DNA of 64,000 bases from Deinococcales bacterium (lineage in GTDB: Bacteria; Deinococcota; Deinococci; Deinococcales; JAAFIG01). Of this stretch, positions 1 through 64,000 are shown piece after piece. Location of the stretch: the NCBI GenBank assembly GCA_031414595.1, contig JANNVX010000114.1, positions 1 through 64,000 on the forward strand, written 5' to 3'. Made by a program: the position numbers and the translations under genes. The stretch's first letter is position 1, and every line of letters starts with the position of its first letter. The notes below the pieces were generated by a model. That model had not been told where the DNA came from. It worked only from the letters and a program-made list of their open reading frames with translations, and ran no database searches.

Positions 1-141
1 TATCTTTGCTGATTTGGATGCTTTGGAAGATATTTTGTGTGACCGTTGTGCTTTTCTGATGCAGAATCCTGAACTGGTTCGTGGTCGGGCTGGTTTTAGC
101 TGGCTCGATGATTAAATACTATCTAAGTAAATTTGGTATCA
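1..141 (+). mobile_element. Right end of IS630-family insertion sequence
   Basis: Transposase tail followed by ...AAATTTGGTATCA terminus-like sequence, abutting a 5'-truncated gene. Confidence 0.6.
2..115 (+). CDS. 3' end of IS630-family transposase (partial, runs off window start)
   Basis: Frame 2 reads IFADLDALEDILCDRCAFLMQNPELVRGRAGFSWLDD*, resembling IS630 transposase C-termini. Confidence 0.7.
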   Translation: MFADLDALEDILCDRCAFLMQNPELVRGRAGFSWLDD

Positions 142-873
142 CATGGTTTTGAGCATTATTTTCCAGAATTGTACTTGTCACGCTGGCTCGAGTCGGTGGG
201 TGAACCAAGTTCGGTGTTTGCTTTTGAGCGCACTGGCGTTAAGCCTTTGCGTTATGCGTACAGCGTTCTGCTCGAGAAACTAGATATTGATGCCATTGTT
301 TTAATTGACGGTGGCACAGACAGTCTAATGCGAGGCGATGAAATTGGTTTGGGAACGCCAGAAGAGGATTCCCTGAGCATTGCTGCCGTTCACACCCTCG
401 AGACCACAGCCCAAAAATACTTACTCTGCCTTGGCTTTGGCATAGACGCTTATCATGGGGTTTGCCATGCCCATTTTCTCGAGGCGGTGGCAAAACTGAC
501 CATGCGTGGCGATTACCTTGGGGCTTGGAGTTTGACACCAGAAATGAATGCCGTTCAAAAGTATTTTCAAGCCGTGAAATTCTCGTCACTGAACATGCCA
601 AGTCATCCAAGCATTGTTTCTAATTCGGTTGTAGCGGCAGTCAAAGGTTACTTTGGTGATGTTCACAGTACCAAGCGCACCAGCAACAGCGAGTTATTTA
701 TCAACCCGCTTATGGGGTTGTACTGGGCTTTTCGGCTCGAAGGTGTGGCTGAGGAAAATTTGTATTTGGATTGGTTGCTCGAGACGACAACTTTTGCTGA
801 GGTTCGTGCCAACATCGAAAGCTACCGTGACACCGTGCCTAAAATGCGACTGTGGAAAGCTATTCCGCACTAA
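133..873 (+). pseudogene. DUF1152-family protein, N-terminally truncated by the IS
   Basis: YFPE..L.RWL, DGGTDSLMRGDE.GLGTP.ED and LGFGID motifs; N-terminal part absent; TTG start lies inside the IS end. Confidence 0.7.
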
Positions 874-1664
874 TTCTCGAGTAGAAATTGTTGCACAGCA
901 TCCTCGAGACTGATTTCTTTGGCATCTATGGCTTGTAGGTACTGCTGCAAAAACCTGACCAGAAAACCTCTGCCATGCACAAACTCGAGCCTGAGCAAAT
1001 GCCCCAATGCTCCAATTTCTTCAATGTAATCGTCGCTAAAATCCGCTAGTGCAGCCACAAAATCGTAATTCACAAATCTTGGCTCGAGACTCCAAACTTC
1101 ACGCTTGGTCAAAATTGCATATTGGGCTTCTAATCGTCCGCCAAGTGGTAAACCTGCCGACTCAAGGCTGTAGAGTGTGCGGTTATCCCAATTTTTTGTA
1201 AACCATTTGTGGTTGTGTCCTCGGACAATAAACCGTTCGGTTGTGTCTGCGAATATGGCGCGTAAGTCGGTATCACTTGAGTGGGCAAAAATACTCTCAG
1301 ATAGGCTTCTGGCTGTCGCGTGAGTGATGAGTAAATCTGGTCGAGATAAAGTTTTTGGTAGTTGGCGCATTATCTCGAGTTCGATTGCTGAAAACTGCGC
1401 TTGAGTCCAGCGCACACTTTGAAAACGTTCTTGCTCTAGTAGCAGATTTTGTCCAACCGAGTAAACATATTCTTCGTGATTACCTTGCAGTACAGGGCAA
1501 CCAAGTGCCATCACGGTTTCAAAACATCTTCTCGAGTGCGAGTGGATGTTGACTGTATCGCCAGCAATAATAATTTCATCCACAGCTTGGGTTTGTATGT
1601 CCTCGAGAATGGCTTCTAGTGCGTGGATATTACCGTGAATATCAGAAATTACTGCAATTCTCAT
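870..1664 (-). CDS. Metallophosphoesterase (calcineurin-like/YfcE-like)
   Basis: SDIHGN, GD, GNHE, GHNH motifs. Confidence 0.9.
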   Translation of the reverse strand: MRIAVISDIHGNIHALEAILEDIQTQAVDEIIIAGDTVNIHSHSRRCFETVMALGCPVLQGNHEEYVYSVGQNLLLEQERFQSVRWTQAQFSAIELEIMRQLPKTLSRPDLLITHATARSLSESIFAHSSDTDLRAIFADTTERFIVRGHNHKWFTKNWDNRTLYSLESAGLPLGGRLEAQYAILTKREVWSLEPRFVNYDFVAALADFSDDYIEEIGALGHLLRLEFVHGRGFLVRFLQQYLQAIDAKEISLEDAVQQFLLEN

Positions 1665-1930
1665 AGGAATTCTGACCGAATTTCTAATGCCGTTTGTGCT
1701 TTTATTCGTCCTTGCTTGCCTTCTGCTATTCCTTCGTTGATTCGTCGAACATTTTCGGATGAGTGCAAGATATACAGCGTTTCCTGCATTCGCTCGAGTT
1801 CATCGGCTGAAATCATAGCAACTCGCTCATGCTCATTACGCTTGATAATCACAACAACTGCATCGTCAAGTACCTTATCCATAACTTTTCCAAGATTTGC
1901 TCGGACATGGGCGTATGAATACTGAATCAT
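1661..1930 (-). CDS. Phd/YefM-family antitoxin
   Basis: YSYAHVRANLGKVMDKV...IIKR...ETLYILHSSENVRR; TATAAT 6 nt before ATG. Confidence 0.85.
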   Translation of the reverse strand: MIQYSYAHVRANLGKVMDKVLDDAVVVIIKRNEHERVAMISADELERMQETLYILHSSENVRRINEGIAEGKQGRIKAQTALEIRSEFL

Positions 1931-1948
1931 TCGTCAATTATAAGGCAA

Positions 1949-2290
1949 TCAACTGCCTCGGTAAGTGCTGTACGACCACGGCGACACCAAAAGCGGCACA
2001 TGATAATGGGCGGTAATGTCGGCAATTCCAAAACAAATTGGGATGGTCTCGAGAAAACGTGGTTCTGGTAATCCAAAATAAGCCCCAACTTCAAACACAA
2101 GTTCGTACTGCCCCACCTCGAGACTACCCCGTGCAATCAGAGGTTCATCGGTGCGCCCGTCGGCATTGGTAATGGTGCTTTTGAGGAGTTCACGTCTCCC
2201 CTGTTCACATTTATACAAACAAATTTGCACTCCAGAAGCGGGTTTGCCTTTGGCAGTATCAAGAACATGTGTTGTCAGTCCCGCATTCAT
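1949..2290 (-). CDS. uraH: 5-hydroxyisourate hydrolase
   Basis: [14 protein letters not shown] start and C-terminal [22 protein letters not shown] overlap with uricase. Confidence 0.95.
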
Positions 2291-3114
2291 GCGCGTTCTA
2301 CCCAACCTTCGATTAAGCCAAATGGTTCGGCATCGGCATGAAAAATCTGCCCGTTGTTCTGCATTCCAAAACGCTCCAAGTTATAGGGAATATGGTGCTT
2401 ATTGGGGAAACTAAAATGAATCTTCTCGAGTTCAGGACAAGCATTTAAGACCGCTTCACCCATTCGGTAGAGCGTATTCTGCACACTTGGGCTGTAATGG
2501 TCAGTAAAGGTGACTAGGATATTCTGCCAGACTTTATTCCAAACCGCGTCGTAATCCACATTTGGCGTGTTGTACAACCAATGCGCTGTCACAACTGTGG
2601 CAAGGATACGGTCATTCGTTTCTGGCAAGCTCGTAAATTGCTCAAACAAATACCCTTCCCAACCCGAATTGGTGGTTTTTAGGACAAACAATTCATCAAT
2701 TCCACTCGAGACGCTAAAATTTGTACCATCACCTTCGATTGTGGCGGTGTGCTTGCCTGTGTCACGCACAAAGCCATGCTCATGAATTCGATTCCAACGA
2801 TGCTCGAGCAGTTTGACGCGGACACTCGAGACTTTTGGTCCTGCGCTCATAAAATGCCTGATTAAGTGCTTGCCAAATTCTTCGATGCTCGAGATTAAGC
2901 CGTCCTTCGCCAGCGCATAAATTGTGTTTCGCACGGTGTCGGTTGCTAGCAAATCGGTGTTATCGCCAAGCACATGAGCCGCGTCAAAGTCGCCCTGCAT
3001 GGCAACATCTACCCAAATATCCTTAATTTCATGGCGGCTCGAATCCCTGAACACCTTGAACAAGCGCACATCGGATTTACCGTAATTGTTCTGACCGAGT
3101 TTAACTTTAATCAT
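2287..3114 (-). CDS. pucL: Factor-independent urate hydroxylase (uricase)
   Basis: [36 protein letters not shown] motifs; GGAG RBS. Confidence 0.95.
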
Positions 3115-3136
3115 GTTGGACTCCTTGGGGTACAGT

Positions 3137-3895
3137 TTAGCTTATCCGAATCTGCTGCTCGAGTTTTTGGCGTTCTTCAAGGCTAGGGGCTTTATTTTTG
3201 GCACGGCGCAAATAATCCAAGGCTCGAGGGTCGGCGTTCTCGAGTAAAATTTGACTGGCTTTGAAAAGATTCTCATAACTTGGATTGAGATGAGTCTTTG
3301 GCAGCAGTATTTCTTCAAGCCAATATCGCCAATTCTTTTTTCGCTGGCAATCTGGACAGTTTTGCAGTTTTGTGTCCGAAACTATATATGTTTCATGAAC
3401 AAAACGCTGATATTGCTTTGGGTGCAAAAAATCTCTTTGGCAAGTGTTACAGCCCAACACTTGATCAAAATAAAAGTACGGGCGATGTCCTCCATCGGTT
3501 TGCAAATTGAGCATAAAAATCGTTTCAAAATCTGCCAATTCAGCCTTTTTGGATACCAGACAGGCATCACACGCCCAAATTTTTAAGGCAAACGGAACTT
3601 TAATCCAGTCAAAAAGGTCGCCATTTTGATAGGTAAACCAAACTTTTTGAGCAAGACCTTCCAAGGCTAGAACGGCTTGGATTAATTGATAATTAAGGTC
3701 TTGCAGTCCAGCTTGCTCGAGAATGCGAGTTGGCTGTCCGCAGCATGGGCAGAAGAGCAAAAATTCGGCTCTTTGGTGTTGCTTAAGATTTGGTTTATAC
3801 AATGGCAACAGTCGTTTCTTGGATTGCCGAATCACCCTACGCCATTCTAGTGTCCAAGCTGCCTCGAGTAAATGTTTATCCGACTTAGCTGGCAT
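3137..3895 (-). CDS. Hypothetical protein with several CxxC zinc-ribbon motifs
   Basis: 252-aa ORF with CPCC, CDAC, CNTC, CPDC. Confidence 0.6.
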
Positions 3896-4015
3896 GGCTT
3901 ATTTTACGCCCTGTTTTGTCACCGTGACAGGCACAACGGTTCTCGAGTGTCACAAAGGTGTAAACTTTCAAGGTTTGTGCCGTTGGGAGAAACCCAAGCG
4001 GCATCTAGGAGGATC

Positions 4016-5146
4016 ATGAAACTTCACGAGTACCAAGCAAAGGAATTACTGGCAAGTTACGGTGTGCCAGTTCCACCAGGTAAAATCGCCCGCACCCCCG
4101 AAGAAGCCAAAGCAATTGCCAATGAATACGCTTCCCTGACCGTGATTAAAGCCCAAGTGCATGTTGGTGGACGCGGTAAAGCTGGCGGAGTCAAACTGGC
4201 TAAAGATGGCAATGACGCGTTTGAAAAAGCCCAGGCGATTCTTGGTATGGACATCAAAGGCTTAACTGTTAAAAAAGTCTTGGTGGCTAAAGCTGTGGAT
4301 ATTGCCAAAGAATACTACTGTGGTTTAATTCATGACCGTAATGTACAGTCATTTACTTTAATGGTTTCCAAAGAGGGCGGAGTTGACATCGAAGAAGTGG
4401 CAGCCACCAACCCAGCCGCAATTACCCGTTTTGCCATAGACCCAATTAAAGGCTTACGTGCTTTTGAAGCCCGTCAGATTGCCTTGGATGCTGGTCTCGA
4501 GGGCAACCTCAATAAAATTGCTGCCATGATGGTTGGACTTTGGAATGCTTGTGCTGGCTCAGACGCAACCTTAGCCGAAATTAACCCACTTGTGATTACC
4601 ACCACAGGCGAAGTGATTGCGGCTGACGCAAAAATAGACATTGATGACAACGCCATGTACCGCCATACAGACCTAGAAGCATTCCGTGAAACCGAAGCCG
4701 AACACCCGCTTGAAGTCGAAGCCAAAGCCTTTGGTTTTAGTTATGTCAAACTCGATGGGCATATTGGTGTGATTGGTAACGGCGCTGGCTTGGTTATGAC
4801 CAGCTTGGATGTTGTCTCGAGGGTCGGCGGTAAGGCTGCCAACTTTTTAGATATTGGTGGCGGCGCTAAAGCCGAAATTGTTTATAACGCGGTCAAACTG
4901 GTTTGCAAAGACCCAGATGTAAAAGGCATTTTGATTAACATCTTCGGTGGGATTACCAGAGCCGACGAAGTTGCTAAAGGTGTGATTCGGGCGCTCGAGG
5001 AAGGGATTTTGAATAAACCGCTTGCCATGCGTGTGGCTGGAACTGCCGTAGCCGAAGCCAATGAACTCTTAAAAGACAAGCCAATAAATATTTACCCAAC
5101 CATGATGGAAGCTGCCACCGCCGTCGTCAAGGAGGCAGCACAATGA
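4016..5146 (+). CDS. sucC: Succinyl-CoA ligase beta subunit
   Basis: [49 protein letters not shown]. Confidence 0.97.
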
Positions 5147-6033
5147 GCATCCTAATTAACAAAAATACCAAAGTCTTAGTCCAAGGCATCACTGGACGCG
5201 AAGGTGCGTACCACGCCGAGAAAATGCTCGAGTACGGCACACAAATCGTGGCTGGTAGCACCCCCGGTAAAGGCGGACAAACCCTGAGCTTGCTTGGAAA
5301 AACCATTCCGGTTTATAACAGCGTTTCAGAAGCCAAAGCCGCCCACCCAGACCTAGATGCCAGTATTATCTTTGTTCCACCACCTGCGGCTGCCGACGCG
5401 ACGCTCGAGGCTGCCCACGCGGGAATTCCTTTGATTGTCAATATCGCCGAAGGAATGCCTGTTTTTGACATGATGAAAGTGGTTAAAGAACTTAAAAGTT
5501 TGCCAAATGTTCGCTTAATCGGCGGAAATTGCCCCGGACTCATCACCCCCGGCGAATGCAAACTCGGTATTATGCCCGCCAGCACCTTCAAAGCTGGGCG
5601 GGTCGGGATGATCTCGAGAAGCGGCACATTGACTTACGAAGCCAGTGCGATGCTTGCGGCTGCCGATATTGGATGTAGCACTGTGGTTGGCATTGGTGGC
5701 GACCCAATGATTGGCACAACTTTTATTGATTTACTACCGATGTTTAACGAAGACCCTAATACCGATGCTGTGGTGATGATTGGTGAAATTGGTGGGGCAG
5801 ACGAAGAACAAGCCGCCGAGTGGATTAGTAAGAACATGAAAAAACCAGTGATTGCTTTTATTAGCGGGCGCACTGCACCAAAAGGCAAACGCATGGGTCA
5901 CGCTGGGGCATTAATCATGGGCAATGTTGGTACAGCCGAATCCAAGCTCGAGGCAATGGCAAAAGCCAATGTGCCTGTGGCTGACACAATGGAAGATATT
6001 ATTATCCTGACTAAAAAAGCCCTTGGGTTATAG
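5143..6033 (+). CDS. sucD: Succinyl-CoA ligase alpha subunit
   Basis: [27 protein letters not shown]. Confidence 0.97.
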
Positions 6034-6045
6034 GGTTTACTCGAG

Positions 6046-6075
6046 AAAAGGCGCAGCTAAAAGCTGCGCTTTTTT
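6046..6075 (+). terminator. Rho-independent terminator after sucD
   Basis: GCGCAGCT-AAA-AGCTGCGC followed by T6. Confidence 0.85.
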
Positions 6076-6076
6076 A

Positions 6077-6105
6077 TTGACACAGATAACTTTCGGTGAT
6101 AAATT
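6077..6105 (+). promoter_or_regulatory. Sigma70-type promoter for a leaderless transcript
   Basis: TTGACA-17nt-TAAATT with extended TG; ATG 6 nt downstream. Confidence 0.7.
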
Positions 6106-6111
6106 TAAGAT

Positions 6112-6261
6112 ATGAACAAAACACCAGTTATTCCAACTCCAGAAGTACCCCAGAAAAACCCCAAAGCATTTACGGGAATTAAACGTTCCGAAATTAAGGT
6201 CTTAAAACCACACAGCGTAGATGTAGACCAAATTTTTCGAGAACTCAACGCCAGAAAGTGA
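6112..6261 (+). CDS. 49-aa small protein, putative antitoxin
   Basis: MNKTPVIPTPEV...VDVDQIFRELNARK*; GTGA overlap with downstream PIN-like ORF; not in ORF track. Confidence 0.55.
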   Translation: MNKTPVIPTPEVPQKNPKAFTGIKRSEIKVLKPHSVDVDQIFRELNARK

Positions 6262-6748
6262 GTCTGATTTCTCGGCATTATGTGATCACACCAAGTGTTG
6301 CGGTTTTTGGTGCATTGCCATTAGAAATCCTAGATCCAAAAATACAAACGCAAATTATTACTTGTAACGCTTTTATCAGTCGGGCTACTTATCACGGGCT
6401 GAATTGCACGTTCCAATGGCATTTTACTCGGATGTAACGCGCTTTGCTTTTCGACTTTATCAGCAAAACTTGATTGATTTTGAAGATAGCAAAATACTAA
6501 CCCGAGATGTTCTGAATGCTGTTTGGGATTATCGTTTTCCTGCTACTGACGATATTCTCACCGTCAGTCGTGAATTTCCAGAATTGCCTCTTGTTGAATA
6601 TCTTGCTTTAGCTCGAGATAAAAATTATTCGCTTATTTACACCGACCCAACCTTTAGCACTTTTATAAACCAAGACGGGGTTCTTGTATCTGAGCATCCT
6701 TGGGCATCTGAAGGTGACTTAGATAAATTCCCACCTACGAAGAATTAG
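6258..6748 (+). pseudogene. Degenerate PIN/VapC-like protein, frameshifted near 6395-6403
   Basis: YVITPSVAV in frame from GTG 6258, then LHVP.AFYSDV...YLALA....LIYTD in another frame; one extra G in the GGG run would join them. Confidence 0.5.
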
Positions 6749-7212
6749 TGCTTGTGTTCCACGCCACCAGCCCCATGTGCGTGTCCATGCTCGAGTTCGT
6801 GAGCATCAGCTTCTCGAGTGCTGAGTATTTTAATGCTGTACTCCAAAGTTTTTTCGGCTCGAGGGTGGTTCATGTCCACACTCACCCAGCCATTGCCAAC
6901 GTCCAAAACTCGAGCTTCAAATTGCTGTCCAGAACTGTCTGTGGCGGAGAATTTAGAGCCAATTTCAGGGTTAGCAATCGGCAAACGGTCTATGTCCACC
7001 TCTAAGACTTTGTTTGCATCATGGGCTGGATAAGCATACGTGGCGGTCAACTCGAGCGGGGCAGTTTTGCCGATGATGGCATCCTCGAGTCCTGGTGGCA
7101 GGTCACGTTCAAAACCGATTAACAGCAGTTTTGGTTTGTGGGTGTGCGCTACCACCACGCCCTCGAGTTTGGCTTCGTATTCGATTTGTACGACCATATT
7201 TTTAGTTATCAT
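6745..7212 (-). CDS. slyD: FKBP-type peptidyl-prolyl isomerase, SlyD-like
   Basis: LPPGLEDAI, VDMNHP.A.KTL, His-rich tail ELEHGHAHG. Confidence 0.8.
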   Translation of the reverse strand: MITKNMVVQIEYEAKLEGVVVAHTHKPKLLLIGFERDLPPGLEDAIIGKTAPLELTATYAYPAHDANKVLEVDIDRLPIANPEIGSKFSATDSSGQQFEARVLDVGNGWVSVDMNHPRAEKTLEYSIKILSTREADAHELEHGHAHGAGGVEHKH

Positions 7213-7685
7213 GGTTCTATCCTAACAAAGTCTTGCCATGCTGCTACCGCACGACGAACTTTTTGATTGGGGATGGTTTTAAGTTGTTGCAAACGAATTT
7301 TACCGTGTTGTTCTTCTAGCCAGTTTTCGTACTCGAGAATGACGGGGCGAATAACTGCCAAGGCTTGGGCGTGGGCGACGGCTCGAGGACGGGCAAAATC
7401 GCACCATGCAAGGCTATTTTGGGTAAAGTGTTCAATGCAGATTTTGGCGGTTTTAGGTAAGGCATACCAGCTTTTACTTGGGCGACGGTAAACCAGAATT
7501 TCGGTTTCGGTCTCGAGCCAAATGCCGTGACCATGAAGGTACAAATTGTCCGAAAAGTAAATGCTGGATTCGCTATTTTCTGGGCGAGGCTTTTTAAGAA
7601 AGCCTCTAGCCGTTAAATCACCACGAATGGCATCCAGACCCCAGAGCCACATCTGTACTGTCATTGGATTTTTTGTTGCATTCAT
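7209..7685 (-). CDS. Hypothetical protein
   Basis: 158-aa ORF, stop overlaps slyD start. Confidence 0.6.
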   Translation of the reverse strand: MNATKNPMTVQMWLWGLDAIRGDLTARGFLKKPRPENSESSIYFSDNLYLHGHGIWLETETEILVYRRPSKSWYALPKTAKICIEHFTQNSLAWCDFARPRAVAHAQALAVIRPVILEYENWLEEQHGKIRLQQLKTIPNQKVRRAVAAWQDFVRIEP

Positions 7686-7741
7686 GGCTTATCCTGAAAA
7701 ACCCCACCATGAATAGGTGAGGTTTGGTTTGCTCAAGAAGC

Positions 7742-8902
7742 TTAGTGTTTAACGCCTTGTGCCATGCTGATGGCAATGCTGGCTGGAGTACCGCCAACTG
7801 CCATACGACGGGCAATTTGCATTTTGGTGGTGTTGACTTCAATAATGCTGCCTTGTTCTGGGTTGGTCACAAAAACGCGGTCTTGCATGATTGCAAACGA
7901 CGGTCGCACAATCCCTTCGCCTGTGGTTCTCACGGCTGGCGTAACGCTAACACTGGCTATCACGCTGCGTTTAACCACGTCTAAGCTGTGCAGGAAACCA
8001 TCGGCGGTTAGAACAATCAAATTACCATTCTCGAGGAATTCCATTTTGATGGGGTTAGCGGGTAATGCCATGACCTTGAGAACCGTTTTTGTTGGGTCTG
8101 CAAAAGCAATGCCTTTGCCAAAGTTACCAACCGCAAAGTTATGTTTTTTGGATTCGGCAAAGACTCCAACTCGAGTATTGGCGGGTGTACCAACTGGGTT
8201 AGCAATTTTTGTGGCACTAAATTTATCGCCGTCGCGCTTGACTAGCATCACGCCATCACCGCAGCCCCAATAAAAACCTGTGCTGTGCATTGCTTCGCCG
8301 TGTAGGGCTGGGCAACCAGGTAGGGTCTGTTGCAACTTACCAGTTTTACGCTCAAAAACATCAATTCGCCCGAGGCGCAAGTAACCCACCAGCACTTCTT
8401 TCTCGAGGACAACCACTCCGCCGTGGTCTGGCTGAGCGGTTTTTATTTGTTCAAAGTCCATGCTCAAGCCAAGTTTATCCTCGTCGAGAATAGCGACTGT
8501 ACCGTCGCCGTCGTTAAAAAAGGCAATGGTTTTATCGTGAACAAAGTAATGGGTCGGTTGTTTACCGACGTTCATGGTGGCGGTAATGTATGGGGCTTTT
8601 TCGATCAAGTCTTTGTGGTCGCCGTGGTCGGCGGTGCTTAACCCACTGTTTAAGACTGTAACTCGGCTATCGTCGCGGTGAGCCACTAAAATATGCTGCT
8701 GGCTGCCACTCGAGATGGCATAGGTAATTTTGCCCGGGGTGCTGAACGAAGCCATTTTTTTACGGTCGTTAAGGTTAATCATGTTCAGCGTATTATTTTT
8801 AGCATCGCTATAAACCAGACGAGCGCTAAGGATTTCGGTTTCTTGAGCCAAAGTGACGCTCAGTCCTGCGGCTGCAATAGCCAATAGTGCAATTTTTTTC
8901 AT
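7742..8902 (-). CDS. Secreted beta-propeller zinc metallochaperone, AztD-like
   Basis: Signal peptide; DHGDH, PTH, DHG, CPALHGEA, GCGDG motifs; AGGAG RBS. Confidence 0.75.
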   Translation of the reverse strand: MKKIALLAIAAAGLSVTLAQETEILSARLVYSDAKNNTLNMINLNDRKKMASFSTPGKITYAISSGSQQHILVAHRDDSRVTVLNSGLSTADHGDHKDLIEKAPYITATMNVGKQPTHYFVHDKTIAFFNDGDGTVAILDEDKLGLSMDFEQIKTAQPDHGGVVVLEKEVLVGYLRLGRIDVFERKTGKLQQTLPGCPALHGEAMHSTGFYWGCGDGVMLVKRDGDKFSATKIANPVGTPANTRVGVFAESKKHNFAVGNFGKGIAFADPTKTVLKVMALPANPIKMEFLENGNLIVLTADGFLHSLDVVKRSVIASVSVTPAVRTTGEGIVRPSFAIMQDRVFVTNPEQGSIIEVNTTKMQIARRMAVGGTPASIAISMAQGVKH

Positions 8903-8983
8903 GCTTTCTCCTAAAAACACCCACAAAGGGTTGGTGAATTCAAACGGGTTGCCGATACAGTTGTGGCTCGAGACTTTCTATCT

Positions 8984-9009
8984 CTTATTGAGAATATATT
9001 ATCAATAAG
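8984..9009. promoter_or_regulatory. Putative Zur/Fur-family operator
   Basis: Palindrome CTTATTGAGAATATATTATCAATAAG overlapping the -10 of minus-strand TTGCCA-17-TATTCT. Confidence 0.75.
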
Positions 9010-9028
9010 TATTTGGCAAGACTTTTGC

Positions 9029-9871
9029 CTAACGCAAGGCTCTAAGTAACGTCGCCGCGTTGTAGCGCATCAAAGACGTGTAATTCTCGCTCAGGCTTGA
9101 GCCTTCAGGGTCAAGCACAAAAACCTTTGCACCAACTTCGGCAGCAATCACTCGAGCCATGCGGTCTGGCAATTGCGGCTCTACAAAAATCGCTTTAATA
9201 GCCTCGCGGCGCATCAGGCGCACAATCTCCGCAATTTCTTTGGCGCTTGGGTCACGTTCGGCTTGAACCCGCACTATGGCAGCCACACGCAGACTATAAG
9301 CTCGGACAAAATAGTCCCAAGCATTATGAAAAACCACTAAACCAGCATTTCTTATTGGCTCGAGCGAAACTTTGATTTCTTGGTGTAACTCGAGTAAACG
9401 CTGCTGTTCTTGTTTGGCGGCTTGGCGGTAGGTAGTGGCGTTGGCTTTATCAAACAAAGCGTAAGCCTCCCCGATTTCTCGAGCCATACTTGCCATAATG
9501 CTGGCATCAAGCCAGACATGGGCATCTATTCGTCCGGGTTGCCCAATACGCAAAAATTCGGCTTGTTCGGCGAGTTTGACCAACCGTGCTTGTTGTCCAC
9601 CAACCCGCCATAACCGCTCGAGCCACGCATCTATGCCGTAACCATTTAAGAGCAGTAAGTCGGCATTTCGCACCGTCAGTACATCTTTGGGCGTTGGGTC
9701 AAAAGTGTGCGGGCTTGCACCTGCTGACAGCAGCATCCGCACCTCGAGCCGCCCAGAAGCAATTCTTTGGGCGCTCTCGAGCAAAGGCAGAAAGCTGACC
9801 AAAACTATTTTGGGGGTTTCCTGAGCGCTGGCAGTCATCAGCAATGCCACCGCCAAAATAAACCATCTCAT
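9029..9871 (-). CDS. Zn/Mn ABC transporter substrate-binding protein (ZnuA-like)
   Basis: [23 protein letters not shown] motifs. Confidence 0.92.
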
Positions 9872-11070
9872 GCTTGGTGTTCTGCACCCCAGACTGGAAA
9901 TGGGTCACGGTAAAATTCCCACTTTTCTGGTTCACACATTTCCGAATCGGTTAAAAGCGCTGCGTTCAACTGGCTCTCAATGAGTTCGCGGTTCATTTTT
10001 GCACCAATAAAAACAATTTCTTGGCGGCGGTCGCCGTATGGTTCTGCCCAAATATCCTCGAGATAACCCAAGAATTCTGGGTCGTCGGAACGCTGCGATT
10101 TATCCACCGCCGCCCACCAAAAACCCGCCATATCAAAACGCGCTACTCGCCCAGCTTGCGCCCACAAACCCGCGTACTCCATCCGACTGGCAAGCCAAAA
10201 ATGACCCTTGGAACGCACCACGCCAACAAAATTGCCTTGTAAAACCTTATGAAAACGCTCAGGGTGAAATGGTTTACGTGAGCGGTAGACAAAACTGCTG
10301 ATGCCGTACTCCTCGGTTTCTGGGGTGTGTTCACCTCGAACCTCACGCAACCAACCCGCGTTCTGGCTGGCTTGGTCAAAATCAAACAAACCTGTGCCAA
10401 GTACATTCTCAAGCGGTGTTTGACCAAAGCTCGAGTGAATGATTTTTGCCACGGGATTAAGGTGATGCAGAATTCCCTCGAGCCTCGAGATTTCCTCGGT
10501 AGTACAAAGGTCAGTTTTGTTTAGCAGCAGCACATTAGCAAATTCGACTTGTTCAACCAGTAAATCAGTCACGGTGCGCTCATCGCCTTCGCCAGCCGTT
10601 TCACCGCGTTCGCGCAAACTTTGGGCGGCATCCCAGTCGCGCAGCCAGTTATAACCATCCACAACCGTGACCATCGTGTCTAGCCGTGCAATGCTGTTCA
10701 GGCTTTGCCCATTTTCATCTTCAAAGGTGAAGGTTTCGGCAACGGGTAATGGTTCAGAGATACCCGTGGATTCGATAATCACATAATCAAAACGCCCTTC
10801 TTTGGCGAGTTTTCCGACCTCGAGCAGCAAGTCTTCACGCAGGGTACAACAGATACAGCCGTTGGATATTTCGATTAGTTTTTCTTCGGTGCGCGACAGG
10901 TGAGCTTCGTTCTGGACAATCTGCGCGTCTATATTGACCTCGGACATATCATTGACAATCACTGCTACGCGCTTGCCTTGGCGGTTAGCCAGAATATGGT
11001 TTAAGAGCGTGGTTTTGCCGCTGCCGAGAAAGCCAGATAAAACGGTCACGGGTAAAGGAGAAGTATTCAC
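9868..11070 (-). CDS. COG0523 zinc metallochaperone GTPase (ZigA/YciC-like)
   Basis: [28 protein letters not shown], CobW C-terminal domain. Confidence 0.95.
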
Positions 11071-11083
11071 CGTTTTATCTTAA

Positions 11084-11099
11084 TGATAATTTATTCTCA
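11084..11099. promoter_or_regulatory. Putative Zur/Fur-family operator
   Basis: TGATAATTTATTCTCA lies between minus-strand -35 TTGCTA (11101-11106) and -10 TAAGAT (11077-11082). Confidence 0.75.
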
Positions 11100-11142
11100 A
11101 TAGCAAGGGCGTTTGTTCTCGAGGACATTGTAAGATAGCCGG

Positions 11143-11919
11143 ATGTTGTTCCATGATGCGTTTTACCGCTTTATTTATTTAGAGAACCCCGAAGAAACTC
11201 GAGGACACCTCGAGCAAGTCTGCCAAACGGCGGGTGTGCTTGGTACGATTTTACTGGCTGAGGAAGGCATTAACGGGATGCTTTGCGGCTCGAGTGAGCA
11301 ATTAAAAATAGTGCGGGATGTTCTCGAGGCAGATAAAAAGTTCCAAAACTTTTTTTATAAACGCACGGCTTGCAGTCAACAAGTTTTTAAGCGCCTCAAA
11401 GTCAAAGTAAAACCCGAAATTGTACCACTTGGGATTGAAGGCATTGACACCCAAAACTTTAAGGGAACAGATGTTTCGCCGCAGCAGTGGCAAGAATTAT
11501 TAAAGCGCGACGATGTGATTTTAATAGACAACCGCAACAGCTTTGAATTTGAACTCGGGCATTTTAAGGGCGCAATCAACCCGAATATCGAGCATTTTAG
11601 GGACTTTGCCGAGTATCTCAAGACACACCTCCCCGAATGGCAAGCCCAGAACAAAACTGTTGCCATGTACTGCACTGGTGGGATTCGTTGCGAAAAAACA
11701 ACCGCTTGGCAAGCCATGCGTGGCTTTAACATTTTGCAACTCGAGGGCGGAATCCTAAATTACTTTCAGAACATAGACAACGCCGAAGACGATTATGATG
11801 GTACATGTTTTGTCTTTGATGCCCGCGAAGTGCTGGACACCAAAAACCAAGAAGCCCAGATTTATGACACCGATTTTGTCAGCAATACTGCACGGCTTTT
11901 TAGTTCGGCTCGAAAATAA
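11143..11919 (+). CDS. UPF0176 rhodanese-domain protein (TrhO-like tRNA hydroxylase)
   Basis: GTILLAEEGING, GHFKGA, MYCTGGIRCEK, GGILNY, CFVFD. Confidence 0.88.
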   Translation: MLFHDAFYRFIYLENPEETRGHLEQVCQTAGVLGTILLAEEGINGMLCGSSEQLKIVRDVLEADKKFQNFFYKRTACSQQVFKRLKVKVKPEIVPLGIEGIDTQNFKGTDVSPQQWQELLKRDDVILIDNRNSFEFELGHFKGAINPNIEHFRDFAEYLKTHLPEWQAQNKTVAMYCTGGIRCEKTTAWQAMRGFNILQLEGGILNYFQNIDNAEDDYDGTCFVFDAREVLDTKNQEAQIYDTDFVSNTARLFSSARK

Positions 11920-11951
11920 ATCTCATCAAAAAAAACTATACTCGAGCCAGC

Positions 11952-12380
11952 ATGAAAAACATTCTGATACTCGCCCTAGCAATACTGCTCAGCTTTGCCC
12001 TCGCTCACTCCAAACCCGTCAAAATCGTTCCCGCCAATGGCTCGAGTGTCAAAAGTGCAAGCACAGTCAAAGTAACCTTTGATGAAGCCATAGAAGCTGG
12101 TTTTAGTACCTTCAAGGTTTACCCGTACACTGGCGCTTTAACCGCTTTAGCGATGAACACGTTTAGTCAAGCCAAGCTCAAACTTAAAAACGACGCAGCT
12201 ACTCGAGCCGATTTGAGAACCACAGTTCTAGGCACAACCACAGGGTCTGGCACAACCAAAACAATAGAAATCAGCTTAAAACCCAAACTTAAAGCTGGCA
12301 TCTATCTGGTGATGTGGCGAATCCTTGGCACGGACACACACGGTGTAAATGGAAATTCGTACTTTGGAATCAAGCCCTAG
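11952..12380 (+). CDS. CopC-like copper resistance protein
   Basis: Signal peptide, His at mature N-terminus, G.Y.V.WR....DTH...G. Confidence 0.8.
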   Translation: MKNILILALAILLSFALAHSKPVKIVPANGSSVKSASTVKVTFDEAIEAGFSTFKVYPYTGALTALAMNTFSQAKLKLKNDAATRADLRTTVLGTTTGSGTTKTIEISLKPKLKAGIYLVMWRILGTDTHGVNGNSYFGIKP

Positions 12381-12438
12381 ACAGTAAAAAAGCACAGCGC
12401 ATGACTCGAGCCTCAATTTTAGGTTATCATCTCGGGTC

Positions 12439-12891
12439 ATGCGATTTTTTGTCCTTATTCTTTTTTTACTGGTCTCGAGCCTCGCCGATGCCAAAAGCGC
12501 AGCCGAAACTCGAGTGGTCGGTCTGATCAACACTTTTAGAGCCTCTGGCGCAAGGTGTAACGGGGCTGGCGGCGTGAGGTTATCTGCCATGCGTTGGAAC
12601 AACACCCTTGCCAAAGCCGCCAAAACCCACGCTCTGAACATGGGTAGTAAAAAATTCGTTTCGCATTATTACCAAGGCATTGGACCACGGACTCGAGTCA
12701 CCAGAGCCGGCTATTCGTACTCGAGAATGTCCGAAATTATTTTTTTGGGAAACGGTGGCGCATCCAAAGCCGTCAATTGGTGGAAAAACTCGAGAATACA
12801 TTGTTGGGCAATCTCCAATCCACTTTACACCGAAGTCGGCGCAGCCCAATACAACGGCGCTTGGGTTGTTGTCATGGCAAGACCGAAATGA
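12439..12891 (+). CDS. CAP/SCP-domain secreted protein
   Basis: LINTFRA, LAKAAKTHA.NM, SH, WWKNS.IHC. Confidence 0.85.
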   Translation: MRFFVLILFLLVSSLADAKSAAETRVVGLINTFRASGARCNGAGGVRLSAMRWNNTLAKAAKTHALNMGSKKFVSHYYQGIGPRTRVTRAGYSYSRMSEIIFLGNGGASKAVNWWKNSRIHCWAISNPLYTEVGAAQYNGAWVVVMARPK

Positions 12892-12898
12892 CAAACAA

Positions 12899-12926
12899 CT
12901 CAAAGCTCAAAGCTCAAAGCTCATAG
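12899..12926 (+). repeat. 7-bp tandem repeat (CTCAAAG)x3 plus CTCATAG
   Basis: Read directly; ends 6 nt before dnaB ATG. Confidence 0.85.
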
Positions 12927-12932
12927 CCCCTT

Positions 12933-14279
12933 ATGGAAGAACTCCACGGACGCATCCCACCTCATAACCTTGACGCTGAAGCCAGCGTGCTGGGCAGTAT
13001 TTTACTTGACAACGAGGCATACCACAGTCTAGAGGGTACGCTAAAACCCGACCAGTTTTACAAAGAAGCCAACCGTAAAATCTATGCTGCCATCGAGAAC
13101 CTGATTTCAAAAGGCAACCCTGCCGATTCGGTCACGCTCATCGAAGAACTCCGCACCAAAGACCAACTCGAGGAAGTCGGCGGGGTGGCATATCTGGTGG
13201 GCTTATCCGACGGTGTGCCAACCAGTGTCTACGCCAAGTTCTATGCCGATATTGTGGTTGAAAAAAGCAATTTACGCGGGTTGATTAACGCCTCTTCAAA
13301 AATCATGCAAATGGCTTATGACGAAGCCGCCCCTGCCGAAGAACTGATGGACAGAGCTGAAAAACTGGTCTTTGAGGTGGCACAAAAAAAGAGCCAGCAG
13401 CCATTTCAAAACATGAACACGCTGGTCAATGAAACCTTTGAGTACATTTCTAAAATCTCGAGCGACAGCAACTTTATCACCGGTGTCGCCACTGGTTTTA
13501 GAGATTTAGACGAAATGACCACAGGCTTACAACCGGGGTCGCTTAATGTCATTGCGGCACGCCCAAGTATGGGAAAAACTGCCTTTGCGCTTTCCATCGC
13601 CCAAAATATTTCGGTACGCCAAAATAAAGCCGTGGCAGTCTTTAGTCTCGAGATGCCCGCTTCACAGCTTGTGTTGCGAATGATGTGCGCCGAGGCTCGA
13701 GTAGACATGAACCGTGTGCGTCAAGGGGCGCTCAACGAAAAAGACTTTGAGCGTCTGGTCAATGCGGCGGGTAAACTAAGCGAAGCGCCAATGTTTATTG
13801 ATGATGCTTCGGATTTAACCGTCACCGAACTGCGAAGTAAATCGAGGCGCTTAATGGCAGAAAAAGATTTGCATTTAATTGTGATTGATTACATGCAGTT
13901 AATGTCGGGCAGTGGTACTTCCAAGGGTGGCGGCGAGAATCGGCAACAAGAAATTTCGACCATTTCACGTGGGCTAAAATCTTTAGCAAGGGAACTCAAT
14001 ATCCCTGTGGTGGTCTTAAGCCAACTCTCGAGACAAGTGGAGTCACGTCCTAATCACCGTCCGATGTTGTCAGATTTACGTGAATCAGGTGCGATTGAGC
14101 AGGACGCAGACCTTGTTTCTTTTATTTACCGCGATGAGTATTACCACAAAGATTCCGAAAAACAAGGCATTGCCGAAATTATTATTGGTAAGCAGCGCAA
14201 TGGTCCTGTCGGTACAGTCGAGTTGCAATTTCATTCGCAGCACGTTAGATTCAATGACCTCGCCAAAGATGGCGTTTAG
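12933..14279 (+). CDS. dnaB: Replicative DNA helicase
   Basis: PPHNLDAE, AARPSMGKT, IDYMQL, LSQLSR, DLRESGAIEQDAD, KQRNGP. Confidence 0.98.
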   Translation: MEELHGRIPPHNLDAEASVLGSILLDNEAYHSLEGTLKPDQFYKEANRKIYAAIENLISKGNPADSVTLIEELRTKDQLEEVGGVAYLVGLSDGVPTSVYAKFYADIVVEKSNLRGLINASSKIMQMAYDEAAPAEELMDRAEKLVFEVAQKKSQQPFQNMNTLVNETFEYISKISSDSNFITGVATGFRDLDEMTTGLQPGSLNVIAARPSMGKTAFALSIAQNISVRQNKAVAVFSLEMPASQLVLRMMCAEARVDMNRVRQGALNEKDFERLVNAAGKLSEAPMFIDDASDLTVTELRSKSRRLMAEKDLHLIVIDYMQLMSGSGTSKGGGENRQQEISTISRGLKSLARELNIPVVVLSQLSRQVESRPNHRPMLSDLRESGAIEQDADLVSFIYRDEYYHKDSEKQGIAEIIIGKQRNGPVGTVELQFHSQHVRFNDLAKDGV

Positions 14280-14360
14280 CGACCCACAAAAGTTGGGATT
14301 TAAGTCTAAATACGTCCCTCTTGAAATTCACCCCTGTTTATACGGTATAATCATATTATT

Positions 14361-15068
14361 ATGGGGCGCATGACCAGTAGATCAATTTCTTTTAAGACCA
14401 CTTCTGTGACACGAATCTCGAGCTATGGACAAGTGCTTTCTTGTCCTGTCTGCGAGCGTACCCTCATGCTTAAAGACATCCGCGATGGCGACCAAGCCTA
14501 CTGGTGTCATACCTGCGAACGTGGCTGGCGAGCGGGGCATCTACCACCCGAAGCCAGACGCGCCAAAGCCAAGGCGCTGCTCGAAGAAAGCCTAGAAGTT
14601 ATGCCTATTCCCGAGCCAGAAGTGGTTATTCCCCAACTTGAAGTAGTTGCACCAGTCAAAAAACCACGGGCTTCTAAAGCTGTACCTATTATTCTCGAGC
14701 CTAAAATTACCGAACCACAAAGCAAGTCTAAACCAGTCAGCGCACCGTTAAAACCAGTGCTTCTCGAGCCAGAAGTGAGCCTCAAAACCAAAGTCACTCG
14801 AGTCGCAAAAGTCAAAACCACACCAGAAGCGGTTGTCCTCGAAACACCACCCGTGATTGTGGCAGCCCCCAGAAAACCCCGAACACCCAAAGCTGTTGTT
14901 CCTGTAACGCCTAAAGCCATTGTACCAGTGGTTTTAACACAACCAGAACCAGCCATCCCAGAAGTGAAAAAACAAAAATCTCGAGCCAGCCCTCGAACTG
15001 TCAAACATACAAATACTGTGGTTCAACAAGATTTATTCGCCTACCTAATCCAGCACGGCTCGAGCTAG
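14361..15068 (+). CDS. Hypothetical protein: N-terminal zinc ribbon plus Pro/Lys/Val-rich tail
   Basis: CPVC...WCHTC then low-complexity region; start may be 14370. Confidence 0.7.
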   Translation: MGRMTSRSISFKTTSVTRISSYGQVLSCPVCERTLMLKDIRDGDQAYWCHTCERGWRAGHLPPEARRAKAKALLEESLEVMPIPEPEVVIPQLEVVAPVKKPRASKAVPIILEPKITEPQSKSKPVSAPLKPVLLEPEVSLKTKVTRVAKVKTTPEAVVLETPPVIVAAPRKPRTPKAVVPVTPKAIVPVVLTQPEPAIPEVKKQKSRASPRTVKHTNTVVQQDLFAYLIQHGSS

Positions 15069-16250
15069 GCGCTTCATGCCTTCTTGTATTTGCTCTACAC
15101 TTGGGGTGGCAAAACTGAGGCGCAAATAATTACTGCGTTTTGCATCTGGGAAAAAACCTGCTCCAGGAACAAAAATAATGCCATTTTCTACAGCTTTTTG
15201 TACCATGCTCATGGTATCTACACCTTCTGCCATTTTGACCCAAATAAACATACCGCCGCTTGGGGCGTTAAACTCGAGCATTCCACTTGGGAAGGTTTTA
15301 GCAATGGCTTCCATCATCGCATTGCCTTTTGCGCCGTATGTACTGCGGATTTTTGGTAATTGTGTCTCGAGCCGTCCAGTCTCGAGGTAGGCGGCGGCGA
15401 CATATTGCGCGAAACTCGAGGAATGCAGGTCAGCGGCTTGCTTAACGATGGTCAGCGGTTGAATCAGTCCAGCAGGCGCAAGCATCCAGCCTAAGCGCAG
15501 TCCGGGCGCAACAAATTTAGACAAGGTACTCATGTAAATAATCTGTTCACTCGAGCCGGGTACTTCGTTTGTCAGGGCATAAATCGGTGGGACGCTCTCC
15601 CCAGCAAAACGCAGTTCGCTGTACGGGTCGTCTTCGACAATGAGAATTTGTTCTCGAGTTGCAATCTCGAGCAGTTTTTTACGGCGCTCTAAACTGAGTG
15701 TTGCCCCGCTCGGATTGCCAAAAGTAGCCACGGTATAAATAAATTTGGGGCGTTTGCCAGCCTGTTTGCACTCGAGAATAGCGCGTTCTAAATCCTCGAT
15801 TTGAATACCGTCGGCATCTTGTTCGATACCGTGCAGTTGGGCTTGGTACAATTCAAAAACTTGCACTGCCGCCAAATACGCTGGGCGTTCGACCAACACG
15901 ACATCGTCTGGGTCAAGCATGATTTTAGAGACCAAATCAATTCCTTGTTGTGAACCTGTAGTGACGAGCATCTGATCCAAATTCAGCCCATGCACCCCAC
16001 GATTTGCCATGACCCGTTCAATTTGTTGCTTAAAACCAATGTACCCGTCGGTTGGACCATACTGCAAAGCCGCACTGCTGTGGGTGGATAAAGCCAGTTC
16101 AGTGGCGGTTTTTATCCCTTCGACATCAAATAAACTTGGGTCGGGAAGTCCGCCAGCAAAAGAAATGATATCTTTGCGGTTTGCCACCTTGAGGATTTCT
16201 CGGACAAATGAGGGTTTGGCGAATTCCATTCGGCTTGATAGCGGATACAT
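15045..16250 (-). CDS. PLP-dependent class I/II aminotransferase (LysN-like)
   Basis: SFAGGLP, GSQQ, NPSG, EDDPY, SKFVAPGLRLG; TATACT 6 nt before ATG 16250. Confidence 0.92.
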   Translation of the reverse strand: MYPLSSRMEFAKPSFVREILKVANRKDIISFAGGLPDPSLFDVEGIKTATELALSTHSSAALQYGPTDGYIGFKQQIERVMANRGVHGLNLDQMLVTTGSQQGIDLVSKIMLDPDDVVLVERPAYLAAVQVFELYQAQLHGIEQDADGIQIEDLERAILECKQAGKRPKFIYTVATFGNPSGATLSLERRKKLLEIATREQILIVEDDPYSELRFAGESVPPIYALTNEVPGSSEQIIYMSTLSKFVAPGLRLGWMLAPAGLIQPLTIVKQAADLHSSSFAQYVAAAYLETGRLETQLPKIRSTYGAKGNAMMEAIAKTFPSGMLEFNAPSGGMFIWVKMAEGVDTMSMVQKAVENGIIFVPGAGFFPDAKRSNYLRLSFATPSVEQIQEGMKRLARAVLD

Positions 16251-16299
16251 ACCCAAAGTATACGCTTTTTGGGTGCTAGATGCCAGAAGTGTCAAGTGT

Positions 16300-16587
16300 T
16301 TATTCCACAGTTCTTGGTACTTTGAAAAAACCATCTTCGGCTTCTATTGCCACTGCCAAGGCTTGATGCTGCTCGAGTCCAGCGATTGCAAGGTCTTCGC
16401 GCATGATGTTTTTCATTGGGACTGGGCGCGGCATTTCCGGGTAAGCACTTAAATCAAGATTTTGTAGGGTTTGAAAACTGGCTAAGATATTGTTGATGTC
16501 CTTGGCTGCCGCAACTGTTTCTTCGGCGCTCATCTCGAGCCGAGCTAGTTTTTTTAGGTGTTCCATTTCGGTAGGCGTGACAGTCAT
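16300..16587 (-). CDS. gatC: Asp/Glu-tRNA amidotransferase subunit C
   Basis: HL.KLARL, NIMRED, DGFFKVPR. Confidence 0.9.
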   Translation of the reverse strand: MTVTPTEMEHLKKLARLEMSAEETVAAAKDINNILASFQTLQNLDLSAYPEMPRPVPMKNIMREDLAIAGLEQHQALAVAIEAEDGFFKVPRTVE

Positions 16588-16596
16588 ACCCAGAGT

Positions 16597-18009
16597 TTAC
16601 CCGTTGGTGGCTTCCTGCATCAATGCCCACAAGTGCGCTACATCTTCGCGGCTCGTCTCGAGTGCGCCAATCGAAACCCTGACCATCCAGCGCCCCTCGA
16701 GAATAGCTGGTGTTAAATAAGCACTGCCGCTCGAGTTGATTTGGTTCACCCACGCTAAAGTGTGCTGGTCAAGCGCTTCCCCCTCGAGTCCGTCTGGTTC
16801 GTGGCGGATGCACAGGGTTTGTAAACGCACAGGATTGAGTACCGTCCAATTTGGTGTATTTTTGATTTCTCCCTCGAGCCAAGTGGCATTTTCAAGGTCA
16901 CGGCGTAAGCGGGCTTGGAGTTTTGTTATGCCCTCGAGCCGTAGTAAAAACCATAGTTTTAAGGCTCGCATTCGTCGCCCAAGTGGAATACCCCAATCGC
17001 GGTATTGTTTAACTTGTCCATCGGTACTGGTTTGCAAGTAACTTGGGTTGGTACTCATCACCCGTACCAGATGTTCAGGGTCTGCCACATAATAAAGCGA
17101 GCAATCAAAAGTAGCACCAAGCCATTTATGTGGGTTTAAGCATAACGAATCTGCGCCCTCGAGTCCAGCGAATAATTCTTGTTTTTCGGGCAGAATCATG
17201 GCGCTACCTGCCATCGCTGCATCCACATGTAGCCAAAGCCCGTAATCTTTGGCAATCTTGGCAATCTCGGGCAATGGGTCGCAAGCTGTGGTGGTTGTGC
17301 CACCAACCGTGGCAACTATCGCGCAGGGTTTTTTACCCAGCTTTATGTCCTCGAGAATCATTTTTTCAAGCTTACTGGGGATTAAATCAAAGTTCTTATC
17401 CACTGGTACGATTCGCAGATTGTCCTTGCCAAATCCTGCCAATAAGCCGCCTTTTTCAACACTCGAGTGGCACTGCGAAGAAAAATAAATCATTTGGGCT
17501 TGCGGTTCAGACTGCAAGCCACCCCGTGCCAAAGCGTAATTGGTACTGCGTTCCCTTGCCGAAATCAGGGCGACCATCGTGGCGGTGCTGGCGGTGTCTT
17601 GAATCACGCCTTTCATCTGGCTTGGGATGTTTGAGGCTACCTGCATCCATTCAAGCATTCGCTCCTCGAGTTCGGTCAAGGCTGGACTAGCTGCCCAATT
17701 TAGCCCGAGTTGCCCCAGTCCGCTCGAGACCAAATCGCCAAGGACAGCTTCTAAGCTCGAGTTAGCTGGGAAGTAGCCGTAAAACATCGGGTGTTGCCAA
17801 TTGGAGATGTGTGGCAGAATTAGCGTCTCGAGGTCGTGCAGCAGGGCTTGTGGGCTATCTGGGCTATTTGGTGCGGTGCTTGGAAGTTTCTCGAGAACTG
17901 CGTTAGGTTGGCTGTTGCTCCAAACACGGCGGTCACGGATACCAGCACGATAATCGGCAATCCAGTCAATCAAGGTGTGTCCAAAAGCTCTGAATTCATT
18001 GGGGGTCAT
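16597..18009 (-). CDS. Group II PLP-dependent (aromatic L-amino acid-like) decarboxylase
   Basis: WQHP.FYGYFP, HSSVEK, WLHVDAA.AG, NPHKW, LGRR.RALKLW. Confidence 0.92.
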   Translation of the reverse strand: MTPNEFRAFGHTLIDWIADYRAGIRDRRVWSNSQPNAVLEKLPSTAPNSPDSPQALLHDLETLILPHISNWQHPMFYGYFPANSSLEAVLGDLVSSGLGQLGLNWAASPALTELEERMLEWMQVASNIPSQMKGVIQDTASTATMVALISARERSTNYALARGGLQSEPQAQMIYFSSQCHSSVEKGGLLAGFGKDNLRIVPVDKNFDLIPSKLEKMILEDIKLGKKPCAIVATVGGTTTTACDPLPEIAKIAKDYGLWLHVDAAMAGSAMILPEKQELFAGLEGADSLCLNPHKWLGATFDCSLYYVADPEHLVRVMSTNPSYLQTSTDGQVKQYRDWGIPLGRRMRALKLWFLLRLEGITKLQARLRRDLENATWLEGEIKNTPNWTVLNPVRLQTLCIRHEPDGLEGEALDQHTLAWVNQINSSGSAYLTPAILEGRWMVRVSIGALETSREDVAHLWALMQEATNG

Positions 18010-18040
18010 GGTCAGTATTTTAATACGCTATGATGAAGCC

Positions 18041-19222
18041 ATGTCAGATACGCGGTTACTGCTCGAGATAACACCAAAAGGCATTTTGTCGTTTGGTGAT
18101 GAAACAAAACCGATTAAACTCTCGAGTCTGAATGTCTTGATTGGAACAAATGGTTCGGGAAAGTCCAATTTGATAGATGTAATTGGATTGGTGCGAGCTA
18201 CAGGAGGAGATTTGGCAGGTGAGTTTATTGAAAACGGCGGTCTAAAAGAATGGATTTGGAAAGGTAACGAGAAATCAGCTTTACTTTTGGAAACAAAAAC
18301 AGCAGGTGTTTTTTCGACCAGACATCTATTAGAAATCTACGCTTTAGAAACTTTTGGCTTCTTTATCGCTCGAGAAGAAATAGAAAGTATCACTGATGAG
18401 AATGCTCATTCCAAAGAAGATTACTTTGTATATAAAAATGAAAAAAATAAGGCGCGTATTTTGTTAGATTATTCTGAAAAGAATGAATTAGAAGATTTTC
18501 CTATGGAAAGTCTCCGTCGCAACCAATCAATTATTCAACAATTTAGAGACCCAAGACAAAATACGCTAATTCAAGTTCTTTCAACCATTTATCCACAAAT
18601 TCGTATTTACCGAGAATGGTCTTTTGGGCGTAAAAACATCCTTCGTAATCCAAAATCAGCCGACTCGAGAAACGATTACTTGGCAGAAGATTACTCTAAT
18701 CTCGGGCTAGTTTTAAGCCGCTCGAGTGTCAATCCGGATTTTAAGAATGCAATTCTCGAGAACCTGCGTTTGTTGTATCAAGGCTTAACCGATTTTAATG
18801 TGCTGATTCAGGGCGGTACAACCCAGATTTTTTTAACCGAAGGAAAGTTTAGTATTCCAGCCACGCGCTTATCTGATGGAACACTGCGTTATTTGTGCTT
18901 GCTGGCTATACTTTGCGACCCTAAGCCACTGCCGCTTATTTGTATTGAAGAACCCGAGCTTGGCTTGCATCCTGATATTCTGCCGAGCCTCGCGCAGTTG
19001 CTTGTAACGGCAGCTACGCGAACACAGTTAATTGTGACAACACATTCAGAAATTTTGATTGATGCCCTGACCGATTACCCAGAGTATGTGCTAATTTGCG
19101 AAAAAACCGATGGGCAGACACAAATTAAGAATCTGGATGCCGAGAAACTAAAAATTTGGCTTGAAGATTATCGTTTGGGTCAACTTTGGATGCGTGGTCA
19201 ACTTGGGGGGACTCGCTGGTGA
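18041..19222 (+). CDS. AAA_21/ABC-type ATPase
   Basis: GTNGSGKSN, LSDGT, IEEPE.GLHP, TTHS. Confidence 0.9.
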   Translation: MSDTRLLLEITPKGILSFGDETKPIKLSSLNVLIGTNGSGKSNLIDVIGLVRATGGDLAGEFIENGGLKEWIWKGNEKSALLLETKTAGVFSTRHLLEIYALETFGFFIAREEIESITDENAHSKEDYFVYKNEKNKARILLDYSEKNELEDFPMESLRRNQSIIQQFRDPRQNTLIQVLSTIYPQIRIYREWSFGRKNILRNPKSADSRNDYLAEDYSNLGLVLSRSSVNPDFKNAILENLRLLYQGLTDFNVLIQGGTTQIFLTEGKFSIPATRLSDGTLRYLCLLAILCDPKPLPLICIEEPELGLHPDILPSLAQLLVTAATRTQLIVTTHSEILIDALTDYPEYVLICEKTDGQTQIKNLDAEKLKIWLEDYRLGQLWMRGQLGGTRW

Positions 19223-19812
19223 GAATTGTTTTACTGGTTGAAGGTGGTGGTGATACGCCAGCTTTGCAAAGTGAGTGCCGTAAGGGTTTTCGGCTGCTGC
19301 TCGAGAAAGCTGGTTTTCTGGGGCGAATGCCAGAAATTGTAGCGTGTGGCTCGAGAAATCAGACCTTTAAGGATTTTAAGTCGGCATTGCAGGATTCCTC
19401 AGCATTGACAATGATGTTGGTGGACAGCGAAGACCCTGTGGTTTTGCTACCGTGGGCGCATTTGAAAACTCGAGATGGCTGGTTGCAACCTAATGAAACA
19501 ACCGAAAATCAGGTGCAATTCATGACGACTTGTATGGAAACTTGGTTGGTAGCTGACCCAGAGGCATTAAAAAGTTTTTTTGGTGATGGTTTTAAGGTAG
19601 GTAAATTATTGCCTATTACCAATTTGGAATCCCGTCCTCGAGATAAAGTTCAGGATGCTCTGGCAGATGCAACTAAAGATTGTGGTCGGGCTAGAAAGTA
19701 TCAAAAAGGTAGGCGTTCGTTTCAGGCACTTGCCAAACTCAACCCTAGTGTGTTGATACAATTAAAGTATTTTAAGCGCTTGGTAGATGAGCTACAGGCT
19801 TTGCATTCATAG
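19219..19812 (+). CDS. DUF4276-family (TOPRIM-like) protein
   Basis: VEGGG, CGSR, LVDSE, CMETWL.AD; GTGA overlap with ATPase. Confidence 0.75.
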   Translation: MRIVLLVEGGGDTPALQSECRKGFRLLLEKAGFLGRMPEIVACGSRNQTFKDFKSALQDSSALTMMLVDSEDPVVLLPWAHLKTRDGWLQPNETTENQVQFMTTCMETWLVADPEALKSFFGDGFKVGKLLPITNLESRPRDKVQDALADATKDCGRARKYQKGRRSFQALAKLNPSVLIQLKYFKRLVDELQALHS

Positions 19813-19896
19813 TAGACAGCAAGTAACTTTACTCTATCAATGTGTTTATACCGCCACCTAATTTTGTTGATTTTTTACACCAAACCACTGTGAATT

Positions 19897-22800
19897 TTAT
19901 CCCATCACAACCCGAACATGGTGTGACAATCCATCTTTTAATAAATCAATACTCGAGTGCATTACGCCGTCAATCTCGATGGACTTCACCCCTTTTGATA
20001 CACCATTTGGGTTTTCGACTTTGATGGTGTACACAGAATTATGGTACTTAAAAGTAATCTGATACTCTGCCCAATTCGTGGGAATACACGGGTCTAGCTC
20101 GAGCCGATTGCCACGCAACTTAAAACCCAGAATTGACTCGAGTCCAGCGCGGTAGAGCCAGCCACTCGAGCCAGTGTACCAAGTCCAACCACCACGCCCG
20201 ATGTGTGGGTTTTTGGCATAAACATCGGCGGAAAGGACATACGGTTCGACTTTATATTGGTTGACTTTGGCAAGGTTACTGCTGTGAGAAATTGGGTTCA
20301 GTAAATCAAATAAAGCTGCTGATTTATTGCCCTTGCCAAGCATCGCAAACGCCACAATTGACCAAATAGCAGCGTGGGTGTACTGCCCACCATTTTCACG
20401 CACACCCGGCACATAGCCTTTAATATACCCGGGGTCAAGGGTTGTGTTTTCAAATGGCGGCGTAAACAGTAAAATCAGTTGGTCAGCACGTTTAATCAGG
20501 TGCTGCTCGAGCGAATTCATGGCTTGGGTGGCTCGAGAGTTTTCGGCTGCCCCTGAAATAACCGCCCAAGTCTGGGCAATCGAATCTATTTGGCATTCAT
20601 CATTTTGGCTTGAACCGAGTGCTGTGCCATCATCAAAAAAGGCACGTTTGTACCATTGTCCATCCCAGCCGTGGGTCTCGAGGGCTTGCTGTAAGGTTTG
20701 GGCGTGGTTGTGCCAGATTTGCGCCCGTTCGGGTTCTTGGCGAGTTAAAGCAAGTTTTGCCCATGCAATTAAGTTGGTATACAAAAACCAGCCCAACCAA
20801 ACACTTTCGCCTTTTCCGTGCTGACCAACGCGGTTCATACCATCGTTCCAGTCGCCTGAACCAATCAGGGGCAAGCCGTGAATGCCAACCGCAAGGCTTT
20901 TATCAAGCGCTCGAGCACCATGTTCAAACAACGAGGCAGACAATGCCGAAACATTCGGGGTGAAGTAGGCATCTTCTTGGTCTGGCTCGAGCAGTATTCC
21001 TTCTATAAAGGCAACCGGTTCATCTAACACTTCAGCATCACCTGAAATCTCGAGATAGTGGCTAATCGCATATGGCAACCAAATCAAGTCATCCGAGATT
21101 CTGGTTCGCACCCCGCGTCCAACTGGCGGATGCCACCAATGTTGGACATCGCCCTCAAGAAATTGTCGGCTGGCAGATAATAAAATCTGCTTTCTTGCCA
21201 GTTCGGGTTTGATACTTGCCATTGCCATGGTGTCTTGGAGTTGGTCACGGAAACCATATGCACCACCCGCTTGGTAAAAACCTGTACGCGCCAGAATTCT
21301 CGAGGAGAGTGTTTGGTATGGCAACCAACGATTAAGCATGATGTCCATCGCTCGGTTTGGGGTTTGGACTTGGATGGTGGTTAGGGTTTGATGCCAATGG
21401 TTTTTTGTTGATTCGAGAATTTGATTTATATCGGTGTTGCGGTAAAATTTGATCAGGTCTTGGGCTTGGGTTACTGATTCGGTTTGCCCGAGTAAAAAAA
21501 TCACTTCAATTTTTGCACCAGCCGCTAATTCAAGGGTGGTTTGCATCGCGGCGCACGAATCAAACCCAGCCCCGATTTTGCCACTGAGTTTGGTTTTGCT
21601 TTGCAGTGAAGCAGGCGACTCGAGCTTGCCATACTGTCCAATAAATTCTAAACGGTCACAGGTAAAACGGGCATCTTTACCCGCTTGCCACTGCACAATT
21701 AAATCGGTAAAAGCTACTTTTTTGCTGTTTTCAGAGTTCCAATGGTTACGGGCAAAAATCGCTTTGGTCAGAGGGTCTTGTTCGGTGATAATATACGCCG
21801 ATTTATTTGCGCCTAGTACCCACTCGAGGTAGGCAGTCACAGATAATTTACGGGTTTTACCAGAGCGGTTTTCAATGCTTAAACGCGAGATTTTTACAGG
21901 GTCGTCAGCCGCCACAAATTGGCTTAGCTCGAGTTGTAAACCATGTGTGGCATGGCTAAAATGGCTATAACCTTGTCCGTGACAAATGGTGTATGGGCTG
22001 GATTCCCGAATCGGGGATGGGGTAGCCGTAAATAAAGCCAAAGTCTCTTCATCACGGATGTAAAGAATTTCTGAAATTGGGTCGGTCACGGGGTCGTTAG
22101 ACCAAGGGGTGAGTTTATTTTCACGGCTGTTTTCTGCCCATGTATAACCAGCCCCCGATTCGGAGACTGTAAAACCTAGTTTTTGGTTGGCAATCACGTT
22201 AATCCACGGGGCTGGGGTGGACTGTCCAGCCTCTAAAAAGATTTGGTACTCGAGTCCGTTGTGGGCAAAACCACCTAAGCCATTAAAAAACTCGAGGTTA
22301 GGACGGTTTAGTGTTAAAGGTGGATTATGTTTTGCAAGACTGGTTGGCGGTTTTTGTGGCAGCACTGATCGGATGGTGCGGCTGCGAATCACTTGTTCGG
22401 TCAGCGTGCCTTGTTGACTGAGCAGCATGGCTCGAGCCGTGCTTTGCAGTAAATCCTGTTCGGCACTTAAAAGTAAATCGGCACGCAGCGTAAAAACACG
22501 CCCTTGGCTTTGGTCTTCGGTTTGCGGGCTGGTAGAACGCAACAAATGCACAATTGCTTCTTGCAGTTCCAGTTTATACGAGGTCGGCTGTTGGTTGAGG
22601 ATAACCACATCCACCTTTAAGCATTTGCTGCGCCAGTATTCGTGCGCTCGCAGGATTTGACGGACAATCTCGAGGTCGGCAAGGTCGTTTATTCGCAGTA
22701 GCAGCATCGGTAAATCGCCCGAGATACCATGCCGCCATAAACCAGACTGTCCAAGGGTGTTGCGTTCTAAGACAGCACTCGAGGCTTGCATTTCGGGGCT

Positions 22801-25800
22801 TTGGTACAATAATTGGGTAGCAAGTCTTTGGAAAATATGGGCTTCGTCGGGACTGATTCCCAAATGATGCAATTGCACCTGAGCGCGAGTCCATGCCAGC
22901 GTCAAACCCCGTTCAAAAGCATCTGGGTCATTGTAACGGTCGGCTAAGTCCAGTGCAGCTTGGCGACTCGGGGCAATCATGGTTGCAAAAGTGACTCGAG
23001 CCGTTGCACCAGCCGGCAAGCCAATGGTTTGGCGGAGACTAAAAATCGGGTCTAGCACTGCACCAACTGTGCCAGACAAGGGTCTGCCAGCCGTTATTGC
23101 CACTGGATTTTTAAGGCTCTGGTTGCGTCCGATAAAACGCGCTCGGTCGGTTTCAAATTGTAGTGCGGGTTGCGTCTCGAGAACTGTACCCTCGAGCCGA
23201 ATGCTTTCAATAACTGCGGTGTGGGCTGCCCAGTAGACTGGTTCTTCGGGTGAACGCGGACGACGGGTTGCCAGTAATACCCCAAGGCTCGGTTCAAATT
23301 CGGTTTGTACAAATAGCTTGGCAAAGGCTGGATGGGCAAGGTCGGCGGCAGCCGAAGTCAAGACAATTTCGGCATACGAAGTCAGTTCAAGTTCACGGCT
23401 AACTAAACCATGATTAGTAATCGTCACACGGCGCATTTCGGCATCGTCTTCAGGCGAAACCAAGACCTCGAGCTTAGTGGTAAAAACCCCATCTCGGCGA
23501 TTAAATTCGGCACGGTCTTCAAAAAATTTAACCACCAAATCGCTTGGGTTTAAGCCAAGTGGCTGTGGCGTGACTGACCAGATTTGTTCAGGCTGTGCGG
23601 TCGGTAAAACGCGCACATAAATATAACTGCCTTGGTTATCTAGGGTGCTATCTTGTACATGACGGGTAATGGCAAGATTGTTAAAATGGCTGTAGCCAGA
23701 GCCAACCCCACTGAGCATGACGCTGTAACGCCCATTGGATAAAACATGAGTCTGCCCTACAGCTTCGCGCAGCCCATTCAAACGGCGCTCACTTGGGCTG
23801 TCGGTGGTCTCGAGTGTCCGCGCTGCCAGCACCTCCTCGGCTCGAGGTCGCGCCACCAAAGCCGCCCTTGGGGTACGTTCTTGAAGCAGCAATTCGGCAG
23901 ATTGGACTCGAGTATCCGAATGAAAACGAGTCGTCATCAGGTCATTCAGTAGCACATTGGCAAAAGCCACCAAAGACATCCCCTGATGGTGCGCCATATA
24001 ATTGCGGACAACCACAAAACGAGCCGTGATTGGCAAGTTATCTGGCAAGCGTAAAGTCGTAAAGTCGAGGGCATCATAAAAACCATATTGACCACTACCA
24101 CCCATTTTCTCGAGCCGTAAAAGGTTTTGGGTGGCTGCCACAGGGTCAATCATCGCGGCTAAAGCGGTGGCATAGGGCGCAATTACCAAGTCATCGCTCA
24201 ATCCCCGTTTTAAGCCCAGACCCGGCACACCAAATGCCAAATACTGATAATCAAGGCTTAAATCCCGAGCCGCAAATGCCGATTCAGAAATCCCCCACGG
24301 GATGCGCTGAGGTGGCGCACTACGTGAATTGGCATAGGCAATCTGAGCTTGAACCACCAAATGCGAAGTTTCCTCGAGTAAACTGCCCGGTGGTGAGCGC
24401 ATCACCAGCCGAGGCATCAAGTATTCAAACATCGAACCAGTCCAAGAAATGAGTGCCGTACCCCGACCCACTGGGGTTAATTCACGCCCAAGATGAAACC
24501 AATGGGCAGTCAGGACTTCGTTCTTGGCAATTGCAATAAAACTGGTTAAACGAGCCTCAGAAGCCAGTAAATCATAAAAACTTGGGTCGAGGCGCTGATT
24601 GCTGACATCAAAGCCAATTGAAAAAAGTTTTTTTTGTGGGTCAAATAAAAAACCAAAATCCATAGCCACAAATAAGCGTTCGGCTCGGGTTGCCAATTGC
24701 TCAAACCTCGGCTCGAGTTCAGATGCTAAATCGCGTTGATGGCTGTGCAAAGTGGCACGGATGGCGTGAATCCAGTACAGCAGTTCGGGGTTAGCATCTG
24801 TATCAGACAAGTTTTTGGTTAATCCTAGAAGTTCTTCAAAACGAATTTCCCAGCTTGTCAAATCTGTGGGCATAACATGCAAAGCCTGCTCGAGAGTTTC
24901 GAGGGCAGTTTCTAATTGCTTGGTAACTTGTGGTAATTTCAACAGCACCACTCGAGCCAAATGCAGTGCATCAGACACCCCAAGTAAGGTTGCCGTTCCA
25001 AAAAGTGCTTGATGCTTAAAGCCCAAACAGGCTGCCTTAAAAGCAATTAGATGACCTGCCAAATTGCCACTGTCTACCGTGGACACATAACGTGGCTCGA
25101 GCGGTTGGAGTGTTCGGGTATCGTACCAATTGAGTAAATGCCCATGGTGGGTTTGCAGTTGTTCAATCGCATCAAAAGCCATTTCACAACGCTCTATAGT
25201 CTCGAGTCTGCCAATCCAAGCAAAGTCATGTGCCGAAACCGTAGCCAGTAGTGCCAAGCCGATGTTGGTCGGAGAAGTACGGTGAGCAACTAAAGGCAGC
25301 GGTATTTCTTGAAAATTATCGGGTGGCAAAAAGTGGTCTTCTACACCAACAAAACGCTCAAAGAAGCGCCAAGTACGCCGTGCCATCAAACGCAGGGTTT
25401 GTTTGTGGTCTTGGGTCAGTACCTCGAGATTCTGCCGTGGGCGATAGAGGCTTGCCCAACGTGCCACCACCGGCGAGAACCCCCACAGCAGCCCAAACGC
25501 TAAAGCCAAGGGCAGCGAAGAGGGTTGGAACAACCACACCAGAATAATCATCAGCCCAGCGAAAATCGGTGCCGCCAGCATTTGCTGATAAAAACTGCTT
25601 AAGGCAAGATTTGCCCCTGCTTGGGCTTGGGCAGCCGTTCGCCACTCGAGCAGATGCTGCTTGGTGATAAACAATCGCCCAAGGGTACGAAAAATGGCAT
25701 CCAGCATGGTAAAGGACTGGTCGGCAAGAAAAGTTATGGTCAGGGCAAATTGTGCCAAGCCCAAAGAAATCTGCTCGAGCAGTGCCAAACCATAACTGCG

Positions 25801-28359
25801 CCATGAAATTTTAGCCCGAAAAGACAGTAAAGCCGTAAAAAACGGCAATAACATCGGCAACAGTAGCAGCAAAGCCACAAAACCAGTCCAGGCATAAGCA
25901 CTTTCGAGCCATAACCAGCCCATGATTAAAGACAAAACCAATGCCACTGGCGATAAACTGCGCCGCAAGTTATCGAGCATTTTCCAGCGTCCAATTAAAG
26001 AAATCCTTGCTCGAGCAGAAAAAATCCACGGTAACAACTGCCAATCGCCACGCACCCAACGGTGTTGCCTTGCCGAACGGACACCATAATGCGAAGGGTA
26101 TTCCTCGACCAGTTCAACATCGCTTAAAAGCCCGGCTCGAGCAAATAAACCCTCAAATAAATCATGACTGAGCATCGAGGCTTCTGGGATACGCTGCTGC
26201 AAAGCGGTTTCAAAAGCATCAAGGTCGTAGATACCCTTACCGGCATAACTGCCTTCGTTAAATAAATCTTGGTAGACATCGGAAACTGCACTGGCATAGG
26301 GATCCATACCAGCTTGGCTCGAGAAGACTTGTTGAAAGACTGTGGCTTGGTGTTGGCTTGGCAGCGACAAGGTAATCCGTGGTTGTAATACTGCGTAGCC
26401 TTCAACCACACGGTTACTCGAGTCAAAACGCGGACGGTTAAGTGGATGCGCCATCGCCCCCACCAAACGCCTCACTGCCCCGCGTGGCAATTGTGTATCG
26501 GCATCGAGGGTGATGATAAAACGCACATCTTTTGGTAACTCGAGTATCGCAGCTTTGGTCAAGACAAAACTGGTGTCAAGCGCACCACGCAGCAAACGAT
26601 TAAATTCATGTAACTTACCGCGTTTGCGCTCCCAACCCATAAAAGTTTTTTCGCTGCGGCTTTCTAAGCGTTGCCGATAAAAAAATAAGAATCGCGCACC
26701 TGCGTATCGTAAATTTAACTGCTCGACCGCCACATACGCCACTTTTAGAAGTGAAGCATCAAGTGGCATGGTGGCTGCTTGGGCATCGGTGAAATCACCA
26801 AGAATCGCAAACAACAAGTCGCCACTCGAGTTGGCTAGATAGCGCACTTCTAAACGCTCAAATTCCTCGAGAATCGCAGTTTTTGAAGTCAGTAAAGTTG
26901 GAATCACAATCATCGTGCGTAAGGCACTTGGAATCCCCTCTTTTAGCTCGAGTTTCGCCAAGGTACGCGGTGCAAAAGTTCTGATGGCATACTGATTGAC
27001 CAAAGAAATCGCCAAATCAAGGGCTGGAATAAAAATAAGTACCAGTAAAAGTATTTGCTCGAATAAACCAATTTGCTTGGTTAGCGTTAAAAAACCAAGG
27101 GCTAGAACCAACAAACCCACCAAGCCAATTGTGCCAAGGTAGCCCCAGAGGGCGGCGGCTCGAAAACCACGCCAGAACCATTTGAAGACTCCAACTTGAA
27201 AACCAACTGCATTTTCTAAAGTTGGTCGTCCGCCCGAAATCAGGTAATAACCAACGTCGGCTGTCCGCACATCAGAGGCTTGGTTTTTTTTTGCCTCGGC
27301 TGCCAACCCCACTGCGATGCCCGCAATTTCAATTTCGGAATGCTTTGAACCTCGAGCCAATTCTTCTATCGCATGACGATACCTATCCCGAGTGGCGAAA
27401 TCCGATGGTGCAAAACCAGAATCTTGAAGTAAGACCACATCCACAGCACTGACCGATTCAAAAAAAACTGCCCAATCCACCAATGAAATCAGGCGCATAC
27501 TGGTGATGATATTTCGCACCGTGACATTTGCCGAGGCTTGCAACACATATTCTTCGGCAACCGCTTGTTCCGAAGTTGTGCCTTGGGCAGCTAAACGCAA
27601 CTCGAGAAGCTGCATAATCTGAAAAGCCACTTCTTCGCGTTCACGCATCCTTTGGGTTAATTGGACCACAAATGCCCGCGCTAAACTCTGGCGCTGCAAA
27701 CGCTTTTTCATGGCTTCCAACGGCACTTTTTGCCGACCATTTAAGCCCAGTAAATCGTCGGCAAAATTATCGGCGGCTTCTCTGGCTTGACGGGCTTCTA
27801 AAACACGTTTCGAGATTCGTCGCAGGTTCTCGATTAAAACAATCCGCAAGGTAATCGGTAAAGCCCAGAGTTCTCCTATCTCGAGGGTCTGTTTTTTTTG
27901 GAACGCCAGTACAAAGCGGCTTAGCGTCTCAGCTTCAAAATGACTGTCGGTATGCGCTACAAAAGCCCATGCCAAACCAAAAACCCGAGGAAAAAATTGT
28001 AAATGACCACTGGCAAGCTTAGGTAAACGCCGATAAAAACCCGCCGGTAAATCCTGGGTAATCTGGCGCAGTTGCTCATCTATCAGGTAATAATTGTCCA
28101 CCAACCACTCGGCAGCAGGCGTGATGGAGCGCCCCGCTTTGATGGCTGCCACCATTGCCTTGTAAGAAGTCAGCAGCACGGCTGCATTATCAGCCACCCG
28201 CCTAGAAATGCCACGTCCAAAAGACGGATTCTTTGCTAAGATTTGTTCGTCCGCCAAAGAAGCAGCCACTTGCTCGAGTCGCTCGAGATTAAAAATTGCC
28301 CCACGAATCGGTTCATCTAAACCATCGGGCGAAGCGGCATCAAAAGGTAGAGCAATCAT
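19897..28359 (-). CDS. Cyclic beta-1,2-glucan synthase (Cgs/NdvB-type: GT84, cyclase region, GH94 phosphorylase)
   Basis: 2820 aa; AEWLVDNYY, GWERKRGKL, TLDADT, SHDLFEG, RQHRWVRGDWQ, PWGISES, GFRDQLQD, GDWNDG, ENGGQYTH, WYTGS. Confidence 0.93.
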   Translation of the reverse strand: MIALPFDAASPDGLDEPIRGAIFNLERLEQVAASLADEQILAKNPSFGRGISRRVADNAAVLLTSYKAMVAAIKAGRSITPAAEWLVDNYYLIDEQLRQITQDLPAGFYRRLPKLASGHLQFFPRVFGLAWAFVAHTDSHFEAETLSRFVLAFQKKQTLEIGELWALPITLRIVLIENLRRISKRVLEARQAREAADNFADDLLGLNGRQKVPLEAMKKRLQRQSLARAFVVQLTQRMREREEVAFQIMQLLELRLAAQGTTSEQAVAEEYVLQASANVTVRNIITSMRLISLVDWAVFFESVSAVDVVLLQDSGFAPSDFATRDRYRHAIEELARGSKHSEIEIAGIAVGLAAEAKKNQASDVRTADVGYYLISGGRPTLENAVGFQVGVFKWFWRGFRAAALWGYLGTIGLVGLLVLALGFLTLTKQIGLFEQILLLVLIFIPALDLAISLVNQYAIRTFAPRTLAKLELKEGIPSALRTMIVIPTLLTSKTAILEEFERLEVRYLANSSGDLLFAILGDFTDAQAATMPLDASLLKVAYVAVEQLNLRYAGARFLFFYRQRLESRSEKTFMGWERKRGKLHEFNRLLRGALDTSFVLTKAAILELPKDVRFIITLDADTQLPRGAVRRLVGAMAHPLNRPRFDSSNRVVEGYAVLQPRITLSLPSQHQATVFQQVFSSQAGMDPYASAVSDVYQDLFNEGSYAGKGIYDLDAFETALQQRIPEASMLSHDLFEGLFARAGLLSDVELVEEYPSHYGVRSARQHRWVRGDWQLLPWIFSARARISLIGRWKMLDNLRRSLSPVALVLSLIMGWLWLESAYAWTGFVALLLLLPMLLPFFTALLSFRAKISWRSYGLALLEQISLGLAQFALTITFLADQSFTMLDAIFRTLGRLFITKQHLLEWRTAAQAQAGANLALSSFYQQMLAAPIFAGLMIILVWLFQPSSLPLALAFGLLWGFSPVVARWASLYRPRQNLEVLTQDHKQTLRLMARRTWRFFERFVGVEDHFLPPDNFQEIPLPLVAHRTSPTNIGLALLATVSAHDFAWIGRLETIERCEMAFDAIEQLQTHHGHLLNWYDTRTLQPLEPRYVSTVDSGNLAGHLIAFKAACLGFKHQALFGTATLLGVSDALHLARVVLLKLPQVTKQLETALETLEQALHVMPTDLTSWEIRFEELLGLTKNLSDTDANPELLYWIHAIRATLHSHQRDLASELEPRFEQLATRAERLFVAMDFGFLFDPQKKLFSIGFDVSNQRLDPSFYDLLASEARLTSFIAIAKNEVLTAHWFHLGRELTPVGRGTALISWTGSMFEYLMPRLVMRSPPGSLLEETSHLVVQAQIAYANSRSAPPQRIPWGISESAFAARDLSLDYQYLAFGVPGLGLKRGLSDDLVIAPYATALAAMIDPVAATQNLLRLEKMGGSGQYGFYDALDFTTLRLPDNLPITARFVVVRNYMAHHQGMSLVAFANVLLNDLMTTRFHSDTRVQSAELLLQERTPRAALVARPRAEEVLAARTLETTDSPSERRLNGLREAVGQTHVLSNGRYSVMLSGVGSGYSHFNNLAITRHVQDSTLDNQGSYIYVRVLPTAQPEQIWSVTPQPLGLNPSDLVVKFFEDRAEFNRRDGVFTTKLEVLVSPEDDAEMRRVTITNHGLVSRELELTSYAEIVLTSAAADLAHPAFAKLFVQTEFEPSLGVLLATRRPRSPEEPVYWAAHTAVIESIRLEGTVLETQPALQFETDRARFIGRNQSLKNPVAITAGRPLSGTVGAVLDPIFSLRQTIGLPAGATARVTFATMIAPSRQAALDLADRYNDPDAFERGLTLAWTRAQVQLHHLGISPDEAHIFQRLATQLLYQSPEMQASSAVLERNTLGQSGLWRHGISGDLPMLLLRINDLADLEIVRQILRAHEYWRSKCLKVDVVILNQQPTSYKLELQEAIVHLLRSTSPQTEDQSQGRVFTLRADLLLSAEQDLLQSTARAMLLSQQGTLTEQVIRSRTIRSVLPQKPPTSLAKHNPPLTLNRPNLEFFNGLGGFAHNGLEYQIFLEAGQSTPAPWINVIANQKLGFTVSESGAGYTWAENSRENKLTPWSNDPVTDPISEILYIRDEETLALFTATPSPIRESSPYTICHGQGYSHFSHATHGLQLELSQFVAADDPVKISRLSIENRSGKTRKLSVTAYLEWVLGANKSAYIITEQDPLTKAIFARNHWNSENSKKVAFTDLIVQWQAGKDARFTCDRLEFIGQYGKLESPASLQSKTKLSGKIGAGFDSCAAMQTTLELAAGAKIEVIFLLGQTESVTQAQDLIKFYRNTDINQILESTKNHWHQTLTTIQVQTPNRAMDIMLNRWLPYQTLSSRILARTGFYQAGGAYGFRDQLQDTMAMASIKPELARKQILLSASRQFLEGDVQHWWHPPVGRGVRTRISDDLIWLPYAISHYLEISGDAEVLDEPVAFIEGILLEPDQEDAYFTPNVSALSASLFEHGARALDKSLAVGIHGLPLIGSGDWNDGMNRVGQHGKGESVWLGWFLYTNLIAWAKLALTRQEPERAQIWHNHAQTLQQALETHGWDGQWYKRAFFDDGTALGSSQNDECQIDSIAQTWAVISGAAENSRATQAMNSLEQHLIKRADQLILLFTPPFENTTLDPGYIKGYVPGVRENGGQYTHAAIWSIVAFAMLGKGNKSAALFDLLNPISHSSNLAKVNQYKVEPYVLSADVYAKNPHIGRGGWTWYTGSSGWLYRAGLESILGFKLRGNRLELDPCIPTNWAEYQITFKYHNSVYTIKVENPNGVSKGVKSIEIDGVMHSSIDLLKDGLSHHVRVVMG

Positions 28360-28381
28360 GGCTGTAGTCTGAGCTTTGAAA

Positions 28382-28408
28382 CTGTCTCCAAACTGAAGGT
28401 AAACTAAA
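28382..28408 (-). promoter_or_regulatory. 11-bp-period TTCAG-type repeat array upstream of glucan synthase
   Basis: CTGTC 28382, CTGAA 28393, CTAAA 28404 on + strand. Confidence 0.5.
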
Positions 28409-28430
28409 GTACAGACTTGAGATTTAGAAT

Positions 28431-29642
28431 TTACTGGGTAGGCTCGAGCGTTACTGGCTCGAGTGGCACAGGCTCAAGTGTTACTGGTTCGAGTGGCACA
28501 GGCTCGAGCGACACATCTAAGACCGCCGCAATGTCTTGTTCTGAAACCAGAGCGTTAGCAATGTTAGGTAAGTAAATCTCTTCGTAAATCGCTTTGACAA
28601 TAATCACCATCGGGACAGCCAAAAACGTACCAATAAAACCCATTAACGAACTAAACACCGAAACACTAATGATAATAGAAAGCGGCTGCAACTGCGTGGT
28701 ACGCCGAAAAATATAGGGGCTAAAAAAATAGCCATCCAACTGCTGAAGTAAAACAGGAATAATCATTGCCCACAATAAAGCCGTCCATTGACCATTGGCA
28801 GCCGCAAACAGCATTGCCGGCAGCATCCCAACCAATGGTCCAATGACCGGAACTAAGTTGCAAACAGCATAAATTGCGCCGAACAACAATGCGTCCTGAA
28901 ATCCAACCAGCGCCAAACCAACTGTTACCAAAACGCCTAACAACACCGAAATTGTTAAGGCAGCCACCAACCAAAGACTGAGTTGACGACCTAACCTTGA
29001 TAACAAACGCTCAAAAGTGGAACGCATTGAACCAGGAATAGCACTGAGTAAACCCCGAACCACAGGCTGAGGATTAACCAATAAAAAGATGATCATGGTA
29101 AGCAGTAAAAATAGCGAGGCAATCACACCAATCAGACCAGTAGCAGCATTGGAAACACCAAACATCAAAGCATTACTGCTCGAGCCAAGTAAAGCACTAA
29201 GACTGGTTTTACCAGAGACCAAATCCGCCACTCCAGGAAACTGCATCAGCCACGGCAAGGACTCATTTAAGCGACCAAGCATATTTGGTACACCAACCAC
29301 AAAACGAGTACCCTGCACATAAAGTAACGGGGCAATCAAAATTACACCACCACCAATAAAGCCCATAACCAACAACACCACCACAACCGCACTCAAACTC
29401 CGTGGTACACGGTGTACCTCGAGCCACATCACCAAGGGATTAAGCGCCAACGCCAGCACACTTGCTACCAACAACAATAACAAAGACCCAGCCGCCGCCG
29501 ATGCCCACGACCCCAGCAGCAAAACCCCTAGGATTACCCCAGCCACAATCAGCAGTGTCCGCAGCAGTGCCGCTTGTTTCAAAGAAATCCAAGCCCCCTC
29601 GGTTTTGTCTCGAGTCTGTTTTTGAATAGAATTTGACATCAA
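28431..29642 (-). CDS. AI-2E family transporter
   Basis: Multi-TM; LNPLV.WL, NLVPVIGP, QQLDG..FSP, LAVP. Confidence 0.88.
   Translation of the reverse strand: MMSNSIQKQTRDKTEGAWISLKQAALLRTLLIVAGVILGVLLLGSWASAAAGSLLLLLVASVLALALNPLVMWLEVHRVPRSLSAVVVVLLVMGFIGGGVILIAPLLYVQGTRFVVGVPNMLGRLNESLPWLMQFPGVADLVSGKTSLSALLGSSSNALMFGVSNAATGLIGVIASLFLLLTMIIFLLVNPQPVVRGLLSAIPGSMRSTFERLLSRLGRQLSLWLVAALTISVLLGVLVTVGLALVGFQDALLFGAIYAVCNLVPVIGPLVGMLPAMLFAAANGQWTALLWAMIIPVLLQQLDGYFFSPYIFRRTTQLQPLSIIISVSVFSSLMGFIGTFLAVPMVIIVKAIYEEIYLPNIANALVSEQDIAAVLDVSLEPVPLEPVTLEPVPLEPVTLEPTQ
28441..28510. repeat. 15-bp tandem repeat encoding LEPVP/LEPVT, units built on CTCGAG or variants
   Basis: ggctcgagcgttact ggctcgagtggcaca ggctcaagtgttact ggttcgagtggcaca ggctcgag. 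Confidence 0.85.
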
Positions 29643-29700
29643 ACTGATTCTTACAAACCAAGCTGTTAGCCTGACTTGGCATGGCTGAACTAGGGCTGAA

Positions 29701-31320
29701 TTATTTGGGTTTAACGGTTGGTAATTTACTCAAATCGAGCCTAATGAACGTAACTATCCCATCAACTTTTACCACCACACTTTTTTGCCCTGCATCCCAA
29801 GCGATGCTCACCCCCAGCAAACCATTTAAGGCTCGCAGTGGCACATACATTTTGCCATTGTGTAAAATCGGGGCAGTATAGCCAGCACCACCCAAACCAA
29901 TGCTTAAACGAAGCACCGACCCAAGCCGCACAATCGTGGCTGTGCCTGCCGAATAAGCGGTTACTTCTGCCCCAACCAAAGCTGCCAATTCACGCACAGG
30001 CAACATAATTGTGCTGCCCACCAAAATAGCTTTGGAAGCCAGTACAGTTGTATTCACGGTACTCGAGACGGCTGGACTCGAGATGACGGGCGTTATGGCA
30101 GTTGGCGTTGAAGTAACTGGACTCGAGACGGCTGGCGTTGTGCCAGTTGGCGTTGAAACAACAGGACGAATGACCACAGGACTAGGCAAACCAACGCCAC
30201 TTGTATCAGGTTCGGTTAAGGCTTGCAATTCAACCAGACTTAAACTGCGCCCCAGACCAAGGTTACTGCCCTTAAAACGCCCCCACGGAGCAAGCTGAGG
30301 GCTGGTGCTGCCTTGCAAGGCAAAGAGTGTTCCAGCCAAATTAGAAATAATAATTGTGCCATCATTAGCAATAATCGGCGAGGCATCAATTCGACTATTT
30401 AAGTTCTTTTTCCATAATAGTTGCCCTGTGGCATTCAGCGCATAAAAGTTTGAATCAAAAGACCCAAAATAAATTGTGCCATCTTTGGCTAGGGCTGGAA
30501 TTGAAGAAATATAACCTTCAGCTAAAAAAGTCCAAAGCGCTGTTCCATCACTACCAATGGCGTGCAGCTTTTTATCGTGTGAACCAACATAAATCGTGCC
30601 GTCTATGGCAACCACTGGACTCGAGAGAACATAAAAACCCGTTTTGTACTTCCAGCGCTGTGTACCATCGGCATTGACAGCATACAAATTTGAATCACTC
30701 GAGCCAATATAAATCGTGCCGTCACTGGCAATGGCGGGCGAAGAAAACAAAAAGCCCTCGGTTTGGAATTTCCAGCGCTGTGTGCCATCAGGGTTAAAAG
30801 CGTGCAAGGCTTTATCGTGAGCGCCGATGTAAATTGTGCCATCTGTACCAATGGCTGGCGAAGAAAAAACCGATTGCCCGATTTTATACTCCCATTTAAG
30901 CTGCCCATCTGGGTTTAAGGCAAAAACCGTTCCCTTGCTGTTGCCAAAGTACAATGTGCCATCTGTGCCAATCGCGGGCGAAGAATAAATATCGCCGCCC
31001 GAAGCAAACGACCATTTGAGTTTTCCACTCGAGCTTAAAGCATAAAACGATTTGTTGTACGCACCAAAATAAATTGTGCCATCTGTGCCAAGTGCCGCAC
31101 TTGACTTAACAATGCCACCAACCAAGAACTTCCATTTGAGTTTACCCAACGCCGAAACCGCATAAAAATACTGGTCTGTGCCGCCAAAGTAAATTGTGCC
31201 ATCTGTGCCAATGATTGGAGAATTCGAGGCTGCACCAGTCAATTGCCATTTTATATCGCCAGACTTTGCTGTTGCAAAGCCACTGAGTAAAAACACAAGT
31301 GCCATTAAAATCTTTTGCAT
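29701..31320 (-). CDS. Secreted PQQ-like beta-propeller protein with S/T/P linker and copper-amine-oxidase N-terminal-like domain
   Basis: About 8 repeats of SSPAIGxDGTIY.G...YAL..G..KW; C-terminal MYVPLR. Confidence 0.85.
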   Translation of the reverse strand: MQKILMALVFLLSGFATAKSGDIKWQLTGAASNSPIIGTDGTIYFGGTDQYFYAVSALGKLKWKFLVGGIVKSSAALGTDGTIYFGAYNKSFYALSSSGKLKWSFASGGDIYSSPAIGTDGTLYFGNSKGTVFALNPDGQLKWEYKIGQSVFSSPAIGTDGTIYIGAHDKALHAFNPDGTQRWKFQTEGFLFSSPAIASDGTIYIGSSDSNLYAVNADGTQRWKYKTGFYVLSSPVVAIDGTIYVGSHDKKLHAIGSDGTALWTFLAEGYISSIPALAKDGTIYFGSFDSNFYALNATGQLLWKKNLNSRIDASPIIANDGTIIISNLAGTLFALQGSTSPQLAPWGRFKGSNLGLGRSLSLVELQALTEPDTSGVGLPSPVVIRPVVSTPTGTTPAVSSPVTSTPTAITPVISSPAVSSTVNTTVLASKAILVGSTIMLPVRELAALVGAEVTAYSAGTATIVRLGSVLRLSIGLGGAGYTAPILHNGKMYVPLRALNGLLGVSIAWDAGQKSVVVKVDGIVTFIRLDLSKLPTVKPK

Positions 31321-31373
31321 TTGCCACCCTCGCATAAAAATCAGTCCCTGTCAAACAACCGATTTATGAATAC

Positions 31374-31408
31374 GATTTATCGTCGTATAAAAAACACGAC
31401 GATAAATC
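31374..31408. repeat. Perfect 13-bp inverted repeat
   Basis: GATTTATCGTCGT-9nt-ACGACGATAAATC. Confidence 0.8.
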
Positions 31409-31428
31409 CAAACGAAATTGTTGAGCTA

Positions 31429-31914
31429 CTATTTGCTTTGGGCGCGAAGCAACATGGCACGTACCGAAGCACTTTCTTGCCAACGCAAAGAATCAATCAG
31501 GTAAGGAATGGCTTCTGATTTTAAGTTGCGTTGTAAACGCAGATAACCCATTTTAGCACCAGTCTTGGCTGCCCAACCAAGGGCTTCTTTGTCTAAATTA
31601 CTTTTACTTTCATAGGTTTTCCAAACCGAGTAGCCTTCAGACCACCATTGGGTGGTGGTGAACAACTCTCCAAGGTAACGCAAGTACGGCAATTGTTCTG
31701 GCTCGAGTTGCACTGCCATCGCCGCATGTCCAACCGCGTCATCCCATAACGGAAGGTCAATAAAGGCTTGTGGATAAGCAATTTCGGCTTGGGCAGCCAA
31801 CGCCTGAGCCGTCTCGTAATGGCTACTGGCACTGACTACATTTTGTTGGGCATGTGAGTTGGCGACGGTTAAACCTAGGGCGAGTGTAAAAACGAACATC
31901 AATACTTTTTTCAT
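31429..31914 (-). CDS. Secreted TPR-like helical protein
   Basis: Signal peptide, AAGGAG RBS, TPR-like AVQLEP..YL..LG. Confidence 0.65.
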   Translation of the reverse strand: MKKVLMFVFTLALGLTVANSHAQQNVVSASSHYETAQALAAQAEIAYPQAFIDLPLWDDAVGHAAMAVQLEPEQLPYLRYLGELFTTTQWWSEGYSVWKTYESKSNLDKEALGWAAKTGAKMGYLRLQRNLKSEAIPYLIDSLRWQESASVRAMLLRAQSK

Positions 31915-31943
31915 AGCTTTCTCCTTGAACATTGATTTTTTTG

Positions 31944-32672
31944 TTACGGTAAGTAATTACCGGGGATGGCTAGAGTGCCAGGTTTCATGCTGTACTGTCC
32001 ACCAATTCCAAGAACAAATCCGCCGTTGTAACCAGCGTAAAAGCCCAAGCGAAATTGCGGCACGAGGTCGTAATACAAGCCAACTCGAGCATCAAACAGC
32101 AAACCCGCACCAAATGATTCAACACTGGCAATGCTGTTTAAGCCAAGGGCAGCTTGGGTGTACAAGGAAATCCCACCCAAAGGTTCAAATTTAAGACCTG
32201 CGTAACCACTAATTTGTGGGCTAAACTGTCCAACACTAAAGTTGTATGCCACTGCGCCGTCCATGCCACCGTAGGCTTTAATAAGCTCGGACAAGCCATA
32301 ACGAGCCACAAACCCCGCGTTGATGTCAGCCGCAAAACTCGAGGACGGTAAAACAGCAAAGTTGAATCCAGCCCCGAGGTAAACATTGACAAAGGTGTTA
32401 TTGGCACTCAAAACCTGAACGATGTACTTTGCACCAACTCGAGCATCAATTCCAATTTGCGAAGCGGCTGGAAAACTTGGGGTAAAGCCAAGGTTTAAGC
32501 TACCACCGACAAATAAATTGGGAGTCAGTTCGGTGCTGTAATGTAAGCCAGCCCCAACACTAAAAGTCGGTGTAATCGGTAAATCTATTGTCGCTGAAAA
32601 ACCATCTGCCAAAGCAGGAGCCGCCGAAAGTACCAGACCTACACACACAAGAGCCAAATTTTTTAATCGCAT
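31944..32672 (-). CDS. Predicted outer-membrane beta-barrel protein
   Basis: Signal peptide and alternating Gly/aromatic beta strands. Confidence 0.6.
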   Translation of the reverse strand: MRLKNLALVCVGLVLSAAPALADGFSATIDLPITPTFSVGAGLHYSTELTPNLFVGGSLNLGFTPSFPAASQIGIDARVGAKYIVQVLSANNTFVNVYLGAGFNFAVLPSSSFAADINAGFVARYGLSELIKAYGGMDGAVAYNFSVGQFSPQISGYAGLKFEPLGGISLYTQAALGLNSIASVESFGAGLLFDARVGLYYDLVPQFRLGFYAGYNGGFVLGIGGQYSMKPGTLAIPGNYLP

Positions 32673-32762
32673 ACATATCCTTACACACAAACCGTTAAGC
32701 AAGCCGTTGGCATTGCCCAAATCGGGAGAGAATTTTTTGTTGGCACAAAACACTAAATCTGA

Positions 32763-33029
32763 TTAGCGCAAAACACTAAAACTTCTCAGAATCACAATTA
32801 GAATCGCCGCACCAATCACGCCCCAAACCAAACCAATCAGTGAAAATGCACCCGCCACCTGAGCGCCGCCAATGTTGAGTAAATCACCAAAAATCCAGCG
32901 TCCTAAGGCAGCCCCAAAAATACCAATCAGCACATTGGCAATTGCACCTTGTTGACCGTTGGTTTTCATCACAAGGCTGGCTAGCCAACCTATTAAACCA
33001 CCAACTAAAATAACCGCAATCCAATCCAT
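32763..33029 (-). CDS. GlsB/YeaQ/YmgE stress membrane protein
   Basis: [31 protein letters not shown]. Confidence 0.9.
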
Positions 33030-33093
33030 ACAAACCTCCTTCTTGCCATTCATAGCGCTCGGCGTTTGAATGACATGACTGTACAAATAGCCT

Positions 33094-33175
33094 TTGAACA
33101 TGCCCTGTCTTTCTCCTGAAGCCGACCTGAAGACATGATTTAGCAAAATTCAGGCAAGCCTCAGTTTTTATTCAA
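33094..33175. promoter_or_regulatory. Divergent promoter with two opposing 11-bp-period TTCAG arrays
   Basis: TTGAA/CTGTC/CTGAA/CTGAA at 33094/33105/33116/33127; TTCAG/CTCAG/TTCAA at 33149/33160/33171. Confidence 0.65.
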
Positions 33176-33273
33176 CTGCTTAAAAGTCGCTCGATTCAAA
33201 ATAAGTTGATTAAGCCCTGGCTCGAAACTTCTCGAGCAGAAATAGATGCTTGGTATTAAAACAGGAGTGATTC

Positions 33274-33783
33274 ATGACAACATTTGCCCCAACCATGCTT
33301 GCCACACCAACTGATTTAAGTGCAAAAGAAGTACAAATAATCAGTCAAAGCCTGAATGCCTTAATTGCCGATGCTTTGGCTTTATATATCAAAACCAAAA
33401 ATTACCATTGGCATTTGTACGGTGCAAGTTTTAAGGAACTCCACGAACTTTTTGACACCCATGCCGAGCAACTTCTCGAGTCAGTAGACCCTCTTGCCGA
33501 ACGGGTGCGTAAACTTGGTGCGACCACACTGCATTCAATTTCGCAAATTGCCAAGTTACAACAAATTAAAGACGACGAAGACGATTTGGTTAAACCACTG
33601 GAAATGGTCAAGCGCTTACTGAGCGACAATCAATATATGGCACGTTGTCAACGCACTGCCATCAGTGTTTGCGAAGAAAACAACGATACCGTCAGCAGTG
33701 ATATTTTACAAAGTTACCTCGACCAAACCGAACGTCGGGTTTGGTTTTTGTTTGAAATTGCCCAAGGCAAAGCCCATCAATAA
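33274..33783 (+). CDS. dps: Dps-family protein
   Basis: LYIKTKNYHWH, LH..FD, D.LAERVRKLG, ERRVWFL. Confidence 0.95.
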   Translation: MTTFAPTMLATPTDLSAKEVQIISQSLNALIADALALYIKTKNYHWHLYGASFKELHELFDTHAEQLLESVDPLAERVRKLGATTLHSISQIAKLQQIKDDEDDLVKPLEMVKRLLSDNQYMARCQRTAISVCEENNDTVSSDILQSYLDQTERRVWFLFEIAQGKAHQ

Positions 33784-33905
33784 AAAATAAATTGGCGATT
33801 TGGAAAATAATCATGTGCGCGGGAGAAATCCGAACAATGATGAATCAGTTCTTGCCACTCGAGATGATGCCGTGCATCTCGGGTGAGACTTTTATCAGGA
33901 GCAAC

Positions 33906-34562
33906 ATGAAAACCGATCAGCAACTTCGAGAAGATATTATTGCCGAACTGGAATATGACCCAAGCATTGAGACCAAAAAAATCTCGGTGGCAACCTTGAA
34001 TGGCATTGTTACTTTATCTGGCAGTGTGCCAAATTTTTATGAAAAATGGAGCATCGAACGAGCCGTAAAGCGAGTGGCTGGCGTGAGCGGGATTGCCGAG
34101 GAATTAACCGTTCAAACTTTTCCCAATACTGAACAAACAGATAGCGAAATTGCCCAAGCCGCTCGATTGGCAATCCAATGGAGTGTGGCTATTGCCGAAG
34201 AACAGATTCAAATTATGGTTGAACAAGGGATCATTACACTCGAGGGTGCAGTGGATTGGCAGTACCAAAAGCAAAATGTCTACGATGCGGTTATTCATTT
34301 ACGCGGGGTTCAAGGTATTCATAATCGGATAACCTTAAAACCATACCTGACAAGTACCGACGTGCGTGAAAAAATCGAAGCTGCCTTTAAGCGCAGTGCC
34401 AACTTTAACGCAAAACAAGTTCATGTAACCGTGGACAACGGCAATGTCACGCTCGAAGGCAACTTGCCCACATGGACTGAACGTGACACCGCTAGCCGAG
34501 TGGCTTGGAACGCGGCGGGGGTGATGACGGTCAACAATCAAATTATGGTGGGTGGCATCTAA
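33906..34562 (+). CDS. Triple BON-domain protein
   Basis: Three GxVTLxG repeats; AGGAG RBS. Confidence 0.92.
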   Translation: MKTDQQLREDIIAELEYDPSIETKKISVATLNGIVTLSGSVPNFYEKWSIERAVKRVAGVSGIAEELTVQTFPNTEQTDSEIAQAARLAIQWSVAIAEEQIQIMVEQGIITLEGAVDWQYQKQNVYDAVIHLRGVQGIHNRITLKPYLTSTDVREKIEAAFKRSANFNAKQVHVTVDNGNVTLEGNLPTWTERDTASRVAWNAAGVMTVNNQIMVGGI

Positions 34563-34606
34563 GAATGCGTTCAAAAAATGCGGCTGGCAAACAAAGGACC
34601 AAAATC

Positions 34607-34933
34607 ATGAAAGAAATTATGCCAAGTAAAGCCTCGGATATGTCAGATCGGATTCATGCCAATATGTACATAGAAAGTTGTATCAAAACCGCCAAAACAT
34701 TTGTTGGAACGGTTGCAGGTATAAAAAACGATCTTTTTATTAAATTGCGTAAACGCGACACACCAGATGGTAAACGCCGTTTTATTCCACTCGAGTGGGT
34801 TCTGTCAGTCGAAGGGGATACGGTGCTGCTGAGTAAAAAAGCTGAAACCGTCAGGCGCAGATGGTTGACCAAAGCAGCCGTTAAAAAGCATCTGCACAAA
34901 ATACATAAATCCCAAAGTCAGTCAAAGCCTTAA
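34607..34933 (+). CDS. DUF2171-like protein
   Basis: VGTV...IKL.K.D..DG..RFIPLEWV..VEG..V.L. Confidence 0.7.
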   Translation: MKEIMPSKASDMSDRIHANMYIESCIKTAKTFVGTVAGIKNDLFIKLRKRDTPDGKRRFIPLEWVLSVEGDTVLLSKKAETVRRRWLTKAAVKKHLHKIHKSQSQSKP

Positions 34934-34961
34934 AAAATCCGCCATCCAAAAAGGAGGAAAC

Positions 34962-35186
34962 ATGTACGACATCCCTAACCATCTCAGCGATGATTTACCA
35001 ACTTTAAGTCCGTTGGTCAGTTTAAGCCCCGAAGTCTTTCTCAAGAGCCAGCCAATGCTGCTTTATGCCGATATTCTCGAGCAACCAGACCACTTACTGA
35101 TTCGCATAAACGTACCAGGTGCAAGACCAGGGAACATTATTGTCACCTTGGAGAACAATGTTTTATCGGTAGCAGCCAAACTCGAG
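34962..35186 (+). pseudogene. Hsp20 5' fragment truncated at CTCGAG
   Basis: Matches paralog at 48060 up to SV..xLE (CTCGAG 35181-35186), then similarity stops. Confidence 0.8.
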
Positions 35187-35381
35187 CCACGGCTGGAGAA
35201 TCTGTTGCGCTTCGTTTTTATTTGTTTCTTCAGGAATTATCAGAAAACGACCATGTTGCACATTGGTTAGAATCACAGTTGCTTCGAGTTGATGTGCCAG
35301 CAAAAAACCCGATTCGATGGCTTTATTTACGGCGGTTTGTTCATTGTGGGCAACGGGTATAAGAATTCGTTTGATGGTCAT
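35181..35381 (-). pseudogene. Universal stress protein 5' fragment truncated at the same CTCGAG
   Basis: IKRILIPV...LA..L.A.V; AAGGAG RBS; after QPWLE it reads into antisense Hsp20. Confidence 0.75.
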
Positions 35382-35435
35382 GATTCACGCTCCTTTTGTT
35401 AAAAGCTACGTTAGAACCAGTGCATTACGGCGATA

Positions 35436-36296
35436 TTACTGCCAGCGCTCGAGAACCTGATTATGTTGACCCACACAAGCTCCATCGCTCGAGAATGGAC
35501 AATTGGCTGTAACTTGCACTGGTTGACGATTACAGATTTTCTCCCCGTTTTTGATCCGCTCAGCAAGCACTAAAGTTTCTGGCATTGGTGAATCCTCGAG
35601 TTCTGCGCGTAAAAAATGAATGAACCGACGGTAATGTTCGATGGCAGCGTACTTATCTTCCACCACTGATAGACAAGTCATCAGTTTTTGATGGTAGTTC
35701 TCGCCAATATACGGGTCTATTCGTAACGCCCTGACTAAAGCACCAACTGCACCTGCACACGCTCCTGTTCCGCAATGCAGCAAAGAAATCTCGAGATTAG
35801 CTCGGACATATACACCGCGCAGTTCTTCGCGTAATTCATTTGCCCAAGCTACTGTCATACTGGGTAAGAAATCTCCTTTGTACAAACCAATAACATTCTG
35901 AAAAGCCCTGAGTTTTAATTCTTCAGTTGCGGCATGATGGGCTGATTCAAGGGTTCTATACATCTGGTTTAAGTCGGTGGATGCCAGCACATAGGCATTT
36001 AAGCGGTAACGATTGTGCTGCTCGAGTAACACATCGTTATTTTCGAGTGCCTGACGAATACGGTGTACCGTGACCCGAAACCGATTATTGCTTTCTTTAG
36101 TCGGTTCGGTTTGCCAGAGTTGCTCAAAAATTTCTTCTTTTTGCTTACCTTCAGGGTGGGCAAGTAAATAAAAAAAGAGTTCCTCGGCAGTTTTACTCTT
36201 AAATTGAGCCTCTGCTCCATTCACCAGCACTTGATGCGTGCCTAGCGTTCTAATCTCGAGACTGATAAAGACCTCCAAGTGTAACCGAGCTTTCAA
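35436..36296 (-). CDS. SARP-like regulator (winged helix plus BTAD), Cys-rich, copy 1
   Basis: IRTLG, ELFFYLLAHP, LW, FRVTVHRIRQAL, LYKGDFL, DPY.E. Confidence 0.85.
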   Translation of the reverse strand: MKARLHLEVFISLEIRTLGTHQVLVNGAEAQFKSKTAEELFFYLLAHPEGKQKEEIFEQLWQTEPTKESNNRFRVTVHRIRQALENNDVLLEQHNRYRLNAYVLASTDLNQMYRTLESAHHAATEELKLRAFQNVIGLYKGDFLPSMTVAWANELREELRGVYVRANLEISLLHCGTGACAGAVGALVRALRIDPYIGENYHQKLMTCLSVVEDKYAAIEHYRRFIHFLRAELEDSPMPETLVLAERIKNGEKICNRQPVQVTANCPFSSDGACVGQHNQVLERWQ

Positions 36297-36333
36297 AGTG
36301 ACCTAAACACAGCCTACAGCTTTGTAGACAGAT

Positions 36334-36424
36334 TATCCTAATTATTAATTACCAAAGCATTACCAGTCTGTGAATCACGAATTAGTTAGGCTGTAACGCT
36401 ATGGTAATGCCAACCTTGCAGACT
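36334..36424. promoter_or_regulatory. Divergent SARP-type promoters
   Basis: Minus: GTAATGC-N4-GTAATTA-N8-GATAAT; plus: GTAACGC(36393)-N4-GTAATGC(36404)-N8-CAGACT. Confidence 0.7.
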
Positions 36425-36442
36425 CTTTCAAGGAGGCATTCC

Positions 36443-36871
36443 ATGTTTCAACATATCCTCGTTCCAATAGACTCGAGCCAATCCAGCAAAGCCGCCGCAC
36501 AACTCGCTGCACGGTTGGCTCGAGCATGGGGAAGTCAGGTTACTTTTGTGCATATTTACGAAGGTGACGCGACCCAAGAAGCTCGGGCTTTACTCGAGGG
36601 TTTTATACAATACACCCGTCTTGTCCCACACCTGATTCTCGAGCCGATGCAGCATAACTTATCAGAAACACTGGTTGGACTTGCCACTCGAGAAGCCACC
36701 GAACTAATCCTGATTGGTGTTCATGCCTATGCCAGACTCGAGCAAGAAGTGCTGGATGGGGTGGCAGGAAGCATTTCGGAACAAGCCAAAATACCCGTCT
36801 TAATCGTGCCAATAGAAAGTAAAAAAGTTGGGTTTGAAGCGCGTTGGGCAAGTGCGGTAATGCAGCCGTAA
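36443..36871 (+). CDS. Universal stress protein
   Basis: MFQHILVPIDSS, LILIG, IPVLIVP; AGGAGG RBS. Confidence 0.88.
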   Translation: MFQHILVPIDSSQSSKAAAQLAARLARAWGSQVTFVHIYEGDATQEARALLEGFIQYTRLVPHLILEPMQHNLSETLVGLATREATELILIGVHAYARLEQEVLDGVAGSISEQAKIPVLIVPIESKKVGFEARWASAVMQP

Positions 36872-37071
36872 TGCCAGTACCGCAAACTATTCTCGAGTGA
36901 GGTGAACCATGCGAACCATTCCAGTAATCGGTAGTTTAACCCTATTTCTAGCCAGTTTATTTGTTGCCATAAATTTACAAAAACCATTGGCAGGACTGAT
37001 TATTTTAATTGTTAGCTTGCTGACTTTGTGGCTCGAAGTTAGCCACCGAGATTCACAAGAAGGAGAACATC

Positions 37072-38022
37072 ATGTTCGCTAAAGTCTGCATTCCTGTTAC
37101 CAACGAATCCCTGTCCATTCATGCGGCTCGAGCCGCGCTGGATTTTGCCCATAAACTCAAGGCTACAGCTGTGTTTGTATCGGTCTTTACAATGCCGATT
37201 ATTTACCGCTCTCAGACCGAAGAAGAAGTTCGGCTTGAATTACAAAAAAATACTGAAGCCTTTCTCGAGACTTGGATAGAATTTGCCGAGCATCGCCAAG
37301 TTCCAGTCAGTACAATCGCCATTGAAGCTCGAGCCTCGGGAATCGCCCAAACCATTGCCGAAATTGCTCTTGAGGAACACTGCGATTTAATCGCTATGGG
37401 AACACACGCCTACGAAGGGATGAACCGACTTTTGCTTGGTAGTATCGCCGAAGCTGTGACACGTTATTCGCACTTACCAGTGATGCTATTCCATATCGGT
37501 CTTGTACCAACCGCCAAACCATTTGATTGCAACCGAATTCTGGTGGCTGTGGATGGTAGTCAAGCTACAGCCGAAGCACTTGATATTACCAGAGCTTTGG
37601 CTAAACAATTGCCTGCCAGTGTTGAAATCTTGCACGTAGTACCTGACGTTCCACCGACTTACGATACCATCATGCCAATGATTGATTACTCAAACCTAGC
37701 TACTGATTACTTAAACGAAGGTAAGCATATTTTGTACAACGCTGAAGCTAAACTAACCGACATTAGCAACAAGGAATTGGTTCTCGAGCCAGCCGGTGGT
37801 CGGCGAATTGCCACTGTGATTCTCGAGATTGCTAAAAATCATCACGCTGATTTGATTGTGCTGGGAACACACGGGTACGGTGGTTTAGACCGAATTTTAC
37901 TCGGCAGCGTGGCGCAAGCCGTGGCGCACCATGCTCATGTGCCTGTGCTGCTGACTCGAGCAGCACAGCGCGAAGATGTGGCTGCCTCTGCTGCTACTGC
38001 CCTCCCAAGTTTAGCTGTTTAA
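37072..38022 (+). CDS. Tandem-domain universal stress protein
   Basis: Two DLI.xGTH...LLGSxA motifs. Confidence 0.92.
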   Translation: MFAKVCIPVTNESLSIHAARAALDFAHKLKATAVFVSVFTMPIIYRSQTEEEVRLELQKNTEAFLETWIEFAEHRQVPVSTIAIEARASGIAQTIAEIALEEHCDLIAMGTHAYEGMNRLLLGSIAEAVTRYSHLPVMLFHIGLVPTAKPFDCNRILVAVDGSQATAEALDITRALAKQLPASVEILHVVPDVPPTYDTIMPMIDYSNLATDYLNEGKHILYNAEAKLTDISNKELVLEPAGGRRIATVILEIAKNHHADLIVLGTHGYGGLDRILLGSVAQAVAHHAHVPVLLTRAAQREDVAASAATALPSLAV

Positions 38023-38059
38023 GAATTTGTGACCTCGAGTTCCGTAAGGGGAGCAACCA

Positions 38060-38548
38060 ATGAAACTGACTTTTACTGCAATTCTTGCTTGGCTATCGGG
38101 CAGTGGTTTCTTGGTAGCACTGGCGGCTGGTTTTGGTATTCTAGGCGGGGCTAGTGGATATACTGCTTATTATGCAGGTGCAACCAGTTACTTGTCGAGC
38201 GACCCGAAAGCCTGTGTCAATTGTCATATCATGCGCGAAGTCTACGATTCATGGGCAAAAGCACCGCATCATAACGTGGCGGTTTGTACCGATTGTCATT
38301 TACCCCATGATTTTATTGGCAAATGGCTTGCCAAAGCCGAAAATGGCTGGAATCACTCAAAGGCATTTACCTTACAAAATTTCCATGAACCAATCCGAAT
38401 TAACAAAAAGAACCTAGAAATTCTCGAGCATAACTGCAAATCTTGTCATGCCGACACAGTGCATCAAATGGTATCCGAAGTCAAACAAGACAACAGCTTA
38501 GGTTGCTTGCATTGTCATGCTGATGTTGGGCATGGACCACAACGATAA
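38060..38548 (+). CDS. nrfH: Cytochrome c nitrite reductase small subunit (tetraheme)
   Basis: N-terminal TM, SYLSSDPKACVNCHIM, four CxxCH. Confidence 0.93.
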   Translation: MKLTFTAILAWLSGSGFLVALAAGFGILGGASGYTAYYAGATSYLSSDPKACVNCHIMREVYDSWAKAPHHNVAVCTDCHLPHDFIGKWLAKAENGWNHSKAFTLQNFHEPIRINKKNLEILEHNCKSCHADTVHQMVSEVKQDNSLGCLHCHADVGHGPQR

Positions 38549-38557
38549 GGAGCAAAA

Positions 38558-39964
38558 ATGGCAAAGATTCGAGGTCCGGTACTGACTGCCAGTGTGTTCT
38601 TAGCTGGCGCACTTGTGACTGTTGGCGTATTAGCACTGTACACCAATATCGTGCAGCGCAAAGCTGAGGAAAAACAACACGTTTTCCAAGTTGTGGAAAT
38701 TACTGAAGACACCATAGACCCTGCCGAATGGGGCAAGAATTACCCCAAGCAATATGATAGTTACAAACGCACTGTGGATACCGAACGCACCCGTTATGGT
38801 GGTTCGGAAAACTTTCAAAAACTTGATTCCGACCCGTTCCTACGCACCATCTTTGCAGGTTACGCCTTTGGCATAGATTTCAGGGAAGAACGCGGTCATG
38901 CCTTTATGCTCGACGACCAACGCGAAACCAAACGAGTCACCGAACGCAAACAACCCGGCGCGTGCCTAAATTGCCATGCCAGTGTACTGACCGCCTTTCG
39001 GGAAACTGGTGTCAAAGCAGGAGTACCAAACGACGAAGACCACCGTTGGGAAGCCGTAGCCAAAGGCTTTACATTGGTCAATAAACTCACGTACTCGGCT
39101 GCTACAGCCCTTGTGACCCACCCTGTTTCATGTGTGGACTGCCATAACCCAACCGACATGGCTGTGCGTGTGACCCGACCAGCCTTTATGAATGGAATCC
39201 AAGCTCTTGCCAAATCAAACGACCCACTGCCTAATTTCCCCAGCATCGAACGCTGGCGCAAAACCAATCAAGCCGTGCCGTATGACCCAAACAAAGAAGC
39301 CTCACGCCAAGAACTGCGAAGCATGGTCTGCACCCAATGCCATGTCGAGTATTACATCACCAAAGAAGACAAACAACTGACCTTCCCGTGGCAGAACGGA
39401 CTTAAGCTCGAGCAAATCGAAAAGTATTACGACGATGTGGGTTGGAAAGACTGGGAACACAAAATTTCTAAAGCCCCAGTGTTAAAAGCCCAACACCCAG
39501 AAATGGAACTCTGGTCACAAGGCATTCATGCTCGAAGCGGCGTAGCCTGCGCCGACTGCCATATGCCCTATCAGCGCCAAGGCGCAATTAAAGTCTCGAG
39601 CCACCATGTTCGTAGTCCGATGTTAAACGTGGCACAAGCCTGCCAGACTTGCCACCGGTACGACGAAACAGAAATCAAAGCTCGAGTCGAAGTTATTCAA
39701 GACCGCACTCAGAAATTATTGACCCAATCAGAATCGGCAGTTGTGGACTTGATCAATGCCATTGCAACCGCCATGAAAGCCAAAAAAACCGACTCACAAC
39801 TTAAAACTGCCCGCGATTTCCAACGCAAAGCCCAATTCCGAGCCGATTTTATCAATGCCGAGAACAGCATGGGATTCCATGCACCCCAAGAAGCTGCACG
39901 CTTACTAGCCGAGAGTATTAATTTTGCGCGGCTTGGACAACTCGAGGTTGCAAAACTAAAGTAA
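38558..39964 (+). CDS. nrfA: Ammonia-forming cytochrome c552 nitrite reductase (pentaheme)
   Basis: AGYAF..DF.EERGH, CTQCHVEYY, KAQHPE, CADCHMPY, ENSMGFHAP; five CxxCH. Confidence 0.93.
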   Translation: MAKIRGPVLTASVFLAGALVTVGVLALYTNIVQRKAEEKQHVFQVVEITEDTIDPAEWGKNYPKQYDSYKRTVDTERTRYGGSENFQKLDSDPFLRTIFAGYAFGIDFREERGHAFMLDDQRETKRVTERKQPGACLNCHASVLTAFRETGVKAGVPNDEDHRWEAVAKGFTLVNKLTYSAATALVTHPVSCVDCHNPTDMAVRVTRPAFMNGIQALAKSNDPLPNFPSIERWRKTNQAVPYDPNKEASRQELRSMVCTQCHVEYYITKEDKQLTFPWQNGLKLEQIEKYYDDVGWKDWEHKISKAPVLKAQHPEMELWSQGIHARSGVACADCHMPYQRQGAIKVSSHHVRSPMLNVAQACQTCHRYDETEIKARVEVIQDRTQKLLTQSESAVVDLINAIATAMKAKKTDSQLKTARDFQRKAQFRADFINAENSMGFHAPQEAARLLAESINFARLGQLEVAKLK

Positions 39965-39976
39965 GGATTTGAATTT

Positions 39977-41831
39977 ATGAAAACTAAGTCGCTCGAGCCA
40001 CCGCTTAAAAAAATGATTGCCCAAGTCCTTAACCTACGCAACCAAGCTATTGCCCTCGAGCAAACGTACCACGTTGAACTTAAAAAAATTCGCCCCCCAT
40101 ATTTGCAAAGCGCTCGAAATTTAATTCATTACTTGGCGGTGCGCCAACAAGACATTCGTGAGATACAACTTGAGTTGCAACGCCTTGGTCTGAGTTCGCT
40201 TGGGCGCATGGAAGCCAATGTTTTAGCAACGCTCAATGCCGTGTTGTTCGCTTTGCAACGCATGGCTGGCTCGAGCGAACAGCTTGAGGTAACGCTTGAC
40301 CCACAGCTTGAGGTAACGCTTGACCCACAGCTTGGGCGCTTACTTCGTAATCACACCACCCGAATTCTTGGTAAAAGTCCACGACATCGGGCAGTGAGAA
40401 TCATGGTCACAATGCCCGAACAAGCTGCCACCGATGCTGGTTTAATTGCCAAATTTCTCGAGTGTGGTATGGATATTATGCGAATAAACTGCGCTCATGA
40501 CGATGCCATAACTTGGGCAAAGATGCTCGAAAATCAGCGCCAAGCAACCATTCAACTTGGACGCAGTTGTCGTGTTGTCTTTGATTTGGCTGGACCAAAA
40601 CTTCGCACTGGATTATTTGAAGCGAGCGCAGAAGTCCTCAAAATAAAACCAGCGCGATCAATTTGGACGAGTGGTGACCAAAGCTCGAGTCTTTTTTACA
40701 ACCACAAAGTTAAGTGCGCCAACCCAAACAGTCTGTATTCCAGTAACCGAGTTACAATTGCAAAGCTGCCAACTAGGTGATCAATTTTTGTTGACCGATG
40801 CTCGAGGTCGCTCGAGAATTTTTGAGATTATTGAGCTTTTAGCCACTGGTTGTATTTGCCAAATCGAACGAACTGCCTACTTGACTTCGGGAATGCCAAT
40901 TTGTGTTTACCACAATAAAAAACAATTGCTTGAGGGTCGAATTGGCAAGTTGCCCTCAAAACCACAAGCCCTCGAGTTGCGAGTTGGAGATACGTTAATC
41001 GTGACCCACGATAGTATTCTTGGCAATCAAGCCCGAATTGAGAACGGGATGCCAATACCAGTCCAGATTGGTTGTACTTTGCCACAAGTCTTTGGTGATG
41101 TCAAACCAAACGAGCGAATTCTATTTGACGACGGCATCATCGCTGGCATCATCAAAAAAGTCAGTCCAGAACAACTCGAGGTAGAAATCACCAATGTGGC
41201 TGGAGGTCTAGCAAAACTTCGTTCCGAAAAAGGCATTAACTTACCTGATACCGATTTTTCGATAGCTGCTTTGACTGAAAAAGACCTCGAAGACCTCAAG
41301 TTTATTGTTAAAAACAGCGATATGGTTTCGTTATCCTTTGTCCGAAACCGAAAAGACATCGAAATGTTGATTGCTCAACTCGAGCAATTAGGCGGGAAGC
41401 ACCTTGGCATTGTCTTAAAGATTGAGAATCGTCTTGCTTTTGAGAATTTACCCGATTTACTACTGACAGCCTTGTCTCACCCACCGGTTGCAATCATGAT
41501 TGCTCGAGGCGACTTAGCTGTGGAAATAGGGTTTGAGCGCCTTGCTGAAGTCCAAGAAGAAATTCTTTGGCTCTGCGAAGCGGCGCATATTCCCGTGATT
41601 TGGGCAACCCAAGTGCTGGATTCGTTAGCAAAAAATGGTTCACCAACTCGAGCCGAAGTGACCGACGCTGCCATGTCAGGACGCGCTGAATGCGTCATGC
41701 TTAACAAAGGCTCATACATTCCCGAAGCCTTGTTGTTTCTTGATAATGTTCTGCGACGCATGAAGCAACATCAGAACAAAAAAACTTCGATGCTCAGACG
41801 CTTAAAAGTAACAACGCCAAAGCTCGAGTAG
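39977..41831 (+). pseudogene. pyk: Long-form pyruvate kinase, frameshifted near 40652-40660
   Basis: IMVTMP, RINCAH, DLAGPKLRT in ORF1; KGINLP, LKIE, MIARGDL, WATQVL, PTRAE, MLNKG in ORF2; restoring one GC unit gives PARDQFGRVVT. Confidence 0.85.
40279..40334 (+). repeat. 24-bp tandem duplication (QLEVTLDP x2)
   Basis: acagcttgaggtaacgcttgaccc x2 plus partial. Confidence 0.9.
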
Positions 41832-41862
41832 CTGATGTACCTCTAAAACAAATACCAAATAA

Positions 41863-42711
41863 CTAAGCCAGACCAACGTAAGCACCATCTCTCGAGAAAC
41901 AGCAATTGGTTGTAAATGACATCGGTTCGCGGTTACAAATTTTCTCACCGTTTTTGATTCGTTCAGCCAGAGCAACCGTTTCGGGCATTGGTGAATCCTC
42001 AAGTTCTACTTGTAAAAAATGAATAAAGCGTCGGTAATGCTCTATTGCAATGTATTTATCTTCGACCACGGATAAACAGGTCATTAGTTTTTGATGATGA
42101 TTCTCTCCCATATACGGGTCTATCCGCAGGGCTGCATCTAAGGTACTGACTGCTTTGGCACACGTACCAGTTCCACAATAAAGCAGCGAAATCTCGAGGT
42201 TAGCACGAACAAAAACCCCGCGCAGTTGTTCACGCAGTTCATTTGCCCAAGTTGTGGTTATGCTCGGTAAAAAGTCGCCTTGATAGAGTGCGATAACACG
42301 CTTAAAGGCTTGCAATCGCAGTTCTTTGTTTGGGGCATGGCGGGCTTCTTCTAGGGTCTGATAAATTTGGTTTAAGTCGGTAGCCGCCAGCACAGCCGCG
42401 TTTAAGCGGTAACGATTATCTTGCTCGAGCAGTGCCTGATTATGCCCGAGTGCCTGACGAATACGGTGTACGGTGACTCTAAAACGATTATTGCTTTGGT
42501 TGGTTGGTTCGGTTTGCCAGAGTTGCTCGAGAATTTCTTCTTTTTGCTTACCGTTTGGATGAGCCAGTAAGTAAAAAAAGAGTTCTTCGGCGGTTTTACT
42601 CTTAAATTGGGCGGCTTGGTTATTGACCAAAACATGGTGTCTGCCAAGGGTCGCAATCTCAAGAATCGGGCAAACCTCAAGAAGTTCTTGCCCAATCCGA
42701 CCTTGCTCCAT
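41863..42711 (-). CDS. SARP-like BTAD regulator, copy 2
   Basis: Close paralog of 35436-36296; AAGGAG RBS before ATG 42711. Confidence 0.85.
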   Translation of the reverse strand: MEQGRIGQELLEVCPILEIATLGRHHVLVNNQAAQFKSKTAEELFFYLLAHPNGKQKEEILEQLWQTEPTNQSNNRFRVTVHRIRQALGHNQALLEQDNRYRLNAAVLAATDLNQIYQTLEEARHAPNKELRLQAFKRVIALYQGDFLPSITTTWANELREQLRGVFVRANLEISLLYCGTGTCAKAVSTLDAALRIDPYMGENHHQKLMTCLSVVEDKYIAIEHYRRFIHFLQVELEDSPMPETVALAERIKNGEKICNREPMSFTTNCCFSRDGAYVGLA

Positions 42712-42735
42712 TTTTTTCTCCTTGACACTGCGTAA

Positions 42736-42781
42736 AAAACCCAAATTCTGGAGTATTGCAACTCGAGCGAATTTGGGTTTT
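42736..42781 (-). terminator. Terminator-like hairpin upstream of BTAD copy 2
   Basis: AAAACCCAAATTC...GAATTTGGGTTTT ending in a T-run on the minus strand. Confidence 0.55.
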
Positions 42782-42811
42782 GCAGGAGTAAAATCAGAGT
42801 AAGGCGCAGAA

Positions 42812-42838
42812 CTGAAGTCTGGCTGAAGAGTAACTGAA
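42812..42838 (-). promoter_or_regulatory. Three TTCAG repeats at 11-bp period
   Basis: CTGAA at 42812, 42823, 42834. Confidence 0.7.
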
Positions 42839-42867
42839 CATAAACTACCTTGGCTCGAGCCTTAGGT

Positions 42868-43389
42868 TTAACTTTGTGCTACGGCTCTTAGAATATCGCT
42901 GGTGGTCACAATACCTTTAAGTTCATCGCCGTACAGCACCACTAAACACGAAATGTTCTCCTCGAGCATGACTCTGGCTGCATATGCCACTGGCGCGTCT
43001 TGGAGGATTGTAATCACTGGGTTGTGCATCAGTTCTTTAGCCGTGGTTTTCTCGAGCAGCAGAGGGATTTCCCATTGGGCGAGGCTAGTTGCATCCGACG
43101 GTAAGGCACGGCGAATGTCTCGGTCAGTAATAATACCAACGATTCGGTCATGATTTTTAACCAATAAATGCCGAAAACCATGTTCTTGTAAAATCCGTCG
43201 AATCTCGGGCAGGGTGGTGCTGACTTCGACGCTGATAACCTTGGCAGTCATGATTTCATGGACGCACCAATAACCGCTTTCACGGGCAAGCAATGGGGTT
43301 TGACTACTGATGTGGTCTTGATGCCCGAAACGCAATATAAATTCATCTTTGGTTTGCTCGAGCTTGGTGATACCTGTGGTTGTGGTCAT
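42868..43389 (-). CDS. CBS-pair protein (AcuB-like)
   Basis: IM...V, FRHL.V, VGIITDRD, GIVTTSDIL. Confidence 0.9.
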   Translation of the reverse strand: MTTTTGITKLEQTKDEFILRFGHQDHISSQTPLLARESGYWCVHEIMTAKVISVEVSTTLPEIRRILQEHGFRHLLVKNHDRIVGIITDRDIRRALPSDATSLAQWEIPLLLEKTTAKELMHNPVITILQDAPVAYAARVMLEENISCLVVLYGDELKGIVTTSDILRAVAQS

Positions 43390-43405
43390 ATATTTTCTCC
43401 TTTTG

Positions 43406-45007
43406 TTACAGCGTTAGCAGAATTTGCGCCAGCAGTATCTTGGCAATCATTGCCATTGGATAAACAGTCGCGTAACCTTGATTGGGTAGGTCGTTGCCGC
43501 TTCGTTCGGTGGCAAAGGCAAGCACGGCTGGTTGGGTTTGCAAGCCTGCCAGCATTCCAATCGCAATCGGGAACGGGACGCGCAGGATTTTATGGGCAAT
43601 AAATAACAAAGTAATGGCTACAAAACAAGTCAGGAACGTACCCAGTAAAAATAAGGTGATTCCGAGGCTCGAGAAGACTGTTTGACCAAAAGCAAAACCC
43701 GAACGTGTGCCGACCCCCGCTAAAAACAGCACAATCCCAATTTGGCGTAAGGTCAGGTTAGCACTGTACGGAATCTGCCATAAGACCCCTAAAAAACGTT
43801 CTCCCCAACCGAGCAACAAACCAACAATCAGTGTGCCACCCGCAATACCAAGTTCAAAATGACCACCGTTTGGCAATGGGATTTTTAGACTACCGAGCAG
43901 CAAGCCAAGGGCGATTCCTAAGCCAAACGACAGCACATCAATTTCAGAAAGATGCTGGTACGAATCGCCTAGAAAACTCGAAATCGCTTTCATTTCTTGG
44001 GGCGCACAAACCACCCGCACTCGGTCGCCTAACTCAAGAACGGTGTCTTTATTGGGTAAAAATTCTATATCTCCGCGCCGAACTCGAGTTATCAATGCCC
44101 CAAAACGCTGTGGCAATTGCAACTCTAGTAGGCTTCGCCCAGCCACAGCTTGGCTAGAAACAAAAACCCGACGGTAATCAAAATGACTGCGGTCTAGTTC
44201 GAGTGCGGCTGGAATAACCTCACCAAGCCGATTGATACTTTTTTGAACAGCTTCTTCTGTACCAATCAGGGTAATAATATCACCAAGCTCAAAAGTTGTT
44301 TTTGGCGAGACCAGACTTTGAATTTGACCACGCTGATGTCGCGCAAACAGCACATTCCAGCCCTCTGACTGTGCCACCACGGTTAAACCAATTAAATCTG
44401 GGTTGGTCAGGCGTACCGAGGCACTTTTTAAGCCGTTGGCTGTAAACCCAGCCACTCGAGCCGACTCGAGTTTCATATCTACCCGCCAGAATCGCTCGAG
44501 TAAGCCAATACAAAGCAGCATCGCAATCACACCCATTGGGTACGCCACGCTGTAACCAAGCACCGGTAAGGATTCGGCACTCGTACCCTTGATCGCCTCG
44601 AGTACCCCTGCTAAGGCGGGCGTATTGGTGAAAGCACCAGCAAAGACCCCAGCCACTAAACTCGGCTCGAGATTGAGAATGCGGCGCAGCAAACTCGAGA
44701 CCAGCACGGCTAGTATTAACGCCCCCAGCACCAGGGCATTATCGCGCAGACCACGCTTGCCTAGACTGCGAAAAAAACCTGTGCCACTGGATAAACCAAT
44801 CGTATAGACAAATAACACCAAGCCAAGGCGCTGAATAATCTCGGGCAGTTTAAGTTCGGCATCCAAACTACCAAACGCTAGCCCTACAAATAAAACGGCG
44901 GCAATACCCAAGGAAAAACCCGCAATTTTGACCCGCCCGAGCAGAAAGCCTAAGCTCGAGACCAGAAAAAGCAGCAGCAGTGGGTTTTCTTTGAGTAAGG
45001 TCAGCAT
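43406..45007 (-). CDS. AspT/YidE/YbjL-family antiporter
   Basis: GLVLFVYTIG, AGAFTNTPAL, YSVAYP, TrkA-C domains, GYATVYP. Confidence 0.9.
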   Translation of the reverse strand: MLTLLKENPLLLLFLVSSLGFLLGRVKIAGFSLGIAAVLFVGLAFGSLDAELKLPEIIQRLGLVLFVYTIGLSSGTGFFRSLGKRGLRDNALVLGALILAVLVSSLLRRILNLEPSLVAGVFAGAFTNTPALAGVLEAIKGTSAESLPVLGYSVAYPMGVIAMLLCIGLLERFWRVDMKLESARVAGFTANGLKSASVRLTNPDLIGLTVVAQSEGWNVLFARHQRGQIQSLVSPKTTFELGDIITLIGTEEAVQKSINRLGEVIPAALELDRSHFDYRRVFVSSQAVAGRSLLELQLPQRFGALITRVRRGDIEFLPNKDTVLELGDRVRVVCAPQEMKAISSFLGDSYQHLSEIDVLSFGLGIALGLLLGSLKIPLPNGGHFELGIAGGTLIVGLLLGWGERFLGVLWQIPYSANLTLRQIGIVLFLAGVGTRSGFAFGQTVFSSLGITLFLLGTFLTCFVAITLLFIAHKILRVPFPIAIGMLAGLQTQPAVLAFATERSGNDLPNQGYATVYPMAMIAKILLAQILLTL

Positions 45008-45022
45008 AAATACCTCGAGATT

Positions 45023-46852
45023 TTATTCGTGGGCGAGTTCCCCAAGTTCTGGTGAACGCCATAGCGCACTGAGCATTAACTCGCGGATAAAAATAAATTC
45101 TTTGGGCAATCTATCGTAGAGTTTGATAAATAATTCGTCGTGCGAGGCAATTTCTTGTTGCCATAATTCGCGGTCAATACTGATTAACTGCTCGAATTGG
45201 GTTTTGGTCATGTCCAGACCGCGCCAATCCATGTCCTCATAGCGGGGAACCCAACCAAGGACACTTTCGACGCTAGTGGCATGACCTCTGGCACGTTCGA
45301 CAATCCATTTGAGGACGCGCATATTTTCGCTAAAACCATGCCATAAGTAGTTGCCGGCTGCGTCTTTGCGAAACCAATTGACATTAAAAATTCTTGGTGG
45401 GTTGGGTAATTCCCTGCCAAGTTGCACCCAATGATTAAAGTAATCACCCATGTGATAACCACAAAAAGGTAGCATCGCAAATGGATCGCGGCGGACTGCC
45501 CCTGTTGCACCAACTGCCGCCGCCGTAGTTTCGCTACCCATTGTAGCAGCCGCATAAACACCATAAGTCCAATTAAAACTCTGGTAAACCAGTGGTACAA
45601 CCTTCGAGCGTCTGCCACCAAAGATAAAGGCAGAAATTGGTACGCCATCTGGGTCGTTATAAGCTGGGTCAATGACTGGGCATTGGGCTATCGGCGCGGT
45701 AAATCTCGAGTTAGGATGGGCGGCTTTGCGTCCACAATCAGGGGTCCAGTCTTGTCCTGTCCAGTCTATTAAATGCGCGGGTGGTGTGGCGCTCATACCT
45801 TCCCACCAAACATCGAGGTCGTCGGTCAGGGCAACATTGGTAAAAATCGTATTCTCGAGAATGCTGTTCATGGCGTTGGGATTAGATTCAAAATTTGTGC
45901 CTGGAGCAACCCCAAAAAAACCTGCTTCTGGGTTGATGGCTCGGAGTTGCCCGTGGCTGTCTGCTTTTATCCAAGCAATGTCATCTCCAACTGTACTGAT
46001 TTCCCAACCATCATCGGTAAAAGGTTTTGGTGGTATCAGCATCGCAAAATTGGTTTTACCACAAGCACTTGGAAAGGCTGCCGCCACATAGGTTTTTTCG
46101 CCGTTCGGGTCTTTAACACCAAGAATCAGCATATGTTCGGCTAACCAATTTTGTTCTTTTGCCAGCACACTAGCGATTCTTAGGGCAAAACACTTTTTAC
46201 CAAGCAAGGCGTTGCCACCGTAACCAGAACCATAACTCCAGATACTGCGTTCCTCGGGGAAATGAACGATGTACTTGTCAAAGTTACATGCCCAGCTACT
46301 GTCTTTTTGTCCAAACTCGAGCGGTGCGCCAAGGCTGTGTAAGCAATGCACAAAATCGTTGTTCCCCAATGCTTCGAGTACCGCTTGTCCCATGCGCGTC
46401 ATAATTCGCATATTGACCGCCACATATGGCGAATCGGATAATTCTACGCCAATGTGCGAAATTGAACTGCCAATCGGACCCATGCTGAACGGAATCACAT
46501 ACATCACCCGTCCGCGCATTGAACCCGCAAATAAGCCTTGCAACTTGGTTTTCATGGCTTTGGGTTCAAACCAATTGTTCATCGGACCCGCGTCGGATTT
46601 ACTTCTCGAGCAAATATAAGTGCGGTCTTCGACCCGTGCCACATCGGTCACTGCGGAACGTGCCAAAAAACTATTCAGGCGCTTATCGGGGTTAAGCCGT
46701 ATAAACGTACCACTTTGCACCATTTGTTCACAGAGCTTGTCGTATTCTTCTTGTGAGCCATCGCACCAATGAATGCTGTCTGGCTGGCATAATGCCGCGA
46801 CTTCTGCGACCCAACGTTGTAACTCGAGGTTGCTTGTGAATTCTTTTGTCAT
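45023..46852 (-). CDS. pckG: Phosphoenolpyruvate carboxykinase (GTP)
   Basis: [52 protein letters not shown]. Confidence 0.97.
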
Positions 46853-46870
46853 ATAAATCCTCCTGTTTGA

Positions 46871-46955
46871 AGTTTGCAACTCGAGAATTACCAGTGCATT
46901 ACCACACGGGTGGGAACACAACCGTAATGCCTTGGTAATGCCAGCCTTCGAGACT
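46871..46955. promoter_or_regulatory. Divergent SARP-type promoters
   Basis: Minus: GTAATGC-N4-GTAATTC-N8-CAAACT; plus: GTAATGC(46924)-N4-GTAATGC(46935)-N8-GAGACT. Confidence 0.72.
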
Positions 46956-46972
46956 CTTGTTCGGAGGTACTT

Positions 46973-47878
46973 ATGAAAATCAGTATTATTGGAGCAGGAA
47001 TGGTTGGTGGCGCAATTGCCAATGCTTTAGCCCAAAAGAACTTGGCTTTAGAAGTCGTTTTAATAGATAAAGAACACAGTCTTGCCGATGCACAAGCCCT
47101 TGACATCAATAGTGGATTCATGGGACAAACCATTATTCGCGCAGGTGAACTCAGTGATGTTCATGATTCAAAAATCATTATTCTCGCCGCAGGTCAACGC
47201 ACCACCTTTAATTACAGCAGTAAGCAATTACTCGAAGTCAACACCACCATCTTACAAACCACCCTCAGCACCATCCGAGCCATAGAGTTACAATCAGACG
47301 TGATCATCATCAATGCGATTCAACCAATTGACATGATGACCAATCACATTGCCAAATTATTTGGCGAAAAATATACAAATCGAATTATTGGCACAGGCAC
47401 AATCCTCGAGACCAACTTATTCCGACAAGCCATCGCTAAACAAGTTGGTGTTCATTTAAGTCAAGTTCATGGGTATGTACTTGGACAACAAGGCGGCAGT
47501 GCTTTAATGGCATGGAGTACGGTTCGCGTAGCTGGCATTCCGTTTGAAACCTACCTCGAGCAGCACGGACAGCACCTGACCAATCAAACCAAGAATAAAA
47601 TCGCAGAAGCCGTACAGTACGCGGTCAATAAAGCCTTGCAGCAAAAAGGATCGTTTTTGTTTGGCTTAGGTCATGCCATTACCCATTTAATCAATGCAAT
47701 TATCGAAGACCGTCATGAAATCATGACCGTCAGTGCATGGGATGAAGCTCAGGGCGTTGCGATTGCCTTACCACGAATTATCGGTAATAGTGGTGTTCTC
47801 GAGACGGTCGAACCGATGTTATCGCCCGATGAAGCTGCAAAACTCGAAGTGATTATCGGCTATTTTCGCAACGTTTAG
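46973..47878 (+). CDS. L-lactate/malate dehydrogenase-fold protein with degenerate active site
   Basis: [15 protein letters not shown] and GYVLG present; GQQG replaces GEHG and LETNL replaces LDxxR. Confidence 0.85.
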
Positions 47879-48059
47879 TTGTGTATTTAGGATAGAAATC
47901 TATTGTTTTCAGCAAGTCTTCAGCTAAATAACCTTACGCATTCAGGTGATGATGCTTACTTATGGAGAGTCAAATTTTCCACTGGCAGATTGTGGCATAG
48001 GTCGTGGTTTAAGTAAATTATTTTACTTGAAGAAGATGGGTTAGTTAAGGAGAAAAACA

Positions 48060-48542
48060 ATGGTTCATTATGATATTCCCAAGCAGCTTCTTCCTGAAAA
48101 ACAACTTACCCATGAAATTTGTCCACCCCAAAAGCTAGGCATCAGTCCAGAGGTGATTCTCAACGGCTTACCGAGGTTGTTACATACCGATGTTCTCGAG
48201 CAGCCAGACCATTTGTTAATCCGTATGAACTTGCCAGGTGTAAAACCAGAAAATGTGGCGGTCACACTAATGAACAATGTCTTATCGGTAGTGGCGCGGC
48301 TCGAGACTGAATCGCTAGAAGCACAGTATTTGTGGCGTGAACGCCCAAGTGGTGAAGTTTTTCGTTCGATTGCTTTAATTGGCGACCTCGAGATGTGTGG
48401 TGGTCGGGCTTTTCTCGAGCATGGCGTGTTGACTGTGCGGGTTAATAAAGTCAATAGCCATGTGCTTGCAGTACAACTTGGGGCGCTCGAGCATGATTAC
48501 TTAGAGCTTGTGCAAACAGACTTTTGTCAAGCTTGGTACTGA
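48060..48542 (+). CDS. Hsp20 small heat-shock protein
   Basis: LPGV.PE.V.V, RER..G...RSI.L, GVLTV.V.K. Confidence 0.85.
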   Translation: MVHYDIPKQLLPEKQLTHEICPPQKLGISPEVILNGLPRLLHTDVLEQPDHLLIRMNLPGVKPENVAVTLMNNVLSVVARLETESLEAQYLWRERPSGEVFRSIALIGDLEMCGGRAFLEHGVLTVRVNKVNSHVLAVQLGALEHDYLELVQTDFCQAWY

Positions 48543-48554
48543 ACAAGGAGTTTT

Positions 48555-49064
48555 ATGACGATTCCAGCCACAAAAATGTTGGCGACTCCAACAGACCTAA
48601 GCCCAGACCAAGTGACAGCCATTAGCCAAACCATTAATATTTTAATTGCTGATACTTTGGCGCTCTATATTAAAACCAAGAATTTTCATTGGCATTTGTA
48701 TGGCGCAGACTTCAAGGAACTGCACGAGCTTTTTGACTCGCACGCCGACCAATTACTGGCTTATGTAGATGTGCTTGCCGAGCGTGTCCGCAAACTTGGT
48801 GAACCAACCCTACATTCAATTTCGCAAATTGCCAAGTTACAACAAATTAAAGATGACAATGAACCCTCGGTCAAGCCACTTGAGATGGTTAAGCGGTTAT
48901 TGAGCGATAACCAACAGATGGTTCGTCAGCAACGAACAGCCATTGCACTTTGCGAAGCCAACCACGATTCGCCTACCAGCAATGTTTTACAAACGTTCCT
49001 TGATGAAACCGAGCGTCGTGTTTGGTTTTTATTTGAGATTACCCAAGGAGAAAAATCCAAATAG
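48555..49064 (+). CDS. dps: Dps-family protein (paralog)
   Basis: KTKNFHWH, LAERVRKLG, ETERRVWFL. Confidence 0.95.
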   Translation: MTIPATKMLATPTDLSPDQVTAISQTINILIADTLALYIKTKNFHWHLYGADFKELHELFDSHADQLLAYVDVLAERVRKLGEPTLHSISQIAKLQQIKDDNEPSVKPLEMVKRLLSDNQQMVRQQRTAIALCEANHDSPTSNVLQTFLDETERRVWFLFEITQGEKSK

Positions 49065-49090
49065 TTTTTTCTAGGTCAAAAGGAGTATTT

Positions 49091-49185
49091 ATGGACAGCA
49101 CTAAAAAAAACTTGAGGCGGCAACTCGAGCCGCTTGGAATACCCAGGGTGTGACTTCGGTCAGAAACGACATTTTGATTGCTTGA
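49091..49185 (+). pseudogene. BON-protein remnant
   Basis: RBS plus ATG, A8 run, then out of frame EAATRAAWNTQGVTSVRNDILIA*, like the neighbouring BON C-termini. Confidence 0.55.
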
Positions 49186-49272
49186 AACTCGGAAGTGAAA
49201 ACTGAACCAGTCGTTTCTCGCCACTCGAGATGATGCCGTGCATATTAAGTGAGACGCTAAACAGGAGTAATC

Positions 49273-49935
49273 ATGAAAACCGATAAAAAATTACAAGAAG
49301 ATGTTCTTGCCGAACTGGATTTTGAACCAAGTGTCAATGCGGCTCACGTTGGAGTAACCGCCAATAATGGCGTGGTTACACTGACAGGGACAGTGGATTC
49401 ATTTGCTGGCAAAATGGCTATCTCGAGGGTGATTGAACGGGTCAATGGCGTTTTTGGCATCGCCGATGAAATGAAGGTTAATCTGCCCTCGAGCCATCAG
49501 CGCAACGATACCGACATTGCCCGAGCCGCCGTTGAAGCCCTAGAGTGGAGTTGGCTTATACCGCGTGAGAGCATCAAAGTGAAGGTGCAAAGTGGTTGGG
49601 TGACACTTGAAGGCGAAGTTCATTGGGAGTTTCAGCGCGGTCAGGCACATCAAACGATGAATAGTTTGGTTGGGGTACGCGGGGTCAGCAATAACCTTAA
49701 AATCAAAGCCAGCCAAATTAACATTCAACCGTACAGCATCGAAACCAGCATCAAAAATGCCTTCGAGCGCAACGCCGAACTAAACAGCAAAGCCATTTCC
49801 ATCGAGGTTATGGCTGGACGTGTCACCTTGCGTGGCAATTTACCATCGTTAAAAGAACGTGATTCAGCAGTGTTGGCAGCTTGGAGCGCTCCAGGTGTGA
49901 TTGGTGTGGAAAACCGCATTGTGATTGGTACTTAG
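49273..49935 (+). CDS. Triple BON-domain protein
   Basis: Three BON repeats, AAWSAPGV. Confidence 0.92.
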   Translation: MKTDKKLQEDVLAELDFEPSVNAAHVGVTANNGVVTLTGTVDSFAGKMAISRVIERVNGVFGIADEMKVNLPSSHQRNDTDIARAAVEALEWSWLIPRESIKVKVQSGWVTLEGEVHWEFQRGQAHQTMNSLVGVRGVSNNLKIKASQINIQPYSIETSIKNAFERNAELNSKAISIEVMAGRVTLRGNLPSLKERDSAVLAAWSAPGVIGVENRIVIGT

Positions 49936-50002
49936 AACCCATATGGCAATTGGTACTTAGAAAACTTGGCTCGAGACTGCTCGAGATGATTAAAGGAGAA
50001 CG

Positions 50003-50662
50003 ATGAATAAGCGAACCGATATTCAAGTCCATAAAGACGTACTTGATGAACTGGGCTTTGACCCAAGTATTGACATATCACAAATTTCAGTGGCTGTTTC
50101 GGATGGCATTGTCACACTTTCGGGCAGTGTGACAAATTTCTATGAAAAATGGAATGCCGAACGTGCTGTCAAGCGCGTAGTAGGAGTCGAGGGTTTTGCC
50201 GAAGAACTAAGCGTTCAGCCTTTTCCAAAAACTGAGCAATCCGACACCGACATTGCTGCTGCGGCTCGTCATGCAATTAAGTGGGGGGTGTCAGTCCCCG
50301 ACGAAGACATTCAAATCAAGGTTGAAAACGGCATTATTACGCTTGAAGGGCAAGTGGACTGGCACTACCAAATGAAGAATGTCTATAGCGCTGTGTTGTA
50401 CTTACGTGGTGTTAAAGGCGTGAATAACTTAATCAGCCTTAAACCAACTTTAAGCAGTGCTGATGTCCGTGAAAAAATTGAAGCTGCCTTTAAGCGCAGT
50501 GCCTACCTTGATTCCGAACATATTTATGTGACTGCCCAAGGTGGCAATATTACTTTGCGCGGTCATTTGCCCACTTGGACGGAACGCGAATCTGCCAGCC
50601 GTGTGGCGTGGAATGCAGGTGGCGTAATTGCTGTCAACAACGAAATTACAGTCGGTTACTAA
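50003..50662 (+). CDS. Triple BON-domain protein (close paralog of 33906)
   Basis: NFYEKW, DVREKIEAAFKRSA, LPTWTER shared. Confidence 0.92.
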   Translation: MNKRTDIQVHKDVLDELGFDPSIDISQISVAVSDGIVTLSGSVTNFYEKWNAERAVKRVVGVEGFAEELSVQPFPKTEQSDTDIAAAARHAIKWGVSVPDEDIQIKVENGIITLEGQVDWHYQMKNVYSAVLYLRGVKGVNNLISLKPTLSSADVREKIEAAFKRSAYLDSEHIYVTAQGGNITLRGHLPTWTERESASRVAWNAGGVIAVNNEITVGY

Positions 50663-50701
50663 AAAATTAAACACGAGGCTCGCGTCTTAGGGAGGAATAT
50701 T

Positions 50702-50866
50702 ATGAAACATCTTATTCAAGGCTACTTTACAACCCACGAACTGGCAGAATCGGCTGTACGGGCTGGAAATTATTTGGTATTGGCACACGGCGATGAACAC
50801 CAAATTATGCATTCTCGAGAAGTGTTGGTGGCTCAGGACATCGAAGTCTCGAGTCGGTCGGCTTAA
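50702..50866 (+). pseudogene. 54-aa ORF resembling an internally deleted general stress protein
   Basis: GGAGG RBS; GYFTTHELAESAV joined directly to RAGNYLVLAHG; not in ORF track. Confidence 0.45.
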
Positions 50867-50871
50867 CAATC

Positions 50872-53379
50872 ATGAGCCAACAATTGAGTAAAAATGTACA
50901 GGGTCCAGTCATTATTCAGGGCTTGAACGATACGGCTGTCGCTCAGTCATCGGCTCAGTTTGGACTGAATACATTGTTATTGAGTACCAAACCACGTTTT
51001 CTCGAGATGCTTAAAGGCGTGGTTCTTGAACCGATGTTTTTACTTTTGGTGGTGGCTTGTGCGGTCTATTTTTCGCTAGGAAAATCCAGTGAAGCCATCA
51101 CCCTGATTGTTGCCTTATTTTTAGTGGCGGGAATTTCTTTGTACCAAACTGTCCGCAGTAACCAAGCCTTAAGTGCGCTTCATGACTTAACCCAACCGAC
51201 CGCCCAAGTTTGGCGCAATGGTGCAATCACAACCCTAGCCGTCGAAAAAATTGTGGTCGGTGACTGGGTGGCAACCGCCGAAGGTCAGCAGATTCCGGCT
51301 GATGGTTTAATCAAAAATAGCCAAGATTTTTCCTTAGATGAATCGGTTTTAACGGGCGAATCGGTGGCGGTCTTAAAAGCCGAAAAAGACCAAGTTTTTG
51401 CCGGTACAAGCATTTCGACTGGCAGTGCTTTACTCGAGATTAATGCAGTTGGCTTAAAAACCAAAATCGGGCAGATTGGCAAAAGCATGGCGGTTATTCA
51501 AACCGAAAAAACACCGTTGCAGTTGCAGATTAATCAATTTGTGATTCGTATGGCATGGGTTGGGGCTGGCGCGTTTATTTTGGTCGGCGGTATCAATTAT
51601 GCCCGTTCAGGCGATTGGATTACGGCATTGCTGCTGAGTTTAACTTTGGTGATGGCGCTACTGCCCGAAGAAATTCCTGTCGCATTTAGTAGTTTTATGG
51701 CACTTGGGGCGGCTCGGTTAAGTAAAATCGGGGTGCTGACCAAACAACCCCAAACCGTCGAAAGCCTCGGTTCGGCAACCGTAATTTGCTCGGACAAAAC
51801 TGGCACAATTACCCAAGATGGCATGACCCTGCGGCAAATTTATGATGCTACAAGCAAAACCGTTGTTTCCTTAGACCAAGGGCTTTCCGCCTCGAGCCAA
51901 GAAATACTGACTTTTGCGCGTTGGGCAAGCGAAGATAAACCATTTGATGCCATGGAACACGCCATTGTGAGTGCCTTTGAAAAATCAAATCAAGAGGCAG
52001 TTTATCCGATGCTGCACGAATATCCTTTAGACGGTACACCACCGATGATGACCCATGTGCGCCAAGCCCCAAATGGTGATGTGCTAATTGCTGGCAAAGG
52101 CGCAGTTGACCATATTCTGGCTGTCTGTAAGCCACAAGCCAAAGAACAGATTCTAGCCATCACCAAAGAACTCTCGAGCCAAGGTTTGCGGGTGCTTGGT
52201 GTGGCTCGAGGTCAGTTTCAAGGCACAACTTACCCTAGCCAACAAGATGATTTTACTTGGACATTTCTTGGTTTACTGGCACTTGAGAATCCACCCAAAG
52301 TAAATGCTGCCAGTACGGTTAAAGCCTTTGGTGAAGCTGGAATCAAAGTTAAGTTAATTACTGGTGATTACCTCGAGACTGCCCAAGCCATTGCCAGACA
52401 AGTCGGATTACCAAATAGTGAACGATTTATGACTGGCGAACAAGTTATGGGCTTAGAGGCGCACTTGTTTCAAGCACAAGTCACCGACACGGCTGTGTTT
52501 GCACGAATGTTCCCAGAAGCAAAACTTAAAGTGGTCGAAGCCCTTAAAGCCAACGGTGAAGTTGTCGCCATGACAGGTGATGGAGTCAACGACGGACCCG
52601 CCCTCAAAGCCGCCCATATTGGTGTAGCAATGGGTCAGCGTGGCTCGGAAGTGGCTCGGCAAGCCGCTTCATTGGTTTTGGTCAATGACGACCTTGCTAA
52701 AATGGTAGATGCTATCGCCCAAGGTAGACGCATTTACTCAAACCTCAAAAAAGCCGTTTTATACATTGTTGGCATTCATATTCCAATCATTTTGGTAGTG
52801 GCTGTGCCATTACTTGCTGATTGGAAATTTGCAAATTTATTCACCCCAATTCACATAATTTTTCTTGAACTGGTGATGGGACCAACTTGCTCGATTGCTT
52901 TTGAAAACGAACCCGCCGAAGCTGGGCAAATGCAGCAAGCGCCGCGCAAGCTGACCGATTCTTTTTTGTCGGGCGCAGAGTTAAGGCGCAGCATAGCTCA
53001 GGGTTTAGGAATTGCTTTTGCAATTTTAAGTGTTTATTACCTAGCCATGCAAAACGGCTCGAGTCTCGAAGTGGTGCGAACCCTTGTTTTTTGTACCTTG
53101 GTCATCAGTAATATCTTTTTAACACTGGTCAATCGTTCGCTCAAGGCGTTTGTTTTTCAGACCCTTGGTGTACCCAATAAATTGCTTTGGCTGATGCTCG
53201 GAATAACCCTTTTACTTTTACTGACAACCTTATTTTTTGTACCAGCCCAAAAGTTATTTGGTTTTGCAGCCGTGCCGATTGCTGATTTAGCTTGGGCAGC
53301 CCTAGCTGCCTTACTCGGTGTGGTCTGGATTGAAATTTATAAAGCCCTTGGGTCTGTTAAGCCAACTCAAACCGTCTAA
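50872..53379 (+). CDS. Cation-translocating P-type ATPase
   Basis: TGES, PEEIP, DKTGT, GDGVND. Confidence 0.95.
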   Translation: MSQQLSKNVQGPVIIQGLNDTAVAQSSAQFGLNTLLLSTKPRFLEMLKGVVLEPMFLLLVVACAVYFSLGKSSEAITLIVALFLVAGISLYQTVRSNQALSALHDLTQPTAQVWRNGAITTLAVEKIVVGDWVATAEGQQIPADGLIKNSQDFSLDESVLTGESVAVLKAEKDQVFAGTSISTGSALLEINAVGLKTKIGQIGKSMAVIQTEKTPLQLQINQFVIRMAWVGAGAFILVGGINYARSGDWITALLLSLTLVMALLPEEIPVAFSSFMALGAARLSKIGVLTKQPQTVESLGSATVICSDKTGTITQDGMTLRQIYDATSKTVVSLDQGLSASSQEILTFARWASEDKPFDAMEHAIVSAFEKSNQEAVYPMLHEYPLDGTPPMMTHVRQAPNGDVLIAGKGAVDHILAVCKPQAKEQILAITKELSSQGLRVLGVARGQFQGTTYPSQQDDFTWTFLGLLALENPPKVNAASTVKAFGEAGIKVKLITGDYLETAQAIARQVGLPNSERFMTGEQVMGLEAHLFQAQVTDTAVFARMFPEAKLKVVEALKANGEVVAMTGDGVNDGPALKAAHIGVAMGQRGSEVARQAASLVLVNDDLAKMVDAIAQGRRIYSNLKKAVLYIVGIHIPIILVVAVPLLADWKFANLFTPIHIIFLELVMGPTCSIAFENEPAEAGQMQQAPRKLTDSFLSGAELRRSIAQGLGIAFAILSVYYLAMQNGSSLEVVRTLVFCTLVISNIFLTLVNRSLKAFVFQTLGVPNKLLWLMLGITLLLLLTTLFFVPAQKLFGFAAVPIADLAWAALAALLGVVWIEIYKALGSVKPTQTV

Positions 53380-53391
53380 AAGGAGACGATC

Positions 53392-53598
53392 ATGATACTC
53401 AATCCAAATGAACTTGGCGCATTGGTACTGCTTGCTTTTTTAAGTGCTGGACTGGTGCTGTTTGTACTGCAAATCCACAAAGGCTTCCAGCAAAGCGAGA
53501 TTAAACCCGCCCTCGAGAAAAACCAAGAATTGCTTGACCACGGCAAAATTAGTAAAGAAGACTTTGAAACAATCAATCGTGGTCTTAAGTTGCTGTAA
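53392..53598 (+). CDS. Small membrane protein with SHOCT-like tail
   Basis: One TM then LLDHGKISKEDFE; AGGAG RBS. Confidence 0.65.
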   Translation: MILNPNELGALVLLAFLSAGLVLFVLQIHKGFQQSEIKPALEKNQELLDHGKISKEDFETINRGLKLL

Positions 53599-53621
53599 AT
53601 GCAGTGTACAGGAGAAAACCA

Positions 53622-54545
53622 ATGAGTGAAATTGAACGCACCTTAACCGCGCAAAATGTCTCTGCTCAGGTAGCCCCATCACCTAAAACCAGTCGTTGGG
53701 CATATGTGCTGATTGTTCTGGGGTTGTTGTCGTTGCTTGATACGATTGGGCTAAGAAATTGGGGTTTACCTTTGCTGATGGTGATTATTGGTATTGCCAT
53801 GGTCATCAAACCTTACGCTTGGGGTAGACCACTAACGCTAGGATTGGTGCTTGTGGCATTGCTTGGCGTTGCTTGGTGGTTTTTTACACAACCTATAAAC
53901 CACATCAGTACCGAACCGATCAGTTATGGCATCACCGCATCTCGAGCCAAAATTGAACTGAATACCAGCCTTGGGCGGCTTGAGATTAACGCCAATAATA
54001 CAGGGTTACTGATGCAAGGCAAGCTCGAGATAAACAGCAATGAACGGCTTGAGCGTCAAGATGAGCTACGCGGCGGTGTGCAGTTTGTGCGATTGGCAGC
54101 AGTTACAACAGGTTCAAACATTTTACTGCCAGACTTCAAAGGCGAACTGGACTCGGGTTGGCAGCTTGGGCTTTCAAAAAATCTACCACTTGAACTGCAA
54201 ATAAAAACAGGTGTAGGAAGCGCAAATCTAGATTTAACCAGTCTCAAAGTCGTAAATCTAACGGTTAAAAGTGGAGTCGGTTCAATGACCGTGCATTTGC
54301 CAGTGGCGGGTCGGGTAATGGCTACTATCGAAGGTGGGGTTGGCGAAATAAGGGTCACGATTGCCCGTGGCATGGCAGCCCGAATTCGCGCCTCAAGTGG
54401 GATTGGTTCAATCAGTGTGCTTGGTGATTATCAGAAGAACGGTGATGTTTATACCTCGAGCAACTTTGAAACTGCTTCTAACCGTCTCGAACTCGAGGTC
54501 AAAGGTGGCATTGGGCGGATTGCTATTGAGCAGGTGGGGCGCTGA
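53622..54545 (+). CDS. LiaF/toast-rack-like membrane protein
   Basis: Three TMs then repeated GVG beta motifs. Confidence 0.7.
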   Translation: MSEIERTLTAQNVSAQVAPSPKTSRWAYVLIVLGLLSLLDTIGLRNWGLPLLMVIIGIAMVIKPYAWGRPLTLGLVLVALLGVAWWFFTQPINHISTEPISYGITASRAKIELNTSLGRLEINANNTGLLMQGKLEINSNERLERQDELRGGVQFVRLAAVTTGSNILLPDFKGELDSGWQLGLSKNLPLELQIKTGVGSANLDLTSLKVVNLTVKSGVGSMTVHLPVAGRVMATIEGGVGEIRVTIARGMAARIRASSGIGSISVLGDYQKNGDVYTSSNFETASNRLELEVKGGIGRIAIEQVGR

Positions 54546-54754
54546 TGAATGTAAGAGATAAACTCCATGACCAAATAGATAGAATGACCCAAGCCGAAAT
54601 CGAGTTGTTTGATGCAATTCTCGAGCATCGCCGCCGAACCTTGGAGGCTCGAGTGCCGCGTCACCCAGATGAAGTTGTTGAATTTAAGCGTTTGCTGAAT
54701 CAGTTGACCGAAGCCCACTTGGTAGTACCTGCCCAACAAGGAGAAATATCATGA
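54545..54754 (+). CDS. Hypothetical protein
   Basis: Overlaps both neighbouring genes. Confidence 0.55.
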   Translation: MNVRDKLHDQIDRMTQAEIELFDAILEHRRRTLEARVPRHPDEVVEFKRLLNQLTEAHLVVPAQQGEIS

Positions 54755-55020
54755 CCCCTAGCACCCAAGAATTCAAACTGAGCGGTAGCAGCTTACTCGG
54801 CAAACTCAAAGAATTGGTTCATGAAGGCGATATTCGCCGCATCACGATTAAAAACGAAGAAGGGCATACCTTAATCGAAATCCCACTGACGTATGGGGTG
54901 GTTGGGGTGTTGCTACTGCCTGTCTGGGCAGCCATCGGTGCGATTGCGGCTTTGGCTGCCAGTTTAACGATTGTGGTTGAACGCACCGATGCCGCCCAAA
55001 TGCCACCGCTCGAGCCATAA
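54751..55020 (+). CDS. DUF4342-family protein
   Basis: KELVHEG.IRRI.IK...LIEIPLT.G. Confidence 0.8.
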   Translation: MTPSTQEFKLSGSSLLGKLKELVHEGDIRRITIKNEEGHTLIEIPLTYGVVGVLLLPVWAAIGAIAALAASLTIVVERTDAAQMPPLEP

Positions 55021-55029
55021 GGGTGACTG

Positions 55030-55212
55030 ATGCAAACCATACGGCGCTCGGTGGTTTTTATTAAATCGGTGCATCCCTTAAATTTTTTGGTGATGTGCGG
55101 CTTTATGGTGGTGTTACTTTTTGAAGTGATAACCAACCAAATAATGTATCTGACTGGCAATTGTTATTTTTTGCATCGAGCATCCGAAAAATTCAAAAAT
55201 TTGCCCGAATAA
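55030..55212 (+). CDS. Small hypothetical membrane protein
   Basis: 60-aa ORF with one hydrophobic segment. Confidence 0.3.
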   Translation: MQTIRRSVVFIKSVHPLNFLVMCGFMVVLLFEVITNQIMYLTGNCYFLHRASEKFKNLPE

Positions 55213-55287
55213 TTTGTTGATTTTTAGCGTGTACTTAATCTGCTGACCAAAACTCACTTGGTTGTAGCACCATAATAAGGCAAGTTC

Positions 55288-55717
55288 ATGACCCCTAAAG
55301 AATTCAAATTTGGTAGCAACGGGTTAAACCTCAAGAAGAGGTCGGCGCTGACTTTCTTTACACTAACCTTTGCGCTCTCAATCCCATTTTGGATTGCTGC
55401 TGGGCGTGGTTTGGGCTGTCTGGCATCTGATTCCGTTGCTTTCGGTACAGCGCCCACTAGCATGGGTTGCTTGGTGGTCGCTCAGTTCCGTGGCTTACCG
55501 GGTGATCATCACTTGGCTTTATAACAACACAGGCAAGAGCGTTTTTATTGCCATTCTTTTTCACGCTACAATCAACGTCACTTATTTTCTCTTTCCGATA
55601 CAAGGTTCAAATTACGACCCGCGCATAACGGGCTTAATTGTGGCTTTTTTAGCAGCCATCATCACCCTAGCATTTGGCTCACGCAGCATGGTTCGAGCGC
55701 GAGCCATGCCAACTTGA
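55288..55717 (+). pseudogene. CPBP/CAAX protease remnant with internal deletion and frameshift
   Basis: FF.LTFALSIPFW joins out of frame to G.VWAVWHL...WLYNNTGKSV..AILFHA..N; EExxxR region missing. Confidence 0.7.
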
Positions 55718-55742
55718 AGCTCGAGATTGTAGCAGCCAACTG

Positions 55743-56195
55743 TTATTTACTTCTCGAGGTAAGCCGCACCCGATGTGGTAGTACCAGACGTATCTGACTG
55801 AAATTACAAGTGATAATTTCAGTGGTTTTGGAAAATTCAATCGCTCCATCGGGTGCGAGTACAAGATTAACTTTTATACTTGGCGACTCGAGACAAAATC
55901 CAACCATTAGCTTCAAGCGTATGGCTTGGGCTTGGTAATGACCAGTGGCGGTTAAAGTCAGTGGGAAAATTGAATTTTGAGCTTGGACAGTTAAATACCC
56001 TGTAAGTTGTCCTTGGGTATCGGTCAGGCTAAGTTTTAAGTCCACAAGCACACTCGAGCCTGTCGTTTCGTTTAGTCCAATTACAATTTCTGATTGACTG
56101 GTGTACAAACCGCTCAGGTTAGGAGCAGAGGTTTGTATAGTCCCAAGCCAAAGCATGGTCATAAGCGCTTGAATAATTGGGCTAAAATTGGACAT
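55743..56195 (-). CDS. Hypothetical secreted protein
   Basis: Signal-like N-terminus, GGAG RBS. Confidence 0.55.
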   Translation of the reverse strand: MSNFSPIIQALMTMLWLGTIQTSAPNLSGLYTSQSEIVIGLNETTGSSVLVDLKLSLTDTQGQLTGYLTVQAQNSIFPLTLTATGHYQAQAIRLKLMVGFCLESPSIKVNLVLAPDGAIEFSKTTEIITCNFSQIRLVLPHRVRLTSRSK

Positions 56196-56260
56196 AAGTC
56201 TCCAAGGGATTGATCTTTATTTCTTGAGTTTGGTTATAAAGTTTAGCCAGCCGACGAAAT

Positions 56261-56836
56261 CTACTCGAGCAAAATCATAGACTCGACTGGTGCTTCAGGT
56301 GGGATAATTTTAGATTCACTGACCTTAGCATCCGATTCTTTGGCTTTAGATTTTTGCGAAACATACCAACCCAATGCAGCAATCACTGCCCCTACACCAA
56401 CACCTATCTCGAGTAGATTTTGCTCTGGGTCGTTCTTGATTAAGACACCTAAAAATAATACCGACATGGCGACCACCACAACGCCAATCAGGTTCTGCTT
56501 TAAGTCGTCGAGTGTTTCCACCTCGAGCCACTTGGCTGCACCACCTTTTGGGGTTCTGACTTTACGACTGATAAATAGCTCAAATAATCCTGCCGCAATA
56601 ACATATAAAACTACCGCCACCAAAAATAAATCGGCTGTCTCTACCGCAAATAACATCAGTGTTTTGGTACTGCCTTCAGAAAACTGACTTAAGAGCTTTG
56701 GTAATAAAAGCATCGTCTTGATGGTTGCATAAATAAACAATGCCAGCGATAACAGGTAGAGCGTTACCACGGCTAAAACCACGATATAACGGGTATGCAG
56801 CAGTGTTTTTAAGTTTTTTTGTTCTTGTGCTTTCAT
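56261..56836 (-). CDS. YqhA/UPF0114 membrane protein
   Basis: DLFL, GLFELFI, WL....LDDLK..L. Confidence 0.85.
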   Translation of the reverse strand: MKAQEQKNLKTLLHTRYIVVLAVVTLYLLSLALFIYATIKTMLLLPKLLSQFSEGSTKTLMLFAVETADLFLVAVVLYVIAAGLFELFISRKVRTPKGGAAKWLEVETLDDLKQNLIGVVVVAMSVLFLGVLIKNDPEQNLLEIGVGVGAVIAALGWYVSQKSKAKESDAKVSESKIIPPEAPVESMILLE

Positions 56837-56886
56837 GAATCCTCCAAAATTTCTTCAGTTCCCAAGTAAAAGTCAAGCAAAGTCAA

Positions 56887-56964
56887 TTGAATTTAACCTG
56901 AGCCAAAACTGTGCTTGGACTGAAGAGCCGTGTTTTCCTCAGCTTGGCTTCAAGCATCAAACAG
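56887..56964. promoter_or_regulatory. Divergent promoter with opposing 11-bp-period TTCAG-type arrays
   Basis: TTGAA/CTGAG/CTGTG/CTGAA at 56887/56898/56909/56920; CTCAG/TTCAA/AACAG at 56938/56949/56960. Confidence 0.65.
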
Positions 56965-57014
56965 CTTCCGAGCAGCCCTTGAGCCTAACCTGTACTCGAG
57001 TAAAAGGAGTTCAT

Positions 57015-58121
57015 ATGCTGGAATCACAAAAACTCGACCAAGAGACAATCAAAGCGCTAACTTTGGAGCTTCCAAAAACCGAGGTTTTGACGGCTGTTTG
57101 CCATGTCAATCCGGGTAGCCAAGTGAACCAAGGGGCGGCACTACGGATTCGGATAAAAAATGCACTGCATCAACTCGAGTTGCCTGATGCGCTTAAGAAC
57201 GCGGTGATGGATGATTTGAGTCTTGCCCAAACCCAGACCCGAACAAGGGTTTATTACCTTTGGGATGAACACGGTCATGTCAAATCGCGGATGATCGATG
57301 TACAACTCGAGTTACCGGAAGTGGTGCGTTTTGGTCTGCCAGATTTTGAACCATTGCATTTTGCACTTGAAACCAATCCCGTCACCGCAATTGTGCTGGT
57401 TGACCGTGAATGGCGGCGTTTATTTACCGTCAACCTAGGCGAAATCCATGAACTGCTAAATAGCGAAGATACACTCGAGAATGATAAATCTGGGGTGCTT
57501 GGGCGCGACACCGATAAAAGTCAACGCGAGCAGCACGATGACCAAGTTTTTTGGCGCAAGCTGATAGAGCAAATTATTCATTTACATCAGGCGGTTGGGT
57601 TTACACAATTGCTACTTGCGGGTACGCCCGAAGCCCGTTCAAGTTTATTTGAGCAAATGCCTCTGGTTTTACAGCAATTGGTGGCTGGTGAGTTTATTGT
57701 GTTAGGCGATGCGACACCTGCCGATGTTCTCGAGGCGGCGCAAATGACTTTAGCACTTGCCACATACAACACTGGCACTACCCTGCTCGAAAAAGTTCTT
57801 GGGTATGGTATGAAAGGGGCTGAGACAACACTAACGGCTGTTCAGGAAGGGCAAATTTATGAACTTCTGGTTTCTGGCGATGCCTTTGATATTCCAGTCT
57901 GGCGTGATGCCCAAGGGTACATTTTTGCCACCTATCCCGCCCAAGGTATTTCACCATTGACTGGTCTTGGTGTAGAGGGCATGGTCTTGCGGGATGCACT
58001 TCCAGAATTACGTGAGCGTTTTGGTCTAAAAGTGCATTTTTTGCATGGCGAGCTTGCCAAAAGGCTCGAGACCGAAATGGGCGGCTTGGCTGGATTAGCA
58101 CACTACCAAGCAGTCAAATGA
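57015..58121 (+). CDS. Bacterial aeRF1-like (baeRF/VLRF1-type) protein
   Basis: IVLVDRE..RLF....G, LLLAG, AVQEGQ..ELL, C-terminal GGLAGL.HY. Confidence 0.7.
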   Translation: MLESQKLDQETIKALTLELPKTEVLTAVCHVNPGSQVNQGAALRIRIKNALHQLELPDALKNAVMDDLSLAQTQTRTRVYYLWDEHGHVKSRMIDVQLELPEVVRFGLPDFEPLHFALETNPVTAIVLVDREWRRLFTVNLGEIHELLNSEDTLENDKSGVLGRDTDKSQREQHDDQVFWRKLIEQIIHLHQAVGFTQLLLAGTPEARSSLFEQMPLVLQQLVAGEFIVLGDATPADVLEAAQMTLALATYNTGTTLLEKVLGYGMKGAETTLTAVQEGQIYELLVSGDAFDIPVWRDAQGYIFATYPAQGISPLTGLGVEGMVLRDALPELRERFGLKVHFLHGELAKRLETEMGGLAGLAHYQAVK

Positions 58122-58945
58122 AAACTGTCTTTGAGGCACGGCTACCGACTGGGCATACCCTGACCAAAGACCATGCGCCCAGTTTATATGCCCGTTGGGA
58201 TGAACTCGAGGCATTTTGGGGCAGCCTAGACCCAAGTGCCGAACATGTGCTGCTCGAGTACCATTTTGATGATTGGCTCGATAACCCAGACCAGCGCTGG
58301 TATTTTTTGGTGCGGGTCAATGGACAATGGTTGCCTCAGCCACTGCCTTATGGTTTATTGGTCTTAGAAACTCGGGTCACACAATTGCGCGATTATATTG
58401 GTCGGGCTAAACAAATCCTTGATGCTCGAGCGCCACATTCTAAGTTGGAACGGATTCAACGTTGGTTGCGTGGCTTTGTCCCAGACCCAAAAGCGCAGGT
58501 ACGTCAAGCCCTCGAGCAACGTTTTCTCGAGGAGGCACATGCCACAGCTTTAATTATCGAGCTTGCGAGTAAAATGCAGTACCCCCAAGATAAAACACGC
58601 TTAGAAAATATCCAGCAACGCAAACAAGACCACCTTGAACGGTTAAAAGGCTTTATTCGGCATTTTGATGGCACAGTGCCGAGTTTTACTGCGCCTGATT
58701 TAAGTGGGCGGACTTGGCGGGGTTTAGCCGCCGCCCTAGCCCAAGAAATTCGAGACATCGAACGCTATCACGAACTTCGTCCTTTGCTACAAGACGACCC
58801 AAAACTGGTGGCGCAACTTGAATTGATGATTGACGAAGAACGCATCAACAAAAGCGATTTACTCGATTTGATGGGAAAACTTGACCCCTATGCCAATGGT
58901 GAATCCATTTGGGCAAAAGAAATGGAACTGCCACCAACCAGCTAA
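58118..58945 (+). CDS. Hypothetical protein with C-terminal ferritin-like helical domain
   Basis: Helical C-half (QDH.ERL, DEER); ATGA overlap with upstream gene. Confidence 0.55.
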   Translation: MKTVFEARLPTGHTLTKDHAPSLYARWDELEAFWGSLDPSAEHVLLEYHFDDWLDNPDQRWYFLVRVNGQWLPQPLPYGLLVLETRVTQLRDYIGRAKQILDARAPHSKLERIQRWLRGFVPDPKAQVRQALEQRFLEEAHATALIIELASKMQYPQDKTRLENIQQRKQDHLERLKGFIRHFDGTVPSFTAPDLSGRTWRGLAAALAQEIRDIERYHELRPLLQDDPKLVAQLELMIDEERINKSDLLDLMGKLDPYANGESIWAKEMELPPTS

Positions 58946-58953
58946 AGGAGCTT

Positions 58954-59514
58954 ATGAAAAAAATTGTCTTAGCCATCGAAATTCTTGATAACTGGGTTGA
59001 ATATATGCCAGACCTGATTCAGTATGCCCAAACCAGCAGTAGCGCGGTGCATATTCTCGAGTTTGCCGCCCCGCTTGGGACTGGAATGTTCACCTCGAAC
59101 TTGCCAGCCAACCAGCCAGCCGCACCAACGTTATTTGAAGCCGAAAACACCGCTAGTCTTGACCCAGATTTAACCCCTGCTGATACGCTCAGGGTAGCCG
59201 CCGAGACCACCGCCTTTGTGGAGCTTATCGCCACCTATTTACGTGCCAATAAGCTAGAAGTCACTACTGCTTGGCTGCCCAATTTTGATCAGATGCAGCT
59301 TGGCGAGTACGCTCTGGCGCAAGGCGCGGATGCGGTTGCTTTAATCGAACAAGGTTGGTGGCAAAAATTGTTGAACGGCGACCCACACACATTTCTAAAA
59401 AAACTAAACCTAACAACCATTGACCTTAAACCCTCGAGCATCACACCAGCCGAACAAATGGCGCTTTCGGCAAACCTCGAGCCTAAAGATATTCATGGCA
59501 CAAGCCCGAATTGA
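58954..59514 (+). CDS. Hypothetical protein, possibly degenerate USP fold
   Basis: MKKIVLAI...VHIL...GADAV; AGGAG RBS. Confidence 0.5.
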   Translation: MKKIVLAIEILDNWVEYMPDLIQYAQTSSSAVHILEFAAPLGTGMFTSNLPANQPAAPTLFEAENTASLDPDLTPADTLRVAAETTAFVELIATYLRANKLEVTTAWLPNFDQMQLGEYALAQGADAVALIEQGWWQKLLNGDPHTFLKKLNLTTIDLKPSSITPAEQMALSANLEPKDIHGTSPN

Positions 59515-59536
59515 CAGCACCAGAAGTGACCTTATT

Positions 59537-59956
59537 TTAGAGTGGCATCAATACAGTATCTATGCAGTGAATTACGCCATTGCTGGCTACCATATCGGTT
59601 TTAACAACTTTAGCCTCGTTAATTTCAACCAATTGTTCAGTAATTGTGACGTTTAGGTTTGCCCCTTCAACGGTTTTAGCGGTTTTACCATTCATGCGTA
59701 AAACATCTTTAGCTGTAACAAGACCAAAAACAAGATGATAAGTCAAGATTTTGGTCAGACTGGCTTTATCAGCAAGCAGTGCTGCCCAATCGGTTTTACT
59801 GATTTTGGCAAAGGCTTCATTGGTTGGGGCAAAAACCGTGTAGCGACTCGAGCCGGATAAAGTATCTATTAAATCAGCCGCTTTTAAGGCTTTCACAAAG
59901 GTACTTAAGGCTTGGCTACTCGAGGCGACTTGCACAATGTTAGCTGGTGCGGACAT
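59537..59956 (-). CDS. Fasciclin (FAS1) domain protein
   Basis: TVFAPTNEAF, ILTYH, ASNGVIH.IDTVL. Confidence 0.95.
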   Translation of the reverse strand: MSAPANIVQVASSSQALSTFVKALKAADLIDTLSGSSRYTVFAPTNEAFAKISKTDWAALLADKASLTKILTYHLVFGLVTAKDVLRMNGKTAKTVEGANLNVTITEQLVEINEAKVVKTDMVASNGVIHCIDTVLMPL

Positions 59957-60097
59957 ATTGAACCCCTTTTGGTGCGGACACCTTAAACCCCTTTTGGTGC
60001 GGGTGTGACAAATTGCTAAGATTTTTTGACGCTACACCAAGCATAACACCTTCATCTGAGCTTTGTGCGTTTATCAAAAAGGAGTAAAATGCTTCCC

Positions 60098-61087
60098 ATG
60101 CGAGTTGCTGTCTTTAACACCAAACCTTATGACCGAACTTTTTTAACGGCTGCCAATGCCGAGCAGTTTGAATTGGTCTTTCTCGAGCCGCGTTTAGAGC
60201 TTCTGACCGCTCCACTGGCGGCGGGTTGCCAAGTGGTTTGTGCCTTTGTCAACGATGACCTAAGCGCCGCAACACTCGAGATTTTGGCGGGTCTGGGCGT
60301 ACAACTGATTGCTTTGCGTTGTGCAGGATTTAATCAAGTTGACTTAAAAGCCGCCAAGCGCCTTGGTTTGATTGTGGTTCGTGTTCCGGCTTACTCACCA
60401 CATGCCGTGGCAGAACATGCTTTGGCACTGCTTTTAACCTTAAATCGGCAGATTCACAGGGCGTATAACCGTGTACGTGATGGTAATTTTGCTTTGGAAG
60501 GGTTACTTGGTTTTGACCTGCATAAAAAAACCATCGGGGTGATTGGCACAGGTAAAATCGGGGCTATTTTTGCCAAGCTGCTTCATGCTTTTGATTGCCG
60601 TATTGTGGCATTTGACCTGTTTCCAAATTTAGACCTTGGGTTTCTCGAGTACCTACCGCTTGAGCAGGTTTTTGCCGAGTCCGATGTGATTTCGCTGCAT
60701 TGCCCATTAACCCCAGAAACCCAGCATTTGGTCAATCCAGAGCGCCTAGCCCAAATGAAACACGGCGCAATGCTGGTCAACACCTCAAGAGGCGGCTTAA
60801 TTGATACTCCAGCCGTGCTAGAAGCCTTAAAGACTGGTCAGTTGGGGGCGTTGGCGTTAGATGTCTACGAAGAAGAAGCCGATTTATTCTTTGAGGATTT
60901 ATCGAACCGAGTGATTCAAGATGATGTTTTTATGCGCCTGATGACCCTGCCTAATGTTTTAATTACTGGACATCAAGGTTTTTTTACCAAGGAAGCACTC
61001 GAGCAGATTGCTCGGACAACCATCGCCAACATTCAAGCATTTGCCAACAAGCAAGTGCTGACCAACCAGTGTTTAGCTGATTCTTAA
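60098..61087 (+). CDS. ldhA: D-lactate dehydrogenase (D-2-hydroxyacid dehydrogenase)
   Basis: [39 protein letters not shown]. Confidence 0.92.
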
Positions 61088-61747
61088 GACATAGCCAACG
61101 TTACGAATGGTTTGCAATAAGCGCGGTTCGCCGTTTTCCTCGAGTTTTTGGCGCAACTGCGACATAAAGACTTCAACCACGTTGTCGTCACCCAAAAAGT
61201 CTTCATCCCAAACACGGTCAAGTAAGTACGATTTACTCATCACCCGTTCGGGCTGCTCTAAGAATTCTTGGAGCAACTTAAATTCTCGGCTAGTCAGGTT
61301 TAGAACCCGAGTACCGCGTTTGGCACTAAATGCGGGGACATCCATTTGTACGTCATCAAAGCGCAGTAAACTCGAGATTGTGCCTCCCATACGGCGTTGA
61401 ATCGCTCGAATTCGCGCAATCAAAACATCGAAATTAACCGGTTTGACCACATAATCATCCGCGCCGGTATTTAAGCCTTCCATTTGGGCTTCTGCGGCAT
61501 CGTTGGCGGTCAGCATAATGACTGGTAATTTTGTGTCCACCGCCCGTAAACGACGCAACACTTCAAAACCATCTATACCCGGCATCATCAGGTCTAAAAT
61601 CATCATGTGTGGAGCGCGGTCAAGCACAGCCCGTAAGCCCTGTTCGCCGTTCTCAGCAGTATCGACTTGAAAACCCTCAAACGACAAGCCGCGCTTTAAG
61701 AAACTGCGAACACTTGCGTCGTCATCTACTACCAAGATTCGTTGCAT
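61073..61747 (-). CDS. OmpR/PhoB-family response regulator (MprA-like)
   Basis: VVDDD, DLMMP, GADDY.VKP, NVVEV...[14 protein letters not shown]. Confidence 0.93.
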
Positions 61748-61771
61748 ATTACATAGTCTTACCACACGAAA

Positions 61772-61815
61772 TTGAACTCAAACTGAATTTCAGTTGGGCT
61801 TCAAGTTTACTTCAA
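61772..61815. promoter_or_regulatory. Opposing TTCAG/TTCAA arrays between response regulator and DoxX
   Basis: TTGAA 61772, CTGAA 61783; TTCAG 61789, TTCAA 61800, TTCAA 61811. Confidence 0.7.
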
Positions 61816-61874
61816 CAAAAATACAATCCAAGTTCGTAAATTGAGGTATAGCAAGAAATTTTTAAGGAGCTTTT

Positions 61875-62450
61875 ATGATGATTCCAATAGTAAAAAGTCC
61901 GCGCCTCGAGATTCCTGAACCCCGTATTAGCCGTTTTTTATTTGCCGATACACGACTAGCGCCACTTTGGACAATACTGCGCTTGTATCTTGGCTATGAA
62001 TGGCTGACGGCTGGCTGGGGCAAGCTGACCAATCCAGCCGGAGTTTGGGTTGGCGACAAAGCTGGCGCGGCAATTACTGGTTTTTTGAATGGCGCACTTA
62101 AAAAAACAGATGGTGACCACCCAGATGTCCAAGGTTTTTATGCCTGGTTTATCAGCAATGTTGCCTTACCCAATGCCACGCTTTTTAGTTACTTGGTGAC
62201 GTTTGGCGAAATAATCGTTGGGGTTGCGCTTATCTTGGGTTTATTTACGGGATTAGCCGCTTTTTTTGGTGGCTTTATGAACAGCAACTTTTTACTGGCT
62301 GGAACAGTCTCGAGTAACCCAGTCTTGTTTATCTTAGCCACATTTATTGTCTTGGCATGGCGCACCTCGGGGTATTGGGGTTTAGACCGCTTTGTTTTGC
62401 CAGCCGTAGGTATACGGGCGGTGTTCAGCCCGAATTCAGATAACAAATAG
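61875..62450 (+). CDS. DoxX-family membrane protein
   Basis: RLYLGYEWL.AG..K, GE..VG.ALILG, N..FLLAG.VS.NP, G.D. Confidence 0.88.
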   Translation: MMIPIVKSPRLEIPEPRISRFLFADTRLAPLWTILRLYLGYEWLTAGWGKLTNPAGVWVGDKAGAAITGFLNGALKKTDGDHPDVQGFYAWFISNVALPNATLFSYLVTFGEIIVGVALILGLFTGLAAFFGGFMNSNFLLAGTVSSNPVLFILATFIVLAWRTSGYWGLDRFVLPAVGIRAVFSPNSDNK

Positions 62451-62483
62451 CCCATCTAAAGCTGCCTGTTTTAACTTGGTGCT

Positions 62484-62822
62484 ATGAAAATAAGTTTGAT
62501 TATTGCGGCGTTTATCCTGACCCTGATAACAATAGCCACGGTTGCCATTGCTATTTTCTCGAGTCCTTTACCACAACCTTTGCAAGTCTATAGGTGCAGG
62601 GCAAATCAAGTTTTATTGGTGCGAGTTTCCAACACTTCGGTGCAGATAGGACAAGCCAGACGTTCGCATTCACTGACTTGGGTGACGGTTAATCGGGCAG
62701 CCAATAAAAAATTTGAATGGCTGGTCAATGGTAAAACCGCACAATTACGCAGAATCTCAAATCGTTCGGTGGTGGTTAGTCAGTGCAATGCCACAAAACA
62801 AGATGAACCCTTCAGGAGTTGA
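62484..62822 (+). CDS. Hypothetical exported protein
   Basis: N-terminal TM, two Cys. Confidence 0.5.
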   Translation: MKISLIIAAFILTLITIATVAIAIFSSPLPQPLQVYRCRANQVLLVRVSNTSVQIGQARRSHSLTWVTVNRAANKKFEWLVNGKTAQLRRISNRSVVVSQCNATKQDEPFRS

Positions 62823-62824
62823 TT

Positions 62825-63034
62825 ATGAAAACAAAACGCGAATCTCGAGTACCGACTTTAACCCCCAAAGAAGTACCCGCTTTAACCCCCAAAGAAGCTG
62901 AGGTATTGCACGAAGCCTTACAACCCCAAGATGCTCCAACCCCCAAAGGAAGTAAGCACCTTGGGGCAAAAGAAGAACAGGTCAGTCCTCTATCCAGTCC
63001 CGAAATCGCGGACAGTGACGCACCCGGCGGCTAA
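62825..63034 (+). CDS. Small hypothetical protein with 24-bp tandem repeat (LTPKE x2)
   Basis: AGGAG RBS; tttaacccccaaagaag twice. Confidence 0.55.
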   Translation: MKTKRESRVPTLTPKEVPALTPKEAEVLHEALQPQDAPTPKGSKHLGAKEEQVSPLSSPEIADSDAPGG

Positions 63035-63035
63035 G

Positions 63036-63062
63036 TTCAGTTTCGCTTCAGTTTGGGTTCAG
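63036..63062 (+). promoter_or_regulatory. Three TTCAG repeats at 11-bp period
   Basis: TTCAG-tttcgc-TTCAG-tttggg-TTCAG. Confidence 0.72.
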
Positions 63063-63096
63063 TAAACTTGTGGTTTTTAACTGCCATACTGTACAC

Positions 63097-64000
63097 ATGA
63101 AGCATCAGCCTGTTAAAACCCGTTTTGCCAATTGGCTTGACCGCTCGAGTTTAGGTATAAAACTCAATGTTTTGGTGTTTCTGATTTTTTTTCCTCCCTT
63201 TGCTTTTACGATTGTTTTTGTCTGGATTACCACCCAATTGCAACAAAATGCCTTTAAGACAACTCAGTACCGCGAAGTTATTTTTGCTTTGAACGACTTA
63301 AATGTTAGTTTGCTAAACATCGAAACTGGGATTCATGGTTATATTTTAACCAACAACCAAGAATTTCTTGAACCTTATGAAAATGGTCTTAAAGCCACCC
63401 AAAAGGCGTTGGCTGAATTAGAAAGTAGTCTGGTACTTAGCCTCCAAGCTCAGATTTTAGGCTATGAAATTCAGATTTATCAAAGTTGGATTAAAACCCA
63501 ATTACAACAAAAAAGGTTTTTGAATCTAAAAACTCAAGATGCTGTTTTGTTAGAAAGTAAACGAAGATTTGATCGTTTGAGTCAGTCCTTTGCCCAAACC
63601 AAAACAGCCAGCTTAGAATTATTTGAAGGGAGTCGAACCAAGACTTTAGCGGATATAGGATTTTTAGGTTGGTTTCCGTGGTTACTCTTTATTTTACTGC
63701 TTTTGGGTAATTTGTTATGGCGCTGGGGAGTCCAAAAATTTGTACTTTTTCCCTTAAAAGTCATTGCTGGCACTGTCCAAACCCAAGTTGTAGATTCAAA
63801 ACCTCGTATTTCCTCGAAAAGTCAAGATGAAATTGGGCAACTGAGGAACAGCTTAAATATGTCCTATGAGGCTTTGCAGACTCGGACTCGAGATTTAGAG
63901 CTTTCTAATATCAATCTTGAAATTGGCAGGAAACAACTCGAGTTGAATTCAGAATTAGCCGTTAGTGCGGCTCGAATGGTGGCTTGGGATTGGAAGATTC
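63097..64000 (+). CDS. CHASE3-HAMP-PAS sensor protein (partial; output domain beyond window)
   Basis: TM, LLNIETGIHGYILT...FLEPY, TM, DEIGQL, then AARMVAWDW; open to window end; absent from ORF track. Confidence 0.8.
   Translation, partial: MKHQPVKTRFANWLDRSSLGIKLNVLVFLIFFPPFAFTIVFVWITTQLQQNAFKTTQYREVIFALNDLNVSLLNIETGIHGYILTNNQEFLEPYENGLKATQKALAELESSLVLSLQAQILGYEIQIYQSWIKTQLQQKRFLNLKTQDAVLLESKRRFDRLSQSFAQTKTASLELFEGSRTKTLADIGFLGWFPWLLFILLLLGNLLWRWGVQKFVLFPLKVIAGTVQTQVVDSKPRISSKSQDEIGQLRNSLNMSYEALQTRTRDLELSNINLEIGRKQLELNSELAVSAARMVAWDWKI

Follow-up and report, generated by a model that had tools for sequence, protein, structure and literature searches.

CTCGAG as a hyper-abundant palindrome across a Deinococcales genome and its family

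Why should a single six-letter palindrome, CTCGAG, recur every couple of hundred bases along a bacterial genome, and what would keep it there? The question is raised by a 64,000-nt stretch of Deinococcales DNA, referred to here as the window, for which a sequence-only reading had proposed a motif system similar to the cyanobacterial HIP1 palindrome, whether driven by methylation or repair, related to uptake or organising the chromosome, with a DNA methyltransferase as a possible partner. Direct counting gave 324 sites (5.06 per kb), and the hand counts of that reading, 20 sites in positions 1-3000 and 25 in 15001-18000, proved to be exact. Dinucleotide-preserving shuffles of the window contained 7.09 sites on average and 20 at most, with none of 100 reaching 324, which bears out the excess claimed for the whole stretch. 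The features of the window used below are the following:

1..64000: the whole window, with 324 CTCGAG sites, none of them flanked by C and G (CCTCGAGG)
10477..10489: the closest CTCGAG pair of the window, 7 bases apart
13167..13172: site at nt 234 of the dnaB gene, present in 6 of 6 genomes of genus g1
13647..13652: site at nt 714 of the dnaB gene, present in all 15 family genomes with an alignable dnaB
38429..39406: the longest CTCGAG-free stretch of the window, a gap of 984 bases
45705..45710: site at nt 1211 of the GTP-PEPCK gene (minus strand), where it codes Asn-Ser-Arg

The genome as a whole (4.49 Mb in 120 contigs) contains 23,235 sites, that is, 5.2 per kb or about one per 190 bases, with densities of 4-6 per kb in all large contigs, and CTCGAG is its commonest hexamer. 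The observed-to-expected ratios were 23.9, 43.5 and 18.1 under Markov models of orders 0, 1 and 2, the lower values at orders 3 (3.8) and 4 (1.16) being contaminated by subwords of the motif; an order-of-magnitude, genome-wide over-representation, as expected of highly iterated palindromes, is thus present. The one-letter variants reach ratios of only 0.17-1.23 each versus 23.9 for the intact motif; all six positions thus count, a pattern that biased repair of just one position could not produce. A literature search found no published report of CTCGAG hyper-abundance in this lineage. On the practical side, XhoI-based cloning, oligonucleotide-composition binning and codon models of these MAGs are affected.

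With gene calls from our own crude ORF-based set (3991 genes, 88% coding), 20,470 coding sites were observed versus 1995 in synonymous-codon shuffles (maximum of 20 shuffles: 2089). The excess amounts to 9-16 times in each of the three codon phases, with 12,256 sites versus 1,328 for CTC GAG, 3,971 versus 402 for xCT CGA Gxx, and 4,243 versus 265 for xxC TCG AGx, while intergenic DNA holds 2,800 sites versus 97 expected (5.36 per kb versus 0.19). In the window itself the same phases account for 179, 51 and 68 sites, the other 26 being intergenic or at gene edges. As in highly iterated palindromes, codon use therefore falls short of explaining how often the motif occurs in every frame and in intergenic DNA, and the earlier contention that codon bias alone is insufficient holds: the excess neither vanishes under codon shuffling nor is limited to one frame. 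Outside the motif, CTC represents just 7.9% of Leu codons and GAG 19.9% of Glu codons, and yet 12,256 of the 20,482 Leu-Glu pairs are written CTC-GAG. Leu-Glu is also the top over-represented dipeptide (observed-to-expected ratio of 2.22), so that a DNA-level word measurably distorts the proteome, with some 11,000 extra Leu-Glu pairs. CTCGAG is, in any case, a genuine hyper-abundant palindrome, whose enrichment is a property of the DNA itself and holds in all contexts.

Site conservation, a check that the sequence-only reading had suggested, was found above background both within the genus, where 211 of 278 sites (76%) are conserved versus 41% for other hexamers, and across genera (53% versus 16%, 38% versus 13%, and 29% versus 11%), figures that come from aligned regions skewed towards conserved genes and from genomes that are kin rather than independent samples. 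From one genome to another, CTCGAG sites thus survive at two to three times the rate of other hexamers, although they also turn over. Both behaviours are seen in dnaB, where the presence of the nt 714 site in 15 of 15 genomes indicates an old, maintained site, whereas the nt 234 site is confined to one clade, the other genera having ATCGAT, ATCGAC, ATAGAT, CTTGAT or CTGGAC at this position. The same gene harbours clade-restricted sites, one of which, found in 1 of 15 genomes, has Leu-Glu in place of Val-Ala. In GTP-PEPCK, 70 of 76 homologues from outside the family show Asn-Ala-Arg versus Asn-Ser-Arg in 4 of 4 family relatives, which shows that the protein was altered to carry the motif, and motif-coded peptides match the outgroups in only 16% (PEPCK) and 23% (SucC) of cases, versus 51% and 47% for dipeptides generally. 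New sites are thus gained as well, and some of these gains have changed the encoded amino acids. As for the balance of gain and loss, the 23,235 motif sites compare with 11,992 sites that are one letter off, a ratio of 1.9 that is about 35 times higher than the roughly 1/18 expected under equal rates; since loss is slowed only about 3-fold, we infer that gains must be boosted.

The spacing of the sites is slightly more even than random. Variance-to-mean ratios were 0.84 and 0.89 in counting intervals of 250 and 500 bp, versus at least 1.03 for eight control words (in 1,000-bp intervals), a modest evenness. Gaps shorter than 20 bases are under-represented, part of this deficit being due to the avoidance of words such as GAGCTC, which has only 6 occurrences in the genome and would be created by CTCGAG pairs 6 bases apart, of which there is none genome-wide. 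The density of the motif increases with gene GC but does not change near the start or the end of genes, and a lower enrichment is seen in highly constrained genes and in tRNAs, the latter with 7 sites in 5.3 kb. CTCGAG-free stretches of more than 1.4 kb are mostly low-GC islands, and recently acquired low-GC DNA lacks the motif; even spacing together with depletion in recently acquired DNA is what would be expected of an uptake sequence. The 984-base gap of the window lies mostly within a cytochrome c nitrite reductase (NrfA-like) gene.

The trait was detected in each of the 18 further genomes sampled from this uncultured family (19 in total, from 5 genera with a GC content of 46-63%), despite their differing restriction-avoidance patterns, and in all five genera the intergenic enrichment at least equals the coding one. 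Outside the family, Deinococcus-like genomes are depleted in CTCGAG, Thermus-like genomes show no enrichment, and in some further genera there is a mild excess. The survey of the phylum that had been proposed reveals, then, a family-wide trait and not a phylum-wide one.

Among known systems, HIP1 (GCGATCGC) of cyanobacteria and CTCGAG are alike in being palindromes 15-300 times over-represented, both genic and intergenic, conserved above background and with no gene-level role (Xu 2018 for HIP1). HIP1 differs in its eight letters and its frequency of about 1 per kb, while the six-letter CTCGAG, at 5 per kb, is about five times denser and belongs to another phylum; HIP1 also has DmtA and DmtC, whereas no conserved cognate methylase was found for CTCGAG. 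A periodic distribution on a scale of 10-90 kb is a further trait expected of highly iterated palindromes. The claim of a HIP1-like motif can thus be retained for a palindrome that is 24 times over-represented, in all phases, intergenic and conserved, and not for its associated methyltransferase. For thirty years the puzzle of hyper-abundant palindromes was one of cyanobacteria, and CTCGAG offers an independent, denser case as well as a second test system for motif function. Its sharp phylogenetic boundary, the milder neighbouring genera, the depleted Deinococcus-like genomes and the lack of any shared methylase found make it useful in this respect, since the family separates motif from methylation and permits phylogenetic profiling for a reader gene.

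The best explanation at hand, to which we would give slightly less than an even chance, is that the whole hexamer acts as a tag of 'self' DNA, kept by a DNA-level drive through a candidate reader protein. A protein reading all six letters would favour CTCGAG-bearing DNA in some process that acts on DNA, most likely the uptake or recombination of kin DNA, where the motif would resemble an uptake sequence, or the processing of ends and repair, where it would resemble a two-way Chi site. Motif-creating changes would then spread and motif-destroying ones would be removed until about one site per 200 bases was reached, and the motif would serve as a 'self' tag for which methylation by a conserved enzyme is seemingly not required. 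That kin recognition is fully methylation-independent, with a conserved candidate protein reading the bare hexamer to distinguish kin from foreign DNA in uptake, recombination or break repair, is a more doubtful proposal; if true, it would represent a methylation-independent self-recognition whose force has remodelled the proteome and made Leu-Glu the most over-represented dipeptide.

The DUS of Neisseria and the USS of Pasteurellaceae resemble CTCGAG in being lineage-specific, chromosome-wide and placed in coding regions at some protein cost, as well as in their scarcity within acquired islands and in a spacing more regular than random placement would give. Both are, on the other hand, non-palindromic words of 9-12 nt, present at about 1 per kb in hosts with a measured uptake bias, and this greater length and asymmetry of uptake sequences, together with the strand orientation of Chi sites, speak against a self tag of the CTCGAG type. 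The genome has matches to ComEC (PF03772) and DprA (PF02481), a weak indication of competence, because both are near-universal; their presence is compatible with uptake. No reader protein for CTCGAG was identified. It is also to be noted that biased gene conversion with no function would account just as well for conservation and directional gain, and that the effect of HIP1 on transformation is largely methylation-dependent, whereas no conserved methylase was found here. As to precedent, HIP1 is reported to increase transformation in Synechococcus, in a study that suggests a part for it in uptake and as a Chi-like site; in another, its abundance correlates with proteins assigned by the authors to a type IV secretion system, and they propose that HIP1 is an uptake sequence.

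An unlikely alternative is a methylation-linked system, in which a CTCGAG/TCGA methyltransferase would mark the sites and either methyl-directed repair or methyl-dependent uptake would create and maintain them, much as Elhai proposed for HIP1. Every alternate HIP described by Elhai (2015), including the hexamer GGCGCC of Calothrix PCC 7103, has a matching methylase, and these over-represented outlier palindromes of single lineages resemble CTCGAG, which spans five genera with no family-shared methylase found. The methylation dependence reported for the transformation boost by HIP1 and the CTCGAG methylation described in a 2026 preprint on hot-spring MAGs (class Fimbriimonadia and a host-phage 'Group 2') also favour this possibility. 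The present genome carries about 25 DNA methyltransferase genes, among them one for a gamma-class m6A enzyme whose specificity domain is of the TaqI type; the gene after it, of 246 aa, belongs to no known family. This candidate restriction-modification pair is, however, limited to 3 of the 19 family genomes; a second TaqI_C-type methylase occurs in 4, and a type-ISP-like enzyme in 9, with about 30% identity between genera.

The methyltransferase sets vary widely among the 19 genomes, and no methylase orthologous across them was found in the five Pfam families followed (PF00145, PF01555, PF02384, PF07669 and PF02086), in MAGs 57-94% complete and for enzymes whose specificities are unreadable from sequence. 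The genome G151, 91% complete, has no PF00145 match and hence no C5 methylase, although one C5 enzyme of G153 shows 75% identity in G000; in G168, assembled as a single contig, PF01555 is without a match; and PF02086, which all but one of the 19 genomes contain, is represented by non-orthologous copies (those of G000 and G168 are 26% identical). In G000, methylases taken from G168 and G151 find only 28-59% identity, versus 67-93% for neighbouring genes. The matching methyltransferase that a highly iterated palindrome would lead one to expect wherever the motif is abundant was thus not found within those five families, and the proposed link to a CTCGAG/TCGA methyltransferase does not find support. 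MutH is present in 2 of 19 genomes, where it adjoins a Dam-type methylase and thus fits GATC rather than CTCGAG. A search for PF04555 gave no match, the control search likewise giving none. The methylated RAATTY of Campylobacter jejuni, also a short symmetric word of six letters, is a self-mark for uptake that depends on an orphan methylase (CtsM), in contrast to CTCGAG, for which kin recognition is only proposed and no conserved methylase was found in the family. A reading of CTCGAG as an XhoI-type restriction target was discarded, the motif being enriched whereas restriction-modification sites are usually avoided.

Equally improbable in our judgement is a drive with no function, in which gene conversion, or the repair of heteroduplexes or mismatches, would favour the strand with an intact CTCGAG, the accumulation being a by-product of no benefit. 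The higher or equal enrichment of intergenic DNA in the five genera, the weaker one of constrained genes and tRNAs, the lack of sites in newly acquired DNA, and the boosted gains required by the roughly 35-fold balance would all agree with such a process, whereas the sub-Poisson spacing is unexpected under a purely mutational drive. We know of no enzyme with a conversion bias towards intact CTCGAG, and none was found here. The Vsr/Dcm system of E. coli, a DNA-level bias that raises a methylase target word, acts on one position, produces a modest excess of CCWGG and could not hold six; in this 94%-complete genome Vsr (PF03852) has no match, not every family genome has a C5 methylase, and all six positions of CTCGAG are constrained. 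Xu et al. took the positional conservation of HIP1 as a sign of selection rather than replenishment, and CTCGAG is conserved likewise.

Less probable still is a palindromic Chi-like mark, at which a helicase-nuclease would stop degrading from either direction, so that fragments would be protected after desiccation or radiation breaks and foreign DNA degraded. Deinococcales is an order known for break repair, and resident DNA is covered densely, evenly and free of orientation while foreign islands lack the motif; the Deinococcus-like genomes, classic break-repair specialists, are nevertheless depleted in it, and the Chi sites that are known, recognised by RecBCD or AddAB, have an asymmetric sequence, a strand skew and no more than a mild over-representation. 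Strand orientation is impossible for a palindrome. A Chi-like role has been suggested for HIP1 in a preprint.

A last reading, that of a codon or dipeptide bias or of the relic of a high-GC ancestor using CTC-GAG for Leu-Glu, is hardly tenable: in high-GC controls, codon use fully accounts for CTCGAG at 4-6 times the base-composition expectation (134 phase-0 sites versus 111 in shuffles for Sorangium, and 81 versus 62 for Gemmatimonadota), whereas the family shows 5-9 sites per kb of intergenic DNA versus about 0.2-0.3 expected, an 8-17 fold enrichment of the other two phases in four genera, rare use of CTC and GAG away from the motif, and new clade-restricted sites. Even at a single g24 locus, these two phases are about 10-fold enriched (14 sites versus 1.6).

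The window contains 324 CTCGAG sites, a number reached by none of 100 dinucleotide-preserving shuffles (mean 7.09, largest 20), and the hand counts from which a sequence-only reading had claimed an excess comparable to that of HIP1, the hyper-abundant palindrome of cyanobacteria, match the listed positions exactly (20 sites in 1-3000 and 25 in 15001-18000). The excess is not confined to this region: the source genome (G000, a 4.49-Mb assembly in 120 contigs with 47% GC) carries 23,235 sites, or 5.2 per kb, with 4-6 per kb in every large contig. CTCGAG is its top hexamer; those that follow overlap CTCGAG itself and are a third as frequent. Observed-to-expected ratios are 23.9 (Markov order 0), 43.5 (order 1) and 18.1 (order 2), and the values at orders 3 (3.8) and 4 (1.16) are uninformative, because the expectation is then dominated by the subwords of CTCGAG itself. 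The closest public relatives, as judged by the GTP-PEPCK encoded in the window, are four Deinococcales bacterium MAGs (76-92% identity), whose corresponding loci all show 4.9-5.7 sites per kb. Public runs matching the window correspond to contigs of freshwater-sediment and other metagenomes, with no RNA run among the matches listed.

Codon usage was assessed on crude gene calls of our own, made from ORFs (3991 genes; coding fraction 88%), by permuting synonymous codons within each gene in 20 shuffles, with the following results for CTCGAG:

Phase CTC GAG: 12,256 observed, 1,328 in synonymous shuffles
Phase xCT CGA Gxx: 3,971 observed, 402 in synonymous shuffles
Phase xxC TCG AGx: 4,243 observed, 265 in synonymous shuffles
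Intergenic: 2,800 observed (5.36 per kb), 97 expected

Since all three phases exceed the shuffles and intergenic DNA is enriched as well, the earlier suspicion that codon bias is insufficient proved correct, and an origin in codon use, or as a relic of a high-GC ancestor, is refuted to the point of being barely credible, with 20,470 coding sites against 2,089 in the highest shuffle. Leu-Glu pairs are spelled CTC-GAG in 60% of cases (12,256 of 20,482), whereas outside this motif CTC makes up 7.9% of the Leu codons and GAG 19.9% of the Glu codons. No dipeptide of the proteome is more over-represented than Leu-Glu (20,482 vs 9,218 expected, O/E 2.22), and Met-Glu (O/E 0.53) and Val-Glu (O/E 0.72) are depleted. 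The effect of codon use by itself is shown by high-GC control loci, where phase-0 CTCGAG reaches 134 vs 111 in shuffles (Sorangium) and 81 vs 62 (Gemmatimonadota), with no intergenic excess in either. In PEPCK and SucC, motif-coded peptides agree with out-of-family homologues in only 16% and 23% of cases, as compared to 51% and 47% for all dipeptides, and a PEPCK Asn-Ala-Arg conserved in 70 of 76 outgroups has become Asn-Ser-Arg in G000 and in all four family relatives.

The GTDB family of G000 comprises 19 genomes in five genera, with a GC content of 46-63%. In the other 18, of which 1.7-20 kb each were sampled, CTCGAG invariably leads the palindromic hexamers, at 4.1-9.2 per kb. Enrichment over shuffles by phase was detected in all five genera (6-17x in 11 of the 15 genus-by-phase comparisons and about 4-5x in the other four), and the intergenic DNA of their sampled loci is enriched as well, at 7-9 per kb. 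Outside the family, 22 genomes were sampled, and the labels Deinococcus-like and Thermus-like were inferred from size and GC:

Family f2, genus g2, Deinococcus-like, 8 genomes (loci L104, L126-L132): depleted, 12 coding sites vs 41 in shuffles, intergenic 2 vs 8.8
Family f3, genus g3, Thermus-like, 4 genomes: not enriched, 60 vs 101
Family f3, genus g4, 2 genomes: mild, real enrichment by phase, 61, 14 and 10 vs 16.8, 0.7 and 1.8
Family f3, genera g6-g7; family f4, genus g8; family f5, genus g9: weaker signs of enrichment

Three of the Deinococcus-like genomes show no CTCGAG in 20 kb, a depletion that may reflect XhoI-type restriction in these organisms. The higher score of a third g4 genome came solely from a CRISPR array with CTCGAG in its repeat, and the arrays of this kind that were located are the following:

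G000:C101:43-1634 and G000:C82:70753-71697: two CRISPR arrays of the source genome with CTCGAG in the repeats
L133:55-3089: CRISPR array with CTCGAG in the repeat in G053, a genome of another family, whose apparent density it inflated

Among the sampled genomes, the trait thus reaches its extreme in one family, is slight in some neighbouring lineages and is inverted in the Deinococcus-like group. A scan of IMG/VR for triple CTCGAG sites returned at least 120 loci, some with 3-7 sites per kb and mostly with 64-70% GC. Contigs L223, L263, L271, L186 and others reach 5-7 per kb at 64-69% GC, and a few CTCGAG-rich viral contigs have lower GC (L267, 0.42; L168, 0.58). When 10 of these loci were compared to G000 by tblastx, eight had no match and two gave weak protein-level matches, and phages of the lineage were not identified among them.

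A DNA-level, family-wide force, acting on the whole hexamer, preserves CTCGAG sites and creates new ones. Over 52.8 kb of orthologous DNA aligned among five genomes of the same genus (84% identity), conservation reaches 76% for CTCGAG (211 of 278 sites) and 41% for other hexamers matched by codon phase; of the intergenic sites, 22 of 32 are conserved, against 47% of controls. Across genera, at about 70-72% identity, the motif and its controls are conserved at 53% vs 16%, 38% vs 13% and 29% vs 11%; the alignable regions are biased to conserved genes, and related genomes are kin, so that counts across them are not independent. Turnover is visible in dnaB, where the 15 family genomes that could be aligned carry CTCGAG at a total of 16 positions: one is universal, several are confined to one genus or subclade, and one occurs in a single genome, in which the Val-Ala encoded as GTN GCN by the 14 others has become Leu-Glu. 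G000 has 23,235 motif sites and 11,992 one-off sites, a ratio that exceeds the neutral value of 1/18 about 35-fold, and on this rough balance motif gain would be boosted, since loss is slowed about 3-fold only. Sites present in one genome only involve changes of at least three letters in 12 of 38 cases with flank identity of at least 0.85, against about 7% of controls. Recoding among the six synonymous codons of Leu, Arg or Ser and decay after loss explain this excess equally, and the count of letter differences was therefore set aside as a test of mechanism.

The flanks of CTCGAG are near random, which indicates that the unit is the hexamer, with the single exception of the depleted 8-mer palindrome CCTCGAGG. 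This word occurs 356 times in G000 (both strands), about 4-fold below the roughly 1,400 expected from marginal flank frequencies, in 18 of 1,614 sites of the other family genomes (all five genera) and in none of the 324 of the window, so its avoidance is family-wide; a C or G flank on one side alone is just mildly under-represented, and the three remaining 8-mer palindromes stand at 0.72-0.90. One-letter variants of CTCGAG (O/E 1.07-1.23 for the three transitions, 0.17-0.70 for the six transversions) are all far rarer than the motif, which implies that its six positions are all held and rules out a one-position, Vsr-type deamination-repair drive as the sole cause.

The force acts on resident rather than newly acquired DNA and tends to even coverage. 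The mean gap between sites is 191 bases, gaps below 20 bases occur at 0.4-0.6 of the geometric expectation, and those of 50-200 bases are in excess. Sites 6 bases apart, a spacing that would create GAGCTC, are absent from G000. The variance-to-mean ratio is 0.84 in 250-bp and 0.89 in 500-bp windows, and at least 1.03 for eight control words (1,000-bp windows), so that CTCGAG is somewhat more evenly spread than chance over short ranges. Gaps above 1.5 kb are also in excess (42 vs about 9); the long CTCGAG-free stretches are mostly low-GC islands (31-41%), and a few lie in normal-GC genes, long or short. Density climbs with gene GC, from 2.9 per kb in the lowest decile to 6.4 in the highest, and is level around start and stop codons. 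The 68 tRNA genes predicted by aragorn total 5.3 kb, in which genome density would place 27 sites and 7 are present; five of the seven CTCGAG-bearing tRNAs map to one place:

G000:C56:144-2945: tight tRNA gene cluster

No 23S rRNA gene was found in the G000 assembly. Other palindromes are strongly avoided in this genome, with GGCC at 152 copies vs 13,951 expected, GATC at O/E 0.14, and 39 of the 64 palindromic hexamers at O/E 0.3 or less (GGCGCC 3 copies, TGCGCA 2, CGATCG 3, GTGCAC 6, GAGCTC 6). The avoidance of GGCC, found in genera g1 (that of G000) and g26 but not in g24, g25 and g27, is lineage-specific, unlike the excess of CTCGAG.

Some factor would read CTCGAG and favour the DNA that bears it. 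The reading we prefer, tentatively and with somewhat less than even confidence, is that the hexamer tags kin DNA for uptake, recombination or repair. ComEC and DprA are present in G000, which is compatible with uptake but does not argue for it. Recent work on HIP1 points in the same direction: HIP1 increases transformation in Synechococcus, its authors proposing roles in uptake and as a Chi-like element, and HIP1 abundance correlates with proteins attributed by the authors of that study to a type IV secretion system. Earlier HIP1 work had argued for selection and nucleoid structure, and Elhai proposed methyl-directed repair. A full-text literature search found no report of CTCGAG enrichment of this kind, and a preprint (10.64898/2026.06.24.734251) describes CTCGAG methylation in hot-spring MAGs of the class Fimbriimonadia and in one host-phage group.

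A methylation-linked system of the HIP1 type, with an enzyme that escaped detection, seems unlikely. HIP1 and the alternate HIPs have a methylase matching the abundant motif, but the link to a methyltransferase raised by the sequence-only reading did not hold as tested, since no surveyed enzyme tracks CTCGAG across the 19 family genomes (MAGs 57-94% complete); a methylase of an unrecognised family, or gaps in the gene content of the incomplete MAGs, could still reconcile both. The methyltransferase matches of G000 fall in PF01555 (9), PF00145 (5), PF02384 (10) and PF07669 (several), and two enzymes, on contigs C4 and C89, join an Eco57I-type m6A domain to a TaqI-type specificity domain. The systems relevant here are:

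L081:4799-7530 (G000:C4): candidate type II R-M pair, a 663-aa protein with HTH, gamma-class m6A methylase and TaqI_C domains, and an overlapping 246-aa gene
L146:4905-6481 (G000:C1:27108-28231): D12-class (Dam-type) methylase followed by a MutH/Sau3AI-family gene, in G000 and its relative G154 only

For the C4 pair, no match in Pfam, NCBIfam or PDB was more specific than a generic gamma-class m6A methylase. The 246-aa protein belongs to no known family and has 4005 relatives, with about 70% identity across phyla, as would be the pattern of a mobile restriction gene; it has no plasmid match, none of the relatives listed bears a label beyond 'hypothetical protein', and its Atlas entry carries only the automatic label 'restriction endonuclease subunit'. 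The C4 pair occurs in 3 of the 19 family genomes, the C89 enzyme in 4, and a type-ISP-like enzyme in 9, with about 30% identity between genera. No PF00145 match was found in the relative G151 (91% complete) and no PF01555 match in the single-contig G168, and the PF02384 and PF07669 sets vary from genome to genome. PF02086 is present in 18 of 19 genomes as unrelated copies (26% identity between G000 and G168). The best G000 matches of the G168 and G151 methylases show 28-59% identity, with 67-93% in neighbouring genes, and one C5 enzyme of the relative G153 is 75% identical to its G000 counterpart. No Vsr was found in G000, and the only MutH-family gene, present in 2 of the 19 genomes, is the one beside the Dam-type methylase; given this neighbour and the avoidance of GATC in G000, the pair fits GATC instead of CTCGAG and is probably a GATC restriction system. 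The Pfam profile of the XhoI family gave no match in G000, but its control search gave none either, so that this result does not argue against such an enzyme.

A conversion bias devoid of any function has a similarly low probability, and a Chi-like protection of DNA ends working in both directions is more doubtful still. Compared with these, the kin-DNA tag remains our preferred explanation.

The window itself encodes ordinary housekeeping and accessory functions, including SucC, DnaB, PEPCK, an NrfA-type nitrite reductase and a P-type ATPase. Two of its genes deserve mention:

19897-28359, minus strand: 2820-aa protein with glucoamylase-like and GH94 domains, 49 CTCGAG sites
12933-14279: dnaB, uninterrupted, 448 aa

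The first product resembles cyclic beta-1,2-glucan synthase. As for dnaB, in many family relatives (loci L086, L091, L096-L103) it lies in open frames of 860-910 aa and its matches are split, a pattern that an intein insertion would produce.

Follow-up and report, generated by a model that had tools for sequence, protein, structure and literature searches.

At positions 35181-35186 of the window (the whole 64,000-nt stretch of Deinococcales DNA analysed here), the palindrome CTCGAG is the meeting point of two truncated genes that face each other, namely the 5' part of an Hsp20 gene on the plus strand (Hsp20-a) and the 5' part of a tandem universal-stress-protein (USP) gene on the minus strand (tUSP2). 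The hexamer is read in frame as Leu-Glu on both strands. The question raised by this locus is whether the palindrome itself drove the rearrangement, as a first-pass annotation had proposed, or whether it was simply contained in the short identity at which two pieces of DNA were joined. As judged from the alignments described below, the junction is likely to be a one-off scar of illegitimate recombination using short homology, in which CTCGAG would have been only the commonest short identity. The junction is a concrete, sequence-resolved case of CTCGAG at a rearrangement junction in an uncultured member of the Deinococcales, and it corresponds to the one HIP1/smtB case from which the idea of 'genome plasticity' for HIP1 arose in cyanobacteria.

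The Hsp20 and USP fragments and the patch at their junction

The plus-strand ORF (34962..35270) encodes 102 aa. Its first 75 codons (34962..35186) cover the N-terminal arm and the beginning of the alpha-crystallin domain, as indicated by BLASTP, Pfam and the DNA of G005, a genome of the same genus. The following 27 codons and the stop (35187..35270) form a tail outside the family, consisting of antisense USP sequence, and similarity to both the paralog and the G005 Hsp20 stops there. The intact paralog Hsp20-b (48060..48542, plus strand, 160 aa) was matched by BLASTP over residues 2-75 of the ORF only (41/79 identical, E 4e-24), and the match ended at Leu-Glu. Hsp20-b has a CTCGAG at the same codon pair (48300-48305), which agrees with the earlier claim that similarity to the paralog runs up to a hexamer present in both copies. 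The Pfam HSP20 profile matched the fragment at positions 1-39 of 102 (E 0.0072, 16.9 bits, below the cut-off of 20.8), while it matched Hsp20-b at positions 2-90 of 102. By these comparisons the Hsp20-a piece is a gene fragment of the Hsp20/alpha-crystallin family (PF00011) that is missing the greater part of the alpha-crystallin domain and is no functional member.

When relatives with an intact locus were aligned, G005 was found to carry an intact Hsp20-a of 158 codons, which is 95% identical in DNA up to the junction and contains the same CTCGAG, seen here directly as DNA. The G005 contig matches window positions 32256-35197 at 94.8%, with the gene order Dps, BON gene, DUF2171 and Hsp20 common to both. 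We rejected the idea that the G005 gene is itself a hybrid of an Hsp20-a 5' half and an Hsp20-b 3' half, since its 3' half shares only 73.5% identity with Hsp20-b. Compared with the window, the N-terminal arm of Hsp20-a is 6 nt (two codons) longer in G005 and in a strain of run X5 (window 35018 versus L002 ~2672). The dN/dS of the Hsp20 fragment against G005 was 0.21, compared with 0.03-0.09 for three neighbouring genes, and this value is based on 22 changes. It gives a weak hint of relaxed constraint on the Hsp20 piece; as a mark of pseudogene decay it was set aside, the 22 changes being too few to lean on.

On the minus strand, the ORF 35381..35163 (72 aa) consists of 65 codons, then Leu66-Glu67 from the hexamer, then FGCYR and a stop at 35163. 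The USP part (35181..35381) comprises 67 codons of a tandem-USP gene of about 320 codons. The 72-aa product gave no Pfam match at E<=0.01, PF00582 included. Its closest USP relatives over residues 1-69 were P0001 (316 aa, 80% identical) and P0002 (323 aa, 74% identical), both of them tandem-USP proteins carrying PF00582, and each match covered 96% of the fragment. The 72-aa product, from its match to these relatives, is a 5' fragment of a PF00582-type gene and corresponds to about a fifth of a tandem-USP protein. The earlier statement that the USP gene is intact for 65 codons up to the hexamer was thus correct, and so was the broader one that both genes are truncated at one common CTCGAG, for which the ORFs, BLASTP, Pfam and the alignments of relatives all speak.

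Around the junction the USP reading is Q-P-W-L-E-F-G in the window, R-P-W-L-E-L-G in P0001, E-P-W-L-L-F-G in P0002 and E-P-W-V-Q-L-G in the ortholog of G006. The latter is a 325-aa protein, 46% identical, that occupies the same place beside a BTAD regulator; in its DNA the two codons are GTG CAA (Val-Gln), and it has a CTCGAG of its own two codons upstream. G006 was the only one of 18 other genomes with a tUSP2 ortholog in the family search, and the search with the 72-aa fragment placed an ortholog in 1 of 5 genomes. A scan of the genome collection for tUSP2 returned the G006 record and 3 distant matches. The contigs of P0001 and P0002 were absent from the metagenome scan, which returned 3 loci, all distant (24-33% identity). 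Because P0001 has Leu-Glu at this place, and because 60% of the Leu-Glu pairs in long ORFs of the genome (11,450/18,968) are spelled CTCGAG, the USP parent very probably had CTCGAG at the junction as well.

The similarity to each parent does not stop at the hexamer. On the Hsp20 side, identity to the parent extends through CCA (35187-35189), with 8/11 nt matching G005 to 35197 (G005 has GCAGCCAAACTCGAGCCAAGTCTAGAA where the window has GCAGCCAAACTCGAGCCACGGCTGGAG). On the USP side, homology runs past the hexamer through Phe-Gly (35175-35180), and the minus-strand reading W-L-E-F-G can be compared with PWLELG, PWLLFG and PWVQLG in the USP relatives. The overlap zone 35175..35189 (GCCAAACTCGAGCCA) fits both parents, so that the crossover would lie inside it, and all 15 nt are identical in the Hsp20-a DNA of G005. 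The zone shared by the parents would be 9 nt (35181-35189, CTCGAGCCA) and possibly the full 15 nt. The 9-nt minimum is drawn from DNA on the Hsp20 side and from protein-level inference on the USP side, and it holds if the Leu-Glu of the USP parent was spelled CTCGAG; if that parent differed, the shared patch could be as short as CCA. A breakpoint on the Hsp20 side near 35197 is a formal possibility in view of the 8/11 matches to G005 beyond the hexamer. The crossover, which would have occurred somewhere within the patch of 9-15 nt, cannot be placed exactly, and hence the breakpoint cannot be pinned to the hexamer as had first been suggested. No terminator or promoter signals beyond chance were seen at the junction.

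The diverged block and a probable short-homology origin

A diverged stretch of about 15.6 kb (35187..50766) has the junction as its left edge and is 78-87% identical to G005 between flanks of 95-96%. Its right edge is only bracketed, as a G005 contig starts there. Identity to G005 was 95% in the window up to 35197, 78-81% at 35454-39964, 81% at 43406-47866, 87% at 49257-49861 and 96% from 50767, the start of a G005 contig. Inside the block the identities are star-like, with 72-81% among G005, G003, G006 and the genome of the window (G000), and neither GC content nor CTCGAG density differs there from the flanks. Other places, too, have patches of low identity to G005 (73%), and the step at the junction is therefore not unique.

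Gene order was then compared with that of the relatives. Next to tUSP2 the window has a BTAD/Trans_reg_C regulator (35436..36296, minus strand), identified by Pfam, which is a conserved neighbour found in the same surroundings in G006; there, tUSP2 lies beside the same regulator and is followed by unrelated genes. In G005, Hsp20-a is directly followed by a BON gene that is 87% identical to window 49257-49861, and tUSP2 was not found in this genome by the five-genome and family searches. The BTAD-USP-NrfHA block of G005 adjoins a region whose G000 counterpart lies on another contig, and NrfA is single-copy in G000. The first-pass annotation had described two neighbouring convergent genes that lost only the DNA between them. 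This description was not sustained, since Hsp20-a and tUSP2 are neighbours in none of the relatives examined; the ancestral gene order is not reconstructible from G005, G006 or G001.

The block is flanked by two paralogous stress clusters, one with Dps, BON, DUF2171 and Hsp20 (33274-35186) and the other with Hsp20, Dps, BON and BON (48060-50662). Between them lie USP genes, two BTAD regulators, NrfH/NrfA and a lactate-dehydrogenase-like gene. Both truncated genes have intact paralogs nearby. The BON genes have in common a conserved leader of about 60 nt with a CTCGAG (33850-33905 and 49215-49270). Beside the BTAD gene of G005 there is a repeat of about 84 nt (L012 6096-6179) with 88% copies in G000 (C107:6001-6084 and C14:52248-52320), which may be a miniature mobile element.

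The proposed course of events is as follows. The patch of 9 nt, probably the whole of the 15 nt, would have been present on the plus strand in Hsp20-a, and the same patch, read on the other strand as Trp-Leu-Glu-Phe-Gly, would have been present in the tandem-USP gene. A crossover inside the patch would have left one copy. This would have cost Hsp20-a its codons 76-158 and tUSP2 about 250 codons, together with anything between them, leaving both genes as dead fragments. The earlier proposal of recombination between two CTCGAG sites can be retained in part: CTCGAG is present in the Hsp20 parent and very probably was in the USP parent, while the patch exceeds the hexamer.

In a variant of this scheme, a segment of about 15 kb from a related strain would have replaced a G005-like stretch, with an anchor of homology on the right and an illegitimate join on the left. 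We lean slightly towards such a segment replacement over a simple deletion in place, because identity to G005 falls at the junction from 95% to 78-81% and returns to 96% from 50767, and because NrfA is single-copy in G000 and its block stands beside a different region in G005. The alternative is that an ancestor whose locus was larger underwent a plain deletion. How the USP parent read at the DNA level, and where the event came from, are deductions.

Deletions between short direct repeats were reportedly attributed by Bzymek and Lovett in 2001 to replication slippage or to RecA-independent illegitimate recombination. The present junction resembles them in the short patch that both parents probably had, in the single copy kept and in a truncation that ignores the reading frame. 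It differs from direct-repeat deletions in general in that its patch has the most frequent hexamer of the genome at its core, and in that a palindrome gives direct-repeat identity to genes on opposite strands. Homology-facilitated illegitimate recombination in natural transformation, which de Vries and Wackernagel are said to have described in 2002, offers another likeness, with one end joined at a few nt of identity and the other anchored by homology. A process of this kind would explain why the step in divergence lies exactly at the junction. Unlike that case, the window has no known donor, and the right anchor is not seen as a crossover.

The closest precedent for the motif itself comes from Synechococcus PCC 6301, in which a 352-bp excision in smtB was flanked by HIP1 (Gupta et al. 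1993, as related in PMC13756078) and, in the account given there, was read as illegitimate recombination between two HIP1 copies. As far as that account goes, the parallel drawn in the first-pass annotation is an apt one: in both cases a hyper-abundant palindrome stands at both ends of a deletion and one copy is left, at the USP end of ours very probably (PMC13756078). According to the same account, smtB involved an 8-mer, a cyanobacterium, a small deletion, cadmium selection and known sequences at both ends. By contrast, the present case involves a 6-mer, an uncultured Deinococcales member, one parent inferred from proteins and identity that continues beyond the palindrome, and there is no sign of selection. 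In cyanobacteria HIP1 has also been linked to recombination in transformation, within what the preprint bioRxiv 10.1101/2024.09.10.611283 reports, and this likewise ties an abundant palindrome to recombination outcomes. The effect described there is dependent on homology and methylation and acts in homologous arms, whereas the present case is a single illegitimate junction, and the samples examined showed no enrichment. The scar is best filed as an ordinary short-homology rearrangement, with its patch built around the hyper-abundant word of the lineage.

CTCGAG abundance and the rival explanations

How often such a junction should contain CTCGAG by chance depends on the abundance of the hexamer. 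The window has 324 copies versus 7.1 expected, and the genome has 23,235 copies in 4.49 Mb, or one per 193 bp, which makes it the commonest hexamer. Within this uncultured family of the Deinococcales, loci of four genera are equally rich in the hexamer. Within long ORFs, 57% of the copies are read as the codons CTC GAG, a frame that is identical on the two strands. As the palindrome usually reads in frame as Leu-Glu, genes of either strand have it in direct orientation, and the present case shows how an in-frame palindrome gives genes on opposite strands direct-repeat identity.

Among direct repeats within 5 kb, the hexamer was contained in 6.6% of 6-mers, 19% of 9-mers and 20% of 15-mers, and it lies in 15-20% of all direct repeats of 9-15 nt. 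Hence, of every five or six generic short-homology events, about one would be expected to fall on a patch centred on CTCGAG, and a single CTCGAG junction is unremarkable given a hexamer every 193 bp and its share of the 9-15-nt repeats. The 15-mer GCCAAACTCGAGCCA occurs 7 times in the genome versus about 5 times expected, as reckoned from CTCGAG flank counts, and a second copy of it in a USP gene is plausible. Our search for literature on CTCGAG at rearrangement junctions, as a highly iterated palindrome or in Deinococcales found none among the papers listed. A word as dense as this will turn up at junctions with no dedicated mechanism, and this sets a null for claims of palindrome-driven rearrangement, HIP1 included.

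A mechanism specific to CTCGAG, either cutting by a nuclease of XhoI specificity followed by religation of the TCGA ends or a recombinase acting on the hexamer, is favoured by the presence of exactly one CTCGAG in the junction, by the copy that each parent had or probably had, and by the huge over-representation of the motif. The HIP1-flanked smtB excision provides, in the version told in PMC13756078, a precedent for an abundant palindrome at deletion ends. However, neither cutting nor a hexamer recombinase needs the identity that continues beyond the hexamer on at least one side. Among 577,105 pairs of CTCGAG within 5 kb, at least 3 nt were shared on a given side in 2.6%, and at least 9 extra nt in total in 0.18%; the cut-and-rejoin route offered at first is poorly compatible with these figures. 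The Pfam XhoI profile (PF04555) had no match in G000, which is a weak negative, since the control genomes were silent too.

Indels between related genomes were also used to look for breakpoints at CTCGAG. We compared 231 kb of G000 (the window and eight 20-kb stretches of other contigs) with its two closest genomes, G001 and G005, at >=85% identity. The 172 raw events of >=6 nt were reduced to 115 by de-duplication and to 48 clean indels after 67 events with a junction fit <0.8 had been dropped; two of these indels may represent a single event detected in both relatives. This screen superseded a smaller first one (19 gaps and 16 larger events). In none of the 48 clean indels did a CTCGAG mark the junction as well as the two ends of the longer allele. 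Only 2 of the 48 touched a CTCGAG, versus 2.7 +/- 1.6 expected from 2000 random placements, and 4 (counted by eye) lay within 3 nt of one, versus 4.2 +/- 2.0 expected. Fixed indels have passed selection, and a raised mutational rate at intragenic CTCGAG pairs would be hard to see among them.

Similarly, the ends of intragenomic repeats (>=120 nt, >=88% identity) touched CTCGAG in 22 of 844 cases versus 30.9 +/- 5.2 expected. The three other junctions in the same island lie at GCNGAAGC, at GCCGCT and, in one case, at no short repeat. With no excess of breakpoints at CTCGAG in the samples examined, the view of the palindrome as a general rearrangement substrate lost its ground; it is supported in a trivial sense only, as the commonest short identity. 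Taken with the identity beyond the hexamer, these counts make a CTCGAG-specific mechanism unlikely.

Several further observations were made in the course of these comparisons. With 6-nt slack, 48 repeat ends touched CTCGAG versus 82.8 expected, and repeated, probably mobile, DNA may be poorer in the hexamer. The nearest candidate for a CTCGAG-to-CTCGAG event, and the only one among the 48, was a 15-nt indel against G005 at window 30070 (30055-30090), between two copies of ACTCGAGA, for which the gap placement is ambiguous (2 versus 3 mismatches). The tandem-USP gene that encodes 316 aa in the window encodes 227 aa in G005 (37455-37740 versus L012 ~3977-3984), with an in-frame internal deletion of 98 codons at the 8-nt repeat GCNGAAGC; a CTCGAG stands 3 nt from this junction in G005, and none is found at either end in G000. 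One BON gene of G005 has a 360-nt internal deletion relative to window 50077-50436 (L012 1553-1556), and its junction has no CTCGAG. In G001, the end of a BON gene is joined to the spacer before the gene at 53604 (G001:C17, L093 389-393), and 18.8 kb of the window (34566 to 53366) has no counterpart at that join. A CTCGAG is 1 nt away in G001, and G000 reads TTCAAA and CTCAAA at the matching spots. This BON gene is possibly a paralog, so that perhaps more than one event was involved.

It is also improbable that the two genes were joined bluntly beside a chance CTCGAG, the flanking identity and the Leu-Glu-Phe-Gly reading being coincidental. At one hexamer per 193 bp, some 3-6% of breakpoints placed at random would touch one, and the junction was originally picked because of its hexamer. 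Nevertheless, the W-L-E-F-G reading agrees with the two closest USP relatives at 5/6 and 5/6 residues, over the hexamer and past it. A blunt join is unlikely because this USP match spans the hexamer, which would be unexpected if the DNA left of 35187 were Hsp20 alone.

A more far-reaching idea, which we regard as quite improbable, is that in this lineage incoming DNA is preferentially joined by its illegitimate end at the CTCGAG palindrome. If it were true, islands like the 15-kb Nrf/USP/Hsp20 block would be inserted and trimmed at CTCGAG-centred patches, and the hyper-iterated palindrome would play a part in gene flow, like the one suggested for HIP1. Such a part could go unseen in fixed indels, given that most CTCGAG-to-CTCGAG deletions would be intragenic and purged.

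Missing 3' parts and reads across the join

Under the short-homology reading preferred here, the 3' parts of both genes should be gone, as the first-pass annotation had also stated, and neither was picked up, by tblastn or by HMM-type searching, in any of the 120 contigs of the 4.49-Mb assembly (94% complete). In the tblastn search there was no second piece for the 3' half of Hsp20-a. A search of the assembly with P0001 matched only 35175-35381 (80%) for tUSP2, and the rest were paralogs at <=37%.

These absences also bear on an inversion between inverted copies of the patch, in which both genes would once have lain on the same strand and the reciprocal junction would be hidden in the unassembled 6%. 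Two facing 5' halves are exactly what one end of an inversion looks like, and the palindromic core of the patch can pair in either orientation over 6 nt. Even so, an inversion is very unlikely, as neither an Hsp20-a 3' half nor a tUSP2 3' part was found in any contig, and the flanks of the patch (GCCAAA and CCA) are not palindromic, so that the full patch pairs in direct orientation only.

The join itself was checked in pieces assembled from the read runs. Among the pieces listed, run X3 gave none over 33562-35575, run X6 gave two short pieces and run X5 gave none over 35184-35356. In X5, one contig of a G005-like strain ends at 35183 and another begins at 35357. We draw no conclusion from any of these gaps. 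A 6766-nt contig that another assembler made from the 31-mers of run X1 covers 33543-37000 at even depth and shows 0 differences, thereby crossing position 35181; the run is possibly the assembly's own source sample, and the contig thus serves as a check on the assembler and not as an independent sample. A chimera made in assembly or binning from contigs of two related strains is scarcely credible on this evidence: strain chimeras do arise in metagenome assemblies, and the left and right flanks do differ sharply in identity to G005, but none of the X1 loose ends listed falls at 35175-35197, and a second assembler reproduced the same join over 3.4 kb. As the parents have at most 15 exact nt in common, too few for a de Bruijn mis-join, 31-mers that cross the join must exist in the reads.

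Follow-up and report, generated by a model that had tools for sequence, protein, structure and literature searches.

Here we describe six sites in a Deinococcales MAG that are probably activator-dependent promoters of a local low-oxygen and stress regulon, run by the adjacent small SARP-type proteins SARP1 and/or SARP2. All six GTAATGC-N4-GTAATGC-N8-hexamer sites were located in the 64,000-nucleotide stretch of DNA analysed here (the window), where an earlier note made from the sequence alone had placed promoters with GTAATGC pairs and a hexamer. The SARP geometry proposed in that note, an 11-bp period with 8 nt to the hexamer, held at 6/6 window sites:

35408..35439, minus strand: promoter 1, repeats 35422-35439 (GTAATAT-N4-GTAATGC, 2 mismatches), hexamer TAACGT 35408-35413, ATG 35381
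36332..36363, minus strand: promoter 2 (SARP1's own), repeats 36346-36363 (GTAATGC-N4-GTAATTA, 2 mismatches), hexamer GATAAT 36332-36337
36393..36424, plus strand: promoter 3, repeats 36393-36410 (1 mismatch), hexamer CAGACT 36419-36424, ATG 36443
36857..36888, plus strand: promoter 4, repeats 36857-36874 (0 mismatches), hexamer CAAACT 36883-36888, ATG 36909
46871..46902, minus strand: promoter 5, repeats 46885-46902 (1 mismatch), hexamer CAAACT 46871-46876, ATG 46852
46924..46955, plus strand: promoter 6, repeats 46924-46941 (0 mismatches), hexamer GAGACT 46950-46955, ATG 46973

The boxes were always oriented toward a start codon 17-35 nt beyond the hexamer. At promoter 3, an SD was present and the ATG lay 18 nt past the hexamer, and the 3′ repeat of promoter 4 contained the TAA stop of the USP gene 36443..36871. 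A weak third repeat was seen at 46913, by promoter 6. A seventh match, at 42023 (+) with 2 mismatches, lay antisense within the SARP2 coding sequence without the A2/T6 hexamer and was read as chance. The genes behind the boxes, which Pfam showed to have been called correctly beforehand, were the following:

35163..35381, minus strand: truncated USP gene, 72-aa ORF, behind promoter 1
36443..36871, plus strand: USP gene, 142 aa from ATG 36443, behind promoter 3
36909..41831, plus strand: putative promoter-4 operon of the next five genes
36909-37082, plus strand: 57-aa hydrophobic ORF
37072-38022, plus strand: tandem USP (Pfam)
38060-38548, plus strand: nrfH (Pfam)
38558-39964, plus strand: nrfA (Pfam; NCBIfam NrfA below cutoff)
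39977-40780 / 40671-41831, plus strand: pyruvate-kinase-like gene, frameshift-split (Pfam, frames)
42868..46852, minus strand: promoter-5 operon of the next three genes, ATG 46852 with SD
45023-46852, minus strand: GTP-PEPCK (Pfam; NCBIfam PEPCK 975 bits, above cutoff)
43406-45007, minus strand: AspT/YidE-type transporter with TrkA_C (Pfam)
42868-43389, minus strand: CBS-pair protein (Pfam)
46973..47878, plus strand: LDH/MDH-family dehydrogenase, 301 aa, behind promoter 6

Judged from spacing, the genes at 36909..41831 would form a single operon. The match of the truncated USP to the tandem USP of the relative G006 (325 aa) was confined to the first 68 residues (45% identity over residues 1-69, E 2e-19). 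G006 also keeps the PEPCK-transporter-CBS gene order. The dehydrogenase fell short of the NCBIfam cutoffs for L-LDH as well as MDH, and box-preceded LDH/MDH orthologues were found at three loci (L075, L122, L123). Genes for Hsp20, ferritin-like and BON proteins occur close by in the window.

The paired box stood out from chance in both the window and the genome. At ≤3 mismatches, the window gave 13 matches, compared with a mean of 6.0 and a largest value of 12 over 100 shuffles. Across the genome (4,488,778 bp, both strands), both 0-mismatch paired boxes and 4/8 of the ≤1-mismatch paired boxes lay at this locus. The earlier note had counted commonness of the motif at random positions against its own reading, and 0-mismatch pairs occurred genome-wide only here. 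A PWM of 36 columns, trained on 76 sites from other genomes only, found the six promoter sites as its sole matches within the window. Over 8.97 million positions, the top four matches in the genome were 46924+ (promoter 6, 41.3, the highest), 36857+ (promoter 4, 37.0), 46885- (promoter 5, 34.9) and 36393+ (promoter 3, 34.3), and the next score was 24.3. Promoter 2 (36346-) scored 20.8-22.0 and ranked 6 in the genome scan (20.8), and promoter 1 (35422-), the weakest of the six, scored 15.4-15.7 and ranked 13 (15.4). Three first-order Markov genomes of the same size reached PWM maxima of 19.7, 16.0 and 12.4, none above 20. Because its score falls within this range, site 35422 is not significant genome-wide by score alone. 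It is supported by its position and by an orthologous site, L065 10848 in G006 (1 mismatch), which precedes a full tandem USP. Two of the six sites (36346- and 35422-) are weak, and 35422- drives just a truncated gene.

It is extremely improbable that the repeats are non-regulatory, whether as dispersed repeat or mobile element remnants or as a by-product of skewed oligonucleotide usage. Usage in this genome is extremely skewed (CTCGAG occurs 324 times in the window vs 7.1 expected) and the lone heptamer GTAATGC was not enriched in the window (12 observed vs 8.6 expected), but the paired form was restricted to this locus in the genome, always faced a start codon and kept a fixed register to the A/T of the -10. 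Furthermore, the same gene families are preceded by the box in different families of the order, although its flanking columns are not conserved, and the backward pattern had no match in 301 genomes of the phylum.

The distance from box to hexamer was examined with 59 non-identical sites picked on the repeats alone (≤1 mismatch). The unselected columns carried A at +27 in 52/59, T at +31 in 51/59 and C at +30 in 39/59, with near-zero information in the columns neighbouring those hexamer positions. The spacing of "exactly 8 nt" proposed earlier was thus a fixed register across sites selected on repeats. A was found at -2 and at +9 in 0/59 sites, leaving a pyrimidine two bases before each repeat; therefore, the repeat unit is Y-N-GTAATGC. 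Position 1 of the hexamer was weak, with T in 6/59 sites only. All six promoters escaped a generic sigma-70 scan (-35 plus -10), in keeping with the absence of a -35, and we infer the hexamers to be -10 elements.

The box overlaps the expected -35 location, as it would if SARP-like proteins bound there as repressors, occluding the -35 region until their inactivation derepressed the genes. We consider repression quite unlikely: a usable -35 was present at none of the six sites, and -10 position 1 was weak, as for activator-dependent promoters. In addition, the exact 8-nt register is the geometry of activating SARPs, and the characterised SARPs are activators, according to the accessible text of PMC10936776.

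The regulators that would activate these promoters are encoded at the locus itself, one of them next to a terminator-like hairpin:

35436..36296, minus strand: SARP1, 286 aa, wHTH and BTAD, clade-specific four-Cys signature, Cys-bearing disordered tail
41863..42711, minus strand: SARP2, a SARP1 paralogue, 282 aa from ATG 42711, 78% identical to SARP1
42736..42781, minus strand: terminator-like hairpin with U run, separating the CBS gene from SARP2 where the pckG operon ends

SARP2 has the same recognition helix as SARP1. BTAD (PF03704) scored 48.4 bits in SARP1 and 53.9 bits in SARP2 (cutoff 22.1), and the Pfam Trans_reg_C wHTH matches fell below the gathering score (21.6 and 20.8 bits vs 26.2). 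The best PDB profile match of the regulator was the AfsR SARP domain (E 8e-9, positions 7-239). The AF2 model of SARP1 (pLDDT 85.9) showed a beta-helix-helix-helix-hairpin pattern in the N-terminal domain at pLDDT >90. Foldseek matched the model to AfsR (8hvr_I, E 2.6e-9, TMt 0.75) and EmbR (2ff4, TMq 0.70), with alignments of 244-258 columns that included the N-terminal domain. By this predicted fold, an N-terminal OmpR-type winged-helix domain is present despite the sub-cutoff Pfam scores, and the earlier description of two wHTH-BTAD proteins fits the AfsR SARP domain and EmbR. No Response_reg domain was found in SARP1 or SARP2 (Pfam, E up to 1e-3), the wHTH beginning directly at the N-terminus; Pfam also gave no GAF match in either regulator (282-286 aa) and no LuxR-type domain in the proteins here.

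The proposal that both regulators autoregulate was only partly borne out. SARP1 has its own box, with 0-mismatch counterparts preceding orthologous regulators in L066, L074 and L075, whereas SARP2 has none and follows the terminator-like hairpin. This hairpin (-19.9 kcal/mol, z -4.25) was matched in stability by 0/200 shuffles. A simple terminator scan overlooked it because its loop exceeds 8 nt.

Box and regulator were also associated in other genomes, as the orthologous loci that had been suggested for checking revealed across the phylum. Boxes adjoined orthologues of the local regulators in Deinococcales MAGs, Deinococcus and Thermaceae, at regulator identities down to 38-46%. Promoter 4 was kept in L066 and L067, and boxes orthologous to promoter 5 precede PEPCK in L071, L072 and L123. 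In 41 relatives, 0-mismatch boxes occurred in 13 genomes, all among the 19 with the regulator. The strict composite pattern gave 87 matches in 57 of 301 phylum genomes (backward control, 0), and the regulator was present in 50/57 motif-positive genomes, related genomes being non-independent samples in these counts. By regulator status, the pattern matched in 50/110 positive vs 7/191 negative genomes; it was absent in the other 60/110 regulator-positive genomes and, being strict, probably misses degenerate sites. No member of the regulator family was found in the 31 genomes sampled from genus g9. The recognition helix, N-R-F-R-V..H-R.R, was near-invariant in Deinococcota rows and differed in Chloroflexi relatives, at whose regulator loci no convincing box was found.

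These distributions bear on whether the boxes are real operators read by another protein, such as an unlinked OmpR/PhoB-type response regulator, with the SARP genes as mere regulon members. The pho-box of PhoB/OmpR consists of 7-bp direct repeats with an 11-bp period that replace the -35, is read by a winged helix and lies about 10 nt from the -10. Geometry is shared with that system and therefore does not alone name the binding protein, although the proteins here carry a BTAD and no receiver domain, and the box here lies 8 nt from the -10. The genome also encodes other wHTH/BTAD-like proteins elsewhere (11 matches, E up to 1e-3), and the 7/191 regulator-negative genomes with a match would suit another reader. 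We nevertheless consider another reader unlikely. Pfam identified neither a response regulator nor any other DNA-binding protein in the ORFs scanned between 28431 and 58945, coordinates place the box next to the SARP gene itself in many genomes, the invariant box is accompanied by an invariant recognition helix, and the SARP is present in most motif-positive genomes. Linkage and co-occurrence, and not just geometry, underlie the assignment of the boxes to the SARPs.

The genes preceded by boxes in relatives encode USP, CBS, PEPCK, LDH/MDH-like, NirK-like oxidase, PFOR and multihaem cytochrome proteins, with further sets of CBS with COX2/COX1 (haem-copper oxidase) and USP with U32. Hypoxia, anaerobic and stress genes dominate behind these boxes, in agreement with the anaerobic energy regulon, rather than antibiotic cluster, that the earlier note had proposed. 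This gene set fits a hypoxia or anaerobic response.

Taken with the anatomy and excess of the sites, their conservation, and the linkage and fold of the regulators, these results lead us to infer SARP binding, activation rather than repression, the transcription starts and the inducing signal. In the proposed mechanism, the 22-bp box of two direct Y-N-GTAATGC repeats with an 11-bp period would take the place of the -35 and end 8 nt before a weak -10 of consensus s-A-n-a-C-T. Two protomers of SARP1 and/or SARP2 would bind head-to-tail on one DNA face and recruit RNA polymerase in the manner of the AfsR SARP domain at the afs box. Their targets would be the USP genes, the membrane ORF-USP-nrfHA-PK-like operon, the PEPCK-transporter-CBS operon, the LDH/MDH-like gene and SARP1, whose own box would provide positive feedback. 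Jointly, these would constitute a low-oxygen and anaerobic energy and stress programme, kept across Deinococcota with varying membership.

ActII-ORF4, DnrI and RedD are small SARPs of Streptomyces. Mycobacterial DosR (DevR) controls a hypoxia-type dormancy regulon rich in USP genes, with a CBS-pair protein and carbon flow around PEPCK and malate; DosR itself is a response regulator of the NarL/LuxR type, with a palindrome as its binding site and haem kinases controlling it. The USP genes, CBS-pair protein and PEPCK/malate carbon flow are shared with the DosR regulon as a functional analogy only, and unlike DosR, the regulators here have neither a receiver nor a LuxR-type domain. With Streptomyces SARPs (AfsR at the afsS afs box), the system shares the wHTH and BTAD architecture and fold, a regulator gene beside its targets with its own box, and two direct repeats with an 11-bp period in a box that replaces or overlaps the -35 (PMC10936776, accessible text). 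That text also states the spacing rule quoted in the earlier note, placing the 3′ repeat at 8 bp from the -10; it gives repeat spacings of 11 or 22 bp and centres the afs box at -29.5. In contrast to those Actinomycetota proteins, the regulators here belong to Deinococcota, share only about 18-21% identity with them, are associated with a GTAATGC repeat, carry a four-Cys signature and Cys-bearing tail, and would target USP, nrfHA, PEPCK, LDH/MDH and CBS genes rather than a biosynthetic cluster. The actinomycete, cluster-situated secondary-metabolism context, which is typical of SARPs but not defining, was not found here.

Two BTAD or SARP-domain proteins from the same phylum have been described. 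Thermus thermophilus DnrS (GAF and BTAD) is an activator of nitrate respiration that responds to oxygen and is required by anaerobic respiration genes and by its own operon. Its lineage is said to lack FNR and NarXL, and DnrS was proposed to act there as an oxygen sensor; attempts at expressing an active form failed, leaving the accessible text without biochemical data (PMC5748679). DnrS is large with an N-terminal GAF by that description, which sets it apart from the 282-286-aa, GAF-less regulators here. Deinococcus deserti Deide_19260 (COG3947) combines a CheY receiver with a SARP domain, is induced by irradiation and has targets given as unknown in the accessible text of PMC3564903; the regulators here are receiver-less and of a different family.

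The cysteines of the regulators were conserved within the clade. C175 and C180 were present in 41/49 aligned rows, C208 in 40/49 and C255 in 37/49, and of the 8 rows without C175 and C180, 7 were Chloroflexi outgroup sequences and one was truncated. These form a C-x4-C at the turn joining two BTAD helices, one Cys in the next helix and one just past the last helix; two further Cys often lie in the disordered tail (C266 in 24/49 rows, C274 in 22/49). This pattern is a four-Cys signature specific to the Deinococcota clade and hints at possible direct redox or oxygen sensing. Tentatively, oxygen, NO or redox state may be sensed by the small SARPs of this clade themselves, their cysteines gating DNA binding or the recruitment of polymerase through a putative Fe-S cluster or metal that they hold, or through a thiol switch that they form.

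Box, regulator and low-oxygen/stress gene set recur in the sequences of Deinococcus and relatives, and the regulon appears not to have been described there before. If the sensor reading is true, a one-component SARP would fill the role of FNR or DosR in these bacteria. A fall in oxygen would induce USP and CBS proteins along with fermentation of the PEPCK/MDH type; nitrite reductases would also be turned on, NrfA in this genome and a NirK-like enzyme in some Deinococcus, as would PFOR and alternative oxidases. A redox-sensing SARP over primary energy metabolism would then be a new role for the family.

The locus lies in a draft genome of 4.49 Mb (47% G+C, 120 contigs). Open reading frame (ORF) calls combined with Pfam searches gave the gene inventory for 33-49 kb, and the gene calls of the earlier note proved correct. 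All six GTAATGC-N4-GTAATGC sites which that note had placed here were present and are listed as promoters 1 to 6.

35163-35381, minus strand: truncated universal stress protein (USP)
35422, minus strand: promoter 1
35436-36296, minus strand: SARP1, winged-helix and BTAD regulator (Pfam)
36346, minus strand: promoter 2
36393, plus strand: promoter 3
36443-36871, plus strand: USP (Pfam)
36857, plus strand: promoter 4
36909-41831, plus strand: 57-aa hydrophobic ORF, tandem USP, nrfH, nrfA, pyruvate-kinase-like gene
41863-42711, minus strand: SARP2, second regulator, 78% identical to SARP1
42868-46852, minus strand: CBS-pair protein, AspT/YidE-type transporter, GTP-dependent phosphoenolpyruvate carboxykinase (GTP-PEPCK, pckG)
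46885, minus strand: promoter 5
46924, plus strand: promoter 6
46973-47878, plus strand: LDH/MDH-family gene

The truncated USP corresponds to the first 68 residues of a tandem USP, and promoter 1 is now predicted to drive this shortened gene. For PEPCK, the ATG at 46852, which has a Shine-Dalgarno sequence, appears better placed than the TTG at 46921 and is our preferred start. The first gene behind promoter 4 is the 57-aa ORF (36909-37082, plus strand), hydrophobic by its sequence. Two relatives' loci (L066 and L067) conserve its start, and it had no match in Pfam or NCBIfam. The pyruvate-kinase-like gene (39977-41831, plus strand) would encode about 610 aa, and its pyruvate kinase barrel is preceded by an N-terminal extension of 137 aa. 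A +1 frameshift near 40660-40700 splits it into ORFs 39977-40780 and 40671-41831. The runs listed for 35100-45000 included none of RNA; they were DNA contig runs of a freshwater sediment metagenome and two runs of small share. Over 40305-48000, contigs of two runs (X1 and X2) are identical to the window, but both runs come from one study, perhaps the window's own source, and are not independent of it. The gene may be a pseudogene or may carry an assembly error common to the window and these contigs.

Each of the six sites consists of two GTAATGC-like heptamers 4 nt apart, followed after exactly 8 nt by a hexamer whose second base is A and whose sixth is T. The start codon lies 17-35 nt past the hexamer, with a Shine-Dalgarno sequence ahead of five of the six. 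Across the whole genome, both matches without mismatch fall at this locus, as do four of the eight with at most one mismatch. We scored the genome with a 36-column position weight matrix (PWM) trained on 76 sites, all from other genomes. Among 8.97 million positions, the top four were 46924 (plus, 41.3), 36857 (plus, 37.0), 46885 (minus, 34.9) and 36393 (plus, 34.3), and the next highest score was 24.3. The weaker sites at 36346 (minus) and 35422 (minus) scored 20.8 and 15.4, respectively. Since three Markov-simulated genomes reached a maximum of 19.7, five of the six sites exceed chance genome-wide; for the sixth, 35422, a putative site, the support comes from where it lies and from an orthologous site. 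In the window, no PWM hit above 8 bits lay outside these six. Reading the bare repeat backward was an unsuitable control, because reversed GTAATGC is CGTAATG and overlaps real sites preceded by C; it returned four matches without mismatch. The simulated genomes and a backward reading of a longer composite pattern were used instead.

Several further matches were set aside. A two-mismatch match at 42023, antisense within SARP2, has no A2/T6 hexamer and was attributed to chance. Elsewhere in the genome, C1:26180, with a PWM score near 19, has behind it an unknown ORF together with genes for a Dam-type methylase and a MutH-like protein, and the genes downstream of C80:8286 and C21:5998 are short or none is plausible; we did not accept these three as regulon sites.

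The register of the -10 element was examined in 59 sites, no two of them identical, which were drawn from the window and from related loci and picked on the repeats alone (at most one mismatch). Outside the selected columns, A occurred at +27 in 52 sites, T at +31 in 51 and C at +30 in 39, and the columns flanking the -10-like positions held almost no information. The 8-nt spacing was exact at all six window sites, as had been claimed, and the A and T register was kept in 52 and 51 of the 59, respectively. The hexamers agree on s-A-n-a-C-T, and 6 of the 59 sites have T at position 1; we read this as a putative weak -10 element that retains its two key positions. The same alignment contained a purine-rich Shine-Dalgarno signal at +38 to +43 and a pyrimidine two bases 5' of each repeat; no third repeat was conserved across the 59 sites. 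A generic -35/-10 scan of the window detected none of the six promoters, as expected for promoters without a -35 element. Transcription starting about 7 nt past the hexamer would centre the 22-bp box near -29.5. PMC10936776 centres the afs box at -29.5 and also states the spacing rule for SARPs (activators of the AfsR/DnrI/RedD type) quoted in the earlier note, namely direct repeats at 11-bp period about 8 bp upstream of the -10. A diverged contig from a biofilm metagenome (X6) has gained one base behind 46942 and lost one at 46947. The two changes fall within the 8-nt spacer of promoter 6, so its length is kept in this one contig (depth 13).

Pfam placed BTAD above cutoff and Trans_reg_C just below it in the regulator. 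With a 14-sequence profile, the SARP domain of AfsR was the best solved relative (E 8e-9), with both domains covered. An AlphaFold2 model (mean pLDDT 85.9, residues 258-286 disordered) had two specific matches, AfsR as it stands in its transcription initiation complex (8hvr_I, E 2.6e-9, TMt 0.75) and, with TMq 0.70, EmbR; the matches ranked below them were generic TPR proteins only. Automatic database names for these proteins are "AfsR/SARP family" or "BTAD domain-containing". By architecture and modelled fold, the regulator is a small SARP with predicted DNA binding and activation. No other DNA-binding regulator was found by Pfam among the ORFs scanned at 28-59 kb.

The box and the regulator occur together across Deinococcota. 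Orthologues of SARP1/SARP2 were present in 19 of 41 close relatives, and boxes were found inside the 1.5-kb flanks of orthologous regulators. Boxes without mismatch occurred in 13 of the 41, all of them among the 19 regulator carriers. At phylum scale, where the counts treat related genomes that are not independent samples, a regulator profile (E up to 1e-40) was positive in 110 of 301 genomes; in the genus with the most genomes sampled, it was positive in 73 of 100. The pattern GTAAYGC-N4-GTAAYGC-N9-A-N3-T gave 87 matches in 57 of the 301 genomes, and read backward it gave none in all 301. Fifty of the 57 pattern-positive genomes carried the regulator; the pattern also occurred in 7 of 191 regulator-negative genomes, and the strict form was absent from 60 regulator-positive ones. 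In many cases, match and regulator gene are no more than a few hundred bases apart (genomes G052, G054, G072, G142 and G146 are examples). Members from Deinococcota share a recognition helix, N-R-F-R-V..H-R.R, that hardly varies, matching the invariance of the box there. The helix is different in Chloroflexi relatives, whose loci had no convincing box.

The genes behind boxes in relatives indicate what the regulon may do. Single and tandem USPs recurred many times, together with CBS-pair proteins, which directly follow the regulator in Deinococcus loci L097-L106 and L113. LDH/MDH-like dehydrogenases were also found, as was GTP-PEPCK accompanied by the AspT/YidE-type transporter. Further box-preceded genes encode a multicopper oxidase fused to cupredoxin, read as NirK-like (L087 and L093), a 1198-aa pyruvate:ferredoxin oxidoreductase (PFOR), a NifS-like aminotransferase, DsbA plus VKOR, a pyridine-nucleotide disulphide oxidoreductase, a multihaem cytochrome, CBS followed by COX2, COX1 and cytochrome c, and USP followed by a U32-family protein. 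The nitrite reductases and oxidases vary by lineage, the window's counterpart being nrfHA, with USP and CBS genes always alongside. This variation around a constant set suggests a low-oxygen response rather than a fixed pathway. The gene content thus points to a regulon that would answer low oxygen, possibly nitrite or NO too, and the earlier wording, an anaerobic energy regulon, fits the box-preceded families in the window and relatives. In one relative, the 18 kb of locus L121 (G015:C6:20000-38000) contain about 12 sites that the PWM scores above 15 bits, preceding USPs, PFOR, DsbA/VKOR, a multihaem cytochrome, a disulphide oxidoreductase and others; this clustered regulon is much larger than that of the window.

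A duplicated stress-gene set lies on both sides of the regulon (33274-35270 and 48060-50662), all without a box:

33274 and 48555: ferritin/Dps-like
33792, 49273 and 50003: BON-domain proteins
34505: DUF2171
34962-35270: 102-aa ORF, no Pfam match, possibly Hsp20-like to judge by its sequence
48060: Hsp20

Reading the gaps ahead of hsp20 (48060) and of the ferritin-like gene (33274) revealed no box, and the whole-window PWM scan placed none at the other stress genes, including 48555. We therefore do not claim these neighbours as regulon members. A baeRF_family10 protein in the window (56835-58121, plus strand) also has no box; in a Thermaceae metagenome-assembled genome (L092:11085-12215), a member of this family stands behind a box directly after the regulator. 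Upstream of the locus lies a 2820-aa ORF (19897-28359, minus strand). The palindrome CTCGAG occurs 324 times in 64 kb, compared with 7.1 expected from dinucleotide shuffles (largest 20), or about once per 200 bp in genic and intergenic DNA (e.g., 187-192, 35448-35453 and 36255-36260). It is frequent in related Deinococcales loci too, and can be likened to the hyper-abundant HIP1 octamer of cyanobacteria.

Both regulators had been proposed to autoregulate. SARP1 has its own box, which carries the best -10 of the six (GATAAT), and boxes without mismatch precede orthologous regulators in L066, L074 and L075, which together support autoregulation of SARP1. SARP2 has no box of its own, so that the proposal is supported only in part. 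The CBS gene and SARP2 are separated by a hairpin with a U run, which is predicted to be stable (-19.9 kcal/mol, z -4.25). Expression of SARP2 may come from read-through from the pckG promoter or from an unrecognised promoter.

A cysteine signature specific to the Deinococcota clade was counted over a 49-sequence alignment. C175 and C180 were present in 41 rows, missing from seven Chloroflexi outgroup sequences and one truncated entry, and C208 and C255 in 40 and 37, respectively. The two cysteines of a tail motif, N-C-P-x-[ST]-x-D-G-x-C, occurred in 24 and 22 rows. The model places C175 and C180 on either side of the turn between two BTAD helices, C208 within the next helix and C255 after the last. 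A redox, Fe-S or metal site at these cysteines is a tentative suggestion, which we hold to be less likely than not.

Herein, we describe a feature that is real and conserved. It resembles a SARP-dependent promoter set, and its regulator has the structural hallmarks of the SARP family, but it differs from known SARP systems in phylum, repeat sequence, kind of target and cysteine signature. SARPs are described as mainly actinomycete activators of antibiotic biosynthesis (PMC10936776), whereas the targets here belong to primary energy and stress metabolism. For DnrS, a BTAD protein of Thermus, PMC5748679 gives the role of an oxygen-responsive activator of nitrate respiration and states that it has resisted biochemistry; FNR and NarXL homologues are said to be lacking in that lineage. 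DnrS, from the same phylum, has a GAF domain, whereas SARP1 and SARP2 have none. PMC3564903 reports a receiver-containing Deinococcus SARP-domain protein with unknown targets; we found no other Deinococcus SARP-domain protein discussed in the literature searched. The box and regulon appear undescribed in the literature searched on SARP/BTAD, GTAATGC, Deinococcus and hypoxia, a search of sources outside subscription journals.

The system can be tested at the bench, since it offers an operator sequence and a candidate regulator as well as a predicted regulon and carriers in culture, and the PWM is ready for regulon prediction in these genomes. For Deinococcus and its relatives, both the sensing of oxygen limitation and the response to it are poorly defined, a gap on which the regulon would bear. 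SARP architecture and promoter geometry appear to run a conserved low-oxygen and stress regulon in another phylum, which would give SARPs a new role in low-oxygen and stress control as opposed to antibiotic biosynthesis.
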